A DNA stretch of 60,591 bases from a virus. Shown one piece after another: positions 1 to 60,591 of the stretch. Location of the stretch: IMG/VR virus record IMGVR_UViG_3300037511_000274. The stretch is one strand, 5' to 3'. The first letter of the stretch is position 1, and each line of letters begins with the position of its first letter. The notes under the pieces were generated by a model. That model saw nothing but the letters and a program-made list of their open reading frames with translations. It made no database searches and was not told the origin of the DNA. The translations under genes and the position numbers were made by a program.

Positions 1-127
1 CCTTCTCCGCATCCGAGGTGGCGTAGGTCGCGCGCTTCCGTGCTCAGCTCCCCGGCGATCGTTTGCGGGAAGTACCTGGCCTCGGGTCCAGCGCTCCGGA
101 GAGCGCTAGACGATCTTGGCGCCGGGG
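1..127. repeat. terminal direct repeat, left copy (identical to 60465-60591)
   Basis: Read base by base: positions 1-127 equal 60465-60591 exactly, and the match stops at the window edges. Confidence 0.95.
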
Positions 128-255
128 TGACCGGCCACGTACGTCTCGGCCGCCAACTGGCTGGGCTTGGTGATCTTCAGCCCGTTGGGCGTCTGGACCG
201 TCACCCGGCCGCCGCTCGGCGCGCTGGTCGTCTTGTTCTTGCCGCAGCTACACAC
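106..255 (-). CDS. small hypothetical protein (49 aa), below the ORF-track cutoff
   Basis: GTG start sits 6 nt after GGAGGAG. 47 of 49 codons end in G/C. It starts 4 nt after the protease stop, and its last 22 nt lie in the terminal repeat. Confidence 0.5.
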   Translation of the reverse strand: MCSCGKNKTTSAPSGGRVTVQTPNGLKITKPSQLAAETYVAGHPGAKIV

Positions 256-258
256 GGT

Positions 259-1701
259 TCACTCCTCCCCGAGCATCGTCACCAGCTCGGCGCGCGCACC
301 GGCGCCCCGCTGCTGGTCGTCGGCCTCCACGATACCGGCCAGCGCCTCGGCCGCCGCCCGGCGCTCCTGCTCGTCCACCACGGCGCGCGCCAGGGCGGCC
401 GTGTCCAGGACGGGGGCCGCCCGCCGCCCGGCGGTCAGCGCGTGGCCGACCTCGGGGCCGAGGCAGGCCACGAGCGCGGTCTGGCGGCCGTTGCGGGTGT
501 GGGCCATCACCGGGAACCCCGGCTCGGACTGGGAGCGCGGACCGTTGCTCAGCGCCAGCAGCTCCACCAGGGCCAGCTCCCCGGACGCCTCGCGCCAGTC
601 GCCGGACACCTTGCGCCGGTTCAGCGTGTCGATCTCGGCCGGGGTAAGCCCGGTCTCGATCACGCCGGAGAACGCGATCCCGTGGTCATCCTCGTAGACC
701 CGCACCCACGCGGCCGTGGTCTTGTTGTCGTGGACCGCCATGGCCTGGCTGGCCGCCAGGGACAGCTCGGCGTGCCGCCCGCCCACGGTGATGCGACCGG
801 CCCACACGGTGCCCTCGTCGGTCTCGACCGCGTAGCGGTTGAACCAGGAGTAGGGCGCGCCCGGCGTCGGGTCCTGGGGAGGGGTGACGCACGTGCCCGG
901 GTAGCCGACGTGGCACGTGCCCCAGGTGGCCAGGTGGCCGTAGACCTCGCCGGTGGTGAAGTCCCAGGTGGCCGGGGTCGGCCCGGCCAGCTCCCGGCGC
1001 TCGAAAGCACCGGCGCGCGGAAGGGCCTGGGTGCTGACCGAGGCGACCAGGGCCGCCACCCGGTCGCGCTCGCGCGCCTGGGCCTGCTCGGTGGTCTCCC
1101 CCTCGGCGGCCACGATCGGCTCCGGCGCGATCAGCTCCAGCGGCGCCGAGGTCTCGGCAAACGCTGGGATGCTGACCAGGGTACCGGCGCGCACCCGGCC
1201 CTGAGTGATCAGCAGCTCCACCGGCGGCTCGGTGCCGTGCTCCTCGTAGTACGCCTCCAGCGCCTCGTACGTGATCTCCTCGTCCGTCCCGGCCATCACG
1301 GCCTTGGCCTCGAACGAGTCCAGATCGACCGAGGGGCCGAGCGTGCCCGCCGTGATCAGGTGCGTGGCCTCGGCCACGTCCTCGGCCAGCCGGGGCATCT
1401 CCTCCCGGTTCACGTCATCGAAGAGTTCCCCCTGGCCGAACACGCCTTTGGAGGCGGGATCGAGCTTGGCCACGCTGGACCCGTCGATCCAGCCGCCATC
1501 GATGGCCTGGGCGATCGTCATGATCTTGGCCTGGTTGACCACGCCGATGCCCACCGCGCCATCGTGGCCGCCCTCGCGCGCACGCGCCCACTCCAGCGGG
1601 AACGGCGTGTCCGCCAGGGTGATGCTGCCCTCGGCGAACCGGCGGCCGTCACCCGTGGACAGGCCGATGGGCGCCAGCAGCGTCCGGAACTTCGTACCCA
1701 T
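259..1701 (-). CDS. prohead (capsid maturation) protease-like head protein, 480 aa
   Basis: RBS GAGGAGGAAG. Located directly after portal and MuF. C-terminal half carries GHLATWGTCHVGYPGTCVTPP...GRITVGGRHA, recalled from actinophage prohead proteases. Confidence 0.6.
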   Translation of the reverse strand: MGTKFRTLLAPIGLSTGDGRRFAEGSITLADTPFPLEWARAREGGHDGAVGIGVVNQAKIMTIAQAIDGGWIDGSSVAKLDPASKGVFGQGELFDDVNREEMPRLAEDVAEATHLITAGTLGPSVDLDSFEAKAVMAGTDEEITYEALEAYYEEHGTEPPVELLITQGRVRAGTLVSIPAFAETSAPLELIAPEPIVAAEGETTEQAQARERDRVAALVASVSTQALPRAGAFERRELAGPTPATWDFTTGEVYGHLATWGTCHVGYPGTCVTPPQDPTPGAPYSWFNRYAVETDEGTVWAGRITVGGRHAELSLAASQAMAVHDNKTTAAWVRVYEDDHGIAFSGVIETGLTPAEIDTLNRRKVSGDWREASGELALVELLALSNGPRSQSEPGFPVMAHTRNGRQTALVACLGPEVGHALTAGRRAAPVLDTAALARAVVDEQERRAAAEALAGIVEADDQQRGAGARAELVTMLGEE

Positions 1702-1725
1702 GGCTTCCTCCTCGTCGTGACCAGG

Positions 1726-2547
1726 CTACCGGGACCGGCGGCTCTGGCGGTTGCTCAGGTCCAGCTCCTCGCCCGGCGCCACCAGGAGCATGGTGCACCG
1801 GCACTGGATCACTTCCTGGGGCGGCCCGAGCGGGTCACCCGGGAACCTCAGCTCGAACCCGCCCACGATGAACGGCTGGCCGAGCGGCTGGCGCTGGCCG
1901 TCCGCCACGTTGTGCGTGTGGCGCGTGCGGTTGTCGTCGGTGGCCAGCCAGACCCGCTCCAGCTCCTCGCCGGTCTCTTCCGCGTACGCGGCGAACGAGT
2001 CGGCCCGGCCGCCGTTCATCGCGCCGATGGCCTCGGTACGCGCGATGACGGTTGCCCGGTTCGGCCACCGGTCGGACGCCGTGGTTGACAGGACATTGTC
2101 AATGCGCGCCCGGAGGTCGGGTATCCCCTCGCCCAGGTTGACGCCCGTGGCCACCTCGTGCGCGACAAGCGCGTAGACCTCCTCGGGGATGCCCACCAGC
2201 CGGTTGCGCACCTCGGCCAGGTAGTTGGTGACGAACGTCCGGGCCTCCCACCGGTAGCTGTCCCCGAACAGCCGCTGGTAGGCCACGCCGAGCGCCTTCA
2301 GGATCTCCCCGTTCAGGATCAGCTCCACGGCCTCGCGCCACGCGGGCACGCGCGCCCAGACCGCGTCCGGGTCCGGGCGTCGGCCGGACCGCAGCACGGC
2401 CCGAGCGGTCTCGACCAGCCAGCCGGACAGCTCGGCCCAGAACGCGTTCCGGATGTCGCGCTCGGTGGCGCTGATCTCCAGCCGGGCGTCCAGCCGCTGG
2501 GGGAGCCAGGGATCGGTCCCCTTGCCGTTCCACGCGCTACCGGCCAC
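1726..2547 (-). CDS. MuF-like minor capsid protein (SPP1 gp7 family)
   Basis: ARTEAIGAMNGG...WLATDDNRTRHTH...PQEVIQCRCT pattern typical of Phage_Mu_F. Located directly downstream of portal. Confidence 0.85.
   Translation of the reverse strand: MAGSAWNGKGTDPWLPQRLDARLEISATERDIRNAFWAELSGWLVETARAVLRSGRRPDPDAVWARVPAWREAVELILNGEILKALGVAYQRLFGDSYRWEARTFVTNYLAEVRNRLVGIPEEVYALVAHEVATGVNLGEGIPDLRARIDNVLSTTASDRWPNRATVIARTEAIGAMNGGRADSFAAYAEETGEELERVWLATDDNRTRHTHNVADGQRQPLGQPFIVGGFELRFPGDPLGPPQEVIQCRCTMLLVAPGEELDLSNRQSRRSR
2085..2102. promoter_or_regulatory. orphan dyad site TTGACAGGACATTGTCAA (perfect TTGAC-N8-GTCAA) inside the MuF gene
   Basis: Encodes IDNVLST using ATT, AAT and TCA codons in an otherwise G/C-ending gene. 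Confidence 0.5.
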
Positions 2548-2665
2548 GGTGGATCACCACCGGCTCGGGCGGGTCGGGAGGCGGGGGCTGGCGCCGCTCC
2601 ACCTCGGCGCGCGTCGCGCGGTACACGTCGTCCTCCTGGCTGGGCGGGACTCGCACGGGCCTCAT
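2537..2665 (-). CDS. small hypothetical protein (42 aa)
   Basis: ATGA overlap with the portal stop. High GC3. Fills the portal-MuF gap. Below the ORF-track cutoff. Confidence 0.35.
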   Translation of the reverse strand: MRPVRVPPSQEDDVYRATRAEVERRQPPPPDPPEPVVIHRGR

Positions 2666-4599
2666 GCCGCTACCAGCCCTCGGCCTCGGTTCGCCATGTC
2701 CAGCGCGGCGTACAGGAGGTCATCGTGGTGGCGCACGCCCCGGGTCAGCAGCTCGGTCACGTAGCCCTCCAGCAGCGCGCGGAGCGCCAGCGGGTCCACG
2801 CCGAGATCGGCCGCCAGGGTGGGCACGTGGTTCCAGGCGCCCTCGGTCACCTTGGCCGCGCGCTCCGCCGAGATCGGGCCGACCCAATGGTGAAGCTCGT
2901 GGCGCGGCACCTCGGCCCACCGGCCCCGGCGCTCGGCTGGCGTGGCCAACCGGCCGCCCGCCAGCTCCAGGGCGCGGTACACGGTGAGCTTGGCCGCCGC
3001 GTTGAACACGCGCTCCGGGGAGGGAGGAGCCAGGGCCATCCGGTCGATGCGCGCGCTCAGCGCGTCGGTGAGCGCCCGCGTCTCGGCGCCGTTGTCCGTG
3101 GGCGTGTCCGGCGCCGTGCCGCCGTTGGGCGGCCCGTCGGCCGGGGGCTCGTCGCCCTCCGGCTCCCCGTCGCCCGCTCCCCCCACGGCGGGCTGAGTCG
3201 GCGCCGGGCCGACCACGGTCACCGTGGGCAGGCCGAGGGCCGCCTGGACGTTGGGGTCCAGGATCAGCTCGGGCTTGGCCTGGACCAGCTTCAGCAGGAT
3301 CTGGGCCGCGCGCTCCTCGGGCTTGGGCATCTGCTCGTGGTCGAAAGCAGCGGCCTTGACCACCTCGCGGTCCGAGAGCAGGAACCGATCGTGAAGCTGG
3401 ATCGCCTCGTCCAGCCGGTTGGGCTTGGCCGCCAGGGTGGACGTGTCGAACATGAACGCGTAGCGCTCGGGGTTCGTGATGCCCATCTTGGACAGGGCCA
3501 GCCGCAGGAACCCCCGCGTCAGCGCGTCCGCGATCAGGCCGAGGTAGCCCTGGATCCAGCGGATGCCCTCGTCCGAGATCAGCCAGGCCGTCCAGTGATT
3601 GGCGTCCCCGATGCCGGTCAGCACCTCGGCCGGGATCTCGGCCATGCTGGCCAGCCGGGAGATGGCGCGGTCCTTCATCGGCGCGATCTCGGCGGACAGC
3701 TCGGACCAGAACGTGAGCGGCTTCAACTGCTCCACGTACTGGATCAGGTGCTCGGGCAGCGTGGCCATGATCGGCACCACGGCGCGCGCGTCGCTCTGGT
3801 CCTGGATGCTGGCCGCCGCCGCGCGCTGGAGGTAGGCCATGAACCCGGCCAGGCCCTCGGGGTCGGTCGCCTCCCGGGGGAAGTCCACGCCCTCGGGCAG
3901 GAACATGACACCGGCGCCGGTGAGCCGCGAGTCCAGCTCGGCGAACTCGCGCTTGGTCAACAGCTCGATCTCGCGCAACGGCACGATGGCCGCACGCGCG
4001 AACGAGTCGGGCTGGTCCACCTCGTTGGGGTGCGGGCGCCAGCAGCGGATCAGCAGGTCCACGCCGTCGGTCAGCGTCAGCGTCTTGCCGCCCAGGATCT
4101 GGGGCCGCTTGACCTTGACCAGGCCGCCCTCGCGCTTCAGCGCGGCGCCGGTCACGGTGAACCAGGCGCCCTCGGCCTTCTCGGGGTCGGTGGCCGCGCC
4201 CTCACCGATGATCCAGCACTCGCCACCCACGGCCAGGTCCGTGCCCGCCAGGCGTAGCTGATCGTCGCGCTGGGCGCCGGTGCCCATCGGGATCCCGGCC
4301 AGCGCCGAGATCCGCATGTCCTGGGTCTCGCCCACCTCCTCGCCACGCTCGTCCAGCTCGGCCACGTAGAGGCGCGCCTGGGCCACCGAGTCACCCACGC
4401 GCCCGGCCAGCTTGCGCAGCTCACCCACGATGTCGTGGAGCCGCCACGCCTCGGTCTGCCACTCGGTGTTCCCGAACTTCCAGGTCTTCCACGAGCTGGC
4501 CGCGCCGAGGTCCACCACGGCCGTGGCCGCCGTGATCGAGCGGCGAGCGGTTGAGCGCCGGGCCAGCGGATCGGCCAGGGCGGGACGGCGGAGGGCCAC
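2662..4599 (-). CDS. portal protein
   Basis: 645 aa. GTG start after GGGGAGG. Located immediately upstream of MuF and the protease. Size and context are typical of a portal. Confidence 0.8.
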   Translation of the reverse strand: MALRRPALADPLARRSTARRSITAATAVVDLGAASSWKTWKFGNTEWQTEAWRLHDIVGELRKLAGRVGDSVAQARLYVAELDERGEEVGETQDMRISALAGIPMGTGAQRDDQLRLAGTDLAVGGECWIIGEGAATDPEKAEGAWFTVTGAALKREGGLVKVKRPQILGGKTLTLTDGVDLLIRCWRPHPNEVDQPDSFARAAIVPLREIELLTKREFAELDSRLTGAGVMFLPEGVDFPREATDPEGLAGFMAYLQRAAAASIQDQSDARAVVPIMATLPEHLIQYVEQLKPLTFWSELSAEIAPMKDRAISRLASMAEIPAEVLTGIGDANHWTAWLISDEGIRWIQGYLGLIADALTRGFLRLALSKMGITNPERYAFMFDTSTLAAKPNRLDEAIQLHDRFLLSDREVVKAAAFDHEQMPKPEERAAQILLKLVQAKPELILDPNVQAALGLPTVTVVGPAPTQPAVGGAGDGEPEGDEPPADGPPNGGTAPDTPTDNGAETRALTDALSARIDRMALAPPSPERVFNAAAKLTVYRALELAGGRLATPAERRGRWAEVPRHELHHWVGPISAERAAKVTEGAWNHVPTLAADLGVDPLALRALLEGYVTELLTRGVRHHDDLLYAALDMANRGRGLVAA

Positions 4600-4602
4600 G
4601 GG

Positions 4603-4908
4603 TTACCTCCCCAGGTTCGAGATCATGCCAGTGACCTGGCTGAAGGCCAGGGCGATGGCCACGATCAGCATGACGGGCGAGTGGCCCCAGAACCAGACCA
4701 ACGGGGAGGCGACCAGGGCCACCCACATACCGGCGCACCACGGACAGGTGATCAGCGTGGCGATGGCCGCGCCCAGGGTATGCGGCCGGTCGTCCAGCCA
4801 ATCCACCAGGCGGTCCCGGGCGGGCTCGGTGATCGAGTCGCTGACGATCAGGCCCGTCACGCGCGCGACCGCCAGCGCGTAGATCAGCAGGAGCACCGGG
4901 TCAGTCAT
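4603..4908 (-). CDS. small membrane protein (DUF1360-like), 101 aa
   Basis: Start trimmed to ATG 4908 (MTDPVLLLIYALAV...). Three hydrophobic helices and a CPWC motif. Stop lies within the portal RBS. Confidence 0.7.
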   Translation of the reverse strand: MTDPVLLLIYALAVARVTGLIVSDSITEPARDRLVDWLDDRPHTLGAAIATLITCPWCAGMWVALVASPLVWFWGHSPVMLIVAIALAFSQVTGMISNLGR

Positions 4909-4954
4909 GGCCACATCGTACGTGCTCGGGGGACATCTCGGCCCAGGCGCCACG

Positions 4955-4972
4955 TTGACACTTCACCGTCAT
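4955..4972 (+). promoter_or_regulatory. motif copy TTGACACTTCACCGTCAT without a -10 element, between two minus-strand genes
   Basis: 16 of 17 match to the promoter core but followed by CCCGGG. Overlaps the stop codon of 4969-5439. Confidence 0.45.
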
Positions 4973-5439
4973 GACCCCGGGACGTTCAACCACCGGCAGA
5001 CCCGGCGGTTGTAGCTCTGGCGAGGGTGACCGGCCCGGGTCAGCGCGGCCATGAGGCGAGCCCGAGGGAGCGGCGCGTGGTGGTTGCGCGCGCACAGCTT
5101 CAGGTAGCGCCCGTAGATGTCGTCCTCCGGATAGAAGCCAGTCACCTCGAACGAGCGGACCGTCTCGGCCACGGGGTCCACCGCGAGCGGACCGGGCGCG
5201 GCCATGGGGAGGGTCCAACCCGCCTCCTCGTGCTGATGGCCGGAGACCCGGCGCCGGATGCGGGTCTTCACGCACCCGTAGTCCCGGAGCGCCACGCCGA
5301 GCGACACCGGGTGCTCGGGCTCGCGCTCGTCGCGCGCCATGTTCTGGGCGTACTGGCGGTAGAGGGCTTTGGCCGTGTACGTGGCGCCGGGCTTCAGACC
5401 GCCCAGGAGCCGCGTCACGTCCTCAGGGTTAACAGGCAT
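4969..5439 (-). CDS. hypothetical protein, 156 aa
   Basis: High GC3, ordinary amino-acid composition, only plausible frame here. Confidence 0.75.
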   Translation of the reverse strand: MPVNPEDVTRLLGGLKPGATYTAKALYRQYAQNMARDEREPEHPVSLGVALRDYGCVKTRIRRRVSGHQHEEAGWTLPMAAPGPLAVDPVAETVRSFEVTGFYPEDDIYGRYLKLCARNHHAPLPRARLMAALTRAGHPRQSYNRRVCRWLNVPGS

Positions 5440-5486
5440 ACCTCAGCGTACCACGGACCCCTCAGCGGCCCTCACGCCCTCGGGGC

Positions 5487-5631
5487 GGGGGGACCTGGCG
5501 GGACTGGGGCTACCCTCACCCCCTCGCGCCCGCGTGCGTGCATGTGTGCGCCCGCCGCGCGCCCAGGGCAAGAGCATGTTTCTCGCGTATGTATAGGTGG
5601 TGAGGGTAGCCCCAGTTCCCCCGCTCCCCCC
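5487..5631. repeat. long inverted-repeat element, copy A
   Basis: Perfect 18-bp arms ACTGGGGCTACCCTCACC (5503-5520) and its reverse complement (5599-5616), extended imperfectly to about 33 bp. The 78-nt centre and the arm core GGCTACCCTCACC are homologous to copy B at 36257-36395. Confidence 0.85.
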
Positions 5632-5800
5632 AGGGTCGTGGCCCGCCCGGCGCGCATGCCTGGGAAGTTGGGACCGGGGGCAGAGGGGTGATCGGGGGAA
5701 CCAAGGCCAGCCCGATCAACCATGCCCCGGGGGGGTATACAACGCGAAGCGGCCCGGCCGCGCCTCGCTGGACGCCACCGGGCCGACTTCCTTCAGGGGA

Positions 5801-6115
5801 TCAGACCCCGGCGTCCAGCTCGATCACCTGGCCGTCCTCGGGCCGGTGCCCTCGGTCCGGGCAGAAGTACACCGGGCGCCGCTGCTCGTCATGCTCGTGC
5901 CCAGGGTTGTGGCACCTGGCCCGCCGGAGCCGGTCAGCGACGTAGGGGAAGTCCGCTCGCCCCGGCGTCCGGATCACGTAGAGCACCGGGTAGGGCTCCG
6001 GATACGGGATCACCTCGATCACGCGCCCGCCCGAGAGACCGGAGAACGGCCCCGAGCCCTGACCGTCCGGGTCGTGGTCGATGAACACGGCCGCGCCCAC
6101 CTCGAACTCAGGCAC
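5801..6115 (-). CDS. hypothetical protein, 104 aa
   Basis: GTG start 4 nt after AAGGAGGAG. High GC3. Confidence 0.7.
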   Translation of the reverse strand: MPEFEVGAAVFIDHDPDGQGSGPFSGLSGGRVIEVIPYPEPYPVLYVIRTPGRADFPYVADRLRRARCHNPGHEHDEQRRPVYFCPDRGHRPEDGQVIELDAGV

Positions 6116-6269
6116 TGGGCTCCTCCTTGCGCTCGGGATGTATCCGCTTGACCGGGATGCGCTCACCGGTGCCCGCCACGATCCGCACGCACCGGTGGCC
6201 CACGGCCGCTTCGCACTTAGGGCACGGCCGCCGGAGCGCCTTGTCCTCCACCGAGCCGCCCAGCCGCAT
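6108..6269 (-). CDS. small zinc-ribbon-like protein, 53 aa
   Basis: MRLGGSVEDKALRRPCPKCEAAVGHRC... with a CxxC motif. The N-terminal part of the track ORF overlaps the HNH gene and was rejected. Confidence 0.55.
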   Translation of the reverse strand: MRLGGSVEDKALRRPCPKCEAAVGHRCVRIVAGTGERIPVKRIHPERKEEPSA

Positions 6270-6295
6270 CACCAGGCGGGCTCCTCGTTGCGCCC

Positions 6296-6655
6296 TCACT
6301 TCTTGCGCCGGACGGTCGCGCCGGTGCTGCTGTTGCACGTGCCGCACGCGGGCCGGATGTTGTCCCGCCGGTACGTGCCGCCGTGACAGCCGGGCTTGAT
6401 CCGGTCCACCGTGACCGTGTCCACCGTCAGGAGCTGGCCGCACCGGTAGCACCGGCACGCGGGCTCGGCGCCCTCGGTGCCGATCACCACCTCCACCACG
6501 AGCGGGCCGTGGAACAGGTCGATGGCGATCACGTCCACGTTGGCCCGGTACGTCTCGACCAGCCAGGCTCGCCTACGGCGTCGCTCGTCACTTCCTCCCC
6601 GGGCGTTGCCGTTCGTCGTCCCCCGGCGCGCTGGCCGGACCAGTTCGGCGGTCAC
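6296..6655 (-). CDS. HNH endonuclease
   Basis: CRCYRCG...DRIKPGCHGGTYRRDNIRPACGTCN matches the HNH signature. GTGA overlap with the upstream gene. Confidence 0.85.
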   Translation of the reverse strand: MTAELVRPARRGTTNGNARGGSDERRRRRAWLVETYRANVDVIAIDLFHGPLVVEVVIGTEGAEPACRCYRCGQLLTVDTVTVDRIKPGCHGGTYRRDNIRPACGTCNSSTGATVRRKK

Positions 6656-6900
6656 TGCGTGGCCAGGAAGCGCGGCGTGTTCTTAGCCGTCTGCTTACGG
6701 CCCTTGCCCCGGTTGGCCCGGCCCAGCGAGCCCGCGTGCCACCAACCGCACTGGTTGCAGAAGTAGGTGTTGGAGCCGCCCGCCGTCCACACGCCCCGCC
6801 CGATGAGCTGGGCGCGCTGGCCCTCGGCCTCCTCCTGGGTGGCGTGCTGCTTCTTGGGCGCTCGGCCGTTGCTGCACTTCTTCAGGTAGCCCGCACTCAT
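6652..6900 (-). CDS. small Cys-containing basic protein, 82 aa
   Basis: Start at ATG 6900 (ATGA overlap with the upstream mini-ORF). CNQCGWWH motif. High GC3. Confidence 0.7.
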   Translation of the reverse strand: MSAGYLKKCSNGRAPKKQHATQEEAEGQRAQLIGRGVWTAGGSNTYFCNQCGWWHAGSLGRANRGKGRKQTAKNTPRFLATQ

Positions 6901-6998
6901 CGGGTCACCCACGCCCAGGCCAGCACCGGCGCTACTGCGATAGCCGCGTAGCCCCAGCAGATGACGGCCTTGGCCGCCTGGTACATCAGCTCTTGCAT
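6897..6998 (-). CDS. 33-aa hydrophobic peptide
   Basis: ATG after GAGGAGGGA. One transmembrane-like segment. Sits just downstream of promoter 7029-7056. Confidence 0.4.
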   Translation of the reverse strand: MQELMYQAAKAVICWGYAAIAVAPVLAWAWVTR

Positions 6999-7028
6999 CG
7001 TCCCTCCTCGATCAACCTGTTCGCCTCT

Positions 7029-7056
7029 ATCTTACCCGTCATGCCTGCAAAGTCAA
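7029..7056 (-). promoter_or_regulatory. promoter module, variant TTGACT-N16-TAAGAT
   Basis: Reverse complement reads TTGACTTTGCAGGCATGACGGGTAAGAT. Same spacer flavour as 12974-13002. Confidence 0.5.
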
Positions 7057-7060
7057 GGGC

Positions 7061-7088
7061 GAGAAAGGGCCGCCGGAGCGGCCCTCTC
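7061..7088 (-). terminator. hairpin terminator (GAGAGGGCCGC-TCCG-GCGGCCCTTTCTC)
   Basis: Stem of about 11 bp followed by a T-rich tail. Shares an 18-nt core GGGCCGCTCCGGCGGCCC with terminator 32249-32275. Confidence 0.6.
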
Positions 7089-7089
7089 C

Positions 7090-7107
7090 TTGACCCGTAC
7101 GTGTCAA
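7090..7107. promoter_or_regulatory. dyad site TTGACCCGTACGTGTCAA (perfect TTGAC-N8-GTCAA)
   Basis: Near-perfect 18-bp palindrome overlapping the stop codon of 7104-7226. Confidence 0.5.
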
Positions 7108-7226
7108 CCAGCAAACACGCTGACCACCGACACGCCCACACAGCACAGGACCAGCAGCGCGGCCAGGCCCAGGATCAGGCCCACCTCCATACCGGTCAGC
7201 GGCCGGTCCTCGGGGAGCAACCCCAT
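7104..7226 (-). CDS. 40-aa membrane peptide
   Basis: ATG after AGAGGAGG. Contains GLILGLAALLVLCCVGVSVVSVFAG. High GC3. Confidence 0.45.
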   Translation of the reverse strand: MGLLPEDRPLTGMEVGLILGLAALLVLCCVGVSVVSVFAG

Positions 7227-7239
7227 GCCGCACCTCCTC

Positions 7240-7647
7240 TCATGGCCTTGCCTTCTTGCGCTCGGCGCGCATCGCGTTGATCCGCTGGTAATCGCCCGCC
7301 AGCGTGTGGTCCGCCAGGATGGCCTCGGTCAGCCAGTACGGGGTCTCGGAGTCCGTCCGGCCGACCCAGGGACACGCCGCGTAGCCCACGATCACCTTCC
7401 GGCCCACCAGCGTGACGAACACGTGCGAGTGATAGGTGGGCTGGTCCCACGTACCGAACCCGGCGCCCTCGCCCGGCTTGGCCCTCGCGTACTCCGGCGT
7501 CTCGTGCTCGGTGGTGCGCCGGATGGTCAGCCCGGCCACCGAGGGCACCGGCTCCCAGCCGCTCTCCTCGTCGCGCGCCAGGTCGATGATCCGCTGGCGG
7601 ATCTCGTCAGCCTTGGTCGTTCTCACACTCGGTTCCCCTCGCGTCAT
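7240..7647 (-). CDS. hypothetical protein, 135 aa
   Basis: Start trimmed to ATG 7647 (TGATG junction with the upstream gene). The track N-terminus is Arg/Gly/Pro-rich with no coding-like composition. Confidence 0.75.
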   Translation of the reverse strand: MTRGEPSVRTTKADEIRQRIIDLARDEESGWEPVPSVAGLTIRRTTEHETPEYARAKPGEGAGFGTWDQPTYHSHVFVTLVGRKVIVGYAACPWVGRTDSETPYWLTEAILADHTLAGDYQRINAMRAERKKARP

Positions 7648-7988
7648 CAGTACGGCCCCGGCTTGTAGGTGGGCGAGCCCGGCTGGCGCTCCAGCCAGTC
7701 CAGGCCGTCCTCGGCCGTATAGCCCGCCTGCTCGATCGCCTCGGCCAGCGTCTCGCGCTGAGCGGTCATGGCGGCCAGCGAGCGCGCGATGGCCCCGGTT
7801 GCCGCCGTGGCCAGCAGGCCCAGGCTCAGCATCACGCCGAGCACGGCACCGGCGTACTCCCGGTCCGTCTCGGCTCCCCAGAGGATCCAGCCGGTGGCCA
7901 CGAGGGCCGCCAGGCCCAGCGCGCCGTTGTAGATCAGCGACCCCCGCGAGGGCACTGGGCCAGTAGGCTTGGTCTGCCGGTTGTCCAC
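7647..7988 (-). CDS. membrane protein with two predicted helices, 113 aa
   Basis: GTG start 6 nt after AAGGAGAAA. Alternative ATG at 8048 (ATGA overlap) would add two rare AGA codons. Confidence 0.65.
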   Translation of the reverse strand: MDNRQTKPTGPVPSRGSLIYNGALGLAALVATGWILWGAETDREYAGAVLGVMLSLGLLATAATGAIARSLAAMTAQRETLAEAIEQAGYTAEDGLDWLERQPGSPTYKPGPY

Positions 7989-8044
7989 GGTGCGTTTCTC
8001 CTTCCTGTTCAGGGTGCGGCCGGGTCTCGTCAGCCCGGCCGCTC

Positions 8045-8278
8045 TCATGTCCGGACCAGGGCGTCCGTGTCGCCACCGACCAGTACGGCCGGGTGGCGGT
8101 CCACGTGCGCCTGTGCGTCGCAGATGGCGTTGTCCTGGCGCCACCGGTGCATGACGTGCCCGCACTCGGTGCACGTGCCGTGCCAGCCGCGCGCCCTGTC
8201 CGGGTCGCCCGGTAGCACCTCCTCCAGCGTGATCCCGATGCACGGGTCCACGTCGTGGACGATCACCAGCTTTGCCAT
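8045..8278 (-). CDS. small Cys/His-rich protein, 77 aa
   Basis: RBS GGGAGG. Contains HGTCTECGHVMHRW. First gene downstream of the minus promoter at 8303-8332. Confidence 0.75.
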   Translation of the reverse strand: MAKLVIVHDVDPCIGITLEEVLPGDPDRARGWHGTCTECGHVMHRWRQDNAICDAQAHVDRHPAVLVGGDTDALVRT

Positions 8279-8297
8279 CCTGCCTCCCTCGTTCTGG

Positions 8298-8327
8298 TTG
8301 CAACCTTACCGCCATGACTGGTACGTT
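8298..8327 (+). promoter_or_regulatory. promoter TTGCAA-N18-TACGTT, apparently leaderless (ATG 7 nt after the -10)
   Basis: GTTGCAACCTTACCGCCATGACTGGTACGTTGGCAAGCATG. Confidence 0.55.
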
Positions 8328-8332
8328 GGCAA
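8303..8332 (-). promoter_or_regulatory. promoter TTGCCA-N18-TAAGGT on the opposite strand of the same DNA
   Basis: Its -10 overlaps the -35 of the plus promoter, and its -35 overlaps the plus promoter's -10. Confidence 0.55.
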
Positions 8333-8334
8333 GC

Positions 8335-8553
8335 ATGACCAAGGGAGACAGCGCGGCTTGGCTCGTGGCCCGCCGCGCGCTGGACAACCGCGAGACCGTG
8401 GACGAACTGATCAAGGCCATGCAAGCGGTCACCTCGGACGAGGTGGACCTGGCCCACGACACGGCCGCCGCACTGGCCCGTAACGGGCTGGTCCTCGTCC
8501 GGATGGACACCGAGGCAGCCCGCGATTTCTTCAGCAGGGGAGAGGACGTATGA
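8335..8553 (+). CDS. hypothetical protein, 72 aa
   Basis: ATG 8335 immediately after the promoter. High GC3. Confidence 0.65.
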   Translation: MTKGDSAAWLVARRALDNRETVDELIKAMQAVTSDEVDLAHDTAAALARNGLVLVRMDTEAARDFFSRGEDV

Positions 8554-8918
8554 GCCCGCGAGCAACCGTGCTCACCGACAAGAGCACCCGCACCATCGAA
8601 CTGGCCCTGGAGGGCATGCCGACCCTCAACGTGACCGAGGAGTGGCACCTCCAGCCCCGGCTCATCGCGCCGGACAAGGCGCGCATCGTCGTGACCGACG
8701 GGGAGGCCCGCTCGATCTACGTCTCCGGCTACACGATCAAGAAGTCCGGCCAGCCCAGCGAGCACGTCCGGGCGGACCGCACCTACCGCCCCAAGGCGTA
8801 CCGCGAGACCGAGCGGCTGGCCACGGCACCGGGCTGGGTCCAGGAGCTGTTCAGCCAGGCCCCGAACGGCATCACCAAGTTCTCGTGGGAGACGACCAAG
8901 GAGGCCCAGGTCCTGTGA
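8550..8918 (+). CDS. hypothetical protein, 122 aa
   Basis: ATGA overlap with the upstream gene. Ordinary composition. Confidence 0.75.
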   Translation: MSPRATVLTDKSTRTIELALEGMPTLNVTEEWHLQPRLIAPDKARIVVTDGEARSIYVSGYTIKKSGQPSEHVRADRTYRPKAYRETERLATAPGWVQELFSQAPNGITKFSWETTKEAQVL

Positions 8919-9001
8919 TCGACATCGGGTATCACCTGGAGTTCGCCATCATCGTGGTGGCCATTGCCGCCGCCGTCGCCTACGTCAAGGGCCGCCGTTG
9001 A
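8915..9001 (+). CDS. 28-aa hydrophobic peptide
   Basis: GTGA overlap start. Contains FAIIVVAIAAAVAYV. Confidence 0.35.
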   Translation: MIDIGYHLEFAIIVVAIAAAVAYVKGRR

Positions 9002-9123
9002 GGGACTGGCTCTACTGGCGGGTAGCCCGGCCACTGATGTGGCACGTTGCGGGCTGGACCACCCGGCGCCGGTCCGGTAACATTGAAGTCAGGACGGGGA
9101 AGTTCCCCGGGGAGGAGGGCACG

Positions 9124-9306
9124 ATGGCCAAGAGCACGGGCGGGAGCAGCGGCTCCCACGCCAACGACGGGACGGGCCGCCACGGCAACGCCGGGCGCGG
9201 CTCGGGTCACGCCGGGGGCGGGTCCGGCGGCAACACCGGGCCGGGCAACAGCGGGACCGGCGGGGGCCGCGCGGACGGCAACAGCGGTCAGGGCGGCAAG
9301 AACTGA
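9124..9306 (+). CDS. glycine-rich 60-aa protein
   Basis: ATG 5 nt after GGGGAGGAGGG. A TTG at 8998 is a possible longer start. Confidence 0.5.
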   Translation: MAKSTGGSSGSHANDGTGRHGNAGRGSGHAGGGSGGNTGPGNSGTGGGRADGNSGQGGKN

Positions 9307-9483
9307 TGTCCGGCCCGTTCCCCAACCGGTCGTTCCGGTGGTGGGCGGGCCGGGCAATTCTCCGGCTCCGGCCGGAGGATGGGTTCGGCTCCCAGGACGA
9401 TCGCAACGGACGGCGCCACGGGCGCCTCGTCGCGGTTGCCGGTGCGCCCCGAGGTGGCCGCCGGGCGCACGGCCTCCACCGGG

Positions 9484-9512
9484 TTGACACTTCACAGTCA
9501 TGGCGGTAACGT
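9484..9512 (+). promoter_or_regulatory. promoter module TTGACA-N17-TAACGT
   Basis: TTGACACTTCACAGTCATGGCGGTAACGT. Confidence 0.7.
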
Positions 9513-9542
9513 AGAGGGCACAACAGCAGAGAGGGGCACGAG

Positions 9543-9698
9543 ATGCCAGGACGCCACGGCCAGCCGAGCACGGGGGACGGGAAGAAGAAGTCCCGGCCGC
9601 CGATCGGCAAGGCCGAAGTGAGGGTCCAGTCCAGCTCGGGAGCATGGCTCTGGAAGCAGATAGCCGGGCTCTGGGGTGACGGCAAGAAGAAGTCCTGA
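9543..9698 (+). CDS. 51-aa basic protein, below the ORF-track cutoff
   Basis: ATG after AGAGGGG. High GC3. Flanked by promoter 9484 and terminator 9705. Confidence 0.55.
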   Translation: MPGRHGQPSTGDGKKKSRPPIGKAEVRVQSSSGAWLWKQIAGLWGDGKKKS

Positions 9699-9704
9699 CA
9701 CACC

Positions 9705-9738
9705 GAGAGGCCCGGACCGCCGTTGGTCCGGGCCTCTC
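9705..9738. terminator. bidirectional hairpin terminator (14-bp stem)
   Basis: GAGAGGCCCGGACC-GCCGTT-GGTCCGGGCCTCTC between convergent genes. Same stem core as 60441-60468. Confidence 0.75.
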
Positions 9739-9759
9739 GTCATGCAGTTGCGAGCGCGG

Positions 9760-10128
9760 TCAGCGTACCTGGCCGGTGTTCAGCGCCGTGGGCGCCGGGT
9801 CGGCCGCCGGGGTCACCTGGGGCCGGATGCCGAACAGGGCGAACCCGGCCAGCACGATGGCGCCCAGACCGGCAACGGCCGCCTGGCTGATGTTCAGCCC
9901 GTACTCACCGAACAGCGCGGCCCCGGCCGAGACCACGGCCACGAACAGCGCCGGTCCCCACGGCCGCGTGGTCAGCGCGATCAGCAGGCCCGAGATGAAC
10001 GTGATGATGGCCGTGGCCTGGCCCGCGTTCAGCCAGTGCCAGCCGAGCGTTGCCACCCACGAGACCACGGCGCCGATCAACCCGATGATCAGCGCGGGCT
10101 CCTTGCCGAAAATCTTCACCTGTCGCAA
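9760..10128 (-). CDS. holin-like membrane protein, 122 aa
   Basis: TTG start 6 nt after GGGAGGGAGA. Four hydrophobic helices. Located directly after the endolysin. Confidence 0.65.
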   Translation of the reverse strand: MRQVKIFGKEPALIIGLIGAVVSWVATLGWHWLNAGQATAIITFISGLLIALTTRPWGPALFVAVVSAGAALFGEYGLNISQAAVAGLGAIVLAGFALFGIRPQVTPAADPAPTALNTGQVR

Positions 10129-10144
10129 AGGGGGTCTCCCTCCC

Positions 10145-10879
10145 CTAGTGACCCATGGCGCGCCAGGACTGGCCGCCCTTGTCCAGGACACCGTCCGGGT
10201 GATTCCACCCGAAGTGGTTGCCCTGCCACCACTTCACACCGGCCTCGAACTTGGGGCCGGGGATGCCGTCCGCCGGACCCATCCGGCTCGGGCCGATCCA
10301 GCGCTGGACGAACGCCACGTCCGTGCCCGGGGACACGCCACGCTTCAGCGTGCGCGAGCCCGGCGCGTGCACCGGCAGACCGGCGGGGGTCTTCACCGGG
10401 GGCTTGGCCGGGGCGGGCTTGGCGTTGCGCGCCCGGATCCGGTCGGCCTGCTTCTTGACGGCCGCCGCGCCCTGGTTGATCTCGAAGTGCATGGCGTCCG
10501 GCGTGCCGGAGTAGTTGTTCCCCCAGCGGATGGCTCCGCCGTACTCCTTCAGCTTGGCGTTGATCTTGGAGACCTCGGCCGAGCTGAAGCCAGCGTTGCG
10601 CTTGCCCTGGACGTGGTCCTGCCACCGGACATCGGCGGCCGTGCCGCTGGCGTGGTTGCTCAGCTTGGTGGACCCGGCGATGTTCCGGCAGTTGTAGCCG
10701 CCCGTGTCCGCCTGCTTCAGCGGCTCGATCTCCTTGTGGTACCAGCCCAGGAAGTCCAGCAGGACCACCGAGACATCGCCCTTGCGAAGGTTGATCTTCA
10801 CGCTGGAGCCCGGCACGGTGTACTTACCGATCAGGCTGGAGTCACAGGCCACGTACCCGTTCTGGCTGTACTTGGTCAC
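10145..10879 (-). CDS. endolysin: M15 (VanY-like) peptidase plus peptidoglycan-binding domain
   Basis: SNHASGTAADV...PDAMHFE zinc-peptidase motifs. C-terminal VAFVQRWIG...DGIPGPKFEAGVKWWQ resembles PG_binding_1. Confidence 0.9.
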   Translation of the reverse strand: MTKYSQNGYVACDSSLIGKYTVPGSSVKINLRKGDVSVVLLDFLGWYHKEIEPLKQADTGGYNCRNIAGSTKLSNHASGTAADVRWQDHVQGKRNAGFSSAEVSKINAKLKEYGGAIRWGNNYSGTPDAMHFEINQGAAAVKKQADRIRARNAKPAPAKPPVKTPAGLPVHAPGSRTLKRGVSPGTDVAFVQRWIGPSRMGPADGIPGPKFEAGVKWWQGNHFGWNHPDGVLDKGGQSWRAMGH

Positions 10880-11139
10880 GCCTGAGGCCCCTCTCCGTCC
10901 ACGGCCTCGGCGTCGCTGTAGGTGTCGTCCCCCAGCGTCGCCTCCACCTCCTCGGAGTCCTCGCCATCGAAGTCCGGGATCCCGTCGTCGTCCGTCGCGG
11001 CCACGCCGCCCCAGACCCCGCCGTCGTGGTCACCCGGTCCCGGCTCCACCGGCTCGTCCACCGGCTGAGCGGCCAGGTCGGCCGTGGCCGGGTCCAGGTT
11101 CACGGTGCCGCCCGCAGCGGCGCCCTCAGCATCCGTCAT
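10876..11139 (-). CDS. highly acidic protein, 87 aa
   Basis: ATG 11139 after GGAAGGGAGG. About one third Asp/Glu. GTGA overlap into the endolysin. Confidence 0.7.
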   Translation of the reverse strand: MTDAEGAAAGGTVNLDPATADLAAQPVDEPVEPGPGDHDGGVWGGVAATDDDGIPDFDGEDSEEVEATLGDDTYSDAEAVDGEGPQA

Positions 11140-11193
11140 GATGCCTCCCTTCCTCACCTCACAGTAACAGCTTCAAGGGGAGGAGAGGGCCGC

Positions 11194-11385
11194 TCACAGG
11201 CCGCCGCGAGACCGCCGGGTGCGGGCCGCCTTGCGGGCCATCCGCGAGCGCTGGCCGTGCGTGTTGCCCGCGTTGGCGATCTTGGCCGCCACCGTCTTGG
11301 ACTTGCCCTGGCGCCGGAGCGCCCGATAGACCCGCTGACGGTGCTTGTAGACGAACCCGTACTTGCCGCCACGTGATGAGACCAT
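11194..11385 (-). CDS. highly basic protein, 63 aa
   Basis: ATG after GGAGGTGGGGA. Rich in Arg and Lys. Confidence 0.7.
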   Translation of the reverse strand: MVSSRGGKYGFVYKHRQRVYRALRRQGKSKTVAAKIANAGNTHGQRSRMARKAARTRRSRGGL

Positions 11386-11431
11386 CGTCCCCACCTCCGA
11401 GATCAATGGTGTACCCGGCGCCGGGCACAGT

Positions 11432-11465
11432 GAAGCCCCGGGGTGCTCTCGCTCCCCGGGGCTTC
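11432..11465 (-). terminator. hairpin terminator (12-bp stem)
   Basis: GAAGCCCCGGGG-N10-CCCCGGGGCTTC, 7 nt after the stop of 11472-11657. Confidence 0.65.
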
Positions 11466-11471
11466 AGTCCC

Positions 11472-11657
11472 TCAGTACCGCTCGACCCTCAGTGCTTCGC
11501 GCGCCTGGCGCCGGTTGCGCCGGGTGGCCCGGGTCTTGATCCCCCGGACCTCGCCCCGGCGCCACTTCAGCGCCCGCCGTGCCTTCTGGCTGAAGGCGTC
11601 CACCTCGTCCCCGTCCTTCGCTGCGGTCCGGACGGCCAGGTCATCGATGCTCATCAT
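11472..11657 (-). CDS. basic 61-aa protein
   Basis: First ORF after promoter 11705-11733. High GC3. Confidence 0.7.
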   Translation of the reverse strand: MMSIDDLAVRTAAKDGDEVDAFSQKARRALKWRRGEVRGIKTRATRRNRRQAREALRVERY

Positions 11658-11704
11658 GGCTGGTGGGCCTCTCTGTGGAGTTGTTCTCGCTTGCTCTGAG
11701 AACT

Positions 11705-11733
11705 ACCTTACAGCCATGACGTTTAAGTGTCAA
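11705..11733 (-). promoter_or_regulatory. promoter module TTGACA-N17-TAAGGT
   Basis: Reverse complement reads TTGACACTTAAACGTCATGGCTGTAAGGT followed by AGTTCT. Confidence 0.7.
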
Positions 11734-12203
11734 GCCCCGATCTTGCCGCCATCGTTGTGCGTGGCGATGGTCAGGCCGCGCGCCTCCAGCCGGTCGGTGA
11801 TGGCGCGCGCCCGCCGGTACAGCGGGCCGTCCTCGCGCTGGGTCTCGTGGAGCACTTCCTGGAGCGCGGTCTGGCCGCTCTGGTAGTCCACCGTCACCAG
11901 CGTGTCGGCGCCGATCATCCGCATGAACCAGTCGGCCGCCGTGCCCACGCCCGAGCCACCGGCGCCGCGCGGCCCGGTGTACTTCTCGCCCACGTAGGCC
12001 ACCAGCGCCCGGTCCAGGCTCTCGTAGAACTCGCCCATCTTGGGCAGGCCCCGATGGTCCAGGTTGTTGGCCGGGCTCCCGTCCGCCTCGTGCTGCTCGA
12101 TCCCGTACGCGTACATCGGGCGGCCCTCGTAGGAGGTGAACCCGTGGTCCTCCACCTCGTAGAACACCACGCCCGGCAGTGCCCACCGGTTGCTGACCCT
12201 CAT
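11730..12203 (-). CDS. hypothetical protein, 157 aa
   Basis: High GC3. Stop codon lies inside the -35 of promoter 11705-11733. Confidence 0.8.
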   Translation of the reverse strand: MRVSNRWALPGVVFYEVEDHGFTSYEGRPMYAYGIEQHEADGSPANNLDHRGLPKMGEFYESLDRALVAYVGEKYTGPRGAGGSGVGTAADWFMRMIGADTLVTVDYQSGQTALQEVLHETQREDGPLYRRARAITDRLEARGLTIATHNDGGKIGA

Positions 12204-12799
12204 CGCTCCAGCTCCTTGTCCTCGGGCCGCTCGGCCGGGGCCGGGAACTCCGGCACCCCGACCCGGCGCGCCGCGTCATTGACCATGCTGCGGAAGTCGG
12301 CCGGAGCCCACAGCCGCCAGCACTCCTCGCCCCGGTTCTCGCCCCGGTGCGGGCTCGCCTGGTGGTTGGCCTGCTGGCCCTCGATCCAGCCGTCCAGCTC
12401 CTCCAGCAGCACGCGGAGCGCCCGCTGGGCGCCACGCTGGCCCGCTACCCCGAGCTGGCCGCCCTTGTCCACCACCGGCTCGGCCACCGGCTTGGCCGCC
12501 GCCCGAGCCGCCGCCTTCTCCTGGTACGCCTTCTCGGCGTCGGCCGCCGCGTCCACCAGGCTGTCCAGCTTCAGGTTGAACAGCAGGGTCTGAAGGCTGT
12601 GGACGATCTGACCGGCCGCCCGGGGGTAGCCCTGCCAGTCGTAGTCACGGTCCGCTTTCGCGGCACTCGCCAGGTTGTGCCGGGCCTCGCGCTCGATGTC
12701 ATCGGCCACCTTCCGGAGGTCATCTACCACACCGGCCGCCACCCGCTCCAGGCGGGCTCGGGCCGCCGCTTCCCAGTCGCGCTCGTTCTGCTCTGCCAT
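12200..12799 (-). CDS. hypothetical protein, 199 aa
   Basis: RBS GGGGAGAGAG. Predicted helical. 4-nt overlap with the next gene. Confidence 0.8.
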   Translation of the reverse strand: MAEQNERDWEAAARARLERVAAGVVDDLRKVADDIEREARHNLASAAKADRDYDWQGYPRAAGQIVHSLQTLLFNLKLDSLVDAAADAEKAYQEKAAARAAAKPVAEPVVDKGGQLGVAGQRGAQRALRVLLEELDGWIEGQQANHQASPHRGENRGEECWRLWAPADFRSMVNDAARRVGVPEFPAPAERPEDKELER

Positions 12800-12815
12800 T
12801 GCTCTCTCCCCGTCC

Positions 12816-12837
12816 GGGGGCCGGTCGCCCGGCCCCC
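12816..12837 (-). terminator. hairpin GGGGGCCGG-TCGC-CCGGCCCCC (attenuator or terminator)
   Basis: 9-bp GC stem between the 40-aa ORF and 12200-12799. Confidence 0.4.
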
Positions 12838-12844
12838 TCCTCGG

Positions 12845-12967
12845 TTACTTCTTCGGCTTCTTGGGCTTCTTGGTCCCCGTCACGGCCAGCTCGATCAGCT
12901 TGGCCACGAGGCCCTTCTTTTTCGGCTGGGGTCCGTTCCCCCAGGAGTACGGTCCGTTTGTTGCCAT
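12845..12967 (-). CDS. 40-aa Lys-rich peptide, apparently leaderless
   Basis: ATG 6 nt after the -10 of promoter 12974-13002. Sequence MATNGPYSWGNGPQPKKKGLVAKLIELAVTGTKKPKKPKK. Confidence 0.45.
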   Translation of the reverse strand: MATNGPYSWGNGPQPKKKGLVAKLIELAVTGTKKPKKPKK

Positions 12968-12973
12968 GTGAAT

Positions 12974-13002
12974 ACCTTACCGTGATGCCTGCAAAGTGTC
13001 AA
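12974..13002 (-). promoter_or_regulatory. promoter module TTGACA-N17-TAAGGT (spacer flavour CTTTGCAGGCATCACGG)
   Basis: Reverse complement reads TTGACACTTTGCAGGCATCACGGTAAGGT. Confidence 0.7.
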
Positions 13003-13118
13003 CGCCCTTCACCCGTCGTTCTTGTAGGTCGGTCCGCACCCGGAAACCCCCGGTGACGTGCGTCACACTTTGCCCGGAACCCCGGACAGATCGGGGAGGT
13101 GCGACGTTAAGGGGCCAG

Positions 13119-14591
13119 CTACCGCTTGACCAGCCCGAGCTTGGTCGTCGGCATGGTGCCCTGGGGAGCGGCAAAGTTCGTCGCCTGGATCCGGTCGGCC
13201 CAGAACGACATAGCCACCGCGTCGCCCCGGTCCGGCGACCGGCCGAGCTTGGCCACCACGTCCTCCTTCTTCTCCACCTGGATCTTGGGTGGCACGCCGG
13301 TGGTCACCTGCCAATGTGGCGTGGTCAGGTCGGAGGTCAGCAGGTCGTCCGGGGGGAGCATCAGCGTCGGCTCGAATGCCGGGTCCAGCAGCTCCCGGAG
13401 GTTCCAGTAGGCCGCGCTCCGGACGTTGGCGAACCCGAGCTTGCGCGAGCGCTCGCGTACCTGGGTCTTGCCCGAGCCCACGTACGCGATGGCCTTCAGG
13501 CCCACCTCGCGCGCCCGGTCGTAGACACCGGCGCCCACGCCGATCACGTCGATGATGGGCCGCTCGTCCAGGCCCTGGAGCATCGCCACCGTGTTCATGG
13601 TGTCGCGCGAGCGCCAGCCGTCCAGCCAGAGCGCCGGTCCATCCCGGTGCGCCAGGACCGACTCGTCCCCGCCCCGGCCCACGTCCACGCCCACCCAGAG
13701 TGGGCCGCCCTGGGCCGGGCGTCCCGCCCGGTCCCACTCATACCAGCGCTCGTTAGCCGCCTCCAGCCACGCCAGCGGGATCACGCTGTCCTCGTCGCTG
13801 GCGTGGAACTCGCCCAGCACGCGGTTGTGGTAGACCGCCGAGTCCCGGCCCCACTGGAGCGCCCGCTGTTCGGCCCAGGCGCGCGAGATCCGGCCGCCCG
13901 CCACGGCCTCCTCCAGCGTCACGCTCTTGGTCCACCAGTCCTCGTACCCGGGCGCCCGCCGGTGGATGTCGTAGAACCGGCCAGCCGGGGCGCCCGGCGT
14001 GCTCATGGCGAACGCGTACGCGTTGTCCGCCGTGTCGGGGCCAGCGTTGGAGAACGCGCCCTCGATCGAGTCCCACGTGGCCGGGGGCACGATCTTGGCC
14101 TCATCCAGCAGGTACAGCAGCTCCTCGGCGTGCGCGCCCTCGATCCGCTCGGGCTGGTTGCTGGCCACCGCCGTGGCCGCGCCGTAACGCAGCTTCAGCC
14201 TCAGGTCCAGCAGCTCGGTCCGCCGGTTGTACGGCGCCCTCCCCAGGCTGGTGAAGTCGATCCGGTCGGCCCACTTGTGGATCTCGGGCCAGAGGTAGAC
14301 CTCCAGGTGGCGCCACGCGCTGGCCGTGGTGATGATCTTCCAGTCCTTGCCCATCATGTCCCGGGTGGTGGCGAACCAGTTCACCAGCAGCGCGCCCGAG
14401 AACGACTTGCCCAGGCCGTGCGGCCCCTTCACGGCCACGCGCCGGTGCACGGGGAGGGCGTCCAGGATCTCGGACTGGTAGCCCGCCAGCCGGACGTTGA
14501 GCACGTCGTGAGCCCAGGCCGTGGGCGAGTCCCGCCAGCGCGCGATCCGCGTCCGCGCGAGCACCTTGCCCGCCAGGTCGATACCGGTCAC
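13119..14591 (-). CDS. terL: terminase large subunit
   Basis: Walker A VKGPHGLGKS. About 490 aa. GTG 14591 chosen because GC3 collapses upstream and a GTGA overlap links it to the 59-aa ORF. Confidence 0.85.
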   Translation of the reverse strand: MTGIDLAGKVLARTRIARWRDSPTAWAHDVLNVRLAGYQSEILDALPVHRRVAVKGPHGLGKSFSGALLVNWFATTRDMMGKDWKIITTASAWRHLEVYLWPEIHKWADRIDFTSLGRAPYNRRTELLDLRLKLRYGAATAVASNQPERIEGAHAEELLYLLDEAKIVPPATWDSIEGAFSNAGPDTADNAYAFAMSTPGAPAGRFYDIHRRAPGYEDWWTKSVTLEEAVAGGRISRAWAEQRALQWGRDSAVYHNRVLGEFHASDEDSVIPLAWLEAANERWYEWDRAGRPAQGGPLWVGVDVGRGGDESVLAHRDGPALWLDGWRSRDTMNTVAMLQGLDERPIIDVIGVGAGVYDRAREVGLKAIAYVGSGKTQVRERSRKLGFANVRSAAYWNLRELLDPAFEPTLMLPPDDLLTSDLTTPHWQVTTGVPPKIQVEKKEDVVAKLGRSPDRGDAVAMSFWADRIQATNFAAPQGTMPTTKLGLVKR

Positions 14592-14767
14592 GTCTCCCCC
14601 AGCCTCATCATCCGGCGGAACTCCGCCAGCCGTTCGTTGACCACCCGGCGCCGCTCGCGCGAATCGGCCGCCTTGGGGCTCAGGCCCGGCCGCCAGTGCT
14701 CGCACCCATCGTCCGCCGGGACCAGCTCGTCACAGGCTCCGCACGGCCGCCACGCCCGGAACATCAT
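14588..14767 (-). CDS. 59-aa zinc-ribbon-like protein, below the ORF-track cutoff
   Basis: ATGA overlap with the upstream gene and GTGA overlap with terL. Contains CGACDELVPADDGCEHW. High GC3. Confidence 0.55.
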   Translation of the reverse strand: MMFRAWRPCGACDELVPADDGCEHWRPGLSPKAADSRERRRVVNERLAEFRRMMRLGET

Positions 14768-15489
14768 GGCGAGGGGACTGCCTCGATCTGGTCCAGGTCG
14801 ATCGAGCCCAGGTGCTGGGTCAGCAGCGCCGGAACCTTCACGGCCTGCTCGGGGGAGAGGTCCAGGGCGTCCAGCAGCAGCACCACGCGCCCGGCCACCA
14901 CGTCGCCCCAGCGCTCGGCCAGCGAGGTGATCCGCTCGGAGATGCCCATGTCGTGGGCCACCTTGGCGTACTTCACCACCCGGTCGCGCTCGGCCGCCTC
15001 CAGGTTGACCAGCGCGCGGACCTCCTCGGACTGGACGTAGATCACGCCGTCCTTGCCCGCCGCGCCGTACCGGTAGCCGATCAGGCCCGAGCCGTCCGGC
15101 GACCGGCCGCCCTCCTCGATCCCCTCGGCCGTGTCGCCCTCGGTGGCCACCTGCTGGCGGAGGAGTTCGGCGTACATGCCCGCCCGGAGGTAGGTCATCT
15201 GGAGCATGGCCAGCACGGTCATCCCGGCGTCCAGCTTGGTGGGCTCACCGTGCGGGTTCCACGCCGTGATCTTGGCGATCTCCACGCGCGTCTCGCCCTG
15301 GGCGTGCGCCACGTCCCGGCGTAGGCCCGAGTGCATGTCGCATGCGTCGGTGCCGCGAATCGCGCGCTTGTGGCACGGCCCCCGGCCCTTGGTCCGGTTC
15401 TTGGTGCACTCCAGCGTGGCGTGTTCGTCGCACCACCGGGCACCACCCGGGTTGTTGTTCTTGCCCAGGGGCTCTACCGGTTTCGACAT
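14764..15489 (-). CDS. hypothetical protein with N-terminal Cys/His cluster (possible small terminase)
   Basis: 241 aa. Position upstream of terL. ATG 6 nt after TACAGT, suggesting a leaderless transcript. Confidence 0.75.
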   Translation of the reverse strand: MSKPVEPLGKNNNPGGARWCDEHATLECTKNRTKGRGPCHKRAIRGTDACDMHSGLRRDVAHAQGETRVEIAKITAWNPHGEPTKLDAGMTVLAMLQMTYLRAGMYAELLRQQVATEGDTAEGIEEGGRSPDGSGLIGYRYGAAGKDGVIYVQSEEVRALVNLEAAERDRVVKYAKVAHDMGISERITSLAERWGDVVAGRVVLLLDALDLSPEQAVKVPALLTQHLGSIDLDQIEAVPSP

Positions 15490-15552
15490 GCTGTCACTGT
15501 AGCCGGAGACCGGGGGGCATTCACATCCTCCCCGCCATGCCTGGAAAGCACG

Positions 15553-15585
15553 GAGCCCGCCCGGACGGGGAGGTCGGGCGGGCTC
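15553..15585 (-). terminator. hairpin terminator (11-bp stem)
   Basis: GAGCCCGCCCG-N11-CGGGCGGGCTC, 16 nt after the metalloprotease stop. Confidence 0.65.
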
Positions 15586-15600
15586 ACGCTCAGCGCCACG

Positions 15601-16218
15601 CTACCGCGCGGCGAGGTACCGGCGCTGACCGGTCGTCAGCCAGAGGCGAATCTGGCTCATCTTGGGCCGCATGAGGTTGCGGCCCGAGCTGGAGTGCGCG
15701 TAGCCGAACGTGTGGAACAGCTCGTGGGCCAGGATCTTCTCCCGGCTCAGGTTGGACCGGTAGCCGTTGCGGTCCACCTTGACCGTGTCGATCGTGATCC
15801 GGTTGCCCTCGGTCACGCCCAGGTAGTTGCGTGGCAACTTGCCACCTCGCAAGGTGACACAGCGCCAGGCCCGGCCCGAGCACTTGCTGACCAGCCGCAT
15901 GTCCGAGGCCGTGTACCGGTCCAGCCAGTTCATCGCCTGGCGCACGTTCCACTTGGCCGGGCCGATCCGGTCCACCACCTCGATCACCCGCTTACGCACC
16001 GGCGTGGTGGTCGGCTTGGGCCAGGTGAAGGTCACGGCCGCCGTGGTGGTCACCGGCGCCTCGGCCAGCGCCTTGGGGCTCTGGCCGTACGGCCAGGACC
16101 ACGCGGGCGCCGGGGTGTAGGTCGGGACCGGCTTGGGGTTCTCACCGGGCAGGGGGCAACCGGCCAGCAGCAGGGCCGCCGCAATGAGTGCCGTCACCAC
16201 TCCGAGCGTGCGTCGCAT
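15601..16218 (-). CDS. lipoprotein zinc metalloprotease (HExxH, snapalysin/M7-like)
   Basis: Signal peptide with lipobox LLLAGC. HELFHTFGYAH motif. RBS AAGGAGGAGAG. Confidence 0.8.
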   Translation of the reverse strand: MRRTLGVVTALIAAALLLAGCPLPGENPKPVPTYTPAPAWSWPYGQSPKALAEAPVTTTAAVTFTWPKPTTTPVRKRVIEVVDRIGPAKWNVRQAMNWLDRYTASDMRLVSKCSGRAWRCVTLRGGKLPRNYLGVTEGNRITIDTVKVDRNGYRSNLSREKILAHELFHTFGYAHSSSGRNLMRPKMSQIRLWLTTGQRRYLAAR

Positions 16219-16227
16219 CTCTCCTCC

Positions 16228-16245
16228 TTGACAGTTAATCGTCAG
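16228..16245. promoter_or_regulatory. dyad site TTGACAGTTAATCGTCAG abutting the metalloprotease RBS
   Basis: AT-rich 18-mer in the 23-nt intergenic gap. Confidence 0.45.
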
Positions 16246-16913
16246 GATCCCAGCGAGGGGATCGTGTATCCGGCCGCGTCACAGCCACCGGCCAGGCCGC
16301 TGTACGCGTCCGATATCGGGCCGACCAGCGCCAGGACGCCCAGGTTGTTCGAGCCCATGCCCTGGGCCTGCCAGGCCAGGTCCATCAGCTTGGTGCCGTT
16401 GTCCCGGATAGCCGGGTAGCGCGAGTCCGCGAACACCTCGCGCGCCTGGCGGTACTGGTCCAGGGTCATCACGCCCTTGGCCTTGACCGGCGCCTGGCCC
16501 TTGCTGATGGCCTCGCACGCGGCCACGCCCGAGTCCTTGCCGATCAGCGGCACCCCAGCGGGGAGCCAGTTCATCCGCTGGACCACGAACCCCAGCAGGC
16601 CCAGGAACAGAGCCGCCACCAGGACCACGCCCAGCACGGTGCCCACCCGGTTCCACGAGCGCTCGCCCGGCGCCGGATCCCAGGTGTGCATCCCGGCCGC
16701 CCCGTACTGCGGCTCGGGGGCGTGGCGCGGCTGGCCGTGCTGGGCGGTCAGGTCGGCCCAGATCGGGAGCTGGCCGGTCGGCCAGTTGCCGGTAGCCCAG
16801 TGCTCGGCCGCCAGCGGGTCCACCTCGGGGGCCTGGCCCGGCGGCCCGGCGTCGGTGGCCGGGTGGAACGTGGCCTCGGTCTTGTTGCTCATCTCGTCCT
16901 CTTCGCTCGGCAT
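16242..16913 (-). CDS. single-pass membrane protein, 223 aa
   Basis: Pro-rich N-terminus, transmembrane segment VGTVLGVVLVAALFLGLLGFVV, and a Cys-containing extracytoplasmic domain. Confidence 0.8.
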   Translation of the reverse strand: MPSEEDEMSNKTEATFHPATDAGPPGQAPEVDPLAAEHWATGNWPTGQLPIWADLTAQHGQPRHAPEPQYGAAGMHTWDPAPGERSWNRVGTVLGVVLVAALFLGLLGFVVQRMNWLPAGVPLIGKDSGVAACEAISKGQAPVKAKGVMTLDQYRQAREVFADSRYPAIRDNGTKLMDLAWQAQGMGSNNLGVLALVGPISDAYSGLAGGCDAAGYTIPSLGS

Positions 16914-16924
16914 GTTCGGTCTCC

Positions 16925-16959
16925 GTATTACTTGCCAGTTATGACGTTCAAGTGATCAG
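16925..16959 (-). promoter_or_regulatory. degenerate promoter module (…CACTTGAACGTCAT…TAATAC)
   Basis: Core is recognisable but carries insertions. TAATAC lies 11 nt before ATG 16913. Confidence 0.35.
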
Positions 16960-16995
16960 GGTACCGGGGGAGCGCAACCGCTCCCCCGGCGCCCG

Positions 16996-19900
16996 TCACT
17001 TCTCGTAGCACTTACTCCAGTCGGTCCCCGCCGGGCTCCGGTCGGCCAGGATCGGGACGCCCCGCCAGGGCTCACCGTGGAGGCTCAGCGCGTCCACCAC
17101 GACCCGGCTCACGTCCTCCACGAGGTCGGCCGGGATGGACAAGACGATCTCGTCGTGGACCTGGGCGCGCAGCATGGGGAGGACTTCCGCCGGGAGGTTC
17201 AGGCAACCCTCCATCATGATGTCCCGGGCCGCGCCCTGGCCGCCGAGCGCCGGACCCTGGGTGTGAGCGCGCTGGGGGTCGGGCCGCATGAGGCGACCGA
17301 ACCCGTTGTCCAGGAGCTGGCCACTGGCCGCCAGCGCCCGGATCTCGTCCTGCCACTCGACCAGCCGGGGGAAGCGCTCGCGCATCATCCGGTCGAACTG
17401 GACCACCAAGTGGGGCTCGATGTTGTTGCTCATGCTGATCCGCTTCAGGCTCTCCCCGTAGTTCCAGCCGTGGCCGATCGGCTTGGCCACCTCGCGCATC
17501 TTGGGGTCACCGAACAGCGCCAGGGCGAGGTCCGTGTGGGGGTCGTCGGTCTTCAGCATGTCGATGTACGCCTGGTCCTGGCTGAGCCCGGCGACCGCCC
17601 GCATATCGACCTGGGAGAGGTCGAACGAGACCAGGAGCTGGCCGGGGTCGGGGAGCAGGACCGCCCGCTCCACGTGCCGCCCGCCGCGCTTGCCGAACAC
17701 CGTCAGCCCCGGCTCGGTGCTCGACCACCGGCCGGTGGCCTGCTTGAAGCTGATCTTGGGGTGAACCCGGCCGTCCGGCCCCATCGCGTTCTGAGCGGTC
17801 TCATAGATCGAGCGGGCCGACACGATCCGGTAGACCGCCTTCACGATCTCCAGGACCGTCTTGTTGTGGCCGTACTCCCGGCCGTAGTGGAGCATGGCGT
17901 CCGCGCTGATCTGGAGGTCCCCGCTGTTCGGCGTGCGCCACAGCGCCTTGGGCTTGACGCCCGCCGCGAGGAGGGCCGCCTCCAGCGCCTCCTTGCCGAG
18001 CTTGCTGGCCAGCGGCGCGGCGTACTCCTTCCCCTTGGCGTCGGCCGTGGGGATGCCGTACTTGCCCGCCAGCAGCTCCATCGCCTGGGCCTTCCGGCGC
18101 TGGATCTCCTCCACCCGCTGGGCGAGGAGCGGCTGGTCCACCAGGAACCCGTTGTGGCTGATCTGAGCGGCGATGGCGGCCACCCGGTGCTCGCGCCTCA
18201 GGTAGTCCGGCATCGTGCCGCCCAGCGCCTCCAGGAGGGCCGCGTACAGCCCCCGGGAGCCGCCCACGTCGTGCTCCAGGTACTCCCGGAAGCTGGCCGC
18301 GTCAGCGGCGCGTGCCGGGTCCGGGTCGTCCAGGTCCACCGGGATTTCGCCCCAGCCGCCGTACTTCTTGGCCAGCGCCCTGGAGATGTCGGACAGCTTG
18401 CCCATCGCCCCGTACTTGACCGCCAGCGCGCCCAGGTCGTACTTGCGGGTGGCGTCCACGCCCTTGTCCCGGGCCATCGGCGGATCGACGTAGCGGGCCA
18501 TCAGCAGCGTGTCCGCGAGGTTGCCCGCCGCCGCCTGCTCGTGCACCCACGGCATGATGAACGCGCCCGCTCGGACCAGGACGGGGAGGTCAAACGCCAT
18601 GATGTTGTGCCCGGTCACCACCCGGCCGCCGATGATGGCGTGGCGCGCGTGGGCCACCGTGTCCCGCTCGGTGGTCGCCACCGGCCCGTCATCGTGCGCC
18701 CACCCGGCCAGCCGGACGTAGTCCCGGGGCTCGGCCTTGAACTGGTCCCCGATGTCGCCGGTCTCCAGGTCGATCACCGTGACCTCGGCCGTGGGCGCCA
18801 GCGCGTCGGTCTCCCCGCCGATGGTGTCCTCCGGCGCCGGTCCGCGCGCCTCGGCGTGCTCGTTCTCCGGGGCGGGCTCGGGCATCGGGATATCCACAGG
18901 CTCCTCCACAGGCTGGGGATCGGGGCTTGACGTGTGAGTGTCAGGCTCGGTCGGCGCCGGGCTGACCGGCTCGGGGTCTTCCTTCCACGGGGGGAGGTCA
19001 TCGTCGTGGAACACCTGATAGACGCTGACGTGGCCGTGGGCCGAGCCCACCCGCTGGATCCAGTACGGGCCGTAGTGCCGCCCCGAGATCCGGCTGTACG
19101 CCTCGCCCAGGCTCTTGCCGTACGTCCGTTCGGTGGGGTCGTCCAGCTTGGGCGGCGCCGAGTAGAGGTCCGTCCCGCCGGTCAGCGCCTTGGCCTTCAC
19201 GTCGGCCGTGCGGAACGTGGCCTCCCCGAACTGCTCCCGGAGCCATTCCAGGTGGTTGATCCAATACTGGGTGTCAAAGTCCGACTCCGAGCGCCAGACC
19301 TTCAGGTTGGCCAGGAATCCCTCCAGGCCCGCCACCTCCACGATGCCGCCCACCATGCGCTCCCACTGCTCGAACGAGCCGAAGGACACGCCGCGCTTGG
19401 GGGTCGGCGCCCCGGCCGCGAACCAGGCCCGGACCAGCGTCAGGATGGCCACCAGCAGGTCCCGCCGGTGCTTGCGGGTCCAGCTCCCCAGGTCCAGGCC
19501 CGAGGTGCCCGGGTGCCGGAACGAGCTGGCCGCCCGGTCCTGCGGGTTCGCGTACCGGGGCCGGAGCGCGATCCGGTAGACCCGGCGCGTGATGTCGCCC
19601 TTCACCTGGACGTTGTTGCCCAGCGAGATCCACGTGACCTTGTTCGGGAAGCTGGCCATGTTCGAGACGCCCAGGATCCGGTCCTGCCAGACCTCGGCCG
19701 TGAGGGCCTGGGCCAGCGGCGCGCCCTCCAGGGTGTGCGCCTCGTCGTAGACGAAAAACTCCTGGCCGGTGCGGAATGCCGCCGTGACCTGCTTGCGGAT
19801 CTCCTCGGGCTCGCCCACCCAGTTCATCGGAAGGGCCGCGTGGCCGGTGTAGACCGTCAGCAGGACATCGGCCAGCAGGTTCTTGCCCACGCCCATCTGA

Positions 19901-21264
19901 AGGCCGTCGATCACGGCCAGGGGAGCGCGCGGCACGTTACCCCGGATGGCCGGGGTCACCAGCAGCGCCAGCAAGTTGGCCCGGTCGGCCTCCCCGTCCA
20001 GCGGGAAGTCCCCCAGCCACTCCTCCAGCAGCAGGTCCCGGGCCGCCGCGATCTCGGCCGCGCTCGGGTCCTCGGGTACCTCGATCCCGGCGAACACCTC
20101 GTCCGTCATCAGCAGCGTGCACGTGGCCTCGTCGTAGCCGGGCTCGGTACAGATCGTCCCGTCCGGCCGGACGAACGGCGCGTGGGCGATGCGGGCCAGC
20201 GAGGCGAACTTGGCGGCCCGGCTCATCGTGGCGGACATGGTCCCGGCGTCCGGCCAGGTGTAGGAGTACGTCACGCCCTGGGCGCCGTCGTTCTCGTTGA
20301 CCGTGATGGCCGTGGCCTGGACGAGGTCGTGGAACGAGCCCCGGTCCACCGGCGCCATCGTCTCCTCGTCGCTCAGCCAGGAGATCACGCCCCCGTGGTT
20401 GAACAGGCGCCGCGCGTTCCACAGGTCCAGCAGCGCCTTGGTCAGGTCGTTGATCACCTCCAGCCGGTCCCGGTTACAGATGATCGTTGCGCGCCCGTCG
20501 GCGGCCACCGGCGCTCCGCCGGTCTTCTTCCGGGGCTTGGGCTTGGCGTCCGCTGGTTTGGCCTTGGCGCCGTCAATGACCCGCTTCAGGTAGCCCGCCC
20601 GCCGGTCCTCCGGCCGCCCGGCCAGGATGTCGTCCAGGCCGCTCTTGTCGGCTCCCCCGGGGAGGCGACCGAAAGAGACCTTGGTGGCGCCCTCGGCCGC
20701 CAGGGCCGCCGCCAGGCCCATGCCTGCCTCGTAGACCTCCGGGTTGGTGGCTGCGTCCGCGTCCAGGATCACCACCACGTTCTTGCCGTCCGCCACCGCG
20801 AGATCCGGGATCGGGCCGCCGCCGGGGGTCTGCCACATCCGGCATCCGGCGATCGAGTAGACCGAGACGCCGGGCGGCGCGTAGCTGGCGCCCGCCAGGC
20901 CCTGCTTGGTCCCCTCGATGATCACCATCAGCTCGGAGCCCTCGACCTCCCGGAGTGCCCAGAGCACGGGGGTCATGTCCTTGGCGAACACGTACTTGCG
21001 GGGCTTGCCGGTCCGCCGGTCCGCCGTCGGGTCGTCCGGCCGGACCTGATACTCCACACGGCCGTCCGGCGAGGTCCAGGGGAACACGATGGCCGGGTGG
21101 TTGCTCCAGTTCGGCCAGACGCCCTCGGTGGGGTTGTCGTCGTGGGAGAGCAGCGAGCGCACGCCCAGTCGCTCGGCCAGCTCCACGTTGACCGCGTGGG
21201 CCTCCAGGTATGCCCGGTGCTCGGCGGTCAGCGCCTGGCCGGGAGTGGTGTTACCGTCGTTCAC
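16996..21264 (-). CDS. replicase fusion: Toprim/DUF3854-like primase domain, SF3 (P4/D5-type) helicase, and family A DNA polymerase with 3'-5' exonuclease
   Basis: IIEGTKQ and ILDADAA (Toprim-like). GVGKNLL and FFVYDEA (Walker A and B). Pro-rich linker. VIDLETG, HNIMAFDL and YLEHDV (Exo I-III). FDLSQVDMR, KPIGHGWNYG and QVHDEIV (Pol A, B and C). Confidence 0.85.
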   Translation of the reverse strand: MNDGNTTPGQALTAEHRAYLEAHAVNVELAERLGVRSLLSHDDNPTEGVWPNWSNHPAIVFPWTSPDGRVEYQVRPDDPTADRRTGKPRKYVFAKDMTPVLWALREVEGSELMVIIEGTKQGLAGASYAPPGVSVYSIAGCRMWQTPGGGPIPDLAVADGKNVVVILDADAATNPEVYEAGMGLAAALAAEGATKVSFGRLPGGADKSGLDDILAGRPEDRRAGYLKRVIDGAKAKPADAKPKPRKKTGGAPVAADGRATIICNRDRLEVINDLTKALLDLWNARRLFNHGGVISWLSDEETMAPVDRGSFHDLVQATAITVNENDGAQGVTYSYTWPDAGTMSATMSRAAKFASLARIAHAPFVRPDGTICTEPGYDEATCTLLMTDEVFAGIEVPEDPSAAEIAAARDLLLEEWLGDFPLDGEADRANLLALLVTPAIRGNVPRAPLAVIDGLQMGVGKNLLADVLLTVYTGHAALPMNWVGEPEEIRKQVTAAFRTGQEFFVYDEAHTLEGAPLAQALTAEVWQDRILGVSNMASFPNKVTWISLGNNVQVKGDITRRVYRIALRPRYANPQDRAASSFRHPGTSGLDLGSWTRKHRRDLLVAILTLVRAWFAAGAPTPKRGVSFGSFEQWERMVGGIVEVAGLEGFLANLKVWRSESDFDTQYWINHLEWLREQFGEATFRTADVKAKALTGGTDLYSAPPKLDDPTERTYGKSLGEAYSRISGRHYGPYWIQRVGSAHGHVSVYQVFHDDDLPPWKEDPEPVSPAPTEPDTHTSSPDPQPVEEPVDIPMPEPAPENEHAEARGPAPEDTIGGETDALAPTAEVTVIDLETGDIGDQFKAEPRDYVRLAGWAHDDGPVATTERDTVAHARHAIIGGRVVTGHNIMAFDLPVLVRAGAFIMPWVHEQAAAGNLADTLLMARYVDPPMARDKGVDATRKYDLGALAVKYGAMGKLSDISRALAKKYGGWGEIPVDLDDPDPARAADAASFREYLEHDVGGSRGLYAALLEALGGTMPDYLRREHRVAAIAAQISHNGFLVDQPLLAQRVEEIQRRKAQAMELLAGKYGIPTADAKGKEYAAPLASKLGKEALEAALLAAGVKPKALWRTPNSGDLQISADAMLHYGREYGHNKTVLEIVKAVYRIVSARSIYETAQNAMGPDGRVHPKISFKQATGRWSSTEPGLTVFGKRGGRHVERAVLLPDPGQLLVSFDLSQVDMRAVAGLSQDQAYIDMLKTDDPHTDLALALFGDPKMREVAKPIGHGWNYGESLKRISMSNNIEPHLVVQFDRMMRERFPRLVEWQDEIRALAASGQLLDNGFGRLMRPDPQRAHTQGPALGGQGAARDIMMEGCLNLPAEVLPMLRAQVHDEIVLSIPADLVEDVSRVVVDALSLHGEPWRGVPILADRSPAGTDWSKCYEK
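18927..18944. promoter_or_regulatory. orphan dyad site TTGACGTGTGAGTGTCAG in the replicase linker
   Basis: Encodes PDTHTSS with CCT, ACT and TCA codons. Confidence 0.4.
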
Positions 21265-21326
21265 GTTCGGTCACCTTTCTGGTTGATCATCGGGCCGCCC
21301 CTCGCTCGGGGGCGGCCCGCTCCGTT

Positions 21327-22085
21327 TCAGACCGACGTGACACCGGTGATGCGCCGGACCTCGGTCAGCGCCTCCACCATCAGCATGGCCGCGCTGGAGT
21401 CCCGGTAGGTCGTGATCTCGTTCTTCAGCTCCTCGCCCAGCACGGCCCGAGTGATGTCGTCCACCTTGCTCTGAAGCGGGTTCACGATCTCCCGCTGCAT
21501 CGCCGCACGTGCATCCTCCTTTGCACCTGCCTTTGCATCCTCCACCTGGGCCGTGGTGAATCGGCGCTCCTTCTCCGCCAGCGCCCGCCGGAGCTGGCCG
21601 TCCAGCTCCCCGATCCGGGTCTGGGCGTCGGCCAGCGCGGTCTCCAGATCGGCCACCAGCGACCGGCCCTCGAACGCCACGTGAGCGTCCTTGGTGCATC
21701 GCTCGGTGCACACGTGGCCCTTGACGTACCGGGCCAGGCTGGCCTCCAGCTCGGCTACCCGGGCCTGAGCCCGGTCGGCCCGGTCGCGCTCGGTGTGCCG
21801 GTCCTGGTCGTACCCCCGGACCGTCAGGGCCAGGCCCTCAGCCCGCTTGGTCTCGATCTCGCGCGCCTCCTGGGCGGTCGCGAGCTGGCCCGCCAGGTCC
21901 GAGTTGCGCTCCTCCAGCTCCCGGACCCGGGCCTCTGCCCGCTCGCACGCGTCGGCCCAGTAGCCCGCCTGGCGGCCCCGGACCAAGTGCTGGCCCACCG
22001 TCTGGACCTCGTCCGCCGTGCCGCTGATCTGGATCGAGACCTTGTCCCGCCAGAACTCCTCGGCCGTCTTGATCGTGATTTCCAT
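21327..22085 (-). CDS. coiled-coil protein, 252 aa
   Basis: Start trimmed to ATG 22085 because the track start lies inside the -10 hexamer. Heptad-like Glu/Arg/Ala-rich sequence. Confidence 0.8.
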   Translation of the reverse strand: MEITIKTAEEFWRDKVSIQISGTADEVQTVGQHLVRGRQAGYWADACERAEARVRELEERNSDLAGQLATAQEAREIETKRAEGLALTVRGYDQDRHTERDRADRAQARVAELEASLARYVKGHVCTERCTKDAHVAFEGRSLVADLETALADAQTRIGELDGQLRRALAEKERRFTTAQVEDAKAGAKEDARAAMQREIVNPLQSKVDDITRAVLGEELKNEITTYRDSSAAMLMVEALTEVRRITGVTSV

Positions 22086-22153
22086 GCCCCGTCCTCTCGT
22101 GCCCTGTGCCCGAGCGGGGGGAGCAAGCTCCCCCCGCCTCAACTGCAAAGTGA

Positions 22154-22183
22154 ACATTACCGCTATGCCGGGGAGGTCGTCAA
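22154..22183 (-). promoter_or_regulatory. promoter TTGACG-N18-TAATGT
   Basis: Reverse complement reads TTGACGACCTCCCCGGCATAGCGGTAATGT. The leader carries the hairpin GCGGGGGGAGC/GCTCCCCCCGC (22114-22137). Confidence 0.6.
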
Positions 22184-23874
22184 CCCACCATCCGCCGGAC
22201 CGCCCGGCGCCCGGCGATGCGGGTGATCAGGTCGGCCGCCTCGCCCTTGGTCCGCACCCGGGGGATGTGCTTGGAGGGCAGGCCCTCGCGGACCAGCCGC
22301 TGGCGCTGGGCGTCGGTGACCGGCGCGCTCAGCCACCGCGCCGAGCGCTCCACCAGCTTGGTGAACGCCTTGGCCCGGTCCTCCCCGATGCCCATCGCCC
22401 AGTCCGCCGGAAGCTCCTCGTGGAGGATCGTCAGCTTGCCGCCCTGGTAGGCCGCCAGCTTCCAGGTGTCCACGCCCACGGGGACCATCACCACGACCTC
22501 CTGACCGGCGCCGAGGCAGAACCCCGACTCGACCGGGAGCCACCGGAGCCGGGAGGCGCCGAACACGTCCACCTTCTTGGCCCCGCCGGACTTGCAGTTC
22601 TCGTGCCGCGTGCCGCCGCTCAGCGCGATTTCGGCCGGGAGGTACCGGTGGCACTGGACGCACCGGTGTTCGGCGAACTCGCACGGCACGCCGCAGCTCG
22701 GGCACGCCTGGGCCTCGGGCTCCTCCCCCTCCTTGCGCTTGCGGGGGTCGTCGATGTCCAGGCCGAGATCCACCAGGCCGATCAGTTCGTGGCGCTCGCT
22801 GGCGCCCACGATGTCGATCACCATCAGGTCCTTCTTGCCGGGGAACAGGCGCGTCCCCCGGCCGACCATCTGGACGTAGAGCCCGTGGAACTTGGTGGGC
22901 CGACCGATCAGCACGCACGAGATCGAGGGCTCGTCAAACCCCTCGGTCAGGACCGCGCAGTTGCATACCCACTGGGTCTCGCCGGTCTTCAGCCGCCGCA
23001 GGATCGCCCGCCGCTCGTCCGCCGGGGTCGCCCCGTCCAGGTGCTCGGCCGCGATGCCGCGCGCCTTCAGCGCCTCGGTCAGGAGCTGGCTCGTGCGCAC
23101 CGTGGGGAGGAAGGCCACACCCTTGCGGTCCGGCGCGTTCTCCTTGACCGCGTCGGCCATCTGGGCGATGGCGCCGGACTCCTCCAGCGCCGTGCCCAGG
23201 CCGCCGTCCGAGTAGTCCCCGCCGCGCGACCGGCCGACCTTGTCCAGGTCCACCGAGGTCTCGACCACCACGGCCGGGAGGATCGGGACGAGGTATCCGC
23301 CCTCCTCCTTCTTGCGGGGGTCACCGTAGATGGCCTCCCGGATTGACATGAAATCGACAACTTTTTCCCAGACGCCCAGCGTCTTGTTGTCGCGCTCCGG
23401 CGTGGCCGTGAACCCCACGGTCAGCGGGCCGTGGGAGTTGAACGAGCCCAGCTCGGTCAGCGCCCGGGTCCAGCTCGGCGCCGGTGCGTGGTGGGCCTCG
23501 TCCACCCACAGCGTGCCGAACGGGGACCGGCGGCCGGACTCCACGAGCTGGGCCAGCCGCATCTCGCGGGCGATGGTCGGGACCGAGATCACGACCACGT
23601 CAGCGTCCAGCTCGTTCAGCTCGGCCTTGACGGTGCCCACGCTCAGCTCGGGCGCCACCATCTTGATCTTGTTGCGGGTCTGCTCGGCCAGCTCCTCACG
23701 GTGCACGAGCACGCCGGACCGGCCGCGCTCGGCCCGCTCGGCAATGCCCTTGCAGAATGTCACCGTCTTGCCGGTGCCGGTCGGGTGCACGATCAGCGGG
23801 CGCCGGACGCCCTCGCGCTCGGCGGTCGCCACGTTGTCCAGGGCGCGCCGCTGGTAGGGCCTCAGGTCCAACAT
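22180..23874 (-). CDS. SF2 (DEAD/DEAH-type) DNA helicase with C-terminal zinc ribbon
   Basis: HPTGTGKT, WVDEAHH and FTATP motifs. CPSCGVPCEFAEHRCVQCH. Confidence 0.9.
   Translation of the reverse strand: MLDLRPYQRRALDNVATAEREGVRRPLIVHPTGTGKTVTFCKGIAERAERGRSGVLVHREELAEQTRNKIKMVAPELSVGTVKAELNELDADVVVISVPTIAREMRLAQLVESGRRSPFGTLWVDEAHHAPAPSWTRALTELGSFNSHGPLTVGFTATPERDNKTLGVWEKVVDFMSIREAIYGDPRKKEEGGYLVPILPAVVVETSVDLDKVGRSRGGDYSDGGLGTALEESGAIAQMADAVKENAPDRKGVAFLPTVRTSQLLTEALKARGIAAEHLDGATPADERRAILRRLKTGETQWVCNCAVLTEGFDEPSISCVLIGRPTKFHGLYVQMVGRGTRLFPGKKDLMVIDIVGASERHELIGLVDLGLDIDDPRKRKEGEEPEAQACPSCGVPCEFAEHRCVQCHRYLPAEIALSGGTRHENCKSGGAKKVDVFGASRLRWLPVESGFCLGAGQEVVVMVPVGVDTWKLAAYQGGKLTILHEELPADWAMGIGEDRAKAFTKLVERSARWLSAPVTDAQRQRLVREGLPSKHIPRVRTKGEAADLITRIAGRRAVRRMVG
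23343..23360. promoter_or_regulatory. near-dyad TTGACATGAAATCGACAA inside the helicase gene
   Basis: One perfect arm and one 4 of 5 arm. Encodes VVDFMSI with GAA, AAA, GTT, GAT and TCA codons. Confidence 0.35.
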
Positions 23875-24029
23875 CAGCGCCTCCCCGAGGTGTGCACGCG
23901 GACCAGCTCACCGGTTGCCGTGCGGATCACGATGGCCTCGCGCGTCGCGCTGACCACCGTGCCGGACAGGACCTCGTCCGGACTGGCCGGTCGCCAGTCC
24001 CGGATCTCCTCGTTACTCGTTGCCGTCAT
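23874..24029 (-). CDS. 51-aa protein, apparently leaderless
   Basis: ATG 7 nt after the -10 TAACCT. TGATG junction with the helicase. High GC3. Confidence 0.5.
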   Translation of the reverse strand: MTATSNEEIRDWRPASPDEVLSGTVVSATREAIVIRTATGELVRVHTSGRR

Positions 24030-24036
24030 GACTGTG

Positions 24037-24066
24037 AGGTTACTCGGACGCCTGGGAGGTTGTCAA
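24037..24066 (-). promoter_or_regulatory. promoter TTGACA-N18-TAACCT
   Basis: The motif fragment CCTCACAGTCATGACGG follows the -10 and contains the ATG. Confidence 0.55.
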
Positions 24067-24438
24067 ATCCTCGTCGTACGCGGGCTCGCCGGTGGCCGCC
24101 TGGCCCTCGATCGGGGAGGGGTACAGATCGGCCCAGGAGGTGGCCGCCCGGACCCAGCGGACCACGCGGTTGTCCCGGGCCAGCCAGTTCATCACGGCGC
24201 CCCAGCCAGCCGCCTGGGGGACCTTGCCGGTGCCGGTGACGTACCACAGGCCCCCGGCCTTCAGCATCGCGTACGTGAACACCTTGGGCGTGCTGCGGCC
24301 CCGGGTCGTGTCCCGGTCGGTCTGGCCCATACCGGGGTACTCGATCCCGAACAGCAGGACCGTCCCGTTGGGCACCTTGGCGTTGTCCAGGGTGAAGCTC
24401 GGGCGCCCGGCGCCCGGGTGAGTCAGGGTGGTTGCCAC
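24040..24438 (-). CDS. hypothetical protein, 132 aa
   Basis: GTG after AAGGAGAGA. Ordinary composition. Confidence 0.8.
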   Translation of the reverse strand: MATTLTHPGAGRPSFTLDNAKVPNGTVLLFGIEYPGMGQTDRDTTRGRSTPKVFTYAMLKAGGLWYVTGTGKVPQAAGWGAVMNWLARDNRVVRWVRAATSWADLYPSPIEGQAATGEPAYDEDLTTSQASE

Positions 24439-24508
24439 GGGTCTCTCCTTCAGAGACGGACGGGCCGCCCAGGGATCCCCCGGGCGGCCCGTATCGGTCG
24501 GAGCCGGA

Positions 24509-24988
24509 TCAGGCGGCGGCGCGCGCCTTGCGCGCCTTGGCCATCACGCCGTAGTGCTTGTAGTTCTTGCCCGCGTACGGACCGCGCTTGATCGGCTTCT
24601 CACCGAAGTAGCGGGCCGCGAACAGGTTGCCGGGCGCACAGGTCCCGGCGTCGATCACGGCCTGAAGCTCCTTGCGCAGCACCGAGGCGAACCCGATGAT
24701 GCGGAACTTGCCGTCCTTGTTCTCGATCGTGACCGTCGGGACCATCGGGTCCTCGCCCTTGGCGGCGAAGTCCGAGCGGGTCTCGCCCACCTTGACGATC
24801 ACGCCGCTGATCTGCTCCCCGGCCTCGGTGGGGTTCCACGCCTCGGCGTCGTCCTCGTCCACCTCATCCAGCAGGTCCTCAGCCTCGGCGAAATCGTCGT
24901 CCCCCAGGTCCTCCACGTCGGCCCCACCGAACAGCTTGTCCGCCTCGTCCAGGTCGGACGCGTCCACGGTGCTGGCTGCCTTGGCCAT
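24509..24988 (-). CDS. hypothetical protein with strongly acidic N-terminal segment, 159 aa
   Basis: Start trimmed to ATG 24988. The upstream part of the track ORF runs through the tRNA and the heptamer repeats. Confidence 0.8.
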   Translation of the reverse strand: MAKAASTVDASDLDEADKLFGGADVEDLGDDDFAEAEDLLDEVDEDDAEAWNPTEAGEQISGVIVKVGETRSDFAAKGEDPMVPTVTIENKDGKFRIIGFASVLRKELQAVIDAGTCAPGNLFAARYFGEKPIKRGPYAGKNYKHYGVMAKARKARAAA

Positions 24989-25003
24989 GTTGGCCTCACT
25001 CTC

Positions 25004-25045
25004 TTTGCGGTTTGCGGTTTGCGGTTGTCGGTTTGCAGTTGGCGG
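25004..25045. repeat. six tandem heptamers (TTTGCGG x3, TTGTCGG, TTTGCAG, TTGGCGG)
   Basis: Read directly. Non-coding, between the tRNA-like gene and 24509-24988. Confidence 0.85.
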
Positions 25046-25172
25046 GGGAGCACCGGGCGTGTTGCCTGTGGTTGCCCGGCTCCCCCATTTCATCGGCCCT
25101 CTTAACCCCGGCCGCATGGGGCGTCCACCTTGAGTTTTGAAGCAGAGTCGTGGGCGGACCTCGGACTCTCCG

Positions 25173-25249
25173 CTGGCTCCGCTGGACTTGAACCAGCAAC
25201 CTCCCCGAGTTTGCACCCCGGGTAGCTCTGCCAATTGAGCTAGAAGCCA
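25173..25249 (-). tRNA. tRNA-like gene, nominal anticodon GCA (Cys), with an over-long anticodon stem
   Basis: Canonical 7-bp acceptor stem, U8, D arm GCUC/AAUUGGCA/GAGC, and T arm GCUGG/UUCAAGU/CCAGC. The anticodon arm is 21 nt rather than 17. No CCA is encoded. Confidence 0.6.
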
Positions 25250-25256
25250 TAGCGCC

Positions 25257-25283
25257 GGGGCCGCCGCCGCGAACGGCGGCCCC
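25257..25283. terminator. GC hairpin GGGGCCGCCG-N7-CGGCGGCCCC
   Basis: 10-bp stem immediately 5' of the tRNA-like gene on the minus strand. Confidence 0.4.
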
Positions 25284-25494
25284 TGGGATCGGTCGGACGG
25301 TCCCTACCCGTTCAACCCGGAGCGAGGGTTCACATCCGGGGCCGCCCGGCTCATCGCCAAGCGGGCTTACCGGAGCTACTGGTCCATCCAGGCACCGAAT
25401 CGAGCGGCCCGCGAAAACCGCCCGGCGCTGGTCTTTCGGGGGTCTTCAGGACCAGCGCGGTACACGTTACAGTGTTGCCGACAAGGTAGCAACC

Positions 25495-25512
25495 TTGACA
25501 CTTACTTGTCAG
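25495..25512. promoter_or_regulatory. dyad site TTGACACTTACTTGTCAG overlapping the exonuclease stop codon
   Basis: Arms TTGACA and TGTCAG. Confidence 0.45.
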
Positions 25513-26683
25513 ACTTCAGGCCCTTGGGCACCTTGATCGACAGTCGCCGGTGGGTGCTCTTGACCGTGTAGCGCTCGGCCACCTCGGGCATCTCCCGGCG
25601 CAACGCCTCCACGTCCAGGCGCGTGGTGTTGACGACCGGGTAGCCCACCACCTTCTTGTCACCGAGGTAGGCGGCGCCCGCGTCGGCGGTCATCAGCCGG
25701 AACCAGTTCTTGACCGCGTCCAGCTCGGTGTTGGCCCTGTCGGCCTCCTCCTTGGCCTCCTCGTACATCCGGAGCCATTCCTCCGCGTCGGCCCCGAGCT
25801 GGACGCTGGGCCGGATCACGTCCGGGTGCTGGTCCTTCAGCAGGCCCTCGGTGATCGGGTGCTTCAGGTCGTGCTCGGGGATCTTGTCCCCTAGCACGCT
25901 CTCCAGCCAGAAACGCTCGGCCGCGTCGGTCATCTCGCGGAACCACTCCCGATCGAAGTGGACTTCCACCGTGAAGAAGTCGCGCGCCTGGTTGGAGACG
26001 TAGCACCCCAGCCAGCCGATGGGGAGGCCAAGAATGCCGAGTTGCCACTGGAGCTGGGCCTGGTAGCTGAGCGGCGCGCGCCCCGTGCCGTGGCCGCTCG
26101 GCCGGATGGTGCCGGACTCCCAGTGCTCGTCATCACCGGCGGTCTTGCACTCGATCACGCCCAGGGCCTTCCAGGCGCGCGGCTTGGTCGCCAGCCGGTC
26201 CGGGGTCACCCGGATGAACGGCCGCTCCCGGTCGGCCCACAGTCCGCCAGCGAAGCGCGAGACCAGGCCGATCTCCTCGGCGGTCTTCTGGGCCACCACG
26301 TCCTCCAGCCGGTGGCCCCACTCGATCGGCGCGCCGGTCAGCTCCTCGTCCGGGAGATCGGAGGTCTTCTTCTTCCAGATGGACCACGTGGTCTCGTGCT
26401 CGTTCACGCCGATCAGCGCGCCCACCTCGGAGCCGCCGATCCCACCGAGGCGGGCCGCCAGCCAGGCGGGCCGACCGGCGCACTCGGGGAGGATGATCTC
26501 CGCCGGGCTGTTGGGCACCTGGGCGAACCGGTGCACCGGGTGCGGACATGCGAGGCGCCCGCCCGAGCGGGCCAGGTGGCGCTTGACCTCCTGGACCGCT
26601 CGGGCCTCCACCGTGGCGCGCGCCCGCTCGCGTTCCGCGATCTCCACGTCCGTGAAGAAAGCGGGCATGGCGTCGTCGGTCAC
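25502..26683 (-). CDS. YqaJ/lambda-Exo-type recombination exonuclease
   Basis: GGIGGSEVGALIG...IEWGHRLE...VIECKT pattern of the YqaJ family. 393 aa. Confidence 0.8.
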   Translation of the reverse strand: MTDDAMPAFFTDVEIAERERARATVEARAVQEVKRHLARSGGRLACPHPVHRFAQVPNSPAEIILPECAGRPAWLAARLGGIGGSEVGALIGVNEHETTWSIWKKKTSDLPDEELTGAPIEWGHRLEDVVAQKTAEEIGLVSRFAGGLWADRERPFIRVTPDRLATKPRAWKALGVIECKTAGDDEHWESGTIRPSGHGTGRAPLSYQAQLQWQLGILGLPIGWLGCYVSNQARDFFTVEVHFDREWFREMTDAAERFWLESVLGDKIPEHDLKHPITEGLLKDQHPDVIRPSVQLGADAEEWLRMYEEAKEEADRANTELDAVKNWFRLMTADAGAAYLGDKKVVGYPVVNTTRLDVEALRREMPEVAERYTVKSTHRRLSIKVPKGLKSDK

Positions 26684-26886
26684 TGCTCCCCCGTGGTGTC
26701 GCCAGCCTCGATGCTGATCGTGATCTCCTCGGGCCAGGAGCCGTTCACCTTCAGGCCCACCATGTGCTCCTTGCGCACGTAGACCTGACCGACGGCCACG
26801 GCCGTGGGGTTGGGCAGGGCGTAGACCACCGTGCCCGGGGTCTCCTTCTTCTTGGGGAGAACCATCTGGATCTTCACGATCTTCAC
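26680..26886 (-). CDS. hypothetical protein, 68 aa
   Basis: GTGA overlaps at both ends. High GC3. Confidence 0.6.
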   Translation of the reverse strand: MKIVKIQMVLPKKKETPGTVVYALPNPTAVAVGQVYVRKEHMVGLKVNGSWPEEITISIEAGDTTGEQ

Positions 26887-27272
26887 TCCCCCAGCAGGGC
26901 CGAGAACAGCGCGGCCCCCAGGTCGATGGCGCCCACGGTCACGGTCTCGATCTCGGCCAGCACGGCCGCCGTGCCGAGCCGCCGCCCGCTGGTGGTCAGC
27001 CAGGAGGCCAGCTCCTCGGAGTCGATGCCGTTCGGGCTCCGCTCGCCGGTCAGGTACCACTTGCCGCCGGTCTTGTAGCCCACGACCACGTACGGCCGCG
27101 AACGCCCGTAGGTGACCGTCAGGGCCAGGACGGTGCCGTCCACCAGGGCGCCGAAGTCCGGCAGGGACTCCAGCCGCTCCAGCTCCCGGCGCTTGCGCGC
27201 CAGCTCGGCCTCGGCCGCCGCCTCCAGCTCCGCGATCTCCTCGCGAAGCATTGCCTTCCTGCTGTTGATCAT
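26883..27272 (-). CDS. hypothetical protein, 129 aa
   Basis: N-terminal coiled coil. High GC3. Confidence 0.8.
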   Translation of the reverse strand: MINSRKAMLREEIAELEAAAEAELARKRRELERLESLPDFGALVDGTVLALTVTYGRSRPYVVVGYKTGGKWYLTGERSPNGIDSEELASWLTTSGRRLGTAAVLAEIETVTVGAIDLGAALFSALLGE

Positions 27273-27278
27273 CGTGCC

Positions 27279-27782
27279 CTAGACCTCTCGAACGATCTTG
27301 CTCAGCGTCTCCCGCTGAGCGACGGGGAGCGTGATCACCGGCGCGCCCAGGTGGTCGTTGACCGCCACCCAGAGCCACCAGGAGTCACACGCGTTGTCGT
27401 TGGTGAACTCGACCCCGCCCCGCTTCAGCGCGGCGATGGCCATTTCGGTCTTGCTCGCCCCGCCCTTGCCGGTGGCGTACTTCTTGTTGCTGGCCGGGGG
27501 AAACGTGGCGTACGGGATCCCGGCCTCGATCAGGCCGAGCCGGACGGCCCCGTGGACCGTGCCGGTGATCCCGGCCGACATCGACCGGTTCAGGTAGCCC
27601 TCGATCAGGACCAGCTCGGCGCCGTGCGAGAACTCCAAGACCCAGTTCTTGATCTCCGGGAGCCGGAGGTCCCTCACGCTCTTGGTCCGCAGGACGTGGG
27701 TACACGCGGCCCCCTCGACCGTGTGTGTCAGCCCTGGCTCCGAGATCGAGAGGTCCAGGCCCACCACCTTCAGCGGGTCCAC
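27279..27782 (-). CDS. RuvC-like Holliday junction resolvase
   Basis: VVGLDLS...LIEGY...KKYATGKGGASK...NDNACDSWW, the RuvC catalytic pattern. Confidence 0.85.
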   Translation of the reverse strand: MDPLKVVGLDLSISEPGLTHTVEGAACTHVLRTKSVRDLRLPEIKNWVLEFSHGAELVLIEGYLNRSMSAGITGTVHGAVRLGLIEAGIPYATFPPASNKKYATGKGGASKTEMAIAALKRGGVEFTNDNACDSWWLWVAVNDHLGAPVITLPVAQRETLSKIVREV

Positions 27783-27783
27783 G

Positions 27784-28068
27784 TCACTCTCCGTCCCGGC
27801 CGGAGCCGGTGCCCTCGCTCAGCAGCGCCTCGGCGGCCACGGCCACGGTGTTGGGCTCGTTCCGGATGTTCTCCAGGGTGAGCATCAGGCCGATGAACTC
27901 GGCCAGGTCCATCTCCACGTGGAGCGCGGCCAGGTCCGGCGAGACCTCCAGGACCACGCACGCCGTGGGCAGGCCCGGCAGGAACGTCCGGCCGTCCACC
28001 GGGACGTTCGTCTGGACGTAATCCCACTGCCGGAGGTTGAGGTCCTTGACCTCGATTGCGGTCCGCAT
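27784..28068 (-). CDS. hypothetical protein, 94 aa
   Basis: RBS GGAAGGAGGG. First gene after promoter 28096-28125. Confidence 0.8.
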   Translation of the reverse strand: MRTAIEVKDLNLRQWDYVQTNVPVDGRTFLPGLPTACVVLEVSPDLAALHVEMDLAEFIGLMLTLENIRNEPNTVAVAAEALLSEGTGSGRDGE

Positions 28069-28095
28069 CGGCGGCCCTCCTTCCTTCTGGTTGAT

Positions 28096-28125
28096 ACCTT
28101 ACCGTACTGACTGCAAGGTATGCAA
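28096..28125 (-). promoter_or_regulatory. promoter TTGCAT-N18-TAAGGT
   Basis: Reverse complement reads TTGCATACCTTGCAGTCAGTACGGTAAGGT. Confidence 0.55.
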
Positions 28126-28155
28126 CCCCGGATCTCGGGCCGCCGTTTCCGCAGC

Positions 28156-28794
28156 TCAGCCCTCGTTCGGGTGGGCATCCTCGGGGTAGCCGCACTGGGC
28201 CGTCATGACCAACACGCCGGTCTCCGGGCCGCCGCTGGACCCGGCCGGGAGCATGGCGGCGCACCCGTCCAGCTCGGTCTTGCCCGGCACGAACTGGTGG
28301 TCCCGCATGGCGGCCCGGCGAATGCGCTCGGAGCGCTCCTGGGCCTCGGCACGCTCGGCCGGGCTGGAGCCCATCAGCGGGTAGTCCTCCAGCGTGATGG
28401 TCTCGCGCACGTGGTAGCCCTCGGGCTCGCCCTCCTTGCGCTCCAGGCTGTCCTCGGGGTCAATGGCCAGCCCGGTGGCCCTCTCCGGGAACGGGTAGCC
28501 CAGCAGCGCGTAGAGGTCCCCCACGACCCAGTCCCGGGCCAGCACCTCCTCCCGGTCCTCCAGCACCCGGACGTAGCGGTCCAGGGCGTCGCGTAGCGTC
28601 GTGGGCTCGCCCTCGCACAGGTCCAGGACGCCCTCCTCCGCCATCGCGTCCATGGCGCCGATGGCCTCCTCCACGACCTCGCGGGACTCGCCGCTCTCGG
28701 CCATCACCTGGCGGATGGCCTGCTCCCGGGCCAGCGCGTCGCGCCAGGCGCCGAGGTCGTCAGCCCCGGCCAGCAGCTTGGACAGTTCGCTCAT
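28156..28794 (-). CDS. hypothetical acidic protein, 212 aa
   Basis: Start trimmed to ATG 28794 after GGGGAGGGTGAG. The track N-terminus is just the translated promoter motif. Confidence 0.8.
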   Translation of the reverse strand: MSELSKLLAGADDLGAWRDALAREQAIRQVMAESGESREVVEEAIGAMDAMAEEGVLDLCEGEPTTLRDALDRYVRVLEDREEVLARDWVVGDLYALLGYPFPERATGLAIDPEDSLERKEGEPEGYHVRETITLEDYPLMGSSPAERAEAQERSERIRRAAMRDHQFVPGKTELDGCAAMLPAGSSGGPETGVLVMTAQCGYPEDAHPNEG

Positions 28795-28834
28795 CTCACC
28801 CTCCCCTAACGGCGGGCCTCTCCCACCGTCCATT

Positions 28835-28863
28835 ACTTTACCGGCATGACTGTGATGTGTCAA
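28835..28863 (-). promoter_or_regulatory. promoter module TTGACA-N17-TAAAGT
   Basis: Reverse complement reads TTGACACATCACAGTCATGCCGGTAAAGT. Confidence 0.7.
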
Positions 28864-28977
28864 CCCCTACGCGACATCACTCCAGGGGATCTCATAGCGC
28901 CCGCCGCTGGCGTAGGGGTCACCCCGCCGCAAGCGTGGGGCTGGCCCTGCCAGGAGCGCGCCTGGGCCGACGCAAGC

Positions 28978-29011
28978 GCCGGGGTCACCCCTTGGGGAGG
29001 GTGACCCCGGC
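28978..29011 (-). terminator. hairpin terminator (13-bp stem)
   Basis: GCCGGGGTCACCC-N8-GGGTGACCCCGGC, 20 nt after the stop of 29031-30278. Confidence 0.7.
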
Positions 29012-29030
29012 GCCGGTGCTGGCGTGCCGC

Positions 29031-30278
29031 TCAGCGCTCCAGGAACAGCGCGTCACAGTCGCCACAGTTGACCACCATCTTGGCGGCCACCTTCTTGGAG
29101 GCCCGGATGATGTTGGGCTCGGCGCACTCGCACGTCAGCTTGACGTTGCCGCCGTTGCTGGTGGTCGGCTCGGCCGGGCGGCCCTTGACCCCGTCGCCAC
29201 CCAGCGGGTCTCCGTTCAGGCCGCCCAGCAGGCCACCCAGGCCACCGAGCCAGCCGGGGAGCGAGACCACCAGGCTGATCTCGCGGTCCAGCTCCTCGAT
29301 CAGGTCGGCATATTCGGCCTTGGTCGCCTCGGTCAGGGTGACCGCCGAGAACCCCAGGGCTTTGTCCGCCTGGCCGTGGGTGTACTCCAGGCCCATCTCT
29401 TCGGCCAGCGTGCGGAACTTGGCGTTGTGCCACCGGTGCTGGCGGCTGGTGTCCTGGATGTCCCGGACCCGGGCCAGCGTGTGCGCGCCCTCGTGGAGCA
29501 TCGTCTGGAGCACCTGAAGCGCGCCCTTGGCCAGGGTCTCGCCCGCCATGAACATCTCGTTGAGCCGGAGCGCGGCGCCCTCGGTCCGGACGACCTCCCA
29601 TCCCTCGGCCCGGAAGTGGCCCCACTTCAGGCCGCCCGGGTTGGCGCCCATGCCGGTCACGATCACGGCGTCCGGAAGCTCCGGGTGGTTCTGGCGGATC
29701 CGCTCCCAGACCCGCTCCAGCAGCTCCACCACGGCGGAGCCGGTGTGCTTCTTGGCCGGTGCGTTCTCGGTGGTCGTGGCGGTCATGTCGTCCCCCTCGG
29801 GCTCGTCGTTGCTGTTGGTGTCAACCTTACCGTCATGACTGTGAAGTGTCAACGCCTCGGGCTCGTCAATCTCGACCGGCGCCGGGACCGGCTCGGCCAC
29901 GGGCTCGGGGGTCGGCTCGGGAGCCGGGGCCACCAGCACGTAGTTGGTGTCCGCGATGACGATCTGGACCCGCACCGGCTGGGAGCCACGGCCAGCGCCC
30001 ACGTGCGCCTCGTAGGCCGCCGCCGCGTCAACCGCGCCCTGGGTCGTGATGGCCACGTGCGTCTTGGTCTTGGTGGTCTTGACGACCACGCCCCGGCGCC
30101 GGTCGCCCATGGCGTCCACGTAGGCCACGGTGCCGATCTCCGGCGCCTTGGTCGGGGCCACCCAGGTCTCGCGGTGCATGATCTCCTTGTAGGTCCCGAT
30201 CAGCGCGATCAGGTCGGCCGTGGTGCCGTTGGTCAGCTCGAAGCTCCGCAGCTCGGCCGGGGTCTTGTAGATCGCCAT
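29031..30278 (-). CDS. SprT-like zinc metalloprotease domain protein with N-terminal extension (415 aa; internal start at 29786 gives 251 aa)
   Basis: MLHEGAHTLA (HExxH) plus C-terminal CECAEP...CGDCD zinc ribbon. RBS AGGAGGA at 30278. A full promoter plus RBS sits in frame at 29787-29852. Confidence 0.75.
   Translation of the reverse strand: MAIYKTPAELRSFELTNGTTADLIALIGTYKEIMHRETWVAPTKAPEIGTVAYVDAMGDRRRGVVVKTTKTKTHVAITTQGAVDAAAAYEAHVGAGRGSQPVRVQIVIADTNYVLVAPAPEPTPEPVAEPVPAPVEIDEPEALTLHSHDGKVDTNSNDEPEGDDMTATTTENAPAKKHTGSAVVELLERVWERIRQNHPELPDAVIVTGMGANPGGLKWGHFRAEGWEVVRTEGAALRLNEMFMAGETLAKGALQVLQTMLHEGAHTLARVRDIQDTSRQHRWHNAKFRTLAEEMGLEYTHGQADKALGFSAVTLTEATKAEYADLIEELDREISLVVSLPGWLGGLGGLLGGLNGDPLGGDGVKGRPAEPTTSNGGNVKLTCECAEPNIIRASKKVAAKMVVNCGDCDALFLER
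29824..29852 (-). promoter_or_regulatory. promoter module TTGACA-N17-TAAGGT embedded in frame inside ORF 29031-30278
   Basis: Reverse complement reads TTGACACTTCACAGTCATGACGGTAAGGT, followed by GAGGGGGA and ATG 29786. Confidence 0.65.
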
Positions 30279-30314
30279 CTCGTCCTCCTGGTTGTTCGTG
30301 CCCTGATGAGAACT

Positions 30315-30343
30315 ACTTTACAGGCATGACACTTCAGCGTCAA
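30315..30343 (-). promoter_or_regulatory. promoter TTGACG-N17-TAAAGT
   Basis: Reverse complement reads TTGACGCTGAAGTGTCATGCCTGTAAAGT followed by AGTTCT. A partial motif copy lies at 30351-30371. Confidence 0.65.
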
Positions 30344-30389
30344 CCTCCACGGCATGACTGTGAGGTAGACCACATCGGGCCTCCTGGCG

Positions 30390-30418
30390 TTGACACTTCA
30401 CAGTCAAGCCTGTAATGT
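30390..30418 (+). promoter_or_regulatory. promoter module TTGACA-N17-TAATGT
   Basis: TTGACACTTCACAGTCAAGCCTGTAATGT. Back to back with 30315-30343. Confidence 0.75.
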
Positions 30419-30469
30419 TTGTCGTGTCAGGGGGAACGGCCCCCGGACAGAGCGGAAGGAACAAGAACG

Positions 30470-30643
30470 ATGCGCAGCTACCTGACCGGCCTGAAGTTCG
30501 TGAACTACACCATCTCCGGCGAGGCGTCCTACGCCCGGATGACCGAGGAGGAGCTGACCACGCTCCGCGAGATCGCCTCCAAGAGCGAGGGCACGCTGGT
30601 CATCACCAGCGTCAAGGCCGACCGGCGCCGCACCGTCCGCTGA
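30470..30643 (+). CDS. hypothetical protein, 57 aa
   Basis: ATG after GGAAGGAA. High GC3. Confidence 0.65.
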   Translation: MRSYLTGLKFVNYTISGEASYARMTEEELTTLREIASKSEGTLVITSVKADRRRTVR

Positions 30644-30650
30644 CCCGCGA

Positions 30651-30675
30651 GGGCCGCCCCGGGGAGGGGCGGCCC
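30651..30675 (+). terminator. hairpin GGGCCGCCCC-GGGGA-GGGGCGGCCC
   Basis: 10-bp stem 8 nt after the stop codon. No T tract, so it may be an attenuator. Confidence 0.5.
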
Positions 30676-30699
30676 ACCCACCTGAAGGGACCACGAGAG

Positions 30700-30885
30700 A
30701 TGAACCAGGACCGTCGCAAGCAGGGCCGCAAGATCCGCCAGGTCGTCCGGCTGGACCGGGCATGGCGCGCCGGGGGCCGCCAGGAGGGCCGCACCGAGAA
30801 CGATCTGGCGTGGCGCCTGGGCCAGGCGTACCGGATGGGTGTGGGGCCGGATGCCGAGCGCGCCCGGCGCCGGGCCGCCCGGTAG
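30700..30885 (+). CDS. basic 61-aa protein
   Basis: ATG after GAAGGGA. Arg-rich. High GC3. Confidence 0.6.
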   Translation: MNQDRRKQGRKIRQVVRLDRAWRAGGRQEGRTENDLAWRLGQAYRMGVGPDAERARRRAAR

Positions 30886-30929
30886 TTGCATCGACAAGTA
30901 ATAAAAGTCCGGGCCGTTCCCGGACGCAC

Positions 30930-30963
30930 GAGAGCCCGCCGGGGGCACGTCCGGCGGGCTCTC
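30930..30963. terminator. bidirectional hairpin terminator (13-bp stem)
   Basis: GAGAGCCCGCCGG-N8-CCGGCGGGCTCTC between convergent genes. An AT-rich patch lies at 30886-30910. Confidence 0.7.
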
Positions 30964-30989
30964 GCTCTGGGCGGGGCAGGAAGAAAGCT

Positions 30990-31250
30990 TCAGGCGGCCA
31001 CGCCGATCAGGTCGGTCCGGGCGCCCTGGCCCGGCCGGTTGGCCTTCCACTCGTCCAGGTCGGCCCGCTTGAACACAGGCTTGTTGTACTGGTCCTCGAC
31101 CTCGTACCGGCTGATCTTAGGCCCGATGCCGCGCGCGTTGTAGCTGGAGAGCGTGTTCCGCTTCAGCCCCAGATACTCGCCCGCTGGCCCATAGCCCACG
31201 AACTCGTCCGGCGTCTCCTGCGCATCGGTGTCCGTCACGGTGTCACCCAC
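30990..31250 (-). CDS. helix-turn-helix DNA-binding protein (excisionase/MerR-like HTH_17)
   Basis: AGEYLGLKRNTLSSYNARGIGPK...FKRADLDEW. Confidence 0.75.
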   Translation of the reverse strand: MGDTVTDTDAQETPDEFVGYGPAGEYLGLKRNTLSSYNARGIGPKISRYEVEDQYNKPVFKRADLDEWKANRPGQGARTDLIGVAA

Positions 31251-31286
31251 TCCCCTTGTCTCGTGCGTCGCATGCTCGTCACGCTC

Positions 31287-31316
31287 ACTATACAGTCACG
31301 CCTTTTATGCGCACAA
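31287..31316 (-). promoter_or_regulatory. promoter TTGTGC-N18-TATAGT for the HTH gene
   Basis: Good -10 (TATAGT). Not a member of the conserved-spacer family, although ACAGTCACGCC resembles its core. Confidence 0.5.
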
Positions 31317-31341
31317 GCGCGGATGCCCAGGTCACAAGGGG

Positions 31342-31370
31342 TTGACACTTCACAGTCATGCCGGTAATGT
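31342..31370 (+). promoter_or_regulatory. promoter module TTGACA-N17-TAATGT
   Basis: TTGACACTTCACAGTCATGCCGGTAATGT, the consensus copy. Confidence 0.75.
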
Positions 31371-31418
31371 AATGGGTGTGAGGGGGACAGGCCCCCGGAG
31401 CAGGGAGGATTACCAGCC

Positions 31419-31646
31419 ATGGCCGTGCGAGTCACCTACACCGCGATCATCGACCAGGACGAAATGATCATCCGCCAGGCGTACCACGCCGGTGTTGACG
31501 GCCCGATCAAGTGGCTGGCGCGGCCCGCCAACCTGGACGATGCCGACACCGTCCTGAAGGCCCAGGGGTTCGAGCGCACCGAGCCGTGGGCCGTGAAGGT
31601 CGGTTACGCGGGCCTGAGCCTGGAGGCCAAGCTGGACCAGGTCTGA
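31419..31646 (+). CDS. hypothetical protein, 75 aa
   Basis: RBS GGGAGGA. High GC3. Confidence 0.8.
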   Translation: MAVRVTYTAIIDQDEMIIRQAYHAGVDGPIKWLARPANLDDADTVLKAQGFERTEPWAVKVGYAGLSLEAKLDQV

Positions 31647-31653
31647 GCAGGTC

Positions 31654-31680
31654 GGGGCCGACTTCAAAGAAGTTGGCCCC
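31654..31680 (+). terminator. hairpin GGGGCCGAC-N9-GTTGGCCCC
   Basis: 9-bp stem with one G-U pair, 8 nt after the stop codon. Confidence 0.5.
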
Positions 31681-31685
31681 ACCGG

Positions 31686-31714
31686 TTGACACTTCACAGT
31701 CAAGCCTGTAATGT
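31686..31714 (+). promoter_or_regulatory. promoter module TTGACA-N17-TAATGT
   Basis: TTGACACTTCACAGTCAAGCCTGTAATGT, identical to 30390-30418. Confidence 0.75.
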
Positions 31715-31763
31715 AGTGGATGTGAGGGGGACACGCCCCCTCCACAAGGCCAAGGAGGCCCCC

Positions 31764-32237
31764 ATGAACACCACCACCGCCACCATCACCGGCGTCTCGC
31801 TCGTCGTTGCCGAGCGCAACGACCTGGGCCTGGTCTGCCAGACCCTGGCCACCGAGGGCCGCCCGGCCACGCTGGCCGCCGCTGACACGGCGCTGGCGTT
31901 CTACTCCCTGGGCCGCACCTCGGCATGGGAGCTGGACAACAACGGTGGCGTGGAGGCGCCGGTGGCCAAGATCGACAACCGGTTCGATGGCACCGTGGCT
32001 GCGCGCCTGGACCAGGCCGTGGGCACCACCCACAACGAGTTCGAGCCGGTCTCGGCCACCACCGTCCGGAACGGTGACCTGATCACGGACCAGGAGTTCT
32101 CGGCCATCTACGTGGTGGCGGGCTCCTCGCTGGAGTCCGGCGCAATGAAGATCCACATGGTGGGCGAGGGCCAGACCTGGGAGGACCGCCACACCAGCAC
32201 CTTCACCGGGCTGGTGTGGGTGGCGCGCAAGCGCTGA
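31764..32237 (+). CDS. hypothetical protein, 157 aa
   Basis: ATG after AAGGAGG. High GC3. Confidence 0.8.
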   Translation: MNTTTATITGVSLVVAERNDLGLVCQTLATEGRPATLAAADTALAFYSLGRTSAWELDNNGGVEAPVAKIDNRFDGTVAARLDQAVGTTHNEFEPVSATTVRNGDLITDQEFSAIYVVAGSSLESGAMKIHMVGEGQTWEDRHTSTFTGLVWVARKR

Positions 32238-32248
32238 CCTCCCCGGCG

Positions 32249-32275
32249 GGGGCCGCTCCGGCGGCCCCTTCTTTG
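32249..32275 (+). terminator. intrinsic terminator GGGGCCGC-TCCG-GCGGCCCC followed by TTCTTTG
   Basis: Stem plus a T-rich tail. Its core is identical to 7061-7088. Confidence 0.75.
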
Positions 32276-32280
32276 TCGCC

Positions 32281-32298
32281 CTGACTGTAACGTTTCAA
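32281..32298. promoter_or_regulatory. degenerate dyad (reverse complement TTGAAACGTTACAGTCAG)
   Basis: AT-rich 18-mer between convergent genes. Each arm matches 4 of 5. Confidence 0.3.
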
Positions 32299-32315
32299 TC
32301 CTGGGTTTCCCCTGG

Positions 32316-32648
32316 TCAGGGGGAGGAAGGACACCCGGTCAGCGTGGCGCGATAGTCGTTCATCGCCTTCAGGACAGCCGCCTGGTCCGGGGTCAGCTTG
32401 ACGCCCTGGGCGCGCGCCGAGGACAGATCCAGGATCACGCACATGGCGCGATCCTGGCGCGCCCTCAGCGCGTCGCGCTCCTGCTCGGCCTCGCGCTGGG
32501 CATGCCAGATCCAGTACGAGAGCAGGCCGAACGAGACGAACAGCGCCAGGCCCCAGCTCATCAGGACCAGCCACACGCGCCTCGGGATCTCCCAGACCTC
32601 GGCCGTTGGCTTGCCCTCGCGCTCCACGAACTCGTGGACCTCCGTCAC
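32316..32648 (-). CDS. membrane protein, 110 aa
   Basis: GTGA overlap start. Transmembrane segment VWLVLMSWGLALFVSFGLLSYWIW. Confidence 0.75.
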   Translation of the reverse strand: MTEVHEFVEREGKPTAEVWEIPRRVWLVLMSWGLALFVSFGLLSYWIWHAQREAEQERDALRARQDRAMCVILDLSSARAQGVKLTPDQAAVLKAMNDYRATLTGCPSSP

Positions 32649-32911
32649 GGCTCAGCCCCCGCCGCGCTGGGAGAGGTAGATGGCGAGGAGGGCAACGGCT
32701 CCGGCGGCTCCGGTGGAGGCAACGAGGGTCTGGGCGCGGTACCTGGCCCGGAGAGCCAGAGCCTCAGAAAGCCCGGCCCGAGCATCGTCGCGCTGCTGAT
32801 GAGCATCAGCGGCCACGGGCCTGCCGTGTAGATGATCCATGTTCCCCAGGCGCCCCCGAGGAGCAGGAAGAATACGTCCCGCTGGAACGGTGGCAGTGCT
32901 CGGCGGCTCAC
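32645..32911 (-). CDS. membrane protein with Pro-rich tail, 88 aa
   Basis: GTGA overlaps at both ends favour this frame over 32652-32915. Confidence 0.5.
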   Translation of the reverse strand: MSRRALPPFQRDVFFLLLGGAWGTWIIYTAGPWPLMLISSATMLGPGFLRLWLSGPGTAPRPSLPPPEPPEPLPSSPSTSPSAAGAEP

Positions 32912-33663
32912 GCACGTTCCCCTACCTTCCCGGTCCGGCGGCCCGTTGACAGTGAGGTTACCTGCCGGTTTGCCGTCGGCCCCGACCTCATCCCCCGCAA
33001 CCTCACGAGGACGGGATCCCGTACGGACGGCCCGCTCCAGTCCAGCTCCAGGGCCGAGCCCACGTGGTGGCGCTCGGCGCGTCGATCCTTGGCGTGGTGC
33101 TTCGTGATTGACGGTACGGCACGGTGATCAACAAGGCAGGGCCAGGTGTACCAGACATCGGTCCTGGTTTTCTCGGCCCAGCCCGCCACCCGCATATCGT
33201 CCGTGATGCCGGTGAGCCGGTCGGCCAGCGCGATCATTTCGGAGATGCGCGCCACGGGGAGGACGATCCCGACCCCCCACATGAGTTTCGAGCTGACCAC
33301 CCACGAGGCGCCGAGCCGGTCCGCGTCGGCCGCCATCCGGCGCCAGCGATGCGGCGTGGCGCCACCCTTGCCGAGGTAGGGCGAGACCACCGCGTCCGGC
33401 GGGACGTGCTCCAGGGCGCGCTCCAGCCCGGCCAGCAGGTCGGCCGAGACCAGGGCATCGTCCTGGAGCAACAGGTGGAAGTCCGCGTCCGGGTCGTGCA
33501 TCACCCAGCCGCCGCGCGCCGTGCGCCAGCCCCGGTCCGCGTTGCCCGAGGGCGGCCCCTCGGTGTCGTAGTGCACCCGGACCGGCCGGTCCAGCGAGGC
33601 CAGCAGCTCGGCCACGTACGGCGCGCGGTCCGGGTGCGCCATGATGCTGGCGGAGAGCTTCAC
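32908..33663 (-). CDS. glycosyltransferase-like protein, 251 aa
   Basis: GTGA overlap start at 33663. LLLQDDALV (DxD-like) motif. Located in the glycosyltransferase cluster. Confidence 0.7.
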   Translation of the reverse strand: MKLSASIMAHPDRAPYVAELLASLDRPVRVHYDTEGPPSGNADRGWRTARGGWVMHDPDADFHLLLQDDALVSADLLAGLERALEHVPPDAVVSPYLGKGGATPHRWRRMAADADRLGASWVVSSKLMWGVGIVLPVARISEMIALADRLTGITDDMRVAGWAEKTRTDVWYTWPCLVDHRAVPSITKHHAKDRRAERHHVGSALELDWSGPSVRDPVLVRLRGMRSGPTANRQVTSLSTGRRTGKVGERA

Positions 33664-35540
33664 GCCCCGTCCCGGAGCGCCTGGAGCATGGCGTCCCGCT
33701 TGTCCTTGCGCACGCCCAGCCGGATCCCCCGGGCCTTGGCGAGGACGCGTAGCTGGCCGGTGTTCAGCTCCTCGATCGAGGTACCGGCGGCCACGCCACC
33801 CACCTCCCCCTCGGCCACGACCTCGCGCGCCTTCAGCTCCTCGGCGGACTTCTCCAGGGCGGCCACGCCATCGGGGTCCACCCGGCGCCACTCGTCCTCC
33901 AGAGAGTTGATTGACACTCCAGTGTCACCTCCCAGGTCCGGCCGGTCGGCGCGCTCCTCCACGATCTTCACCGGACCAATTCCCGGGATGTCCGCTTCCC
34001 TCGTCACCGGCGCCGGGTCCACGCCCTCGCCAGTGATCGCCCGAACCGGCATGTCCGAGGCGAGCCCCCGCTGGCTGTGCGTCAGCTCCCCGATCGGCTC
34101 GGCCGCGTGGCCGGTGGTCGCCCACTCCTGGCGATCGGTCAGCTTGGTCACGGCCAGCCGCTCGTGATAGATCGTCACCGGCGCCAGGACGCCCTCGGCC
34201 ACCAGCTCGTCCACGGCCTCGGCCACGCCCGGCCAGTCCGGGTGGTGGTAGTCGTCCACCGCGATGATGGCCCCAGGGGCAAGGTGCGGCGCCCACGTCT
34301 CGATGTCTAGGCGCGCCCCGTCGCGGGTGTGGTCCCCGTCCACGAACAGCAGGCCCACGGGCTTGCCGGACCAGTCCGAGCCCACCTCGAACGAGAACGC
34401 CTGGACCAGCTCGATCCGCTCGGCGTAGCCCAGCTCCCGGACCCGGTACTCCGCCCACCGCTTGGAGTCGATCTCGGTAAAGGGCGGGTCGTAGACGTTG
34501 CCCTCCAGGTCCCACGGGTCGATGGCGGTCACGTGCGCGCCGTTACCCTGCTTGGCGCCCCAGGCCATGATCAGCGCGGTCCGGGCCTGGAACACGCCCA
34601 GCTCCACGATCTCGTGGTCCGCCGGGACGCCAGCGGCGAAGTCCGCCAGCACCATGCCGATCTCGTCCGGCGTCGCTCCCCGGACCTCCTTCAGCTCCCG
34701 GGTGAACGGGTATCGGTTCATGTCGATCCTCTCCCTGGTCGGCCCGGACCTCAGCCGGGGGTCTCGCGTGGTGCGCACCACCGGCCGGACGGACGGCCGC
34801 ACAGGCCCCACCTTGAACTCCGGCGCCCCCGGCCGCAACGCGCGCACGGTGCGGATGTCCTGGAGCAGGCCCTGGCGCCTCCAGCGCTCGTAATCGCGCC
34901 GGTCGTTGCGGTACTGCTCGCGCGAGTTCACCCGCTTGTACTGGTCGTCCATCGGGGCCTTGCCGCCCGCGTACGGGTTGAAGTGCTCCACGCGCACCTC
35001 GGGGAGGTGACGCATCGCCCCGGCCCCGTTGAACAGGTCCATCATCGAATTGTCGGAGTACATGTGCTCCACCGGCGCCGGGACCATCCGGCCGAGCGCG
35101 GCCACCGCGTCGGCGGTCACGGCCCACTCGGTGGAGAGCTTGGCGCCCTGGTACCCGTCGTCCCCGTAGACCATGCCGGTGCCCATCTCGTGGAGCACGG
35201 TCAGATAGCGCTCGGCCCAGTTCATCGTCTGGGGGAGGTGATCGTCACCGGCGAACCCCAGGGCGAAGTACCGGCCCTCGGCCGCCAGCGCCGTGGCCAC
35301 CTCGTTCAGCTTGTGGACCATCGGCCGCCACTCGGGCACCTCCACGAGCCGGACCGGGAGCGCGTCCATCTGCGCGATGTCCCGGTACCCGCCGATCTCG
35401 GGGTCGTCCGCGTCGGCCACCAGCACGAGGTCCGCCACGTCCCACGCGTTGGTGAAGTCCCAGGCGCCGATCACCTTCAGGATGTTGCCGGGTCGGCCCC
35501 GGGTCGGGACGATCACGGCCAGCTCAGTCCGCTTAGGCAT
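33660..35540 (-). CDS. fusion protein: glycosyltransferase, class I SAM methyltransferase, and C-terminal Rho_N/SAP-like motif
   Basis: LAVIVPTRGRP...LVADADDPE (GT2-like). EIVELGVFQARTA...LLFVDGDHT...AVDDY (Methyltransf_24-like). LNTGQLRVLAKARGIRLG at the C-terminus. Confidence 0.8.
   Translation of the reverse strand: MPKRTELAVIVPTRGRPGNILKVIGAWDFTNAWDVADLVLVADADDPEIGGYRDIAQMDALPVRLVEVPEWRPMVHKLNEVATALAAEGRYFALGFAGDDHLPQTMNWAERYLTVLHEMGTGMVYGDDGYQGAKLSTEWAVTADAVAALGRMVPAPVEHMYSDNSMMDLFNGAGAMRHLPEVRVEHFNPYAGGKAPMDDQYKRVNSREQYRNDRRDYERWRRQGLLQDIRTVRALRPGAPEFKVGPVRPSVRPVVRTTRDPRLRSGPTRERIDMNRYPFTRELKEVRGATPDEIGMVLADFAAGVPADHEIVELGVFQARTALIMAWGAKQGNGAHVTAIDPWDLEGNVYDPPFTEIDSKRWAEYRVRELGYAERIELVQAFSFEVGSDWSGKPVGLLFVDGDHTRDGARLDIETWAPHLAPGAIIAVDDYHHPDWPGVAEAVDELVAEGVLAPVTIYHERLAVTKLTDRQEWATTGHAAEPIGELTHSQRGLASDMPVRAITGEGVDPAPVTREADIPGIGPVKIVEERADRPDLGGDTGVSINSLEDEWRRVDPDGVAALEKSAEELKAREVVAEGEVGGVAAGTSIEELNTGQLRVLAKARGIRLGVRKDKRDAMLQALRDGA
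33911..33928. promoter_or_regulatory. orphan dyad TTGACACTCCAGTGTCAC (contains the perfect palindrome TGACAC-TCCA-GTGTCA)
   Basis: Encodes GDTGVSINS with ACT, GGA, TCA and TCT codons. Confidence 0.45.
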
Positions 35541-36207
35541 CGGGGCTCCAGGTGAAATGCGGGTGCTCGATCAGCGAGCGCTCCCCAGGGTGGATCTTCC
35601 GGTCAATCTGCCAGCGCGATCCCTCGCCCGGGGTCCGGCTGGTCGAGTAGAGGTAGTGGTACATGATCCGGGGGATCACCACCTCGGAGCGCAACAGCTT
35701 GGCGCTCCTGAGCTGTTCGGCCCAGGCCCGGTCCTCGGCTGACCCGGCGCCCACGCGATCGAACCTGGCCTTGCGCGCCAGCGCGGTCCGGATGGGGTTG
35801 ATGTGCGAGATGTCCCGCTCGTACCGGCCGGGGTAGTTCTTCCAGCGCCGGTGCACGAGCGAGTGGTGGGCCACCGCCGTGGGCGCCCCGTCCGAGTAGC
35901 ACTGGACCTGAAACCCGACGTAGTCCGGCTGGGTCTCCAGGGCCGCCATCACCTCGGCCACGTAGTACGGGGCCACCAGATCATCGTCATCGACGAACGA
36001 GACGTAGTCGGTGTCCGCGCTCTGGACCATGGTCTGGCGGATCTTGGGGAGGGACGGACTGCCGTTGTTGAACCAGCCGACCACGCGCGCTCTCCCGGCG
36101 TACGGATCGAGCTGAGGCAACAGGCCCGCCATCAGCCTCTCGAACAGCGCGCGCCGCTCGCCCAGGGTGGGCACGAGGATGGTCCACGTTGGCGGCATGG
36201 CTGTCAT
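35533..36207 (-). CDS. family 2 glycosyltransferase
   Basis: ILVPTLGER...YVSFVDDDDLV pattern. 8-nt overlap with the next gene. Confidence 0.85.
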   Translation of the reverse strand: MTAMPPTWTILVPTLGERRALFERLMAGLLPQLDPYAGRARVVGWFNNGSPSLPKIRQTMVQSADTDYVSFVDDDDLVAPYYVAEVMAALETQPDYVGFQVQCYSDGAPTAVAHHSLVHRRWKNYPGRYERDISHINPIRTALARKARFDRVGAGSAEDRAWAEQLRSAKLLRSEVVIPRIMYHYLYSTSRTPGEGSRWQIDRKIHPGERSLIEHPHFTWSPDA

Positions 36208-36256
36208 GTCCTCAATCTAGCAGACCAGGGGGCGCCGGGCACAACCCCCGGCATCG

Positions 36257-36395
36257 CGGGGGACCGGGGAGACCGAGGCTACCCTCACCCCCGGTCCCTC
36301 GCGTGTTACGCGTGTGCACCCGCCCGCCGAACAACAGATCACTTTCAGCAACGTGTATAGGTGGTGAGGGTAGCCTCGGTCTCCCCGGTCCCCCG
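36257..36395. repeat. long inverted-repeat element, copy B
   Basis: Perfect 33-bp arms CGGGGGACCGGGGAGACCGAGGCTACCCTCACC (36257-36289) and its reverse complement (36363-36395) around a 73-nt centre. The right arm ends exactly at the stop codon of 36396-36677. Confidence 0.9.
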
Positions 36396-36677
36396 TCACT
36401 CGGGAGCGGGCTCCGGGTCGGGCTGGGGCACCGGGTTAGTGGGCGTGGCCGGGATCATCTCCACCGAGTAGAACTGGGCGGTCACGTCCCCGTTGGGGTG
36501 CTTGCCCGGCCAGCCCTGGAGCAGGTCCACCAGGCTGGTTACGGCCGCTTTGATGTCGTCCGGCGTGGCGGTCCCGCCATCGCTCTGGATCGACATGCTG
36601 ATGGACAGGCCGTTGTTGGTGGGGACGCTGATCTGGGCGGGGAACATCTGGACGGGTTGCGGGTCTCCGAACGGCAT
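36396..36677 (-). CDS. hypothetical virion-associated protein, 93 aa
   Basis: RBS GGAGGAAGA. Last gene of the tail block. Confidence 0.75.
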   Translation of the reverse strand: MPFGDPQPVQMFPAQISVPTNNGLSISMSIQSDGGTATPDDIKAAVTSLVDLLQGWPGKHPNGDVTAQFYSVEMIPATPTNPVPQPDPEPAPE

Positions 36678-36691
36678 GGGTCTTCCTCCCC

Positions 36692-37378
36692 TTACTGCGG
36701 TAGCACGATGGCTTGGCGCCGGTTGTAGCTGACCGTCCCGCCGGACGAGGACCGGTAGGACAACGTGACGTTGTACTGGGTGCCGGGGGTCAGCCCGGTG
36801 ACCACGTCCGAGCTGACGATGGTGGCCTGGAGAGAGGCCGTGCTGGACCGGATGATCCCGGCCGTGTTGTCGTTGGCGTTGCGGATGACCGAACCCAGAT
36901 TGGGCGTGGCTCCGGTCCGGATCTGGAAGTCCATCAGCGCGTAGTCACCGGCCGTGGCGTTGGCCGCCGCCGCCTTGCACGAGACCATCACGGTGCCCGA
37001 GGGCGGCGCGATGAACGCCACGCCCCAGACATTGTTCGTGGCGCCGGTCAGCGAGTTGACATAGGACGTGCTGGTGGTGGTGCCGGTGTCGGTGTTGCCG
37101 CCGGTCGCCACCACCGGCCCCGGCTGGACCGCCTTACCCGAGCCGCCCAGGACCAGCAGCGAGCCCCGGTAGCTCAGCACCTGGACCGACTGGCCGGATA
37201 CGAACCGGGCCGAGCCGAGGACCGGCACGTCCGCCACGGTGGCGCCGTTCAGCAGGATGTCCACCGTGCCGTCCGAGGCGATCGAGGACACCGTGGCCGC
37301 CTGGAGCCGGAGCGGCCCCTGGCCGTCCGGCTCGGGGTTCAGCTTCTTCTTGATCTTGCTGAGGTTGATGCTCGTCAT
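36692..37378 (-). CDS. minor tail protein, 228 aa
   Basis: Ser/Thr/Gly-rich beta-type sequence within the tail block. Confidence 0.7.
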   Translation of the reverse strand: MTSINLSKIKKKLNPEPDGQGPLRLQAATVSSIASDGTVDILLNGATVADVPVLGSARFVSGQSVQVLSYRGSLLVLGGSGKAVQPGPVVATGGNTDTGTTTSTSYVNSLTGATNNVWGVAFIAPPSGTVMVSCKAAAANATAGDYALMDFQIRTGATPNLGSVIRNANDNTAGIIRSSTASLQATIVSSDVVTGLTPGTQYNVTLSYRSSSGGTVSYNRRQAIVLPQ

Positions 37379-38451
37379 GCCAGCTCCCGGACGGTCAGCG
37401 TGGTGTCCCCCACGAGGTCCAGCGCCACCACGTCCACGGCCAGGATCTTGCCGCCGTTCGAGACCACGTCACCGGCCGAGATGGTGGGGTCGTACGGGAC
37501 GGTGAGCTGGTAGCTGGCACCGGCGCCCACGTTCTCCGCCAGGATCGTGGTCGCCGCGCTCTGGGCCTGGGGCACGGTGGTGATGAGCGGGGAGCTGTAG
37601 AACAGCGTCACGCGGCCGTACGGGCTCGTTCCCGGCCCGGTGCCCGCGTAGGTCGGGGAGGAGGGATCGGTGTCCATGGCGACCGCCTGGACCGGCGTGG
37701 TGCCGTCCTGGGGCTCGCCCCGGGCCACCACCACGTTGGGCGGCTTGGTGTCGTAGTCCGCGTCCAGGGTCGCCACCGAGGAGAGCGGGTAGGCCGTGGC
37801 CGGGCTGGCCGTGGCCGCGCCCACCTGGATGTGACCGACCCGGTCATACCAGGCCGTCCGGCTGAACCCGTCCAGCACGTCCAGCACCTCGGACCACGGC
37901 GCCGAGCCGGTGTCCAGGCCGAACACCCGGGGCGCGCCGAGCGAGGCGCCCACCGCGCTGACGTTCGGGTTGACGCCCACCCGGTTGGTGATCACCTGAT
38001 TGATCATGGTGCCCAGGTCGGTGCCGGTCGCCACGGTGAACGGGGTCTCGAACCGGTAGCGCTCCACGGCGCCGGAGATGTCGGCCAGGCCCACGTCCAC
38101 CGTGCGCTCGCCCGCCCGCTTGCCCGCTCGGGCCGAGGCCACCTCGTACGTGCCGTAGGGGACGACTGACACTGAACCGTCAAGAAGCGTCAGGCCCAGC
38201 TTGGCCACCACCCGCGTGCCGAACGGGGTCAGGATGTCGCCCGGCCGGGTCGGCAACAGGTCGTTGCCAGCGAACGTGAGCTGGCCGTCCCACCGGCCGT
38301 TCCGCGTCGCGTCCTGGGTGAGCCGCCCGCTGATCGGCTCCAGGGTGACGGACTCGCCTCCCCGGTAGAACTCAAACACCATGTAGCGGCTGTAGCCCGT
38401 GGGCGTGGCGAGGGCCGCCTGGTGGCGCGCCGAGGTGAAACGCTGGCTCAC
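37375..38451 (-). CDS. minor tail or baseplate protein, 358 aa
   Basis: GTGA overlap start at 38451. Tail-block context. Confidence 0.7.
   Translation of the reverse strand: MSQRFTSARHQAALATPTGYSRYMVFEFYRGGESVTLEPISGRLTQDATRNGRWDGQLTFAGNDLLPTRPGDILTPFGTRVVAKLGLTLLDGSVSVVPYGTYEVASARAGKRAGERTVDVGLADISGAVERYRFETPFTVATGTDLGTMINQVITNRVGVNPNVSAVGASLGAPRVFGLDTGSAPWSEVLDVLDGFSRTAWYDRVGHIQVGAATASPATAYPLSSVATLDADYDTKPPNVVVARGEPQDGTTPVQAVAMDTDPSSPTYAGTGPGTSPYGRVTLFYSSPLITTVPQAQSAATTILAENVGAGASYQLTVPYDPTISAGDVVSNGGKILAVDVVALDLVGDTTLTVRELA
38166..38183. promoter_or_regulatory. orphan dyad CTGACACTGAACCGTCAA in a minor tail gene
   Basis: Encodes LLDGSVS with CTT, CTT, GGT, TCA and TCA codons. Confidence 0.45.
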
Positions 38452-41288
38452 AGGAACTCCCCCGGGTCCGGCGTGGTCGGCCACGCCACGTTCACCATCG
38501 TGATGGACAGCACCTTGACCCCGGGAGTGGCGGGCTGGACGGTCCAGCCTTGCGGAGCGAACCAGCCCGGCGTCCCGCCGAGCGGGGACCAGTAGACCGC
38601 GTCCGAGGCCAGCAGCTCCTCCAGCGTGTCGATGGCGGGCATGCCCTCCACCGCGATCACCAGCGAGAGGTCCCGGCCGCTCGGCGTGGAGCTGACCGTG
38701 TGGAGCCCGCCATCCAGCGGTGTGGAGTCGGCTACCAGCTTGGGGAAAGCGCCGGAGCGCTCGGTGGCCACAGCCAGCTTGGTGGTGTAGTTGGCCAGCC
38801 GGTCGAGCCCGTCCCCGTAGGTGAAGCTCGGCACGGTGGCGCTGGCGAACTCCGTCACCTTCAGCTCGGGCACCGCCAGCGGGCCGCCGGAGATCGTGCC
38901 GTCCAGCCGGACGAAATGCACCTCCTTGTACGGGGGGAGGTGGCTGGAGCTGGAGGTGTTGCCGCTCCCCTTGCTGGTGACGCCTGGCGAGCCCGAGCCG
39001 GTGGACCCGCTGGAGTGGTCGTGGCTGGTGGTGGGCGAGGAGCCCAGGTCACCGAACGAGGGCGCCTCGAACGAGCCGGTGGTGGAGGTCAGGACGTTGG
39101 TCCCGTGGGTGTGGCCCGCGATGTCGTGGGCGTGGCTCGGCGTGGTGTGCGAGTGCGACGAGGAGCCGCCGGTGGAGTTGACCGAGTCCGAGCCCGCGTC
39201 CCGGCAGAACCACGTCCGCATGTCCGGCGTGCCGTTGCCACCATTGCACAGGGTCAGCAGCGGATCGAGGCTAGCCACGTCGCCCACGTACAGGCCGATG
39301 ATCCGGGTCTGGATCCCGCCGCCGGTGTTCTGGAGCACCTTCAGCCGCTTGTTGGGCGGCTCGTGGTTGACCGCGTTGGTGTCGCCCGCATCGGTGCCGC
39401 CGCCGTAGCTCGTGGTGTTGCCGGTGCTGGCCGAGCTGACATCCATCGGATGGGTGTGCCGGGGGAGCCACCGGGGGGAGCTGGAGCCGTAGCCCGCCTC
39501 GGTCGAGCTGGCCGGGTTGCTGAGCGAGGTCGAGCCGATCGAGTGGTCGTGGCTCAGCCCGGTGTGCGTGTGGCCGCCGATGGGGTGGGTGTGCGTCGCG
39601 CTCCCCGTGGTGCCGCCGCCGTTCCCGGCCGCCGCCGCGCCCCGGAGGTAGCGCCCGCTGGCCGCCGCGTAGCTGCTCCAGCCGGACACGCTCTCGGTGG
39701 CCCAGCCGACCACGCCGGACGGGTAGGCCGCCTGGGCGCCGTTGGAGGCGATCCAGATCACGTCCAGCACCGGGGGCACGTTGCTGACCGCGCTCACGCT
39801 GGGGGTCGCGCTCCCCGAGGTGCCGCCACCATGCGTGCCGGTCGAGCTGGGCCGGGTGTGCGAGTGCGGCTGGTCGGCCTGAGGCTGGCTGGCGCCGTTG
39901 AACCGGGCCGAGGTGGTGGAGGAGTTGCTGGTCCCGGTCGAGCCGCCCACCGAGTGGTTGTGGGAGCCGATCGAGTGGTTGTGGCTCGGGAGCGTGTGGC
40001 CGTGGGTCGAGCCGCCGCCGGTCACGCCGGTGGGCACGCCGGTCCCGTTCGATCCCCTCGGGAGCCAGCCGTCCAGTGCCGTGACCCGGCTCCAGCCGGA
40101 CGGGATGCTGGCGGCCGTGCCCGGCCAGCCCAGGATCAGATCGTCCGGCAGAGTGCTGGGCAGATCCACGCTGGTCGAGACGTAGCCCTGGTAGCGCACC
40201 CGGTACGTGATGTCACAGGGCGAACTTGACACTTCACAGTCAGGACCGGGCACCGGCTGGGGGTCGAGCTGCGGAATGGCCAGGTCCAGGTACGAACCGT
40301 TGAGGCCGTCCGCCACCACCGCGATGCGGTAGGACCCGGTGCAATCGTCGCGCCAGACCTCGGCCACCACGTAATCGTCATCCCACTGCTGGCCGCCGGG
40401 GTTGGCCCAGTTCACCCGGTAGCCGCCGTTCTCCGGCACCACGCTGACCAGGGGAGGCGAGGGCGGGGGGACCGTGTTCTGGACGGTGAACTGGTAGGTG
40501 ATGGCGTTCTGGTACTGGTCGGCTCCCCGAATGGTGGAGCGCACGCCGAACACGGCCCAGTAGGTGCCGTCCGGCAGACCCGGCGCCACGTCCACGCTGA
40601 CCGGGGGCTGGCCCGCGTCGCCCACGTCGAACACGTTGGGGCCGTTGGCCGAGCCGGTCCGCACGTTGGCGAACCAGTTCAGCGCCGGGAGCCCGTCATA
40701 GTCCACCGCGCCGAAGTACATGGTGGGCGCGTTGGTGTCGGTGACGGTGCCACCGTTCTGGTTCGTCCCAGCCGCGTCGCGCAGCTCGGGCGAGAACTGC
40801 GGCGCCAGCCGACAGTCCACCTCGATATACATCTCGGCCGTGCGCGTCTCGCTCGCGCCCCCGGCCACGTTGTCCATCCAGCCGCCGCCGATGTTGAGAT
40901 CGGACAGCGCGCCCGCCGTGTCCAGGCCATAGCTGGTCTGCTGGAACCAAGCGCTGTACTGGTCGATGAACCCTGTGGCGTCAACGGCAACCGTCGAGTA
41001 GCCGATCCAGTCGGAGGTCCCCCGGCCAACGTCGATGTCCTCGGTGCACGTACCGGTGTCGCACCGCACCCGGATGTGGCCCCGGATCCGGTGGCGCTGG
41101 TAGCCCGCCCCTGGGGTGTGGCTCTCCACCCTCAGGTTGTAGTTGTTGCCCGAGCTGGCGAGCGGGACCTGGACATACGTGCTGTCCGAGTTGTCCGAGG
41201 TGACCCCGGCCAGGGTGCCCGAGGGGACCGCCGTGCCGCCGCCCGTCTTGCGGACGGAGAGCGGCCGGAGAACGTCCGTCACTGCCAT
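38448..41288 (-). CDS. giant tail fibre or receptor-binding protein with repeated collar-like modules and HxH motifs, 946 aa
   Basis: IPSGWSRVTALDG...THGHTLPSHNHSIGSHNHS, ATHTHPIGGHTHTGLSHDHS, SHSHTTPSHAHDIAGHTHG and TTSHDHSSGS. Confidence 0.8.
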   Translation of the reverse strand: MAVTDVLRPLSVRKTGGGTAVPSGTLAGVTSDNSDSTYVQVPLASSGNNYNLRVESHTPGAGYQRHRIRGHIRVRCDTGTCTEDIDVGRGTSDWIGYSTVAVDATGFIDQYSAWFQQTSYGLDTAGALSDLNIGGGWMDNVAGGASETRTAEMYIEVDCRLAPQFSPELRDAAGTNQNGGTVTDTNAPTMYFGAVDYDGLPALNWFANVRTGSANGPNVFDVGDAGQPPVSVDVAPGLPDGTYWAVFGVRSTIRGADQYQNAITYQFTVQNTVPPPSPPLVSVVPENGGYRVNWANPGGQQWDDDYVVAEVWRDDCTGSYRIAVVADGLNGSYLDLAIPQLDPQPVPGPDCEVSSSPCDITYRVRYQGYVSTSVDLPSTLPDDLILGWPGTAASIPSGWSRVTALDGWLPRGSNGTGVPTGVTGGGSTHGHTLPSHNHSIGSHNHSVGGSTGTSNSSTTSARFNGASQPQADQPHSHTRPSSTGTHGGGTSGSATPSVSAVSNVPPVLDVIWIASNGAQAAYPSGVVGWATESVSGWSSYAAASGRYLRGAAAAGNGGGTTGSATHTHPIGGHTHTGLSHDHSIGSTSLSNPASSTEAGYGSSSPRWLPRHTHPMDVSSASTGNTTSYGGGTDAGDTNAVNHEPPNKRLKVLQNTGGGIQTRIIGLYVGDVASLDPLLTLCNGGNGTPDMRTWFCRDAGSDSVNSTGGSSSHSHTTPSHAHDIAGHTHGTNVLTSTTGSFEAPSFGDLGSSPTTSHDHSSGSTGSGSPGVTSKGSGNTSSSSHLPPYKEVHFVRLDGTISGGPLAVPELKVTEFASATVPSFTYGDGLDRLANYTTKLAVATERSGAFPKLVADSTPLDGGLHTVSSTPSGRDLSLVIAVEGMPAIDTLEELLASDAVYWSPLGGTPGWFAPQGWTVQPATPGVKVLSITMVNVAWPTTPDPGEFL
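40227..40244 (+). promoter_or_regulatory. full promoter-core copy TTGACACTTCACAGTCAG antisense inside the fibre gene
   Basis: 17 of 18 identity to the promoter core with no -10 element. Encodes PDCEVSS with CCT, TGT, GAA, TCA and AGT codons. Confidence 0.5.
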
Positions 41289-41318
41289 GATGTCACCCTA
41301 TCCCGGATCACCGTGGCA

Positions 41319-44300
41319 TCATCCCACGTCGGCCAGTTGCGGGGCAGGCTGAGGCCCGGTGGCGATGAAGTCCGCCGTTACCTGGCGCACCCGGCCGATC
41401 TTCACGATCTTGACGGAGGAGCCCACGGGGGCCGCCCAGACCTCGGCCGCGTCGCTCGGGGAGACGAGAACCAGCGGCCGGTTGAGCACCGTCAGGAGCT
41501 GGGCCAGCTCGGCCTCGCTCTCCACGGCCGTGCTCAGGTGGAGGTTCCGGCCGCCGGGCGGCGCCGAGGTGACGTACCGGCCGCCCATCACGCCGGTGGC
41601 CGCCGTGAACGGCCGGTCCACGTCCCAGGTGAAGATCCCGCCCACGGCCGCGAACAGCGGACCGTCCGCGTTCTCGCTCCGGATCAGGTGCTGGTCATCG
41701 TCCCAGACCAGGCAGAACTCCTCGGGCGGCGCCGGGGGCGTCGGCTCCTCCACAAGCTGGATGAACGCCACCTCCTCGTACGGGGGCTCGGCCGTGGAGT
41801 TCGCCCAGGTGCCCGAGGTCGAGCCGCCCACCGTGGGCGTGGTGGAGTCGGTGCTGGGCGCCGTGTGAGTGTGGGTGCCCAGGGCCACCGTCACGATGTT
41901 GGTGTTGTTGATGGCGGCCGTGGCCGCCCCGGCGCTGGCCAGGCTCTGGGTGTGGGTGTGGCCCGAGGTCGAGTGGTCGCTGTGGCTGGAGGTCGAGTGG
42001 CTGTGCGGGTTGAGGGAGCCGCCGGTCTGGCCGAACGTGCCAACGGTGCCCTGGGGGTACTTGCCGAAGAACGAGGGCGTCCCGTTCGTCCCGTCGCACA
42101 ACTGCCAGTGCTTGGGGATTGAGCCGAGCGAGCCGCGCCACGCACAGATGAGGCCCACCGGGAGATCCGGCACGCCCGAGGTGTTCTGGCGCGCCCGGAT
42201 CGTGAAGTAGGGGATGTAGTCCCCGACCCGGCCCGAGGTGACCCCGGCCGCGCTGGAGCCCAGAGCCGCCGTGGCCGTGCTGGCCGCCGAGATCGAGTGG
42301 CTGTGGCTCCCCGTCCACAGGGCTTGGGTGGACCCGGCAAACAGGCTCTTGTTGCTGGTGACCGAGCCCGAGGTGGACGAGTGCGTGTGGGAGGTGCCGG
42401 TGTGCGTGTGCGCGCCCACCGTGTGGGTGTGGCCCTCCATCGCGCTGGCCACCTGGACTCCGCCGTCCGCACCGGCCGCCGCGCCCTTCAGGTAGCGGCC
42501 GTGGGCGTTGGCGTAGTCCGTCCAGCCTGACACTGAAATGTCAGGCATGAGGCCCATGGCGTTGTTCGGCACGCCCGCCGGGGTGCCGTCCGATTCCATC
42601 CAGATCACGTCCAGCCGGACCGGGTCGTTGGCCACGCTGCTGGTGCTCGGCGTGGCCGAGCCGGACGAGACGCTGTCCGTGCTCGTGCTCGGCACGGTGT
42701 GGGTGTGGCTGGACAGAATGGCCGTGGTGCCGGTGGCCCCGTCGTTGCCCGGGGTCGTCCCGCTGGCCGCGCCGCTGGCGCCGGTGGTGGTGTGGCTGTG
42801 GCTCAGGCTGTGGGTGTGGCTGGGCACCGTGTGGGTGTGCGTGGCCGCCCCGCCGGTGGTGCCGGGCTGGGTCGAGCTGCTGGCCACCTGCTTGGGGTAC
42901 TTGCCGTCCAGCGCCGTGGTCCGGGTCCAGCCGCTCGGGACGCTGGCGTTGGTGCTGGGCCACATCACGATCAGGCCCGCCGGGACGCCGGTGTCGAACG
43001 AGTCGGACCAGTCGGACACCCGGAGTGCCCCGTCCACCCTCCCCACCGTGCGCGCCCGGTAGTAGGAGCAGCACGGATCCGGGGTGTGCTCGCACGTAGC
43101 GCCCACGCCGGTCCGGGGGAGGGAGTAGTCCACGTAGGTGGCGCACTCGTCGGTGGCCAGCGGGCCGAGGATGGCGACGCTGGTCAGCCGCTGGTCCGAG
43201 GTGATGCTGGCCGGGTTGGAGACGGTCCAGAGGTTGCCCTGGTCGTCGGTGAACGAGGTGGTCCCCGCCATCCGGCCGGTGAAGTCCGGCGAGACGATCA
43301 GGGCGCCGTCCGCGCTGTTGCGCACCTCGGCCCAGTAGACCCGGCCCGTGAACCGGTTGAACTCGCCCTGGTACTTGCCGACGTAGTAGCCCGCCGTGCT
43401 GTTGAACAGCGAGGTGGTCCCGCCGCCCGAGTTGGTGATGGGGTCGCTGAAGGCCACCCAGGCGCCGGTCTCGTCCATCGCCTCGAACGTGACCGCGTAG
43501 CCCCCGGCGCCGTCGTCCACGTCCAGGCGCACGCGCATGGTCACCCGGCCGTAGCCGTCGATCGGGGGCCGCGAGGTGGCGCGCGCAAAGAAGGTGTTGG
43601 CGCCGTCGGTGCTCCAGACCAGCATCGGGATCCCGATCAGACTGGGGTCTCCGTTGCCGTCCGCGTCCAGGCTCAGCCGCCACGAGCGCTGGCTGACCCC
43701 GTCGTTGTTGTAGTGGGCCACCAGGGTCTCGTCCCCGGCCGGGCGCCAGTCGTCCGAGCGCTGGGCCGAGACGATCACCTCCAGGTCGGCGGGCACCGTG
43801 CCGGGGTTGGGCGTGGAGGCGTAAGCGTTGGATCCGGCCGTGCCGGGGAGATCGAGGTAGCCGCCCTGGGCACAGTCCACCCGCTGGATCTCCACGTACG
43901 CCTCGGCGCCGTCGAAGTCGTCCACCAGCGGCGCGCACGCCTCGATCGAGTAGAACGGCGTGTCCGCCACCGGCGTGACGGCAGGCTGGTCCGGCACCTG
44001 GACCGAGCCCACCGAGATGGTGAACGAGGTGGTGACCTCGGCGCTGGCGTACGCGGTGTTGCTCCCCAGGGTGGACCAGACCTGGGCGTGGGCCACGTAC
44101 GCGCCGTTGTCCAGGGCGGCCGTGGCCTGGTTGGTGGCCGGGCCGCTGACCACGCCGGTGTCCCAGACGATGGCGCCGCTCAGGGTCACCCAGTACCGGT
44201 ACTGGCGCCCCGAGAGGCCGTCCAGGTCCGGCGTACCCACGGTGATGGTGGGCTGGGCCGTGTCACCGATGGTGGCGCTCGGCGTGCCGGTGCCGTCCAG

Positions 44301-44750
44301 CACCTGGAGGGTGAACGTGGGCGCCTCGCGCGAGTCCACGTCCAGGTACAGCTCCTCCAGCTTGACGCCGGTGGACTGGCCGGTCACGTAGCACGAGAGC
44401 ACCGTGGAGCCGTCCGCCGGGACGCCGGTCCCCCACGAACCGGTCACCGTCCCCGGGGAGGAGGAGAACTGGGCGGCCACGCCAGCGACCAGGCCGCCGG
44501 ACGCCAGCCGCACGGCGCCCCAGGCGTCCCCGTCCTCGCCCCGCATCCGGAGCCGGGCCTGGTGGCGCCGCTCGCCCACCGGCGGCGCGTCGGCCGGGGT
44601 CGCCAGGATCAGGGCCGAGCCCGAGCCGGACCACGTGTCATAGGTCGAATCGTTGTCGTCCGAGGTGGCGCTGTGGAGCGTGCCGCTGCTGGCCGTCCAG
44701 CCGACCCCGGACGAGGTGGCGGACGGCCGCAGCGTGGTGATGGTGCCCAT
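41319..44750 (-). CDS. giant tail protein, paralogous in its C-terminal two thirds to 38448-41288, 1143 aa
   Basis: VPSGWTRTTALDG...ATHTHTVPSHTHSLSHSHT, GHTHTVGAHTHTGTSHTHS, PHSHSTSSHSDHSTSGHTHT and GTHTHTAPS. Confidence 0.8.
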   Translation of the reverse strand: MGTITTLRPSATSSGVGWTASSGTLHSATSDDNDSTYDTWSGSGSALILATPADAPPVGERRHQARLRMRGEDGDAWGAVRLASGGLVAGVAAQFSSSPGTVTGSWGTGVPADGSTVLSCYVTGQSTGVKLEELYLDVDSREAPTFTLQVLDGTGTPSATIGDTAQPTITVGTPDLDGLSGRQYRYWVTLSGAIVWDTGVVSGPATNQATAALDNGAYVAHAQVWSTLGSNTAYASAEVTTSFTISVGSVQVPDQPAVTPVADTPFYSIEACAPLVDDFDGAEAYVEIQRVDCAQGGYLDLPGTAGSNAYASTPNPGTVPADLEVIVSAQRSDDWRPAGDETLVAHYNNDGVSQRSWRLSLDADGNGDPSLIGIPMLVWSTDGANTFFARATSRPPIDGYGRVTMRVRLDVDDGAGGYAVTFEAMDETGAWVAFSDPITNSGGGTTSLFNSTAGYYVGKYQGEFNRFTGRVYWAEVRNSADGALIVSPDFTGRMAGTTSFTDDQGNLWTVSNPASITSDQRLTSVAILGPLATDECATYVDYSLPRTGVGATCEHTPDPCCSYYRARTVGRVDGALRVSDWSDSFDTGVPAGLIVMWPSTNASVPSGWTRTTALDGKYPKQVASSSTQPGTTGGAATHTHTVPSHTHSLSHSHTTTGASGAASGTTPGNDGATGTTAILSSHTHTVPSTSTDSVSSGSATPSTSSVANDPVRLDVIWMESDGTPAGVPNNAMGLMPDISVSGWTDYANAHGRYLKGAAAGADGGVQVASAMEGHTHTVGAHTHTGTSHTHSSTSGSVTSNKSLFAGSTQALWTGSHSHSISAASTATAALGSSAAGVTSGRVGDYIPYFTIRARQNTSGVPDLPVGLICAWRGSLGSIPKHWQLCDGTNGTPSFFGKYPQGTVGTFGQTGGSLNPHSHSTSSHSDHSTSGHTHTQSLASAGAATAAINNTNIVTVALGTHTHTAPSTDSTTPTVGGSTSGTWANSTAEPPYEEVAFIQLVEEPTPPAPPEEFCLVWDDDQHLIRSENADGPLFAAVGGIFTWDVDRPFTAATGVMGGRYVTSAPPGGRNLHLSTAVESEAELAQLLTVLNRPLVLVSPSDAAEVWAAPVGSSVKIVKIGRVRQVTADFIATGPQPAPQLADVG
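42527..42544. promoter_or_regulatory. orphan dyad CTGACACTGAAATGTCAG (6-bp arms)
   Basis: Encodes PDISVSG with ATT, TCA and TCA codons. Confidence 0.45.
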
Positions 44751-44758
44751 GTCCTCCC

Positions 44759-47700
44759 CTAACCCTGGGCGTTGGCCAGGGCCTCCAGCAGCGCCTCGGC
44801 GGCATCCTCGCCCGCCTTGGTGCCGCCACCCTGGATCACGATGGCGCCAGGCGCCAGGGTCACGTTAACGGTCCGGCCCGAGCCGCCGGTGGGAGCGGTC
44901 GCGCTGGCGCCGTCCCCTCCCCGGGCCGCGCCCGCCGTGAACGAGGGAAGCTCGGCGGTCAGCCCGGCCAGCTTCTTGCGGATCGAGCCGAACTCGTCCT
45001 GGAGCCCGTCCCCGAACCCGGCCATGACCATCCGGCCCGAGTCCCGGAGGATCTTCTGGTCCACCTCGGCCGGACCCTTCCAGTCCGGGAGCATGCTGGT
45101 CAGCGAGCCCAGCAGGGACTTGACCCGGCCGAATCCAGCCTGGATGCCCGAGATCAGACCACTGATGATCTTGGAACCGGCCGAGACCAGCCAGCTCCCG
45201 GCGCCCGCGAACGCGCCGGTAACCGCGCTCTTGACCGAGCCGATCTTGGCCCGTACCGCGCCGATCTGGTTGGCGATGCCGTTGACCAGGCCCTGGATGA
45301 TCCGGACCCCGGCCGAGATCAGCCAGCTTGCCGCGCTGGCCACCGCGCCCAGGATGGCGGACTTCACGCTGTTGATGGCCGAGCGCGCCCGGCCCACGCC
45401 GCTGGAGATGATCGAGCTGGCGAACCCCACCATCAGCTTGACGCCCGCCGCGATCATCGCGCCGAGCACGCTCAGCAGCGCGTTGACCATCGCGATGTTG
45501 ATCTGGGCGATGCCTCGCACGATCGAGGGGATCGAGCGGATCAGCGCGCCCAGCAGCGCGAGCATGAGCTGGCCCGCCGCGCTCGCAATCTGGGGACCGT
45601 TCTGCTGGAGCACCGTCACGAACGTGGGGATCAGCACGCCCGAGATGAAATTGATAATCATGGGCATGGCCGTGCCGAACGCATTGGCCAGCGCCACGAT
45701 CATCTTCACACCCGCGTCGATGATCTGCGGGTTGTTCTTCAACAGGTTGGTGATCTGCGGAATCAGCGTCCCGGTGATGAACGTGGTCAGCAGGCCGATG
45801 TTTTGCGCCCACGCCTGGAGCAATTGCTGGAGCACGGCAATACCCGCCTGAATGAACTCGGGCGCGTGCTGGAACAACTGCGTGATGGCCGGGATGATCT
45901 GGGTCGAGATCACATTGGCGATGATCCCGATATTGGACACCCAGCCCTGCATAAAGGTCTGGATGGCCTGGATGCCCTGCTGGATGAGCTGCGGTCCCTG
46001 GGTGCGCAGCGTGTTGATCAGGGTCGGGATCACCTGGGTCTGAATCGCGCTCACAAGCTGGGGGAGCGCGTTGCCGATGCCCTGGACGATGGCCACCAGC
46101 AGGTTGGTCCCGAGGAGCAGGAGCTGGGGCACGGCCGCGATCAGGGCCGAGATGATCTTGGGGATCGCCTGGATCAGCGCGGTGTAGAGCGAGGGCAGGG
46201 CGCCGAGGATGCCCTGGATCAGGCCCTGGATCAGCCGGAGCCCGGCCGAGATGATCGTGGGGATCAGGCCGATGATGCCGGTCACCAGCGTGGTCACGAT
46301 GTTGACGATGGCCGGGAGCAGCGTAGGCAGAGCGCGCACGATCCCGTCGGCCAGGCCGTTGATCAGCTCCCCGGCCGCCGCCACGACCTTGGGCACGGTC
46401 TGGACCAGGCCGTTCACCAGCGTGGTGGCGATGGCGACGATCCCCGAGATCAACTGGGGGATGATCGTGGGGAGCTGCTGGGCGATACCGAGCACGATCT
46501 GGATCACGGCGTCCAAGATTTGCTGCTTGAACGCGAGGAATTTCTGAATCAGGCCCGGCAGATTGTTGATGATGTAATTCAGGCCCTTGGTGACGATTGA
46601 CTTTATGCTGTCAACCACCCGGTCAAAGAAGCCCGGCGAGAACGCCTTTTCGATGATGTCGAATACCTGGCCGACCGAGGCGCCACCCTTGAAGGCGTCC
46701 CACGCTTCTTTCAGAATGGCGGGCAGCGGGCCGAGGAAGTTCTTTACCGCGACATAGGCGCGCGCCAGCCAGCCGATGAACTCGCCCAGCCAGCGGATCA
46801 CCTGACCGAGTCCCCGGATCAGATCCTGGAAGAAAATGGTGGCCTCGGGGCCGCTGGCCGCGATGTTGCCCAGGAAGTTCGAGATGGACTGGCCGAACCC
46901 GCCGAACTCCTTGGCGATCCCCTTCAGGAACGGGTTGGCCGCCGCCATCAGGTCCAGGAACCCCGGGAGGGAGTTGTGGACCAGCTCGGCCAGCCCCTTG
47001 GTGAACGGGACGATGGCCGGGGCCAGGATGCCGAACGCGGAGCGGATGATCGGCATGTCCCGGACCGCCTGGTCCCGGAACAGCGCGAGCGCGTCAAGGA
47101 GCGGCTGGGCAATCGGCTTGGCCGCCTTGGCGAACTCGGTCTCGATCGACTTGCCGATCTTGGCCGCCGCCGCCGCGAACTCGGGGTTGGTCTTGGCCAG
47201 CACCTTGGCGCCGATGCCGATCAGTCCGGCCGAGGCGCCAAAGATGATCCCGCTGGCGATCAGCGCACCGGCCGCCGGGCCGACCACGGCCGCGAGCCCG
47301 GCCACGGCGGTCAGCCCGGCCGTGATGAGCGCCGGGCCGATCAGCTTGGGGAGGGTGCTCAGGCCGCCGGTGAGCGCGTTGGCGAACAGGGTTGCGGAGT
47401 CGGTCCCCGTCCGGCCGAACAGGCCCGCCAGAAAGCGCCTGATGGCGTTGCCGTCGGTGTTCTTCTTGACCGCCTTGGGCAGGGCCTTGCCGAACGCCTT
47501 GCCGCCCGCGTCCCCGCCCTCGCTGCCCGCCTTCTCGCCCTCGGCCACGAACCGGCCGGTGAACGCGTCCCGGAGCCGCCCATCGGAGCCCCGGACAACC
47601 CCGTCCCCGAAGTCCTCGCCCGCGCGCTCGCCCGCCTTGCGCGCGCCGTCCTCGTCCACCGGCACCTTGACCGGGTCCAGGTCGATGCGGTCCAGGGCGC

Positions 47701-47782
47701 GGTTGAGGTCTCGTTCGGTCTGCCGGGCGAAGTCCCGGACATCGCCTTCAACCTCTACGCTTGCTGATCCGACATCGGCCAC
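44759..47782 (-). CDS. tape measure protein
   Basis: 1007 aa. N-terminal VEVEGDVRDFARQ...LNRAL. Long hydrophobic and helical repeats. Position before the minor tail genes. Confidence 0.9.
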   Translation of the reverse strand: MADVGSASVEVEGDVRDFARQTERDLNRALDRIDLDPVKVPVDEDGARKAGERAGEDFGDGVVRGSDGRLRDAFTGRFVAEGEKAGSEGGDAGGKAFGKALPKAVKKNTDGNAIRRFLAGLFGRTGTDSATLFANALTGGLSTLPKLIGPALITAGLTAVAGLAAVVGPAAGALIASGIIFGASAGLIGIGAKVLAKTNPEFAAAAAKIGKSIETEFAKAAKPIAQPLLDALALFRDQAVRDMPIIRSAFGILAPAIVPFTKGLAELVHNSLPGFLDLMAAANPFLKGIAKEFGGFGQSISNFLGNIAASGPEATIFFQDLIRGLGQVIRWLGEFIGWLARAYVAVKNFLGPLPAILKEAWDAFKGGASVGQVFDIIEKAFSPGFFDRVVDSIKSIVTKGLNYIINNLPGLIQKFLAFKQQILDAVIQIVLGIAQQLPTIIPQLISGIVAIATTLVNGLVQTVPKVVAAAGELINGLADGIVRALPTLLPAIVNIVTTLVTGIIGLIPTIISAGLRLIQGLIQGILGALPSLYTALIQAIPKIISALIAAVPQLLLLGTNLLVAIVQGIGNALPQLVSAIQTQVIPTLINTLRTQGPQLIQQGIQAIQTFMQGWVSNIGIIANVISTQIIPAITQLFQHAPEFIQAGIAVLQQLLQAWAQNIGLLTTFITGTLIPQITNLLKNNPQIIDAGVKMIVALANAFGTAMPMIINFISGVLIPTFVTVLQQNGPQIASAAGQLMLALLGALIRSIPSIVRGIAQINIAMVNALLSVLGAMIAAGVKLMVGFASSIISSGVGRARSAINSVKSAILGAVASAASWLISAGVRIIQGLVNGIANQIGAVRAKIGSVKSAVTGAFAGAGSWLVSAGSKIISGLISGIQAGFGRVKSLLGSLTSMLPDWKGPAEVDQKILRDSGRMVMAGFGDGLQDEFGSIRKKLAGLTAELPSFTAGAARGGDGASATAPTGGSGRTVNVTLAPGAIVIQGGGTKAGEDAAEALLEALANAQG
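46596..46613. promoter_or_regulatory. orphan dyad TTGACTTTATGCTGTCAA (perfect TTGAC-N8-GTCAA) in the tape measure gene
   Basis: Encodes VDSIKSI with ATA and TCA codons. Confidence 0.45.
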
Positions 47783-47795
47783 GTGACCAGCGTAG

Positions 47796-47813
47796 TTGGC
47801 ACTTAACTGTCAC
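47796..47813. promoter_or_regulatory. weak dyad TTGGCACTTAACTGTCAC between the tape measure gene and the plus-strand HTH gene
   Basis: Both arms match 4 of 5. Lies 14 nt from the tape measure start and 42 nt from ATG 47855. Confidence 0.3.
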
Positions 47814-47854
47814 GGCACCCCGGGGCAAGGGGGCATTTCGCGTAGGCTGTCCGC

Positions 47855-48337
47855 ATGGACGTTTCAGCGGCCCAGCTCACCAACACCGGCGACATGGTCC
47901 AGGTGGTGGATCCCGGCTTCCCCTACACGGTGGACATCTACCTGGCCGGGGGCACCGAGCGCCCCCAGGTGAAGGGCCTTGTGGTGTGGGCACGGCCGGA
48001 CGAGGAGGGCGCGATCGAGCCGATCACCTCCACCGTGCTGGCCCAGCTCCCCATCCGGCAACTGGCCAGCGTGGCCGCCAGCGAGCTACAGGGGGAGGGT
48101 GAGGCCCAATACCGGATGCTGGCCCGGCCGCGCCCCAGCGGCTCTAGGAGCTGGCCGCCGGACCACTTCGAGCGCGTGGCGCGCGTGGCCGCTTGGGCAC
48201 GCCGGACGGGGCGCCCTGGTGGCGCTGCTGGGGCTGTGAGCGAGTTCTGGGCTGTGCACTACCGGACGGCTCGGCGCTGGATTGCTGAGGCGGCCCCTGG
48301 CCCGGAACCGACGGCGCCGGGCGCGGCCCGGCCATAG
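47855..48337 (+). CDS. helix-turn-helix protein, 160 aa (candidate regulator), apparently leaderless
   Basis: ATG 6 nt after TAGGCT. Very high GC3 in the first 96 codons. C-terminal VSEFWAVHYRTARRWIAEA is HTH-like. Confidence 0.7.
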   Translation: MDVSAAQLTNTGDMVQVVDPGFPYTVDIYLAGGTERPQVKGLVVWARPDEEGAIEPITSTVLAQLPIRQLASVAASELQGEGEAQYRMLARPRPSGSRSWPPDHFERVARVAAWARRTGRPGGAAGAVSEFWAVHYRTARRWIAEAAPGPEPTAPGAARP

Positions 48338-48842
48338 CCTCGAACTCGGTCAGGACCCGCTCGCTCGGCGTGCGCTTCTTGCCGGGCTGGGTCAGCGCCT
48401 CGTTCTCCAGGATGGCCTCGAACTTGGTCCGGGCCTCGTCCGGCAAGTTGCCGATGATAACGGCGTAGACCGCGTCCAGCGCGGCGCCGATCGAGACCAC
48501 GTCCCAGCGGAGCCCGATCTGGGCGAGGTGGCCGCCGATGGTCGGCCAGTTGCCGTCCGCCGCCAGCGCGAGCACGAGGGAGACGTGGAGCGAGCGGCCG
48601 GTGGCCTCCTCGATGGCGTCCACGCACGCCTCGCCCAGGTCGGCCGCCGAGAGCTTGCCGTCCAGGATCAGTTCGTCCAGGTCGGAACTTGACGGTAAAA
48701 GGTCAAGAACCTGGCGCGGCTGGACCGAGGTCAGGACCGGCCACCAGTCCACGGCCGGAAGCGCCGGGATCTCGAACTCCCGGCCGCCCAGGTCCATGGT
48801 GATGGCCCAGCAGCGCATCGACGCAACCGGGTCAACGTCCAC
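48144..48842 (-). CDS. tail-assembly-chaperone-like protein with low-complexity C-terminal tail, 232 aa
   Basis: MDLGGREFEIPALPAVDWWPVL.... Its last 194 nt overlap the convergent gene 47855-48337. Confidence 0.65.
   Translation of the reverse strand: MDVDPVASMRCWAITMDLGGREFEIPALPAVDWWPVLTSVQPRQVLDLLPSSSDLDELILDGKLSAADLGEACVDAIEEATGRSLHVSLVLALAADGNWPTIGGHLAQIGLRWDVVSIGAALDAVYAVIIGNLPDEARTKFEAILENEALTQPGKKRTPSERVLTEFEAMAGPRPAPSVPGQGPPQQSSAEPSGSAQPRTRSQPQQRHQGAPSGVPKRPRAPRARSGPAASS
48689..48706. promoter_or_regulatory. orphan dyad TTGACGGTAAAAGGTCAA (perfect TTGAC-N8-GTCAA)
   Basis: Encodes VLDLLPSS with GTT, CTT, CTT, TTA, TCA and AGT codons. Confidence 0.5.
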
Positions 48843-48956
48843 GGCGCTTCTTCCTCTTCACGCGGAACGAACGCTGGAGGGGGAGGAGGATGGCGCGCTC
48901 AGCGTTGCGCGCCCGGCGCTCGGCCGCCCGGCGCTGGGTCCTCCTCCCCCGCGAGT

Positions 48957-49367
48957 TCATCGCCCGGCCACCAGCCGGGCGGTCTCCAGCAGGCGGGTCA
49001 CGCTGTCCTCGGGCGTGGCGCCGTCCCACTTCGGGGCGTGCGGAAGCTCGGGCACGGCCGCGAACTCGTCCCAGTGCTTCAGCTTGTAGTGGTACGTGAT
49101 CACGCCGGTGGGGAGCCGGATGCCCACGATGAAATACCCGCCCTCGAACATCGGGTCATCGTCCGGGTGGTGGGCCTTGGACCGCCACGAGTCCCCGTCC
49201 CCGGCCGCCGCAGCGGCCAGCACGGCGGTCAGCGCCAGCCGGTGGGCGTACAGATCCTCGAACGTGTGATGGCCGTCGGAGACCTCGATCCCCTTGCCCA
49301 GCACGTCGATCCGGATCGTACGGCCCTCGATCGTCGTGACCCGGTACTCCTCGTCCCCGGCGGTCAT
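48957..49367 (-). CDS. hypothetical protein, 136 aa
   Basis: Start trimmed to ATG 49367 (ATGA overlap). The track N-terminus is Arg/Pro/Gly-rich with no coding-like composition. Confidence 0.75.
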   Translation of the reverse strand: MTAGDEEYRVTTIEGRTIRIDVLGKGIEVSDGHHTFEDLYAHRLALTAVLAAAAAGDGDSWRSKAHHPDDDPMFEGGYFIVGIRLPTGVITYHYKLKHWDEFAAVPELPHAPKWDGATPEDSVTRLLETARLVAGR

Positions 49368-49765
49368 GCCTGGGGCCGATCCGCAATCGGGCGCGGCTGG
49401 GGCTGACCGGCGCCGTAGTTGCCCACCGGCGGGTCCACGACGGTGGCCGGGCGCGGCACCGGGCCGGGCTTGCCCTGCTGGTCCCGGATGCCCGCTCGGA
49501 CCGCCCAGTCCTTGGCCTCCACGAGCTTGTTCAGCGCCGTGGTCAGCTCGGCCGAGTCGGACCGGATCGTGGCCACCAGCTCGGCGCCGGTCTGGTAGAG
49601 CGGCCGGGAGAACGCTCTCAGCGGCTCGGGGAGGTGGGAGAACGCCAGCCAGGCCATGGCCGTGACCACGCCCGGGTGCCGCCCCTCGGTGAGCCGGGCC
49701 GCGTGTTCGGCCGTGCCCAGGATGAATGCCGGGTCCTGCTCCCGGCCCAAGCTCTCCACGGTCAT
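49364..49765 (-). CDS. hypothetical tail-module protein, 133 aa
   Basis: ATGA overlap start at 49765. Its frame is -1 relative to the upstream gene. Confidence 0.75.
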   Translation of the reverse strand: MTVESLGREQDPAFILGTAEHAARLTEGRHPGVVTAMAWLAFSHLPEPLRAFSRPLYQTGAELVATIRSDSAELTTALNKLVEAKDWAVRAGIRDQQGKPGPVPRPATVVDPPVGNYGAGQPQPRPIADRPQA

Positions 49766-50214
49766 GCCGTCGCCTTCTTCCGGGCCGCCTTCTTGGCGGG
49801 CTTGGCGGACTTGGTGGCGCGCCGCGCGGCGCGGTTGCTGGTCGCGTTGGCCTCCTCGGCTGCATCCGCGAACCCGTCCACCACCAGGGCGATGAACGGC
49901 GCCAGGCCCTTGAACGTGAGCGTGCCGTCCAGGAACTGATCGTCCATCCACTCCACGTCGGCCTTGTTGACCAGGATGGTGTCCACGATCCGCCGGAGCC
50001 GGTCCAGCGAGCGCATGACCTGGGAGCCGGTCCAGGTCTCGTCCGGCGGCGCCTCGGTCAGGCTCTTGACCGTGCGGTCCCAGACCAGGAGCTGTTCCGG
50101 GGTCGGCATGTGCGTCCAGATCCCCCGGCCCATGAACTGGACCTCTACCTCCGGGATCGTCACTTCCTCCTCGGCGGGCTCGGCCGCCACCTGTTCAGTC
50201 ATGGGTGCCACCAT
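49762..50214 (-). CDS. hypothetical tail-module protein with Lys/Ala-rich tail (possible chaperone), 150 aa
   Basis: High GC3. Alternative ATG at 50202. Confidence 0.75.
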   Translation of the reverse strand: MVAPMTEQVAAEPAEEEVTIPEVEVQFMGRGIWTHMPTPEQLLVWDRTVKSLTEAPPDETWTGSQVMRSLDRLRRIVDTILVNKADVEWMDDQFLDGTLTFKGLAPFIALVVDGFADAAEEANATSNRAARRATKSAKPAKKAARKKATA

Positions 50215-50235
50215 ACTCCAGATTGAGGGGACATC

Positions 50236-50643
50236 TCACCGGTGGACGGTCATGCCCTCCTGGGCCGCCGTCTCCAGCAGCGCGGTCCGCAGGAACGGAC
50301 GGCCCCGCCGGGCGGGCTGGCGCACCGAGCGCGCATAGACCACGCGGCCGTCCACCACGAACCGGAGGTAGCCGCCGCCCCGAGCGCGGATGGTGAGGGC
50401 TCGCCTCCCCTCGTGCACGGCCGCCGCGTAGCGCGCGGTGTACTCCACCCGGCCGACCACGAGCGCGCCCCGGTCCCCGAGGGTCATGCTGCCCGAGGCC
50501 CGGAGGTTGCCGGTGTCCACGGGGCACAGGATCTGGGAGCGGTTGAACGTCCGGCGGGTCACCTTGCTGACGATCTTGCGCGCGCCGTTCATCCCTACGG
50601 CCTGGAGCTTGGGCCGGTCGATGATCAGACGGTGGCGCACCAT
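50236..50643 (-). CDS. HK97 gp10-like head-tail joining protein
   Basis: CPVDTGNLRASG...YAAAVHEGRR...GRPFLRTAL. Start trimmed to ATG 50643. Confidence 0.75.
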   Translation of the reverse strand: MVRHRLIIDRPKLQAVGMNGARKIVSKVTRRTFNRSQILCPVDTGNLRASGSMTLGDRGALVVGRVEYTARYAAAVHEGRRALTIRARGGGYLRFVVDGRVVYARSVRQPARRGRPFLRTALLETAAQEGMTVHR

Positions 50644-50659
50644 GCCGCCAGCATACGGG

Positions 50660-50688
50660 TTGCGACCCTGACGTGATGCCTGTAAGGT
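50660..50688 (+). promoter_or_regulatory. promoter TTGCGA-N17-TAAGGT
   Basis: TTGCGACCCTGACGTGATGCCTGTAAGGT, upstream of the secreted-protein gene. Confidence 0.6.
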
Positions 50689-50723
50689 TCTCGGCACAAT
50701 CCCTACCCCATTCGGGAGGTTTC

Positions 50724-51119
50724 ATGCGCAAGCGTATTGCCATGCTGCTGGCGGCCCTGGCGCTCGCCACGGGCCTGAGCGTGGCCGCCGCGCCGAGCCC
50801 GGCGCTGGCCAACGGCTCGTGCTCCAGTAACCAGCTCTGCCTCTACCCGTGCTACCTGTCCGAGTCGTGCAACGCCTGGTTCCGGTCCACCGTGGCCCCC
50901 GGGTGCTACCCGACCGGCGCCAACGGCCTGGAGCACCTGACCTATTCGGTCAAGAACAACACGGCCAAGACGATGACGGTCTACCACACCAGCAACTGCA
51001 CGAGCGGCGGCTACGGTACGTCCGTCCTCTACGCGCACACGACCGGCAACCTGGCGTATCCCTGGATCGGTGGCAACACGGCCGACCACACCGGGATCGT
51101 GTCGTTCCGCGTTCCCTGA
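50724..51119 (+). CDS. secreted Cys-rich protein (peptidase inhibitor I36-like)
   Basis: Sec signal MRKRIAMLLAALALATGLSVAAAPSPALA. The mature part has 8 Cys residues and an NQLCLYP...KNNTAKTMTVYHTSNCTSG pattern recalled from the I36/SMPI family. Confidence 0.75.
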   Translation: MRKRIAMLLAALALATGLSVAAAPSPALANGSCSSNQLCLYPCYLSESCNAWFRSTVAPGCYPTGANGLEHLTYSVKNNTAKTMTVYHTSNCTSGGYGTSVLYAHTTGNLAYPWIGGNTADHTGIVSFRVP

Positions 51120-51236
51120 TCGATCTGACCTTTTCCGCCGTGACCTCTTGTGATCATTGAAGCCACGGCGGTAAGGTCGGAGCTACAGGAGCGGCGGCCC
51201 GGGGTGACATTCTCAGTCCCTCGGGCTGCTTGCTGT

Positions 51237-51785
51237 TCAGGATGAGGTCGGCCCCGCCTCGGCGCAATCGCACGCCGGTCCCCGGAGCGTTACCGGCAGG
51301 ATGCCGCCCACGCACCCGCCCTCCACGTCCACCGGTTGCCACAGGCCCGGGAGCACCCGCTGGAGCCGGTTGGCCCGGTCCGCGTCGATGAAGCAGCAGA
51401 TGGCCCGGCGCATGGCCGCCGCCGCGTCCATCACGCCCTGAGTCACGGCCAGCCACTCGTCCTCGGACGGGATCGAGTTCTCGTCCGGCGTGGGTGCGCA
51501 CCGGGCATAGCCCAGGTCCATCGTGACGGCCCAGGCCAGCGTCCCCTTGCCGGGCGTGGAGTCCTGGACCGGGAACGTGGTGGAGTTCGGATAGAAGGCC
51601 GCCGGGCGCACCCAGGCCAGCCCCTCGCAACACTCGTCCCGGACAGTTGACATGAGAAAGTCAACCGTGGCGCCGGGCCGGACTCCGATGTTCACCGGCG
51701 GCTCGGCCAGCTTGGCCAGCTCCTGGCGGTAGCAGTCCAGCAGCTCGGTTACGAGCGGCATCACCAGCGGGTCAGCGACCGGCAT
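51237..51785 (-). CDS. head-tail connector protein, 182 aa
   Basis: Context after the adaptor. CCEGLAWVRP motif seen in actinophage connector proteins (from recall). Confidence 0.65.
   Translation of the reverse strand: MPVADPLVMPLVTELLDCYRQELAKLAEPPVNIGVRPGATVDFLMSTVRDECCEGLAWVRPAAFYPNSTTFPVQDSTPGKGTLAWAVTMDLGYARCAPTPDENSIPSEDEWLAVTQGVMDAAAAMRRAICCFIDADRANRLQRVLPGLWQPVDVEGGCVGGILPVTLRGPACDCAEAGPTSS
51647..51664. promoter_or_regulatory. orphan dyad TTGACATGAGAAAGTCAA (perfect; extended arms GTTGAC and GTCAAC)
   Basis: Encodes VDFLMSTV with TTT, TCA and ACT codons. Confidence 0.5.
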
Positions 51786-51786
51786 A

Positions 51787-52590
51787 TCAACTCCCCGGGT
51801 AGATGACGGTGCGCCGGTCGCGCGGCATCAGGTCCGGCGACATGATCATCGGGGGCGCCTGGCGCTTGCCCGGGTTCAGCGCGGCGATCGTATCGTCCAC
51901 CATCCGGATGCCGGTCTTGCCGTCGTCCGGCACCGGCGGCGCCACCTCGATCTCCACGCCCTGGCGGGACAGCCGGGTCATCTTGGCCGGAAGCGCGCAG
52001 TTCTGGCCCGGGGTCAGCGCCTTGGCGTACTCACAGGCCAGCAGGCCCGTGGCGATGGCCAGCGCCTCGGGGAGGGGGACGCCCTGGTCGTACGTGACCT
52101 CGAACGTGCCCACCTCGCTGGCCTCGGCCGCCGCGTTCTGGCAGATCGGCCAGCAGGTGCCATCGGTGCGCACGAGGAGGTAGGCGCCCTCGGCCACGTC
52201 CACGCGATAGCTGGCCGGGCTCACCACCTCCCCGTCCACCAGCACCTCGTCCACGGCCGCCACCGGGCCGTTGAGCACCACGCCGCACACGTTGTTGCAG
52301 CAGGCCGCCACGGTGCCCGCGTTGAACCACCGGCCGCCGTACAGGAACGGGCCGCCCTGGTAGGTGCCCGAGCCCGGGATCAGCGGGAACGTCCGGTAGA
52401 GCCACGGCTGATACGGGCTCTGGCTCGGGCGCACCGTGACCGGGCACGTGCCGAACCGGCGCCCGGTGGCCGCCCACAAGAAGGTGGACGCCAGCCACAG
52501 GGCCTTGTCCTGGGTCTCCTGGGCGTAGTCGGCCCAGCCCGAACAGTCCGGGGTCACCACGTCCCACGAACAGGGGATCGTCCTCGTCAT
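51787..52590 (-). CDS. head-to-tail adaptor, 267 aa
   Basis: ATGA overlap start at 52590. LWLASTFLWAATGRRFGTCPVTVRP is typical of adaptor proteins (from recall). Confidence 0.7.
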   Translation of the reverse strand: MTRTIPCSWDVVTPDCSGWADYAQETQDKALWLASTFLWAATGRRFGTCPVTVRPSQSPYQPWLYRTFPLIPGSGTYQGGPFLYGGRWFNAGTVAACCNNVCGVVLNGPVAAVDEVLVDGEVVSPASYRVDVAEGAYLLVRTDGTCWPICQNAAAEASEVGTFEVTYDQGVPLPEALAIATGLLACEYAKALTPGQNCALPAKMTRLSRQGVEIEVAPPVPDDGKTGIRMVDDTIAALNPGKRQAPPMIMSPDLMPRDRRTVIYPGS

Positions 52591-54032
52591 GGCTCCGTCA
52601 CCTCCTGGAAGGACTTTACAGCCCGGGGTGCCCACGGGAAGCCCGAGCCCGAGCGCGGCGCCCAGGGGAAGGACGAGACGGGCCGCCCACTCTGGCCGTT
52701 GCGGCCCTGGGTGGCGACCGCCAGCCGGAGCCCGAGCGCGGCGGCGCCCTGGGAGAGCCGGTGCCCGGCCGCCGCCACGCCGAGGCCCAGCCCGAGCGCG
52801 GCGGCGCCGAGGGAGTCCCTGGCGCCGGTGGAGGTGACGGCCAGCCCCAGCGAGAGAGCCACCTGGCCCTCGGCGCGCGCCGCTCCTTGCGAGGCTACGG
52901 CCAGCCCGATGCCGACGCCAGCGGCGCCCTCAGCGGGCGCGGCGCCGGTGCTCGCCACCGCGAGCCCGAGCCCGAGGGCCGCCTGGCCCTCGGCAGGCAC
53001 GTCCCCCGAGTCCGGGACGAACACCACGTCCACCCAGTAACCCGCGTTGTTGAACGAGCTGGTGGGGAACACCACGGACGGATCGAGATCGTCCTGGTCG
53101 TTGAACCGACCGGCGCTGCTAGCCGCGCTCAGGTCCCCGCTGGTGATCGGCCACGGGGTGCTCGCGCCGTTGCTGGAGGCGTACGCCTCGGTGCGGATGG
53201 CCGGTGCAATCTGGGCGCCCGCCGAGACATGGATGGGCGTGTCCAGCTCCAGGTAGTCCCACCAGTCCTGGATCCCGGAGGTGAAGGCGCCATCGGTGCT
53301 CGGGGTGAGCTTGGTCCCGGTGCTCCAATCGAACAGGGCGCCCTTGACGGTGGCGCCGCTCGGCTGGCTGGAGGTGTTCGGGGACCACCGGCGGATGTGC
53401 GTGATGGTGCCCGCCACGGCCGCCGTGATGTAGCTGCCCAGGGTGTAGACGGTCGAGTCGTACTGGTTGTGGGTGACCGGCTCCTGGCCGCTGAACAGCG
53501 TCTCAGCGACCATGGTCGAGCTGGAGCCGCCAGCCGTGCCGTCCCAGACCCAGCCGGGAACGTCACCGTCCCCGTACACGTCCAGCGCGCTGACCTTCTC
53601 CAGCAGCACGGCCGTCATGCCGAGGCCCGCCGCGAGCGAGTCCCAGATGACGTATATGCCGGTCGCATCGGCCGGGGCCGCCGCCGTGGTGAAGCTGGCG
53701 CGGCCCACCGCGCCGATGTCGCCCAGGACAGCGGTGTTGAACGTCTCGGGGAAGGTGTCCCCGCCGGTCGAGCGGGTGTAGCCGATGTAGACCGTGCGGT
53801 TGAACTGGAACGCGTCCGAGCCGTTGTGCATGTAGAACGAGACGGTGAACACGTCCCCCGCCGAGCACGGGGCCGCCGGGCTCTGGAGGAACCCGCCGGT
53901 GGAGGCGCGCACGCCGGTCTGACGGGGGCAGTAGGCGGGGAAGTCGGTGGCGCGCACCGCCGTGGCCGAGCCGGACCAGCCGGTCAGATCGACTTTGGCC
54001 GCCGGGTTCGGGCAGAGGTTGACCCTGCTCAC
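52587..54032 (-). CDS. virion surface protein: CBM-like N-terminal domain, DUF4082-like domain, and Ala/Gly repeat tail, 481 aa
   Basis: ...NNAGYWVDVVFVP (DUF4082-like) followed by 5 x 20-aa repeats and a duplicated FPWAPR. Confidence 0.8.
   Translation of the reverse strand: MSRVNLCPNPAAKVDLTGWSGSATAVRATDFPAYCPRQTGVRASTGGFLQSPAAPCSAGDVFTVSFYMHNGSDAFQFNRTVYIGYTRSTGGDTFPETFNTAVLGDIGAVGRASFTTAAAPADATGIYVIWDSLAAGLGMTAVLLEKVSALDVYGDGDVPGWVWDGTAGGSSSTMVAETLFSGQEPVTHNQYDSTVYTLGSYITAAVAGTITHIRRWSPNTSSQPSGATVKGALFDWSTGTKLTPSTDGAFTSGIQDWWDYLELDTPIHVSAGAQIAPAIRTEAYASSNGASTPWPITSGDLSAASSAGRFNDQDDLDPSVVFPTSSFNNAGYWVDVVFVPDSGDVPAEGQAALGLGLAVASTGAAPAEGAAGVGIGLAVASQGAARAEGQVALSLGLAVTSTGARDSLGAAALGLGLGVAAAGHRLSQGAAALGLRLAVATQGRNGQSGRPVSSFPWAPRSGSGFPWAPRAVKSFQEVTEP
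52695..52994 (-). repeat. five tandem 60-nt (20-aa) coding repeats AEGxAALGLGLAVASxGAxx
   Basis: Read from the translation of 52587-54032. Confidence 0.8.
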
Positions 54033-54036
54033 GGGA

Positions 54037-54372
54037 TCAGGTGCTGGAGCCGGTGACGGTCAGGGCCGTGATGCTGTACTCCCCAGCCGCGTTGAACGCC
54101 TGGTCCCCGGCCAGCGCGTCGTAGCCGTAGAACGTGCCCGCCGTGCTGGCGCTGAAGAACAGCGCGTTGGTGGCCGCCGCGCCCGCCGAGCCGGTGAAGT
54201 CGAACGGCACGTTGCTGGCGGTCAGCACGCCGGACGCCACCGAGAACGTGACCTGGCGCCGCTCGGCGCTGGTCTGGTCCCCAGAGGTCTGGCCACCGCC
54301 GGTGGCCACCCACATGACCACCTCGTTGCCCTGGTCCAGGACCGCGTTGATACCCGCCGTGTTCAGCGGCAT
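54037..54372 (-). CDS. hypothetical structural protein, 111 aa
   Basis: RBS GGGAGG. Beta-rich Ser/Thr/Ala/Gly composition. Confidence 0.75.
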   Translation of the reverse strand: MPLNTAGINAVLDQGNEVVMWVATGGGQTSGDQTSAERRQVTFSVASGVLTASNVPFDFTGSAGAAATNALFFSASTAGTFYGYDALAGDQAFNAAGEYSITALTVTGSST

Positions 54373-54385
54373 GGCCGCACCTCCC

Positions 54386-54403
54386 TTGACACTTAACAGT
54401 CAG
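54386..54403 (+). promoter_or_regulatory. dyad or core copy TTGACACTTAACAGTCAG just upstream of the RBS of 54037-54372
   Basis: Oriented antisense to the flanking genes. No -10 element. Confidence 0.45.
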
Positions 54404-54415
54404 CCTATCCGAGCA

Positions 54416-54441
54416 AGGCCCGGCGGTCACCCGCCGGGCCT
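54416..54441 (-). terminator. hairpin AGGCCCGGCGG-TCAC-CCGCCGGGCCT
   Basis: 11-bp stem 18 nt after the stop of 54459-55145. Confidence 0.6.
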
Positions 54442-54458
54442 CGTCGTTCCGAGCCGGA

Positions 54459-55145
54459 TCAGGAGCTGAGCGACTGGGCGCCGCAGAGGGCGACCGGCGG
54501 CGCAAGCTGCGTCCAGATGGGGAGGTGGTGCGTGTCGTCCGGGATGGCCGTGAACAGCGGCGACGGGGTAGACGTGCTGTCCAGCACCACGTCATACGGG
54601 CCGACGCCCCACGGCGTGCCCTTCCGAGTGCGACCGGCCACCGTGAAGGTGATCAGGTCGTTCTGGATCACCAGATCCTCGGTCAGCGCACCGTTGGTGA
54701 CCCAGGGGAGCAGGTTGTAGCCGTACCAGGGAAGCGCGCCACCGCACGCCTCCTCGGCATTGCCCATCCAGCCCTCCAGGGCGAAGTTGGCCGTGGCGTA
54801 GTCGGACTCGGTGACCGGGAAGCCGATCACGCGGTCCTGGTCGTCCATGTACGGCTGAAGACCCGTGATGAGCGTGAACAGCTCGGGGTCCACCTCCTGG
54901 AACACGATGGACACGTCGTACCAGTTCAGGAGGGGGCGCCCCTGCTGGTTGACGATGGCCGAGCCGTTGGCCGTGCGCTGGAGGAAGCGCTCCCCATCCT
55001 CCACGTTCGGGGTCATCGTGATCGAGACGAACCCCTCCGAGACCGCGTACGCACCGGCCCCGAACTCGATGTTGCCGCACTCGTCCAGGCGGGTCACACG
55101 CATCGTGGACCCCTGGAGCGGCTTGGCGCAAACAGCAACCGTCAT
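54459..55145 (-). CDS. abundant structural protein, candidate major tail protein, 228 aa
   Basis: ATGA overlap start at 55145. Followed by a terminator, as for highly expressed virion genes. Function is uncertain. Confidence 0.6.
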   Translation of the reverse strand: MTVAVCAKPLQGSTMRVTRLDECGNIEFGAGAYAVSEGFVSITMTPNVEDGERFLQRTANGSAIVNQQGRPLLNWYDVSIVFQEVDPELFTLITGLQPYMDDQDRVIGFPVTESDYATANFALEGWMGNAEEACGGALPWYGYNLLPWVTNGALTEDLVIQNDLITFTVAGRTRKGTPWGVGPYDVVLDSTSTPSPLFTAIPDDTHHLPIWTQLAPPVALCGAQSLSS

Positions 55146-55972
55146 GGTGACGTGACCTCCAGCGGGTCGAACGTGGCGCGGCCCGCGAAGCAATCGAACG
55201 CCACCGCGTAGGCGCGCTCGGCCACCAGGATCCGCGTGTTGCTTGCCGGGTCGAACGCGTCGGCCACGGAAGCCTCGCGCGCCCGCCAGACCGTGGTCTG
55301 GCCCGTGATGATGATCGAGCCGCCCGGGTAGGCCCCGAACGCCCAGATCGAGCCCATCGGCGTGACCAGCCGGTTGCCGTCCTTCAGCACCTGGCCAGAC
55401 TCGTGGGCGAATGCGGCCACTTCCACCGGGGCGTGGATGTACGCCTGGTAGCCGTAGCCCTGATCGGTGTAGGCGTACCGCTCCAGGCCGCCGATCACGT
55501 CGGTGATCAGGCCCGGATCGAACCCGGCCGGGATGTCCTCGGCCTCCCCGTCCAGCGTCAGGATGCCGAGCGAGTCACCCGCGAAGTCGAGCCCGCTCCA
55601 CAGGGCTCGCTCCACGGCCGCCTGTTCGCCAGCCTCGTGCCGACGGAGGAGCCGCGCGGTCTGCTCGGCCCGGGTGTAGCCCACCGCGTTGCACTCGATG
55701 GTGGCCAGCGTGGCGAACACGCCGGTATTGACCTCGTCCGGAAGACTGGTCAGCGGCTTGGCCGGGGCCTCGGTCTGACCGACGCCGGAGCCGTAGCAGG
55801 CCACGCCGTAGGCCACGACCGCGCCGCAGTCTTCCGGCACGAACCGGACGCCACCGCCCTCCCCGTGGTTGGGGAGGTCGAGCGGCCCGCTGGCGGCCGT
55901 GAACAGGCCGTAGCGCCGGGCGAGCGGCTGGGGTGCCGGAACGCTCGGAGCGGGTGCGAGAGAGCCTGCCAT
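55142..55972 (-). CDS. HK97-fold capsid-like protein, 276 aa
   Basis: RBS GAGGAGG. The C-terminal region IHAPVEVAAFA...GSIWAFGAYPGGSIIITGQTTVW...ILVAERAYAVAF parallels the HK97 gp5 C-terminal region from memory. Confidence 0.6.
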   Translation of the reverse strand: MAGSLAPAPSVPAPQPLARRYGLFTAASGPLDLPNHGEGGGVRFVPEDCGAVVAYGVACYGSGVGQTEAPAKPLTSLPDEVNTGVFATLATIECNAVGYTRAEQTARLLRRHEAGEQAAVERALWSGLDFAGDSLGILTLDGEAEDIPAGFDPGLITDVIGGLERYAYTDQGYGYQAYIHAPVEVAAFAHESGQVLKDGNRLVTPMGSIWAFGAYPGGSIIITGQTTVWRAREASVADAFDPASNTRILVAERAYAVAFDCFAGRATFDPLEVTSP

Positions 55973-56033
55973 GTCACCTCCTCGGTGTCGTTACCAGGCC
56001 CGGGGCCGGTCAGCCCCGGGCTCCGGGGAGGGA

Positions 56034-57746
56034 TCAGGCGTCGCGCGCCACGACGCCCAGCGGCTGAACGTCGGTGGTGTAGACCCGCGAGTCCCGGCCC
56101 ATCTTGAGGGCGGCCAGGCCGTCCTCCACGAACAGGGCCGTGAACTGGTTGTGGGTCAGCATCGCGTTGTCGTAGATGGTGTCCAGCGCGATCACGTCCT
56201 GCTCCGCCTTGACCCAGGTACCGGCCGGGTAGATCAGGAAGCTGACCGAGGTCGGGAAGGCCGTGGCCGCCGAGGAGCCGCCGAACGCCCCGCCGGTGAA
56301 CGCGTCCTGCCAGTCGTAGACGAACTGGACCGAGGCGCCCCGCATGGTGAACCAGGAGACGATCTCAGTGTCCGTCACGGCCATCTCGGACACGCCCCGG
56401 CGCCGGGCGAGGGACGCCCGGATCGGGCCGACCACCCATGCCGGGAGGACGACCTCCACGGTGGTGCCGAACGCCATACGGTGCCGGTAGCGCATGTCCC
56501 AGACGGCCAGCTCCACCGCGCTGAGCAGGTTGCTCGCCGCGTCGTCCGAGGAGGCGGGCTCGTTGATGGTGACCGGCGCGGCGGAACCGGCGACCAGGCG
56601 CGCGATCATCGACGCGTTGACCTTGTGGGCCAGGGCCGTGGTGGCCTCCTGGCTGAACTGGGTCACGGCCTCGGGGTAACCGCGCTGCTGGAGCAGGTTG
56701 CCGGTGAGGCAGAGGTAGGCCACGTCCAGGCGCACGTCCGTGAAGTCCGGGCAGGGCACCTCCACGCAAACCTTGGTGGCGCCGTTCTCCACCTCGTACT
56801 CGGTCAGGATCACGTCCCCGTCGTCACCGATCAGGTCGTAGACCACCGAGAAGTCCGGGCCGCCGTCGTCCGGGATCTGGAAACCGCCCCGGCTGGCCTG
56901 GACGGTCGGGCCGCTCCACATGCCGTCCAACGAGGACAGCGAGAACAGGTCGTAGAGGATCTCGGACGGCGCACACCAGCCCGCCGCCGCCGTGAGCGCG
57001 CGACCGGCCTGGACCCGCTGGAGCTGGGAAGCCGCGAGGGAGCCGCCGGGGAGGCGGGCCTCACTGCGCACGCGCTCCAGCATGGCGCGCACGTCGCTGG
57101 CCTCGGTCACCCGGAACTCGGCGCCGTACCGGCGCTCGATCGCCGCGATGCTGTGCCGGACGACGCTACGGCCGCTCCGCATCTGGAAGTGGTGGCCGCC
57201 CGCGATCTTCAGCGCGTCGGGGCCGCTGGCGCCCTTGGCCGCACGGCCGTAGCGACCGAACTGGGTGTCCAGCAGGCGACCGACGGCCAGCGGGCTGTCC
57301 AGCTCCCCGCGCACGCCCGGCGCGTCGGCCGACGCCACGAGGACGCCCACCGGCTCGGGCTCGGGGGCCGGGGTCGGCTCCGGCTCGGGGGCCGGGTCGA
57401 TGGTGCCGCCGGTCGGGGCGGGCGCCGGGGCCGGGGTCGGCTCGGGGGCCGGGGTCGGCTCGGGCTCGGGGGCCGGGGTCGGCTCCGGGGTCGGCGCCGG
57501 GTCCAGCAGGCCACCGGCGAGCGCCTGGCGGGCCGCGTCGGCCTCGGCGGCCAGCTCGGTCCGGCGGGTCTCCTCGCCCTGGACGTTGGTCAGCAGGTCC
57601 CGGTAGGCCACCAGGCCCTCGGCCGGGGTCGCGTTGTCCGCGAGCGCGGAGCGAGCGGCGGCCCGAGCCTGGGCGGCGAATGCCGCGAACTCCTCGGCGC
57701 TGAGCGCGCCGAGATCGGCCGGGACCTCGAACGGAAGGGTGAACAT
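56034..57746 (-). CDS. major capsid protein with N-terminal scaffold-like coiled coil and Pro/Glu/Thr linker, 570 aa
   Basis: Start trimmed to ATG 57746 after GGGGAG. AAGWCAPSEILYDL and other HK97-lineage capsid patterns. Confidence 0.75.
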   Translation of the reverse strand: MFTLPFEVPADLGALSAEEFAAFAAQARAAARSALADNATPAEGLVAYRDLLTNVQGEETRRTELAAEADAARQALAGGLLDPAPTPEPTPAPEPEPTPAPEPTPAPAPAPTGGTIDPAPEPEPTPAPEPEPVGVLVASADAPGVRGELDSPLAVGRLLDTQFGRYGRAAKGASGPDALKIAGGHHFQMRSGRSVVRHSIAAIERRYGAEFRVTEASDVRAMLERVRSEARLPGGSLAASQLQRVQAGRALTAAAGWCAPSEILYDLFSLSSLDGMWSGPTVQASRGGFQIPDDGGPDFSVVYDLIGDDGDVILTEYEVENGATKVCVEVPCPDFTDVRLDVAYLCLTGNLLQQRGYPEAVTQFSQEATTALAHKVNASMIARLVAGSAAPVTINEPASSDDAASNLLSAVELAVWDMRYRHRMAFGTTVEVVLPAWVVGPIRASLARRRGVSEMAVTDTEIVSWFTMRGASVQFVYDWQDAFTGGAFGGSSAATAFPTSVSFLIYPAGTWVKAEQDVIALDTIYDNAMLTHNQFTALFVEDGLAALKMGRDSRVYTTDVQPLGVVARDA

Positions 57747-57850
57747 GTCGCGTCTCCCCTGAGTCGGGTTGTCGGGTGGATCAGGTCTCGTCCGCCCGGC
57801 CGGTCCGAAGCTCAGGCACCGCGCGTTCTGGCGAGATCGTAGCACCGGAC

Positions 57851-57868
57851 CTGACATCTCAGCGTCAA
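57851..57868. promoter_or_regulatory. dyad CTGACATCTCAGCGTCAA in the capsid / plus-cassette divergent region
   Basis: Reverse complement reads TTGACGCTGAGATGTCAG. Lies 105 nt upstream of the capsid ATG. Confidence 0.45.
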
Positions 57869-57930
57869 TGTCCCCGGATGCCACGCATCCTAGGAAGCTA
57901 GTACGCCTGGAAAGTTTCTCGGATGAGGGG

Positions 57931-57959
57931 TTGACACTCCACAGTCATGCCTGTAATGT
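57931..57959 (+). promoter_or_regulatory. promoter module TTGACA-N17-TAATGT
   Basis: TTGACACTCCACAGTCATGCCTGTAATGT followed by AGTTCTTGTC. Confidence 0.75.
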
Positions 57960-57998
57960 AGTTCTTGTCAGCGAGGCAGACCGAAGGGACCAGGGACG

Positions 57999-58709
57999 AT
58001 GAGCACTCAGGAGCGCAACTACCGCAAGAACCCCCACACCGCGCGTTGGCTGATGGCCTTCCACGCGGCGGCTGCTGGCCTCCCGGCCGACCTGGACGGG
58101 GAGAACGATTACATGACCCCCGCCGAGCGTGGCCTGGCCGAGGAGATCGACCTCCTGAACGAGATCCCGGTGGACGCCAACCTGGACCGGCGCTCGCCCC
58201 GTCAGGCCGAGCTGATGACCAGCCTGGTCGCCCAGATCACCGAGCTGGACGCCGAGCTGGGCGCCCGCACCGGCGAGTGGATCGCCAAGGCCACCGCCGC
58301 CGGTCACTGGACCCCCGGCCGCGAGGGCAACGCCAGCGCCTGGATCACCAAGATGATCGACAAGGTCCGGGAGCTGAAGGCCGCCGCCAAGGCCACCCCG
58401 AGCACCCCGGCCGCCGAGGTGGCGAACGGCCGCTACGCGGTCGAGGAGGACGGGGTCCTGAAGTTCTTCAAGGTCACCAACGGCAAGCGCGCCGGGTTCG
58501 TCTTCCTGGACGTTCAGGCGAGCGACGAGTGGCACGCCATCCGCAACGTGGCCCGCATCCGCAAGATCGTGGCCCTGATCGCCGAGGACGCCCACGCGGC
58601 CATGATCCGCTACGGCCACGAGCTGGGCGAGTGCGGCCGGTGCGGCCGGACCCTGACGGACGAGGCCAGCCGGGCGGCCGGGATCGGCCCGATCTGCGCG
58701 AGCAAGTAG
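57999..58709 (+). CDS. hypothetical protein with C-terminal DUF6011-like zinc ribbon, 236 aa
   Basis: CGRCGRTLTDEASRAAGIGPIC at the C-terminus. RBS AGGGA. Confidence 0.8.
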   Translation: MSTQERNYRKNPHTARWLMAFHAAAAGLPADLDGENDYMTPAERGLAEEIDLLNEIPVDANLDRRSPRQAELMTSLVAQITELDAELGARTGEWIAKATAAGHWTPGREGNASAWITKMIDKVRELKAAAKATPSTPAAEVANGRYAVEEDGVLKFFKVTNGKRAGFVFLDVQASDEWHAIRNVARIRKIVALIAEDAHAAMIRYGHELGECGRCGRTLTDEASRAAGIGPICASK

Positions 58710-58716
58710 CCGGACC

Positions 58717-58742
58717 GGGAGGGGGCTTGCGAGCCCCCTCCC
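58717..58742 (+). terminator. hairpin GGGAGGGGGC-TTGCGA-GCCCCCTCCC
   Basis: 10-bp stem 8 nt after the stop codon. Confidence 0.6.
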
Positions 58743-58791
58743 CCTCGGCGTAACGTCACAGTCATAGCGGCTAGGTAAGGAGTGATCGGCA

Positions 58792-59226
58792 ATGGTCAAC
58801 GTTCCGTTCGGGATCGGGGAGTACATCACCAACGGCTCCAGCGCCGGGCGCGTGATCGAGATCGTGGAGAAAGACGCACGGTGGCACTGTCCGGCCCTGA
58901 AGCTGAGCAACGTCGGCCTGGAGGCGTTCGGCGGCAACATCGGGATGGCCAGCTCGGTGCCGGACTACCTGCTCACCGGCTGGCGCCGGATCCCGTTCGA
59001 GTGGACGCCCAACCCCGGCGGCCAGACCGAGGAGCGGTACGTGTGGCGGGACAACTGGCGGCGCCTGGAGCGCGAGGTCCGCTCGCGCGTCCCGTCGCGC
59101 GTCCAGGCCCGGGATGAGCCGTGCGCCAGCCCGGCCACGTGCGACGTGCACGGGGAGGGTCTTGCGATCACGGCGGAACGTGAGCAAGGCTCGGAAGTTC
59201 CCGCACCCGTGGAGGCAGAGCGATGA
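58792..59226 (+). CDS. hypothetical protein, 144 aa
   Basis: RBS AAGGAG. Preceded by a degenerate motif copy, GTAACGTCACAGTCATAGCGGCTAGGT. Confidence 0.8.
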   Translation: MVNVPFGIGEYITNGSSAGRVIEIVEKDARWHCPALKLSNVGLEAFGGNIGMASSVPDYLLTGWRRIPFEWTPNPGGQTEERYVWRDNWRRLEREVRSRVPSRVQARDEPCASPATCDVHGEGLAITAEREQGSEVPAPVEAER

Positions 59227-59453
59227 ACGGCCTGGACCCGCTGACAATCGTGATGGTGTGCCTACTGGCCGTGGTGGCCGCTGGTGTCCTGGGGGCCTTC
59301 CTGGGCGCCGTGCTCTGGGCCATGTTCGGGGACCTCGTGCTGGCCGTGTGGTGCCCGGTGCGCGCCTTCCTGGGCCGGGCCTTCCGCGACATCGTGGAGG
59401 GGTTCAAGAGCGCCGTGGAGTGGGCGGTCTACGGCACGGTGTACGGGTCGTGA
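59223..59453 (+). CDS. membrane protein, 76 aa
   Basis: ATGA overlap. Two hydrophobic helices. Confidence 0.75.
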   Translation: MNGLDPLTIVMVCLLAVVAAGVLGAFLGAVLWAMFGDLVLAVWCPVRAFLGRAFRDIVEGFKSAVEWAVYGTVYGS

Positions 59454-59686
59454 TCTGCCCGCCGTGCACCGAAGCGATGGGCCGGTGGCTGGACGCCCGG
59501 CCGCCCGCCGTGGGCGGGTTCTCGTTCGGCTCGGGCGCGGCGTACGACATCTCCCCGGCCGGGGTCACCGAGCGGCGCCGGGCGCGCGGCCGGTGGTGGG
59601 CCGGGATCGTGCGCGCCCAGCGCCAGACCCTGGCCGAGGCGTGCCGAGCTGGCCGCCACGTAGGGGTTGACACCTCACAGTCATGA
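59450..59686 (+). CDS. hypothetical protein, 78 aa
   Basis: GTGA overlap start. High GC3. Its 3' end reads through the next promoter motif. Confidence 0.6.
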   Translation: MICPPCTEAMGRWLDARPPAVGGFSFGSGAAYDISPAGVTERRRARGRWWAGIVRAQRQTLAEACRAGRHVGVDTSQS

Positions 59687-59695
59687 CGGTAAGGT
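59667..59695 (+). promoter_or_regulatory. promoter module TTGACA-N17-TAAGGT
   Basis: TTGACACCTCACAGTCATGACGGTAAGGT. Confidence 0.7.
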
Positions 59696-59744
59696 CTTCC
59701 TTGTACGGCGCACCGGGCGCCGGGACCGGGAAGGACCACCAGCC

Positions 59745-60086
59745 ATGATGATCTTCTTTTACATCCAGGTCACCGGCGCCGAGCGCGCCCGCCGGGTCGG
59801 CTTCAGCACCGAGCCCCAGGCCCTGACCTACCTCCGCCGGTTCTCGGGCATCGCCCACATCTATGAGGCGGCCGTGGACAACCACGACAAGGGCGCCAGC
59901 TACGCGGACATCCCGGCGGACTGGACGCTGGTCTGGGACCTGCTCTACCCGATGTGCGAGCACGGCATGTCGCTGTCCTCGTGCTACGGCCCCGACCACT
60001 TCATGAGCGCGGCCCAGGAGCAGGCGATGGACTGGCAGTACGCGGACTATGCCAGCGAGGCGTACGCGGGCATGGCCGAGGGCTGA
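59745..60086 (+). CDS. hypothetical protein, 113 aa
   Basis: ATG after GGAAGGA. High GC3. Confidence 0.8.
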   Translation: MMIFFYIQVTGAERARRVGFSTEPQALTYLRRFSGIAHIYEAAVDNHDKGASYADIPADWTLVWDLLYPMCEHGMSLSSCYGPDHFMSAAQEQAMDWQYADYASEAYAGMAEG

Positions 60087-60099
60087 GGCCCCCAGAGAC

Positions 60100-60125
60100 T
60101 GGCCCCCGGTCAATTGGCCGGGGGC
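60100..60125 (+). terminator. hairpin GGCCCCCGG-N8-CCGGGGGCC followed by TTCCCTT
   Basis: 9-bp stem 14 nt after the stop codon. Confidence 0.6.
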
Positions 60126-60130
60126 CTTCC

Positions 60131-60159
60131 CTTGACACTTCACAGTCAAGACTGTAATG
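60131..60159 (+). promoter_or_regulatory. promoter module TTGACA-N17-TAATGT
   Basis: TTGACACTTCACAGTCAAGACTGTAATGT followed by AGTTCTTGTC. Confidence 0.75.
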
Positions 60160-60212
60160 TAGTTCTTGTCCGGCGGGGCCGGGTTGAAAACTCCAGAGGG
60201 GAATCACCGATC

Positions 60213-60434
60213 ATGGACAAGACCGTTGAGGCGCGCGTCGGTATCAGCACGGACACGCGGGTGGAGGGCCGGTACTTCGTGGACGTGCGGGACACCACCG
60301 CTGGCCGCGACCGCCAGATGACCACCCGGGTCACCGATGACCCGGCCACCTTCATCCGGGAGCTGACCGCCGAGGGGATCCGCCAGGGGGTGCTCGTCAC
60401 CTACGTGGACAACACCGGCGAACTGGCGGAGTGA
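60213..60434 (+). CDS. hypothetical protein, 73 aa
   Basis: ATG after AGAGGGGAA. High GC3. Confidence 0.8.
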   Translation: MDKTVEARVGISTDTRVEGRYFVDVRDTTAGRDRQMTTRVTDDPATFIRELTAEGIRQGVLVTYVDNTGELAE

Positions 60435-60440
60435 ACGAGG

Positions 60441-60468
60441 AAGGCCCGGACCGCGAGGTCCGGGCCTT
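60441..60468. terminator. bidirectional hairpin terminator (12-bp stem)
   Basis: AAGGCCCGGACC-GCGA-GGTCCGGGCCTT. Sits at the convergence of the plus cassette and the minus-strand head genes once the ends are joined. Confidence 0.75.
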
Positions 60469-60591
60469 CTCCGCATCCGAGGTGGCGTAGGTCGCGCGCT
60501 TCCGTGCTCAGCTCCCCGGCGATCGTTTGCGGGAAGTACCTGGCCTCGGGTCCAGCGCTCCGGAGAGCGCTAGACGATCTTGGCGCCGGGG
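60465..60591. repeat. terminal direct repeat, right copy
   Basis: Identical to 1-127. Confidence 0.95.

Follow-up and report, generated by a model that had tools for sequence, protein, structure and literature searches.

A recurrent 18-bp dyad in the promoters and genes of a phiAsp2-like actinophage is a candidate genome-wide operator

Why does an interrupted palindrome, TTGAC-N8-GTCAA, recur both between and inside the genes of a phage? We analysed IMG/VR record IMGVR_UViG_3300037511_000274, a stretch of 60,591 nucleotides (henceforth the window) that is the complete, 60-kb genome of a phiAsp2-like actinophage. A preliminary description had listed eight perfect copies. All of them are present, six at the coordinates given and two displaced by one base (46597 instead of 46596 and 60132 instead of 60131). 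The excess over chance that it claimed was borne out by dinucleotide shuffles of the 60-kb genome: 8 perfect copies were observed against 0.00 expected, and 27 copies with at most one mismatch against 0.37 expected, the highest shuffle giving 2. The 16-bp core TGAC-N8-GTCA occurs perfectly 27 times (0.81 expected). A pure symmetric dyad with a free centre had been assumed, but the central 8 bp are constrained, and the motif with its centre has the asymmetric consensus TTGACACTTCACAGTCA(A/T). The full 18-bp element, built on this core, has the consensus TTGACACTTCACAGTCAA. Its copies fall into two classes. Twelve are part of full SigA-type promoters, and about 14-15 have no -10; nine of the latter are in genes, and the rest are at gene junctions or in the capsid-operon promoter. 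Sites 23343 and 48818 and an extra core match at 5026 are probably chance matches, given their poor arms or centres.

The 12 promoters, henceforth class A, are nearly identical and share TTGACA, a conserved 17-bp spacer and TAAnGT. The dyad covers the -35 hexamer and two thirds of the spacer, from about -35 to -18. The left arm therefore doubles as a consensus -35, as had been proposed, although the three perfect copies counted as promoters were too few, since 12 sites carry a -10 at exactly 17 bp. A same-strand ORF begins 0-46 nt downstream of 11 of the 12 copies, and the remaining copy is inside an ORF. On the plus strand, class A promoters are located at 9484..9512 (-10 TAACGT, leading to ORF 9543-9698), 30390..30418 (a perfect 18-mer, leading to 30470-30885), 31342..31370 (leading to 31419-31646 and divergent from the helix-turn-helix (HTH) gene discussed below), 31686..31714 (a perfect 18-mer, leading to 31764-32237), 57931..57959 (leading to 57999-58709 and divergent from the capsid operon), 59667..59695 (leading to 59745-60086, with an arm that gives the TGA stop of ORF 59477-59686) and 60132..60160 (a perfect 18-mer, leading to 60213-60434). 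On the minus strand, the promoter at 11705..11733 (TTGACACTTAAACGTCAT...TAAGGT) lies ahead of small ORFs and the endolysin/holin cassette, and its arm contains the TGA stop that ends gene 11730-12203. The promoter at 12974..13002 has a degenerate right arm (GGCA); its transcript may be leaderless, because the predicted start is the ATG at 12967. The promoter at 28835..28863 leads to 28156-28794 and the replication/recombination block. The copy at 29824..29852 is inside the 415-aa ORF 29031-30278, where it reads L-T-L-H-S-H in frame; its phiAsp2 counterpart lies between pas42 and pas43. Finally, the promoter at 30315..30343 has an inverted centre (TTGACGCTGAAGTGTCAT-...-TAAAGT), leads to 29031-30278 and stands back to back with the plus-strand promoter at 30390.

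The same layout extends across the family. Together, 191 distinct promoter copies with arms within one mismatch yield TTGACA and TAAnGT separated by 17 bp, with a pyrimidine-purine (YR) pair at the expected start. The arms are constant, and the centres vary from genome to genome. Perfect cores were counted at 620 distinct sites in the family: 229 of these come with a -10 at 17 bp, and 378 (61%) lack one at 16-18 bp whichever strand is read.

The capsid operon has a second promoter type, with the dyad in its core but in a register that differs from class A. This promoter has a conserved extended -10 on the minus strand (57835..57846, GGTGCTACGATC), and in the window its dyad (57851..57868) lies at about -39 to -22. 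Unlike at 57851, the dyad is 6 nt downstream of the -10 in 14 of the 23 sequences compared, and in most relatives it spans about +1 to +16. Some copies that had been described as orphans would be operators of other promoters, site 57851 among them.

Outside a regulatory region at 30.3-32.3 kb (the hub), promoter-less copies occur roughly once per 2-4 kb. Perfect in-gene copies lie in the head-morphogenesis (Pas6/MuF-like) gene (2085..2102), the Pas27-like tail gene (46597..46614), gene 48144-48842 (48689..48706, with the codons CTT, CTT, TTA, TCA and AGT) and gene 51237-51785 (51647..51664). Further copies are in the family-A DNA polymerase gene (18927..18944, frame xCT GAC ... TCA AGC), the methyltransferase gene 33660-35540 (33911..33928), the Pas30-like tail gene (38166..38183), the Pas29-like fibre gene (40226..40243, 17 of 18 bases identical to the promoter consensus) and the Pas28-like gene (42527..42544, CTGAC...GTCAG); the last two are kept in relatives. 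Another is at the 3' end of the YqaJ-exonuclease gene (25495..25512), 246 bp upstream of a tRNA-Cys. At gene junctions, the TGA of 4955..4972 is the stop of 4969-5418, 16228..16245 contains the stop of 16242-16913 and adjoins the ribosome-binding site of 15601-16200, and 54386..54403 occupies a short gap after the major-tail gene, adjoining the ribosome-binding site of the next gene. The perfect, promoter-less dyad at 7090..7107 lies over the TGA stop of ORF 7104-7226; next to it, the minus strand has a hairpin and then a promoter-like site, TTGACT-16-TAAGAT. A weak dyad, TTGGC...GTCAC (47796..47813), separates the divergent Pas27-like and Pas26-like genes and has a comparable counterpart at the equivalent place in at least one relative (L094). 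Several gene labels of the preliminary description needed correction: the product of the 1422-aa gene is the family-A DNA polymerase and not a tape measure, and at site 7090 the overlap is with a small ORF's stop codon. The flanks of promoter-less copies have no information content. The copies point neither consistently along transcription nor consistently against it, so that a stoperator acting in a strictly polar manner is not supported.

We assessed whether the in-gene copies are a by-product of protein sequence. All nine convincing in-gene sites share a single frame, xTT GAC nnn nnn nnG TCA Axx, and, as had been noted from the sequence, they are spelled with rare codons: xTT (2-4% of their amino acid), TCA (3% of Ser), ACT, AGT, ATA and TTA. 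We performed 500 synonymous-codon shuffles within each called gene and counted matches lying fully in genes. The shuffles did not reproduce the sites: 12 were observed with at most one mismatch against a mean of 0.75 and a maximum of 4, and 4 perfect sites against 0.04. Orthologous promoter-less sites were found again in phiAsp2 and in 12-29 metagenomic relatives. Nearly all of 29 relatives have a dyad that corresponds to site 2085, in the matching stretch downstream of the portal gene, and about 21 of them keep site 4955, ~380 bp away on the upstream side of that gene. Relatives at 60-80% protein identity have identical rare codons in the corresponding places. For example, site 38166 in the Pas30-like gene reads CTT GAC GGT TCA GTG TCA in 11-13 of 14 sequences from dyad-bearing phages, whereas relatives without the dyad have CTG/GGC/GCC at this position. 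A motif-blind scan of 4510 aligned codon columns placed 8 of the 18 conserved rare-codon columns inside three dyad sites (P = 2e-15). Because codon shuffles fail to generate the sites, relatives keep identical rare codons and 8 of 18 such columns fall in dyads, selection acts on the DNA rather than on the protein, in agreement with the preliminary description. Judging by the sequences compared, the dyad is characteristic of the phiAsp2-like family.

An element that lies in promoter cores and is kept in genes despite the cost in rare codons is most likely the binding site of a regulator. We consider it reasonably probable that the dyad is a genome-wide protein-binding operator whose putative binder is the phage's own 86-aa HTH_17 protein (30990..31250, minus strand), the orthologue of phiAsp2 Pas39. 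This is the only hub gene found in all 11 loci that reach the hub. Its fold is that of an excisionase-like winged helix (nearest matches the RdfS and GIsul2 excisionases), and 47 homologues share its recognition helix, N-T-L-S-S-Y, without change; among the matches listed, no homologue is carried by a contig exceeding about 61 kb. The gene has its own conserved, dyad-free SigA-like promoter (31288..31317, minus strand; TTGTGC-N18-TATAGT with TG), and an intrinsic-terminator-like hairpin with a T tract follows ~65 nt downstream (30907..30925, minus strand). Dyad promoters are nearby in 20 of 22 loci with the RNTLSSY helix and in 0 of 9 with an altered helix (Fisher P = 3e-6, a value that ignores phylogeny, by which this covariation is confounded). 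At least four altered-helix loci (L185 and L187-L189) retain the skeleton TTGACA/TTGCAA-N17-CTGTAAnGT. The exceptions are L180, which has RNTLSSY without a dyad, and L182, which has RNTLSSY with degenerate right arms. Direct repeats, bound by monomers or filaments, are the usual targets of excisionase-fold proteins, whereas the arms here are inverted and 13 bp apart from centre to centre. Of the two HTH candidates named earlier, the comparative data favour 30990-31250. The other, the Pas26-like gene (47855..48337, plus strand), which is reverse-oriented in the tail block and encodes a C-terminal HTH-like helix (RTARRWI), is disfavoured, as this helix is unchanged in dyad-less phages. As had been stated, no integrase and no classical or CI-like repressor was found among the products scanned from the complete genome, and neither was a ParA/ParB-like partition gene.

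A host protein of Actinoplanes type might instead bind the dyad and couple the phage to host state such as sporulation, as Bacillus phage phi29 does with host Spo0A boxes and Spo0J/parS sites. The lack of a classical repressor among the products scanned would suit such a binder, and arms that stay invariant while phage proteins have diverged to 60-80% are expected of a slowly evolving host protein. The exact 17-mer is present in two Actinoplanes chromosomes, and in one chromosome of this genus two dyads lie upstream of a host XRE-family gene. However, the 17-mer gave only 16 single matches in 185,579 species genomes, and both Actinoplanes matches adjoin phiAsp2-like gene fragments, which suggests leftover phage DNA and not a host regulon. 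Loss of the dyad also tracks recognition-helix changes in the phage protein, and we regard a host binder as unlikely. Still less likely is a mainly architectural or segregational role, in which off-promoter copies would be evenly spaced anchors by which an excisionase-like protein, bending DNA and forming filaments, would condense, loop or partition the genome, with promoter control secondary; prophage N15, with its dispersed centromere repeats, offers a parallel. The nearest structural match of the candidate is indeed an excisionase, the sites have no orientation bias, and outside the hub they are spaced more evenly than expected at random, both in the late-gene arm (CV 0.27 against 0.87 expected, smallest gap 2060 bp, P = 3e-4) and in phiAsp2 (CV 0.48-0.60, P = 0.01-0.03). 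The spacing result is post hoc, though, and in the other arm it varies with the choice of sites counted; no ParA/ParB-like gene accompanies the sites among the products scanned, and the strongest and most conserved copies lie in promoter cores.

The remaining explanations seem very improbable to us. Promoter-less copies could be functionless, either decayed or truncated promoters or scars of mobile promoter cassettes, and the homogenisation of cassettes within each genome, beside highly variable small genes, does suggest cassette turnover. But these copies retain the 18 bp alone, with no part of the -10 region, although that region is just as conserved. They lie in frame at orthologous positions of unrelated conserved genes with their rare codons kept, and neutral remnants in genes of 95% GC3 would have decayed. 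It is similarly hard to see the spacer element as the loading site of a Q/AlpA-type antiterminator that modifies RNA polymerase leaving class A promoters. Some annotators call the family of the candidate protein AlpA-like, and Pseudomonas AlpA likewise recognises an element between -35 and -10 (PMC9371919). Pseudomonas AlpA, however, has at least about 140 residues and eight helices, contacts DNA through R128-H142, binds as one molecule to a 6-bp element and requires a sigma-dependent pause (PMC9371919), whereas the phage has an 86-aa winged helix and an 18-bp dyad. Moreover, 61% of family sites lack any promoter. Least credible of all is an RNA hairpin, UUGAC-loop-GUCAA, or an interrupted palindrome read by a nuclease or modification enzyme. 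The consensus can form a weak 5-bp stem (-4.4 to -5.0 kcal/mol in both orientations), and GAC-Nx-GTC is a common type of restriction site. Nevertheless, the dyad is absent from the transcripts of the 12 class A promoters, being upstream of the predicted start, and it matches no Rfam family. Phages typically deplete restriction targets and are not known to conserve them, and the sole methyltransferase is of Methyltransf_24 type, with a glucosyltransferase gene (32908-33663) on one side.

Returning to the operator reading, we infer that a protein on the class A dyad would exclude RNA polymerase, with the HTH_17 protein perhaps binding as two subunits, one on each TTGAC arm. The HTH gene would stay expressed while all dyad-bearing units are off, because it is an insulated unit with a dyad-free conserved promoter and its own terminator. 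Promoter-less copies would bind the same factor; they may be elongation roadblocks, anchors for looping or cooperativity, or a reservoir that sets the free concentration of the factor, a guess as far as the copies inside genes are concerned. Such a network would be comparable to the stoperators of Cluster A phages, a likeness that had been aptly drawn, and to the dyad repeats of Cluster O. The complete genome has no integrase, partition or CI-like gene among the products scanned; yet one regulator silencing early, lysis-cassette and capsid promoters together would make little sense in a purely lytic cycle.

The window ends in a 127-bp exact terminal direct repeat (1-127 and 60465-60591), and we therefore treat it as a complete, circularly closed phage assembly of ~60.46 kb. 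Its G+C content is 70%, and the minus strand carries most of its genes. The sole cultured relative is Actinoplanes phage phiAsp2, which shares ~75% nucleotide identity over part of the genome and whose gene order matches that of the window after reverse complementation and circular permutation. Portal and head-morphogenesis genes were assigned by orthology to phiAsp2. We also identified genes for a head-tail adaptor, a major tail protein, a family-A DNA polymerase, a helicase, a YqaJ exonuclease, a methyltransferase, a RuvC-like resolvase, an endolysin, a holin and an HNH endonuclease. Pfam and PHROGs scans of ~70 of the 83 called products revealed no integrase, partition protein (parABS) or CI-type or gp71-type repressor. 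The remaining products are mostly very small ORFs, together with the portal, MuF, major-capsid and three tail/fibre genes that were identified through phiAsp2. One tRNA-Cys (GCA) is encoded at 25172-25249 (-). It occupies the 0.5-kb gap that follows the exonuclease gene, and 246 bp separate it from the dyad at 25495.

We counted the 18-bp dyad TTGAC-N8-GTCAA in the window. Eight perfect copies had been read by eye in the preliminary description, and eight are present compared with 0.00 in dinucleotide shuffles, with two coordinates corrected by one. Allowing at most one mismatch there are 27 copies (0.37 expected), and the 16-bp core TGAC-N8-GTCA also occurs 27 times (0.81 expected). The centre had been described as free. 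It follows the consensus TTGACACTTCACAGTCA(A/T), and the element is thus oriented. Promoter centres vary among genomes (CTTAAACG, CTTAAGCG, CTTCACTG and others) and are homogenised inside each genome while the arms stay constant, which makes the arms the invariant feature. Within the hub, a regulatory region at 30.3-32.3 kb, the spacer centres of five relatives (L091, L094, L095, L100 and L102) are near-identical per genome and different among genomes. This suggests that the promoter copies evolve in concert or undergo gene conversion. Behind the hub promoters, the small genes are almost wholly different from relative to relative.

The dyad is not confined to the window. phiAsp2 has 35 sites at ≤1 mismatch, in both site classes (promoter and promoter-less), and the exact 17-mer was found in 88 stretches of IMG/VR contigs, the complete-length ones among them being ~58-63 kb. 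The motif string had no match in the literature searched, which did not extend to the 2004 phiAsp2 genome paper; that paper may already have noted the conserved promoters. The GenBank/RefSeq record of phiAsp2 annotates ribosome-binding sites and translational coupling, and no promoters or repeats.

Three of the perfect copies had been assigned to promoters. This was an underestimate, as the window holds 12 complete SigA-type promoters with TTGAC(A/G), a 17-bp spacer and TAAnGT (hereafter class A promoters), in which the dyad forms the -35 and most of the spacer. The 12 window copies and the logo of 191 distinct family copies have the features of SigA (sigma-70) promoters: a TTGACA-like -35, a spacer of 16-18 bp and a TAnnnT -10. 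The 191 pooled family copies read G-TTGACACTTCACAGTCA-w-G-c-C-T-G-TAAnGT, with a conserved pyrimidine-purine pair 7-8 nt past the -10 as the predicted start. TAnnnT lies at exactly 17 bp in 229 of 620 distinct family sites and at 16 or 18 bp in 13; 378 sites have none on either strand. An E. coli-type promoter scan overlooks most class A promoters because TAATGT and TAAGGT fall below its -10 threshold.

Placement and orientation also fit promoters: a same-strand ORF begins 0-46 nt downstream of 11 of the 12. Four class A promoters lie in the hub, including one with an inverted centre at 30315-30343 (-), and a fifth lies just upstream at 29824-29852. This fifth copy is the twelfth promoter of the set, located inside a 415-aa ORF that corresponds to two phiAsp2 genes. 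The ORF, 29031-30278 (-), covers pas42 and pas43 and reads in frame through the complete promoter (L-T-L-H-S-H), so that either two genes have fused around an internal promoter or the gene was called too long. Three hub promoters are followed, a few nt into the predicted transcripts, by a GGGGG-N5-CCCCC hairpin (30430-30444, 31382-31396 and 31726-31740). The hairpin is conserved, also in phiAsp2, and may be a 5' stabiliser or regulatory stem.

Copies outside these promoters had been termed orphans. The term suits copies without a -10, and does not suit some that, by their position, are probable operators of other promoters, such as the copy at 57851 at the capsid-operon promoter. An extended -10, GGTGCTACGATC, upstream of the major capsid gene is common to all relatives, and in 14 of 23 sequences compared a dyad starts 6 nt past it, at ~+1 to +16. 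In the window this downstream position has decayed and the dyad at 57851 lies upstream instead, at ~-39 to -22. The dyad thus occupies the core of two promoter types, in a different register in each, as operators do. A short GGACATC motif was also observed. In many relatives it precedes the capsid-operon -10, and in some it precedes the gene orthologous to phiAsp2 Pas26 (Pas26-like), at differing distances (loci L262-L281). In the window, ~57860-57900 (-) and the region upstream of 47855 hold only the variants GGACATT and GGGCATT. A second (late) regulator may act at GGACATC.

Approximately 15 promoter-less copies accompany the twelve promoter copies in the window. Across the family their flanks carry no information, and therefore only the 18 bp are conserved. 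We compared the in-gene copies with 500 synonymous shuffles per gene, the codon-shuffle control proposed in the preliminary description. Twelve matches fell entirely within genes, where the shuffles averaged 0.75 (maximum 4), and perfect in-gene dyads numbered 4, against 0.04. Nine convincing in-gene sites share one frame, xTT GAC nnn nnn nnG TCA Axx. The proposed spelling with rare codons was borne out, since the codons of these sites include xTT (2-4% of their amino acid) and TCA (3% of Ser). In the third frame a TGA stop would arise, and five sites (4955, 7090, 11716, 16228 and 59667) accordingly provide the TGA stop of the upstream gene. The promoter-less copies at 4955, 16228 and 54386 lie where a stop codon is followed by the ribosome-binding site of the next gene, and a weak copy lies in the divergent gap between the Pas26-like and Pas27-like genes.

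We then examined synonymous positions in relatives, where a test for conservation of the site had been proposed. In the Pas30-like tail gene, CTT GAC GGT TCA GTG TCA is identical in 11-13 of 14 sequences from dyad-bearing phages; these sequences have 64-81% protein identity, and their adjacent codons vary synonymously. Relatives without the site have CTG, GGC and either GCC or AGC at the same codons. In a motif-blind scan of 4510 aligned late-gene codon columns, a rare codon was the conserved majority in 18, and eight of these 18 columns fall inside the three dyad sites of the late-gene region (P = 2e-15). A junction site at ~-380 of the portal gene is kept in ~21 of 29 relatives, and in nearly all of the 29 the downstream stretch that carries the head-morphogenesis gene holds a dyad. 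Queries with the DNA polymerase and with 52587-54032 returned too few relatives, and the sites at 18927 and 51647 lie outside these comparisons. Similar counts in shuffled genes and a lack of conservation had been named among the observations that would refute the finding; both the shuffles and the relatives gave the opposite result. In these sequence comparisons the dyad is demonstrably under selection inside genes. The ten conserved rare-codon columns outside dyads include 33057 and 33117 (gene 32908-33663), 40457, 40526 and 41324-41339; they could mark other DNA- or RNA-level constraints.

Outside the hub, sites are spaced more evenly than chance in a post hoc analysis of 31687-57852 (the late-gene arm) and 2086-28847. 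The nine gaps of the late-gene arm measure 2060-4255 bp. Their coefficient of variation (CV) is 0.27, where 0.87 is expected by chance (P = 3e-4), and no simulation reached the observed minimum gap. For the other arm the CV is 0.42-0.57, depending on which sites are counted. phiAsp2 has a CV of 0.48-0.60 (P = 0.01-0.03), and over the whole family the distribution of spacings has two modes separated by a trough at 1.0-1.5 kb. Much of the even spacing is inherited by descent.

We searched for a protein that might read the dyad. The small genes of the hub vary widely among relatives, and the sole universal one, found in 11 of 11 loci reaching the hub, encodes an 86-aa protein (30990-31250 (-), orthologue of phiAsp2 Pas39). 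Its match to PF12728 (HTH_17) is weak and below the Pfam cut-off (E = 0.0047), and it matches phrog_597 (E = 4.7e-13) and phrog_66 (E = 1.6e-5). The AF2 model (pLDDT 76) is a beta-alpha-alpha-beta-beta-alpha winged helix, and among PDB structures it comes closest to the excisionases RdfS and GIsul2, RdfS being the top match (Foldseek E = 8e-3, probability 1.0, 28% identity). Membership of the excisionase / HTH_17 winged-helix group is thus weakly indicated by sequence and moderately by the predicted fold. The recognition helix N-T-L-S-S-Y and the C-terminal RPGQGARTDL tail are invariant in 47 homologues. The gene has its own conserved SigA-like promoter (TTGTSN and TGTATAGT at 17-18 bp), which lacks the dyad, and an intrinsic-terminator-like hairpin downstream. 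With a dyad-free promoter and a terminator of its own, the gene forms an insulated unit that would escape dyad-based control.

The form of the helix covaries with the dyad. The protein profile found 31 loci, and dyad promoters lie within 5 kb in 20 of 22 loci with the RNTLSSY helix and in 0 of 9 loci with an altered helix (ARNTLSGY, AKSTLNAY, KPGTLSAY and others; Fisher P = 3e-6, uncorrected for phylogeny; exceptions L180 and L182). At least four of the nine altered-helix loci (L185 and L187-L189) keep a TTGACA/TTGCAA-N17-CTGTAAnGT skeleton in which GGCA or AGCA replaces GTCA. On this comparative evidence, the 86-aa excisionase-fold protein, acting as two copies, is most likely the dyad binder. 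Dyad-less relatives bear other repeat arrays near the hub: L185 (233-410) has five 33-bp tandem units, and L182 (503-640) has arrays of the 9-bp CAGACCCGG type, which run in both orientations.

A second HTH candidate had been the product of the Pas26-like gene at 47855-48337 (+). This gene is real and conserved, runs in reverse against the surrounding tail genes and overlaps the 3' end of 48144-48842. Its product has no Pfam or PHROG match and carries an invariant C-terminal HTH-like helix, RTARRWI. The helix is identical in dyad-less phages, making this protein a less likely binder. Relatives L103-L105 lack any dyad, and in L104 a different module, carrying other repeats, lies beside the HTH gene.

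We looked for traces of the lineage in host chromosomes. All of the 120 homologues of the 86-aa protein listed, out of 287 found, lie on contigs of at most ~61 kb. A scan of one genome per bacterial or archaeal species for the exact 17-mer gave 16 matches, each single. Two of the 16 are in Actinoplanes chromosomes (NZ_JBEZYA010000004 and NZ_JBFBAD010000030), and both adjoin fragments of phiAsp2-like genes, which indicates that the lineage leaves traces in host chromosomes. Neither the species-genome scan nor the two Actinoplanes loci yielded an intact integrated relative. A prophage origin was rejected on the same data, as the scan gave only single matches and the stretches of the two Actinoplanes loci covered carry fragments of phiAsp2-like genes.

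In Actinoplanes sp. NPDC026619 (L113, 456-kb contig; 883, 2583, 2430-7521), phiAsp2-like genes occur in a different order, with a polymerase at 54% identity, a Pas15-like product at 64% and a weak small-terminase-like match. L113 has two dyads, one of them in frame within an ORF. The segment could be what remains of a prophage, or a satellite-like element that has the operator in common. In Actinoplanes sp. NPDC051411 (L106, 5877-5948), a 323-aa XRE-family gene is immediately preceded by a pair of dyads 54 bp apart, the first of which gives the upstream ORF its TGA stop. A Pas27-like (phage tail protein) fragment adjoins, with ordinary host genes around.

The best-supported reading is that the dyads form an operator network read by a sequence-specific protein; we infer its binding, its repressive action and what the intragenic copies do. 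Two copies of the phage excisionase-fold protein would most likely occupy a dyad and would keep RNA polymerase off the capsid promoter as well as the twelve strong ones, and the promoter-less copies would serve as roadblocks, looping anchors or a reservoir. The main difficulty is that silencing early, lysis-cassette and capsid promoters together resembles the action of a lysogenic repressor, yet no lysogeny genes were found among the scanned products. We considered that a host factor binds the dyad, and that the dyads have a mainly architectural role. The copies might also be promoter relics, a reading contradicted by the conservation data. An RNA element is contradicted by the position of the promoter copies upstream of the predicted start; in addition, Rfam gave no match and the hairpin is only weak. 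A nuclease target was considered with it. Loading sites of the Q/AlpA type were considered as well, and AlpA/Q-type antitermination was set aside since neither the Pseudomonas protein nor its site resembles what is seen here. MerR-type promoter control was rejected given that the spacer is the optimal 17 bp rather than 19-20 bp and that the 86-aa protein lacks the long (coiled-coil dimerisation) helix.

We compared the operator network with known systems of dispersed repeats. The likeness to stoperators of Cluster A mycobacteriophages, drawn in the preliminary description, applies to the combination of a promoter operator with dispersed copies, and breaks down over asymmetry, orientation and temperate gene content. 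As in Cluster A (L5 gp71 type), a short operator lies in early lytic promoters, more copies occur genome-wide in short intergenic gaps and genes, a logic of genome-wide silencing is suggested, and the gene of the candidate regulator would escape control. The L5 operator also contains the -35 hexamer TTGACA. Cluster A stoperators are asymmetric 13-bp sites oriented with transcription (PMC4351075), whereas the 18-bp dyad has no consistent orientation, its centres being mixed among promoter-less copies and inverted in 30315-30343. Nor did the scanned products include an integrase, parABS or a gp71-like repressor, and the candidate binder has an excisionase fold. Cluster O mycobacteriophages carry >30 copies per genome of a 17-bp dyad, TGTTCGG-N3-CCGAACA, about one third of them in coding regions, with no orientation rule and no explained function; these phages lack integrase and parAB, are not obviously temperate, and have 8-9 strong SigA-like promoters and O-methyltransferase/glycosyltransferase genes beside structural genes (PMC4351075). 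Shared features are dyad symmetry, tens of intergenic and intragenic copies, an integrase-less actinophage and methyltransferase/glycosyltransferase neighbours. Most Cluster O repeats are apart from promoters (PMC4351075), whereas here the dyad is in the -35/spacer of every strong promoter and in the capsid promoter core. The sequence also differs, as does the geometry (5-8-5 here, 7-3-7 in Cluster O), and the present dyad has documented conservation at synonymous positions together with a candidate binder.

The phiC31 repressor acts at conserved inverted repeats (CIRs), multiple operators associated with early promoters of this Streptomyces phage, and the dyad resembles them as a set of inverted-repeat operators at promoters. 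phiC31 is temperate and has an integrase; its early promoters are not known to be SigA-type, and its known CIRs are intergenic rather than in coding sequence. Spo0A boxes and Spo0J parS sites of lytic phi29, and the dispersed centromeres of prophage N15, are comparable as repeated protein-binding sites scattered through a phage genome, late regions included, that silence or segregate it. They depend on identified host Spo0A/Spo0J or phage SopAB proteins, whereas no ParB/SopB-type gene was found among the scanned products and the dyads overlap every strong promoter. The predicted winged helix of the 86-aa protein (beta-alpha-alpha-beta-beta-alpha) is like that of RdfS-type excisionases and HTH_17 (MerR-like winged helix) regulators. 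Unlike RdfS-type excisionases, it has no integrase partner among the scanned products and no att site, and it has the conserved C-terminal RPGQGARTDL tail. A dyad target would be unusual for the excisionase fold.

A further reading, which we consider rather unlikely, is whole-genome silencing in an integrase-less actinophage lineage, by roughly even coding-sequence dyads every 2-4 kb and an excisionase-fold reader whose gene alone escapes. If so, operators in coding sequence would carry a translational cost, and a lytic-looking phage could go dormant without integration, for example during host sporulation. Alternatively, the same system would build a genome that is looped and roadblocked, an architecture that has yet to be described in phages.

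To our knowledge, the mechanism of dispersed operator-like repeats is understood solely for Cluster A stoperators. The phiAsp2-like dyad system is unusually testable and offers a cleaner test case, with a dyad in every strong promoter and the capsid promoter, selected in genes, approximately evenly spaced and with one small conserved candidate binder. It further illustrates, in genes whose third codon positions are 95% GC, how regulatory DNA can take precedence over codon usage. If confirmed, the operator network would provide a compact promoter/operator pair usable in high-GC actinomycetes, would extend the known roles of the excisionase fold to regulation through dyad binding, and would show the role of such repeats in a phage without lysogeny genes.

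Follow-up and report, generated by a model that had tools for sequence, protein, structure and literature searches.

Paired mirrored repeat arrays in a phiAsp2-like phage genome as candidate replication sites

To our knowledge, the replication origins of actinobacteriophages are essentially unmapped. The lambda origin consists of four 18-19-bp dyad iterons and an A/T-rich region. For satellite phage P4, the GenBank record places crr, the cis-required replication region, immediately 3' of the alpha primase-helicase gene; its type-1 iterons have a 9-bp period, GGTGAACAGTGTGAACA, and face inverted TGTTCACC-type copies over about 40 nt, and a second iteron locus, ori, lies 4.5 kb from crr. In SaPI origins, sets of iterons follow the rep helicase gene directly and are apparently bound by Rep as two hexamers (PMC7581432).

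We describe two related elements, A and B, in IMGVR_UViG_3300037511_000274, a 70% GC phage genome whose only close cultured relative is Actinoplanes phage phiAsp2. On the evidence below, they are probably iteron arrays read by the phage's primase-helicase-PolA protein, and would serve as an origin or as crr-type cis replication sites. The window, meaning the whole stretch of 60,591 nucleotides analysed, is a circular assembly in which bases 1-127 recur at 60465-60591, and the genome is thus a 60,464-bp circle. Its genes are nearly all on the minus strand, and those that frame the elements are these:

21264-16996, minus strand: primase-helicase-PolA fusion, 1422 aa, within the early/replication genes (PHROG and Pfam matches)
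14705-13119, minus strand: terminase (terminase genes span 13119-15489)
between the terminase and the HNH endonuclease in transcription order, minus strand: endolysin
6655-6296, minus strand: HNH endonuclease
5801-6166, minus strand: 121-aa ORF, upstream of element A in transcription
4969-5439, minus strand: 156-aa ORF, putative DNA-binding protein, directly after element A
57884 to about 36397, minus strand: major capsid protein through tail genes

Downstream of the 156-aa ORF in transcription are genes for a DUF1360 protein, portal and MuF, and a short opposite-strand cassette sits between MuF and the major capsid protein. A glycosyltransferase/methyltransferase block follows element B in transcription order. 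Both copies thus stand on operon or module boundaries, A between the HNH endonuclease/121-aa ORF and the 156-aa ORF-portal block, and B between the tail genes and the glycosyltransferase block. They are 30.8 kb apart on the 60.46-kb circle.

Element A (5487-5631) has the anatomy that an earlier note on this DNA ascribed to it. An 18-bp perfect arm core, ACTGGGGCTACCCTCACC at 5503-5520 with its complement at 5599-5616, encloses a 78-nt centre, and the arms extend imperfectly so that 5488-5524 pairs with 5595-5631 (37 nt, 81% complementarity). The homologous copy that the note had reported is present as element B (36258-36394), in which 36257-36292 pairs with 36360-36395 (36 nt, 97% complementarity, 67 nt between). 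The two share an arm core, GGCTACCCTCACC, found exactly four times in the window, once per arm, and also GTATAGGTGGTGAGGGTAGCC, which bears out the sharing of a junction. The setting described in the note holds as well: A lies in a non-coding gap (5440-5800) flanked by the 121-aa and 156-aa minus-strand ORFs, and the distance of about 48 nt to the next start codon, given for both copies, measures 49-50 nt. Among the short-range inverted repeats of the window, A and B rank as the two longest; they are its only two long ones of this type and also its only arrays.

The arms themselves are repetitive, each comprising about three tandem G-rich units of about 9 bp (GGGGGACCN-like) that are inverted beyond a 67-78-nt spacer. 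Among 30 related elements, 9 nt is the commonest spacing of the G-runs. B has three unlike units, each of them with a near-perfect mirror copy (97%). The spacers are mostly GC-rich with a short A-rich patch (GAGAAAC, GCTGAAAG) and carry alternating purine-pyrimidine tracts; three of the 11 such tracts of at least 12 nt in the window fall inside the roughly 280 nt that A and B occupy. The parts of the two elements and their surroundings are as follows:

5445..5450, minus strand: TACGCT, a -10-type hexamer 5 nt ahead of the 156-aa ORF ATG (5439-5437), a leaderless-type start
5487..5520, read on the plus strand: A left iteron array, GGGGGGACCT / GGCGGGACT / GGGGCTACC, then CTCACC (from sequence and inverted repeat)
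5521..5598: A spacer, 78 nt, with purine-pyrimidine tracts at 5531-5551 (21 nt) and 5584-5595
within 5521..5598, minus strand: motif CCTATACATACGCGAGAAAC in the A spacer
5599..5631: A right (inverted) array, GGTGAG / GGTAGCCCC / AGTTCCCCC / GCTCCCCCC
5670..5702: putative A side cluster, 38 nt past the right array, with G-type units GGGACC, GGGGGCA, GGGGTGAT and GGGGGAACC
5750..5785, minus strand: small GC-rich terminator-like hairpin just 3' of the 121-aa ORF stop, kept in the closest relative, L032
36214..36219, minus strand: TAGATT, a -10-type hexamer 6 nt ahead of the glycosyltransferase ATG (36207-36205)
36258..36289: B left iteron array, GGGGGACCG / GGGAGACCG / AGGCTACCC, then TCACC
36290..36362: B spacer, 73 nt, with a purine-pyrimidine tract at 36307-36319
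within 36290..36362, minus strand: motif CCTATACACGTTGCTGAAAG in the B spacer
36363..36394: B right (inverted) array, GGTGA / GGGTAGCCT / CGGTCTCCC / CGGTCCCCC

Elements of the same build occupy both syntenic positions in most phiAsp2-like relatives, which places A and B far beyond chance. Loci of relatives were drawn from IMG/VR, 37 around portal homologues and 27 around glycosyltransferase homologues, and by our count about 24 of the 25 loci with usable sequence upstream at the B position carry the element in some form. The 3' arm lies 46-52 nt from the start codon at B and about 37-56 nt at A (by eye). Arm sequences vary widely between phages; G-runs that end in AC always make up the sense-strand arm, and the other arm carries the complement. 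One relative's arm reads GGGGGGACT GGGGGGAGC GGGGGGAC. Inner arm parts are conserved and outer ends variable. The loop is similarly ordered, with the motif CCCTAYRCACGTYGRGAAAAA always adjoining the 5' arm and, near-universally, an alternating purine-pyrimidine tract of 12-41 nt and then a G-run adjoining the 3' arm.

Beyond the arm, a TANNNT box stands 5-8 nt ahead of the ATG in all 23 homologous sites compared (A and B together), a leaderless-type promoter layout, and at B the interval from arm to -10 box contains a conserved GAGATGCCCC box. One relative, L088, has no B, and its whole intergenic region including the promoter region is also absent. At B, the arms of the phiAsp2 subclade have decayed to 8-9 bp while the loop core is retained. 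Additionally, A and B of one genome have private sequence in common, GGCTACCCTCACCACCTATACA in the window and ACTGAATGGGACC in IMGVR_UViG_3300020147_000010, which indicates occasional gene conversion between the copies.

This pattern of conservation bears on the idea, raised in the earlier note, of a MITE-like mobile insertion with terminal inverted repeats. The size of the elements (about 140 bp), their long inverted repeats and the two similar copies in one genome would suit such an insertion. However, there are only two copies, their positions are conserved in most relatives (syntenic across at least 25), the conserved inner arms and variable outer ends are the opposite of transposon termini, and no target-site duplication is evident. 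MITE-like multiplicity is equally absent: an exact-motif scan of IMG/VR, 2.9 million viral contigs, gave 0 matches to the hairpin core as an inverted pair, and a 16-mer scan of IMG/VR gave 31 single matches, all due to chance and none with a partner arm. A blastn search of the A gap against cultured phages returned nothing relevant. We thus reject a mobile insertion, to which we give next to no likelihood.

Arrays of similar design occur with primase-helicase genes in other viruses. An unbiased search of 2.9 million viral contigs, in which a pair of G-type units had to face an inverted pair over a gap (GGGGGACNNGGGG-N60-90-CCCCNNGTCCCCC), gave 14 viral loci unrelated to phiAsp2, with GC contents of 45-72%. 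The arms at these loci are exact tandem 9-mers, GGGGGACNN, in which NN is constant within each phage, and most loci have additional repeat copies in both orientations 40-80 nt away. The putative side cluster of A resembles the flanking iteron clusters of canonical arrays (L110-L112), and its units resemble those of L197 and L198. At least nine of the 14 loci lie inside or just 3' of a primase-helicase gene; some of these helicases are homologous to aa 273-787 of the window protein and others are of the D5_N/DUF5906/Pox_D5 kind, with primase domains of the Prim-Pol, Toprim_3 or AEP type.

A systematic test compared 80 viral loci whose genes include a homologue of the window helicase domain (aligned helicase regions) with 31 control loci, an array being scored by script as tandem 8-10-bp repeats mirrored within 150 nt. 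Mirrored arrays were present at 51 of the 80 loci and at none of the 31 controls, invariably 200-300 nt beyond the point where the helicase match ends, at the gene's 3' terminus or just past it. Their layout is uniform, with three 9-bp units, a 56-64-nt spacer and three inverted units, and the spacer reads TTTTCCACCCTTAC, an alternating purine-pyrimidine tract of 19-32 nt (mostly 28-30) and GAAGGA..GCCGGAAAA. The repeat unit is clade-specific (TGTGAACCT, GGGGGACCT, GGGGAATGT, GTGAGCCTC, GGGGAACCT, GGTGAACGT and others). As a sequence pattern, clade-specific repeats that adjoin a self-loading helicase gene are the hallmark of an initiator-iteron pair. In several clades the ORF runs through the arrays and stops just past them, the 9-bp period corresponding to three codons; the arrays of L110, L127, L143, L195, L197, L198 and L122 lie within coding sequence.

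The helicase has more than 250 homologues. The closer ones (44-57% identity), primase-helicases of 800-900 aa encoded by Micromonospora, Streptomyces and Plantactinospora elements and by phage contigs, connect these arrays to A and B. All three that we inspected have G-rich arrays in the last part of the helicase gene: TGGGGGCGA three times in Micromonospora sp. L5; GGGGGTGAT three times, an 86-nt spacer and ATCACCCCC three times inverted in Streptomyces cyaneochromogenes; and GGGGGGAAC twice, a 101-nt spacer and GTTCCCCCC twice inverted at the end of the helicase gene in phage contig L198. A separate PolA gene directly follows the L198 array, and within 18 kb of that contig the unit occurs in the array only. 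When aligned, the L198 spacer (CCCTACGCAGGTGCGGAAAAAAGT...) runs colinearly with the loops of A and B and with those of related elements, and the alignment takes in both the CCCTACGCA..GGAAAAA motif and the purine-pyrimidine tract. By this evidence the L198 array is a homologue of A and B.

The position directly downstream of the helicase gene, occupied at 51 of the 80 homologous viral loci as well as in L195, L197 and L198, is vacant in the window: no array lies at or after 16996-21264. Helicase and PolA form a fusion in phiAsp2-like phages, and its junction has no array in the window or in the others. The helicase-PolA fusion of the relative L122 (50% identity), an ORF of 1516 aa, has the array in its linker. 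The simplest history consistent with these arrangements would be that the helicase gene originally had the array at its 3' end and that the phiAsp2-like clade now has two copies elsewhere.

From the anatomy of A and B, their conservation and their homology to arrays at helicase 3' ends, we infer protein binding, melting and origin activity. A and B would be two copies of a cis replication element in which about three tandem repeats of about 9 bp (consensus GGGGGACNN) face an inverted set. The helicase part of the protein encoded at 16996-21264 may bind these repeats through a C-terminal DNA-binding region, two opposed helicase rings may form on the mirrored arrays and separate the strands of the spacer, and the primase and polymerase domains of the same fusion protein could then begin synthesis. 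The two copies might be two origins, or an origin and a helper site comparable to P4 ori and crr.

The 1422-aa protein comprises a primase-like N-terminus, a P-loop helicase region (the helicase part being aa 273-787) and PolA. Its putative DNA-binding region, aa 620-790, is modelled by AlphaFold as a helix-helix-beta-hairpin (pLDDT 81). A fold search with this model gave no significant PDB match, and the 171-aa C-terminal fragment had a single protein as its only match in a homologue search.

The earlier note had also offered an origin-type cruciform. The origin part of that option is the one that we favour, on a different basis, namely mirrored iterons of about 9 bp homologous to arrays at helicase 3' ends; the hairpin look of A and B is largely a by-product of the mirrored arrays. 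The additional complementarity of the arms suggests that unwound strands or a transcript can also fold back. Likewise, the near-perfect mirroring of B's non-identical units suggests fold-back of unwound DNA or RNA, or conversion within the element.

Several observations count against an origin. The weak comparison of the helicase family with P4 alpha and the missing PDB match for the modelled region weigh on this side. The helicase gene is 11 kb away from A and 15 kb away from B, protein binding alone needs no 97% mirroring of B's unlike units, B is missing from L088 and its arms are degenerate in the phiAsp2 subclade, and a boundary position about 48 nt upstream of conserved -10 boxes also fits a transcriptional role. 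GC skew, from the whole sequence and from 4-fold sites, switches sign at B; this switch is confounded because it coincides with the boundary between early and structural genes and with the codon bias of the structural genes.

The folding check that the note had proposed found either strand stable (z -5.5 to -10.9 against dinucleotide shuffles), with a predicted fold of about -100 kcal/mol for A and B. This stability (z -6 to -10) agrees with a role for a 33-37-bp stem in minus-strand transcripts, ahead of the promoter of the following operon, where it would terminate or insulate the upstream operon or be a site of RNase III processing or of stabilisation. On the transcribed strand the two copies fall between genes at module boundaries, their arm variants are mirror-matched (97% in B), each is followed by a conserved -10 box, and actinophage phiC31 reportedly has hairpin terminators without U-tails, in work attributed to Ingham et al. 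1995. However, no T-run follows A or B and neither qualifies as an intrinsic terminator (loop 67-78 nt), loops of 67-120 nt being atypical of terminators. Rfam 15 gave 0 matches at the gathering score over the whole window, and a consensus terminator/promoter scan gave nothing above chance and no match at A. G:U-type pairs are equal on the two strands (62 versus 64), a symmetry that is uninformative for the choice of an RNA strand. With this, no Rfam match and no U-tract, there is no sign that one RNA strand has been selected.

The arms also retain a specific repeated GGGGGAC rather than pairing alone, and in the phiAsp2 subclade the loop core is kept while the stem is down to 8-9 bp. Homologous arrays lie inside ORFs (helicase 3' ends, the L122 linker), where a terminator would be harmful, and the gene upstream of A already has its own small terminator-like hairpin (5750-5785). 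For these reasons we regard a terminator, processing hairpin or structured RNA, all named in the earlier note, as unlikely to be the primary role, and such an RNA hairpin could be a secondary effect of the arrays.

The sequence between the arms and the start codons raises a further alternative, in which the arrays bind a phage protein, either the initiator or some other factor, that switches on or off the two promoters about 48 nt downstream and have no origin activity here. The fairly constant distance from arm to start (46-52 nt at B, about 37-56 nt at A), the -10 box conserved at 23 of 23 sites, the conserved GAGATGCCCC between arm and -10 box at B and the joint loss of B and the promoter region in L088 all agree with such a switch. 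Yet the arrays of other lineages lie at or inside helicase genes and lack such a promoter context, no candidate regulator co-varies with the arrays, and the features of the spacer (purine-pyrimidine tract, A-rich patch) are those of helicase-linked arrays. We thus consider transcriptional control alone distinctly improbable. A promoter inside the loop was also considered, with -35/-10 pairs sought by eye on both strands, and was discarded for inconsistent spacing and a TANNNT that is not conserved.

A packaging role has been weighed for element A in particular, the terminase recognising repeat clusters and cutting in or near the element as at a pac or cos site, comparable to the pac repeat clusters of P1. 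In the GenBank record of phiAsp2, the numbering starts (coordinate 1) within the 3' arm of that phage's element A, and the phiAsp2 terminase carries a P1 Pac-like annotation. A lies between the HNH endonuclease gene and the block of the small DNA-binding protein and portal, and the metagenomic contigs L050 and L052 end in or near the 3' arm of A. However, the ends of L050 and L052 are 31 nt apart and most full-length contigs end elsewhere; breaks in assembly or sequencing at a GC-rich inverted repeat account better for these two ends. An equally good copy, B, stands mid-genome, the terminase genes are 8-10 kb away, and the association with helicase genes in other lineages would be unexpected of a packaging site, which makes this reading very improbable. 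Contig ends were separately examined as evidence of a cos site and set aside, as contigs starting about 1 kb upstream of the portal gene share no common end.

Returning to the replication sites that we favour, a tentative and unlikely extension would have A and B form a split origin and helper pair and, in addition, gate late gene expression, the purine-pyrimidine tract being a GC-rich stand-in for an A/T-rich unwinding element. Once the initiator had loaded, the dyad of 33-37 bp with its purine-pyrimidine tract would unwind or fold back and thereby activate the leaderless-type promoters about 48 nt downstream, and replication would be tied to transcription of the portal/head and virion-glycosylation blocks. 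A GC-rich unwinding element of this kind might extend across a large undescribed class of helicase-linked origins. Ideas of a G-quadruplex, Z-DNA or a gyrase site for the G-runs and the purine-pyrimidine tract are speculation.

The elements provide a concrete, testable candidate origin for the phiAsp2-like group of poorly studied soil actinophages. They also point to a recurrent origin-type design, associated with one primase-helicase family, at 51 of 80 viral loci and in integrated Micromonospora and Streptomyces elements. If confirmed, the clade-variable unit would be a natural system for studying initiator-origin specificity, and the GC-rich unwinding element may be useful for plasmid and vector design in high-GC Actinobacteria. 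Additionally, an element that seems to have moved and doubled after the fusion of helicase and PolA would be a case of origin mobility.

The U-tail-less terminators of phiC31 and the RNase III sites of T7 are, like A and B, GC-rich intercistronic stem-loops with paralogues within a genome; unlike A and B, they are short-looped, without stems of tandem repeats or a link to a helicase gene. Repeats inside the coding sequence of the initiator, as in L110, L127, L143, L195, L197, L198 and L122, recall the lambda origin, whereas the O protein is unrelated and the arrays of the window are intergenic. The SaPI/PICI origins resemble the wider family in that short repeat sets flank the region that would be melted directly after the gene of a self-loading helicase. 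They differ in host phylum and helicase family, and the arrays of the window occur twice and not beside the gene. Among all these arrays, the experimental link to replication belongs to those of P4 and the SaPIs.

Unlike P4, the window has a G-rich unit (GGGGGACCN), a longer, GC-rich spacer with a purine-pyrimidine tract in place of an A/T-rich stretch, arms that reach 33-37 bp of near-perfect dyad symmetry, a proposed initiator fused to a family-A DNA polymerase, and two loci that are both distant from the initiator gene and abut promoters. A comparison of the helicase family with P4 alpha by hhalign was weak (probability 10%, P-loop region only), and some array-linked proteins do have the P4 alpha domains D5_N/DUF5906/Pox_D5 or Toprim_3. 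The window unit GGGGGACC matches P4 GGTGAACA at five of eight positions, and the units of related clades form a graded series, GGTGAACGT, GGGGAACGT, GGGGAACCT and GGGGGACCT. The P4 type-1 iteron (GGTGAACA/TGTGAACA) and the unit of one helicase-linked clade, TGTGAACCT, have TGTGAAC in common. In the wider helicase family, as at crr, the array stands immediately 3' of the primase-helicase gene. Finally, A and B share with crr tandem iterons of 8-9 bp that face inverted partners over a spacer, and the window, like P4, has two separate cis loci with the same iterons in one genome.

The unusually long 360-nt gap around element A (5487-5631), one of two mirrored arrays of ~9-bp G-rich repeats around a spacer that we propose as iteron-type replication sites, is in large part made up of two further features:

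5670-5702: putative side cluster of G-type units (GGGACC, GGGGGCA, GGGGTGAT, GGGGGAACC), adjoining element A
5750-5785: small terminator-like hairpin directly after the 121-aa ORF

The gene next after each element carries a TANNNT box 5-8 nt ahead of its ATG, an arrangement kept in 23 of 23 homologous sites. At the position of element B (36258-36394), a conserved GAGATGCCCC box additionally lies upstream of TANNNT. Both genes are likely to be expressed as leaderless transcripts.

5445-5450, minus strand: TANNNT box after element A
36214-36219, minus strand: TANNNT box after element B

Directly after the tail genes lie three glycosyl- or methyl-transferase genes, which may serve in virion or DNA modification.

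33660-36207 and 32908-33891: genes for a 224-aa glycosyltransferase (GT), a 626-aa GT plus methyltransferase and a 327-aa glucosyltransferase

Elsewhere in the window, a conserved box of ~33-57 nt, GGTTGACACTTCACAGTCATGCCTGTAATGT, with TTGACA, 18 nt and TAATGT, occurs in 13 copies; it probably acts as the principal phage promoter and has an operator built into it. Divergent pairs of this box are also present in relatives and in the Actinoplanes phage phiAsp2 (33741-33846).

9482, 30388, 31340, 31684, 57929, 59665, 60130, + strand: GGTTGACACTTCACAGTCATGCCTGTAATGT copies
11705, 12974, 25464, 28096, 28835, 29824, - strand: GGTTGACACTTCACAGTCATGCCTGTAATGT copies

An opposite-strand gene cassette (57999-60434, + strand), which has its own copies of GGTTGACACTTCACAGTCATGCCTGTAATGT, lies between the portal/MuF block and the capsid-tail block, and phiAsp2 is arranged likewise, with its opposite-strand cassette pas8-pas13. 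Gly/Pro-rich tandem DNA repeats (GGCTCGGGGGCCGGGGTC units, 57317-57517) occur where the major capsid protein gene encodes the N-terminal part of its product.

The first 127 nt of the window exactly repeat its last (1-127 = 60465-60591), and thus the contig is a circular assembly with a true genome length of 60,464 bp. In the phiAsp2 GenBank record, coordinate 1 falls inside the 3' arm of that phage's element A (the record ends being L096 1-20 and L097 3000-3139), and could be either a genuine terminus or a sequencing artefact caused by a GC-rich dyad.

At 4-fold degenerate sites of the coding strand, GC skew is +0.059 across 5800-36200 versus -0.033 across 36400-57900 (z about 4), with the sign change located at element B. 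A replication switch point would fit this change, and biased codon usage in strongly expressed structural genes would fit it just as well.

In many primase-helicase genes (loci L110, L127, L143, L195, L197 and L198), the iteron arrays fall within the final ~100 codons of the reading frame, where the 9-bp period corresponds to three codons; in L122 (4460-4800), arrays occupy the linker of an ORF that fuses helicase to PolA. Arrays inside primase-helicase ORFs would thus place a putative origin within the initiator gene itself, much as lambda carries its ori within gene O.

Follow-up and report, generated by a model that had tools for sequence, protein, structure and literature searches.

The 29-nt module which recurs along the stretch of viral DNA analysed here (the window, 60,591 nt) probably combines a promoter for the housekeeping sigma factor with an overlapping operator for one regulator of the whole set, a reading to which we assign a probability of about 0.6. 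A new finding beyond the preliminary description of this DNA is an 18-bp inverted repeat, TTGAC-N8-GTCAA, which the -35 hexamer forms together with the left portion of the spacer. The sequence data suggest that this palindromic site, rather than the promoter as had been taken earlier, is the actual unit. With 60.6 kb and 70% GC, the window represents the genome of a phiAsp2-like actinophage, described here as an Actinoplanes-type phage, and its genes were called with our own GC3 heuristic.

Twelve strong full modules (TTGACA-N17-TAAnGT with a conserved spacer), defined by a position weight matrix score above 40 bits and an nhmmer E value below 1e-5, were found in the window. Together with seven degenerate copies they amount to about 19, besides a few partial copies, so that the family of about 20 promoters proposed before is real; every coordinate given for it was checked. 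Nine of the twelve strong modules had at most three mismatches to the consensus, as compared to 0 in 100 shuffles, and composition-shuffled controls never scored above about 10 bits. On the plus strand the strong modules are located at 9484–9512 (TTGACACTTCACAGTCATGGCGGTAACGT, with a small ORF starting at 9543 downstream), 30390–30418 (followed by a GGGGG-N5-CCCCC hairpin), 31342–31370 (the exact consensus), 31686–31714, 57931–57959 (divergent from the upstream region of the late operon), 59667–59695, and 60132–60160. Those on the minus strand are 11705–11733 (-10 TAAGGT, with an arm TGA which is the stop codon of gene 11730–12203), 12974–13002, 28835–28863 (with a 5' UTR identical in 42 of 45 positions to that of the phiAsp2 orthologue), 29824–29852 (within the open frame 29031–30278, its orthologue being phiAsp2 35019 on the plus strand at the pas42/pas43 junction), and 30315–30343 (-35 TTGACG, divergent from the module at 30390). 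The four -10 variants TAATGT, TAAGGT, TAAAGT, and TAACGT are all present as described, and AGTTCT was indeed found directly after the -10 at 57960 and 60161 and, on the opposite strand, behind 30315 and 11705.

A second spacer flavour had been described for 12974 and 7029 and is present at both. The strong module at 12974 carries the spacer CTTTGCAGGCATCACGG and lacks the second GTCA arm; an ATG lies 6 nt past its -10, so that the transcript would be leaderless. The copy at 7029–7056 (minus) is degenerate (TTGACT, 16-nt spacer, TAAGAT), as is a nearly symmetric one of the same flavour at 28096–28125 (minus; on the other strand it reads from 28091), which is kept in phiAsp2 along with its 5' UTR. 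The remaining degenerate copies are an overlapping divergent pair at 8298–8332 (8303–8332 minus, 8298–8327 plus) between the genes ending at 8266 and starting at 8365, one at 22154–22183 (minus; TTGACG, 18-nt spacer, TAATGT), one at 25464–25492 (minus; TTGCTA, N17, TAACGT) with a tRNA-Cys downstream and a stand-alone palindrome directly upstream, and one at 50660–50688 (plus) before the sole plus-strand gene within the structural operon. Partial copies lacking TTGACA, also reported before, consist of the centre only and were located at 24020–24045 (ACCTCACAGTCATGACGG, after a promoter-like TTGACA-N18-TAACCT site), at 30350–30366 (minus, upstream of the module at 30315), and, as a weak match, at 58753–58777 (plus).

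The copies lie upstream of genes in the correct orientation, with start codons preceded by a Shine-Dalgarno sequence 36–53 nt downstream or in a leaderless arrangement. Each plus-strand gene island has a preceding copy, as claimed, those before 8365 and 50742 being weak. In all that sequence can show, the modules fit the proposed housekeeping sigma70/HrdB promoters: the -35 is perfect, the spacer is fixed at 17 nt, the -10 reads TAnnnT, and position and orientation are right. Searching the window for TTGACA-Nx-TAnnnT yielded 11 matches with N17 and one with N18, and none with N14–16 or N19–21; the spacing of the strong copies is therefore 17 nt and not 17–18 nt as given initially.

Conservation of the spacer was measured on copies picked by their hexamers alone, which removes the bias of fetching them by the spacer. 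In this set G14, C21, and G23 were conserved to 99–100% and C7, T9, C12, T15, C16, A17, and G19 to 80–100%; positions 8, 10, 13, 18, 20, 22, and 27 were variable. The conserved stretch runs from T1 to T29, with random flanks on either side. Of the earlier statement that spacer and initial transcribed bases are as conserved as the hexamers, the part on the spacer stands and the part on the initial transcribed region, where no position exceeds about 1.2 bits, does not. Between the window and phiAsp2, orthologous promoters agree in 22–28 of the 29 module positions, with proteins 37–79% identical and ungapped module flanks about 40% identical. Judged by these comparisons, the module spacer is under selection. 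The module is kept lineage-wide, in phiAsp2 and in about 50 metagenomic contigs with proteins 50–77% identical to those of the window, and 87 of 88 viral loci with the motif fall in this single phiAsp2-like lineage. The genomes of 185,579 species contained the exact 17-mer of the module only as chance singles and at two phage-related Actinoplanes loci.

The inverted repeat is not confined to promoters. The window contains 27 copies of TGAC-N8-GTCA as compared to a mean of 1.1 (maximum 5) in shuffled sequence, and phiAsp2 has 36 versus 0.9; at all other spacings from 0 to 20 the two arms remain at background level. Related loci (787 kb) contain 383 copies, 215 of them stand-alone, versus 3–36 at other spacings, and among the 256 possible 4-mer arms at N8 TGAC alone is strongly enriched (409 versus 18). 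In the window 11 of the 27 palindromes (about 40%) are built into promoters and about 15 have no -10, none having been found at any fixed offset from the stand-alone sites.

Nine of the 15 stand-alone sites in the window lie inside genes. Sites in coding sequence include those at 2085–2102 (TTGACAGGACATTGTCAA, in a Mu-F-like gene, at the same position as phiAsp2 3485), 18927–18944 (DNA polymerase gene), 33911–33928 (methyltransferase-domain gene; the phiAsp2 site 30528 is at matching distance from the gene start), 38166–38183 (Pas30-like gene, kept at phiAsp2 26259), 40226–40243 (the exact left half of the module, TTGACACTTCACAGTCA, without a -10, in a Pas29-like tail gene and kept at phiAsp2 24208), 42527–42544 (Pas28-like gene, kept at phiAsp2 21908), and 46597–46614 (tape-measure-like gene). 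The site at 48689–48706 shares 10 of 10 arm positions and 3 of 8 interior positions with phiAsp2, and the one at 51647–51664 is without conservation there. Six of the 15 touch noncoding DNA, whose share of the genome is 10.8%. At gene ends the arm TGA doubles as the stop codon of gene 4969–5418 (site 4955–4972, a left-half copy without a -10), of 7104–7226 (site 7090–7107), and of 16242–16913 (site 16228–16245, which adjoins the ribosome-binding site of the next gene); this double use was seen at four sites in the window and seven in phiAsp2. A further site, 25495–25512, overlaps the 3' end of a YqaJ-like exonuclease gene. Two are intergenic, 54386–54403 adjoining the ribosome-binding site of gene 54037–54372, and 57851–57868 just upstream of an extended -10-like TGcTACGAT (57836–57844, minus) before the long late operon.

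Five of the six alignable in-gene sites recur at the orthologous phiAsp2 position, and in these five the arms are identical in 46 of 50 positions as compared to about 69% in the flanks. All in-gene sites, nine of nine in the window and 11 of 11 in phiAsp2, share the phase nnT GAC..nnG TCA, which needs rare codons; codon usage predicts it to be five times rarer than the alternative and gives an expectation of 0.023 sites for the window. By all these measures the stand-alone palindromes are under selection, and their occurrence at about 15 nonpromoter sites gives strong indirect support to the earlier suggestion that a second factor may read the spacer. A mirror axis at 17.5 was the best among 22 tested, with five of five strongly conserved pairs complementary, a result of marginal significance once the 22 axes are allowed for. 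Symmetric pairs showed no covariation. The symmetry is thus a static one, and might in part have arisen by coincidence where constraints overlap. Against the operator reading, the second-flavour promoters at 12974, 7029, and 28096 (all minus) have a conserved spacer without the second GTCA arm, and the N8 palindrome does not account for the spacer's right half (G19, C21, G23).

RNA polymerase alone might account for the module if the 29 bp were simply the strongest promoter for the Actinoplanes holoenzyme (HrdB with RbpA and CarD), the spacer tuning DNA shape and polymerase contacts and a second factor being nonexistent. The perfect -35, the optimal 17-nt spacer, and the invariant critical -10 positions are in line with this, C21 and G23 close to the -10 could make an extended -10-like contact, and early promoters of T4 and T5 are likewise conserved beyond the hexamers. 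We nevertheless regard it as unlikely, as it explains neither the 15 TTGAC-N8-GTCAA sites lacking a -10, their conservation in genes and codon-phase bias, nor the fact that spacer bases 14–17 are an exact inverted copy of bases 2–5, nor that no host genome has the 17-mer at its own strong promoters. Formation of a UUGAC-N8-GUCAA hairpin in transcripts, serving processing, stability, or an RNA-binding protein, would suit sites in genes and at gene ends, which get transcribed, and sites like 48689 where the arms are kept while the 8-nt interior varies. These hairpins fold better than shuffled sequence (z -1.9 to -4.6) but are weak (-3.5 to -7.9 kcal/mol versus -12.7 for random 40-mers of the genome). 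Only one of 256 arm sequences is enriched, compensatory arm variants are absent, the symmetrised half-site reaches past the stem, and in promoter modules the palindrome lies upstream of the expected start, all of which makes an RNA element highly improbable.

Two gene-cassette indels that set the window apart from phiAsp2 end exactly at modules, which thus act as recombination joints. A 436-bp segment (59696–60131) with gene 59745–60086 is absent from phiAsp2 and lies exactly between the modules at 59667 and 60132, which form its left and right boundary; a second indel in the opposite direction comprises pas41 and a module in phiAsp2. Copies could hence be alike through recombination of a mobile or concertedly evolving promoter cassette, without each base being functionally read. 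Promoter-early stem-loops (PeSLs) of T4-type phages spread and homogenise by recombination (PMC2839356), and several genes directly downstream of modules lack a phiAsp2 homologue. The excess of such orphan genes is not significant (5/12 versus 17/67), however, the conserved box is exactly 29 bp, and neither target duplications nor a stem-loop, terminator, or terminal repeats were found as part of the unit. Comparison of the module flanks for duplicated cassette boundaries found them random. Interleaving of invariant and free positions counts against copying, which would not produce that pattern, and one consensus holds across genomes with 50–77% protein identity. Duplication of a mobile cassette, offered earlier as the other possible cause of the conservation, thus appears improbable; a second factor is favoured, though modules do sit at the two indel ends.

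The operator might also be real but read by a repressor which the phage itself does not encode and which comes from a temperate relative, a prophage, or the host. In both Actinoplanes chromosomal loci with the palindrome, a copy lies shortly before an Xre/Cro-C1-type HTH gene, one of them also has homologues of the phage DNA polymerase (53% identity) and of a structural protein (63%), and the scanned window proteins included neither an integrase nor a classical repressor. The lytic mycobacteriophage D29 keeps the sites of the L5 repressor and has lost the repressor gene (PMC5712189). Still, the relationship between the two Xre proteins is very remote (E 0.16, 24% identity over the HTH), no phage locus has a homologue of either, and loci with the palindrome number only two among 185,579 species. 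Maintenance of the sites across a diverged lineage, including by synonymous recoding, suggests a benefit to the phage itself. An external reader is thus unlikely too, if slightly the least so of these alternatives.

The best phage-encoded candidate for the reader is the product of 30990–31238 (minus), an 82-aa excisionase/MerR-type winged-helix protein within the promoter cluster. It is the orthologue of phiAsp2 Pas39 (68% identical), matches phrog_597 'DNA binding protein' (E 5e-13), and has a Pfam match below threshold. Its gene is read from an own promoter-like site (31287–31315, minus) where the palindrome is absent. Among small proteins it ranks top for related loci (24) and identity floor (65–74%), in a ranking based on loci around motif copies and thus biased towards genes of the promoter cluster. 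Direct repeats, not palindromes, are often what excisionase-type winged-helix proteins bind, which counts against this putative reader; a reader from host or prophage is possible.

In the favoured model of a promoter with an overlapping operator, we infer that the modules act as promoters, that a protein binds them, which way it regulates them, and which protein it may be. The near-consensus promoter (TTGACA, exactly 17 nt, TAAnGT) would be used by the HrdB/sigma-70-type sigma factor of the host to fire about 19 short transcription units, mostly early or accessory. A sequence-specific, probably dimeric protein would bind the inverted repeat, with the -35 hexamer as left and spacer positions 14–18 as right half-site, and possibly a weaker second symmetry centred between positions 17 and 18. 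Once bound, it would be in competition with sigma region 4 and RNA polymerase, and all promoters could thereby be switched together, shut-off seeming the most likely direction. On the sites lacking a -10, in late genes, at gene ends, and beside a candidate late promoter, it could stop elongating polymerase, bridge DNA, or control the late promoter. The set of modules and palindromes can be likened to the stoperators of L5, the Cluster O repeats, and the PeSLs of T4-type phages. A side effect would be that recombination finds homology in the repeated modules, by which units of a gene and a module may be inserted or deleted.

All the module copies which the preliminary description had located in the window were recovered, including its three partial copies and the AGTTCT behind four of the full ones. 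The consensus TTGACACTTCACAGTCATGCCGGTAATGT of this 29-bp promoter module (TTGACA-N17-TAAnGT with a conserved spacer) has nine matches in the window at up to three mismatches and none in shuffled sequences. A position weight matrix and a gap-tolerant nhmmer profile yielded 12 strong full copies, seven degenerate promoter-like copies, and a few partial ones restricted to the left half or the centre. TTGACA occurs in eleven of the strong copies and TTGACG in the remaining one. When selection was based on the hexamers only (TTGACA-Nx-TAnnnT), the window contained eleven sites with N17, one with N18, and none with any other spacer length; in relatives the ratio was 197 at N17 to 16 at N18. The -10 element reads TAAnGT, where T24, A25, and T29 are fixed by the selection pattern and A26 and G28 proved to be likewise invariant.

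The strong copies lie between genes or at gene junctions, are directed at the downstream gene, and end 36–53 nt ahead of a start codon provided with a Shine-Dalgarno sequence. A few modules are leaderless, such as the one starting at 12974 on the minus strand (12974-; TAAGGTattcacATG). With a near-TTGACA -35, a spacer of 17 ± 1 bp, a TAnnnT -10, and a gene-directed position, the fit to a housekeeping sigma-70/HrdB-type promoter noted before holds, and the modules are predicted with high confidence to be functional housekeeping-type promoters. The built-in promoter/terminator scanner was unsuitable as a module detector because it is tuned to TATAAT and scored only two modules; it showed no terminators attached to them. 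Hairpins in the 5'-untranslated regions were rejected as a module component, since they follow only about half of the copies and are no more stable than random 40-mers of the genome. GGGGG-N5-CCCCC hairpins are found about 8–12 nt past the -10 of three neighbouring modules (30419–30445, 31371–31395, and 31715–31740) and occur in the Actinoplanes phage phiAsp2 as well. The leaders following 28835- (28795–28834) and 28096- (28069–28095), for which Rfam gave no match, agree with those of phiAsp2 at 42/45 and 40/45 positions, in contrast to about 40% for the remaining module flanks; a related "GGACGGTGGGAGAGG" leader recurs behind other promoters in related contigs, and the two conserved leaders may represent an RNA or translational element. 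Module 29824- lies within a continuous open frame (29031–30278, minus strand), where it is translated as ...LTLHSHDGKV.... The phiAsp2 counterparts of this frame, pas42 and pas43, are separate genes, the stop codon of pas42 being inside the module -10; the frame is either a gene fusion or contains an internal promoter giving a shorter product.

The window has a GC content of about 70% along its entire 60,591 bp, and 77 genes were called by a GC3-based heuristic, with two small open reading frames added by hand. Among 50,697 phage records phiAsp2 is the sole annotated and the sole cultured relative. Nucleotide identity to it is about 75% and confined to parts of the genome; gene order is collinear but inverted and circularly permuted, the proteins share 37% to 79% identity, and about 22 genes have no phiAsp2 homologue. 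From the collinearity and the protein identities the window resembles the full genome of a phiAsp2-like siphovirus. The proteins scanned, which included only part of the structural ones, contained neither a phage RNA polymerase or sigma factor nor an integrase or classical repressor. The phiAsp2 genome ends map between the window genes 4603–4896 (Pas3-like) and 6296–6538 (Pas75-like), and several genes without phiAsp2 homologue occupy about 4969–6296. A tRNA-Cys (GCA) gene is located at 25172–25249 on the minus strand, with the degenerate module 25464- some 215 nt upstream of it; no tRNA is annotated in the phiAsp2 record. The gene at 50742–51119, for which phiAsp2 offers no homologue, is a lone plus-strand gene within the minus-strand structural operon, with the degenerate module 50660+ as its predicted promoter. 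The encoded protein is Cys-rich with a signal-peptide-like N-terminus, and the gene looks like a moron. The GenBank record of phiAsp2 annotates ribosome-binding sites and no promoters, and no paper containing the motif was found in the searchable literature, which does not cover the 2004 phiAsp2 genome paper in Virus Genes; these promoters may already be described there.

phiAsp2 carries the same 29-bp module about 15–20 times, and the exact 17-mer TTGACACTTCACAGTCA was found in 88 stretches from about 50 IMG/VR contigs. As 87 of these encode relatives of window proteins (50–77% identity), they belong to one diverged lineage. In 203 distinct copies the information content goes from zero to its maximum precisely at T1 and drops after T29, with only a weak pattern to about +12. 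Orthologous promoters of the window and phiAsp2 are identical at 22–28 of 29 positions, compared with about 40% in the ungapped flanks. Because the loci had been fetched with the 17-mer, spacer conservation was analysed again on copies not chosen by it. In these G14, C21, and G23 are 99–100% and C7, T9, C12, T15, C16, A17, and G19 80–100% conserved, and positions 8, 10, 13, 18, 20, 22, and 27 are free to vary. There is hardly any doubt that the sequence family is real and under selection. Invariant and free positions interleave in a manner which duplication or gene conversion would not yield, and this indicates that the spacer is under position-specific purifying selection and not recently copied.

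Duplication of a mobile promoter cassette had been offered as one explanation of the conserved spacer. Homology between the window and phiAsp2 is lost precisely at the 3' end of module 59667 and regained precisely at T1 of 60132, so that the window has 436 bp, a gene plus a module, in excess of phiAsp2; in the reverse case pas41 and a module form an additional unit of phiAsp2 between its modules 33817 and 34382. Modules thus bound indels and act as recombination joints, as reported for repeats in other phages, namely, promoter early stem-loops (PeSLs; PMC2839356), Cluster O repeats (PMC4351075), and stoperators (PMC5712189). That conservation is confined sharply to 29 bp between random flanks, that free positions are interleaved with invariant ones, and that no terminator belongs to the unit argues for mobility as a result of the repetition and against mobility as the reason for the conservation.

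Copies consisting of the left half alone, with no -10, are found in the window (4955+ and 40226+) and several times in phiAsp2, and inverted repeats were therefore counted. TGAC-N8-GTCA occurs 27 times in the window against a dinucleotide-shuffle mean of 1.1 (maximum 5) and 36 times in phiAsp2 (shuffle mean 0.9), with counts at background level for every other spacing between 0 and 20. In 787 kb of related loci it was found 383 times, compared with 3–36 for other spacings, and 215 of these copies are outside promoters. When each of the 256 4-mers was taken as the arm at N8, TGAC alone proved to be strongly enriched (409 versus a control mean of 18). The symmetrised half-site, yTGACAsT, is essentially the -35 hexamer. 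Eleven of the 27 window copies consist of the -35 and the left spacer of strong modules, 15 are stand-alone, and the one at 5027 is probably due to chance; module 12974- lacks the second arm. These counts suggest that the palindrome, the -35 included, is the unit. We consider it a putative protein-binding operator, with a probability of roughly 0.6. As hairpins the palindromes reach only -3.5 to -7.9 kcal/mol. Covariation of the symmetric positions is absent, the complementarity observed being that expected under independence. In a few degenerate copies (window 25464–25492, phiAsp2 48270–48298) TTGCC/TTGCT-N8-GGCAA replaces TTGAC-N8-GTCAA, a symmetric change of both arms which is too rare for a covariation test.

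A further and weaker symmetry was noted in the module. Reverse-strand profile matches always occur at an offset of +5, and all five mirror pairs about a 17/18 centre with both partners at least 80% conserved (7/28, 9/26, 12/23, 14/21, and 16/19) are complementary. This centre was the best among 22 axes tested, reaches only marginal significance once multiple testing is corrected for, and shows no covariation. It would explain why A26 and G28 of the -10, and likewise C21 and G23 of the right spacer, are unexpectedly invariant.

The stand-alone sites have no -10 at a preferred distance and are therefore not promoters. Nine of the 15 are inside genes, and five of the six alignable ones among these are found at the orthologous phiAsp2 position, with arms identical at 46 of 50 positions compared to about 69% in the flanks; at site 48689 the arms are 10/10 and the interior 3/8 identical. 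The phase nnT GAC ... nnG TCA is shared by all in-gene sites, nine in the window and 11 in phiAsp2. By the codon usage of the window this phase is expected at one fifth of the frequency of the other stop-free phase (0.023 versus 0.109 sites), whose sole representative is the presumed chance copy at 5027. The favoured phase constrains no residues but Asp and Ser and requires codons ending in A or T in spite of a GC3 of about 95%, which is what installation by synonymous changes would lead one to expect. On this evidence from arms and codons the stand-alone sites are selected at the nucleic-acid level. In four sites of the window and seven of phiAsp2 the TGA of an arm is the stop codon of the upstream gene. 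Non-coding DNA amounts to 10.8% of the genome and is touched by six of the 15 stand-alone sites (P about 0.006). One stand-alone site adjoins a conserved extended -10-like element (TGnTAnnnT), GGTGCTACGATC, ahead of the long late (structural) operon. This candidate late promoter has no recognisable -35 and is located at 57836–57844 on the minus strand in the window and at about 8278–8289 in phiAsp2; the palindrome is upstream of it in the window and just downstream in phiAsp2.

The only clearly recognisable phage-encoded candidate for a sequence-specific DNA-binding protein is the 82-amino-acid product of 30990–31238 (minus strand), which is 68% identical to Pas39 of phiAsp2. It matches phrog_597, "DNA binding protein" (E 5e-13), and phrog_66, "excisionase and transcriptional regulator", and weakly the Pfam family HTH_17 (E 0.004). 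A sequence search of the PDB gave RdfS only (E 0.023), and single-sequence structure prediction yielded a mean pLDDT of 48. The gene lies amid the densest promoter cluster and has its own promoter-like site, which contains the right half of the module without -35 or palindrome. Among the small proteins this one has the most related loci (24) and the highest identity floor (65–74%), a ranking biased toward promoter-cluster genes because the loci were centred on motif copies. It is a doubtful assignment that this winged-helix protein reads the palindrome. An RFX-like protein (4969–5418; one locus) and a zinc-finger protein (6108–6272; three loci) were rejected as readers, both being poorly conserved and missing from phiAsp2. 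The one distant helix-turn-helix relative found (L113, 42% identity) could not serve as a test of spacer change across phages, as it belongs to an unrelated phage without the motif.

The reader may also be encoded elsewhere than in the phage. The 17-mer has 16 occurrences in the cellular genomes of 185,579 species; two are in Actinoplanes genomes, both at phage-related loci, and elsewhere in cellular genomes the exact 17-mer is absent except for chance singles. The two loci are on chromosomal contigs of Actinoplanes sp. NPDC026619 (L098, 1–8000) and Actinoplanes sp. NPDC051411 (L091, 1–8000). L098 encodes homologues of a DNA polymerase (53% identity), a structural protein (63%), and a small-terminase-like protein of the window in non-collinear order, and L091 is surrounded by host genes. 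Each has two TGAC-N8-GTCA sites, one of them just upstream of a gene for an Xre-type helix-turn-helix (+ TPR-like) protein. Between the two Xre proteins there is hardly any relationship, no homologue of either was found in any phage locus, and as a source of the reader these genes are a lead only. The loci may be prophage remnants or an immunity-like locus, and their phiAsp2-like DNA points to Actinoplanes as the host genus.

Functionally the closest analogue is the operator-stoperator network of the Cluster A mycobacteriophages L5 and D29. The site of L5 gp71 overlaps the early promoter and has about 24 further copies genome-wide, the late region included; such sites are well conserved among relatives, are kept in lytic D29 without repressor, and give rise to deletions by recombination (PMC5712189, PMC9283540). 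The reverse strand of the L5 consensus GGTGGmTGTCAAG holds a -35-like CTTGACA. As in Cluster A, the same site is found here in promoters (11) and in many other places (15 stand-alone). However, L5 sites are asymmetric, monomer-bound 13-mers which are oriented to transcription and lie mostly between genes, whereas here the site is an 18-bp palindrome with nine of 15 stand-alone copies within genes; about 19 promoters carry it, compared to one in L5; and the L5 reader is a temperate-phage repressor, whereas neither a gp71-like repressor nor an integrase was found among the proteins scanned here.

In architecture the dyad repeat of Cluster O (Corndog), the 17-bp TGTTCGGNNNCCGAACA, is closest. It is present in more than 30 copies per genome between and inside genes, at similar positions in relatives, with host genomes free of copies; dimeric regulators have been suggested as readers, recombination between copies yields indels, most repeats are not near promoters, and a transcriptional role was doubted by the authors (PMC4351075). 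The 27 dyad copies of the window are likewise between and inside genes, and the 17-mer is cellular only at two phage-related loci. In contrast to the 7-N3-7 geometry of TGTTCGGNNNCCGAACA the window has 5-N8-5 (TTGAC-N8-GTCAA), and 11 of its 27 copies include the -35 hexamer of a consensus promoter. In T4-type phages PeSLs provide many copies of a strong sigma-70-like early promoter before small function-unassigned genes and mark boundaries of gene insertion, deletion, or replacement between related phages (PMC2839356). The window modules, too, are repeated sigma-70-like promoters before small genes and at indel boundaries. Unlike PeSLs, in which an AT-rich region upstream and a stable G/C stem-loop as terminator are included, the conserved unit has neither terminator nor upstream element, and its inverted repeat is too weak for termination. 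MerR-type promoters have over-long spacers of 19–20 bp and require distortion by the regulator. The window module resembles them in a dyad between and overlapping -35 and -10 and in a candidate reader with a MerR/excisionase-type winged helix; its spacer, however, has the optimal 17 bp. Since the defining features of L5/D29, PeSL, and MerR systems are lacking and Cluster O repeats are mostly unrelated to promoters, the arrangement is rated as a variant of known systems. What is rated as new is a putative symmetric dispersed operator which has the -35 hexamer itself as a half-site, is fused to about 19 promoters, and is written into coding sequence elsewhere.

Tentatively, and with the odds somewhat against it, one may envisage an apparently lytic actinophage lineage with a symmetric stoperator-like global control, in which one small phage protein acts on about 20 early promoters and about 15 extra sites. 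The operator half-site would mimic the -35 hexamer, and the protein would thus compete with sigma region 4 at all these early promoters simultaneously. It would also occupy the extra sites in the phage's own late genes, which the phage would have created by exchanging synonymous codons for rare ones at Asp-x-x-x-Ser positions and TGA stop codons. For Actinoplanes and related rare actinomycetes, which are used as industrial producers and have few genetic tools, the 29-bp module would supply a strong promoter that is ready for use and possibly switchable. Module and palindrome can help in annotation to locate transcription units, the ends of genes, and the limits of cassettes in the 70% GC genomes of this lineage, in which genes are difficult to call. 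Should one factor read the site in every early promoter, this would provide a compact and testable model of gene-expression timing in a little-studied lineage with one cultured member and about 50 metagenomic relatives, and would extend the stoperator/Cluster O phenomenon to a case with an explicit promoter link.
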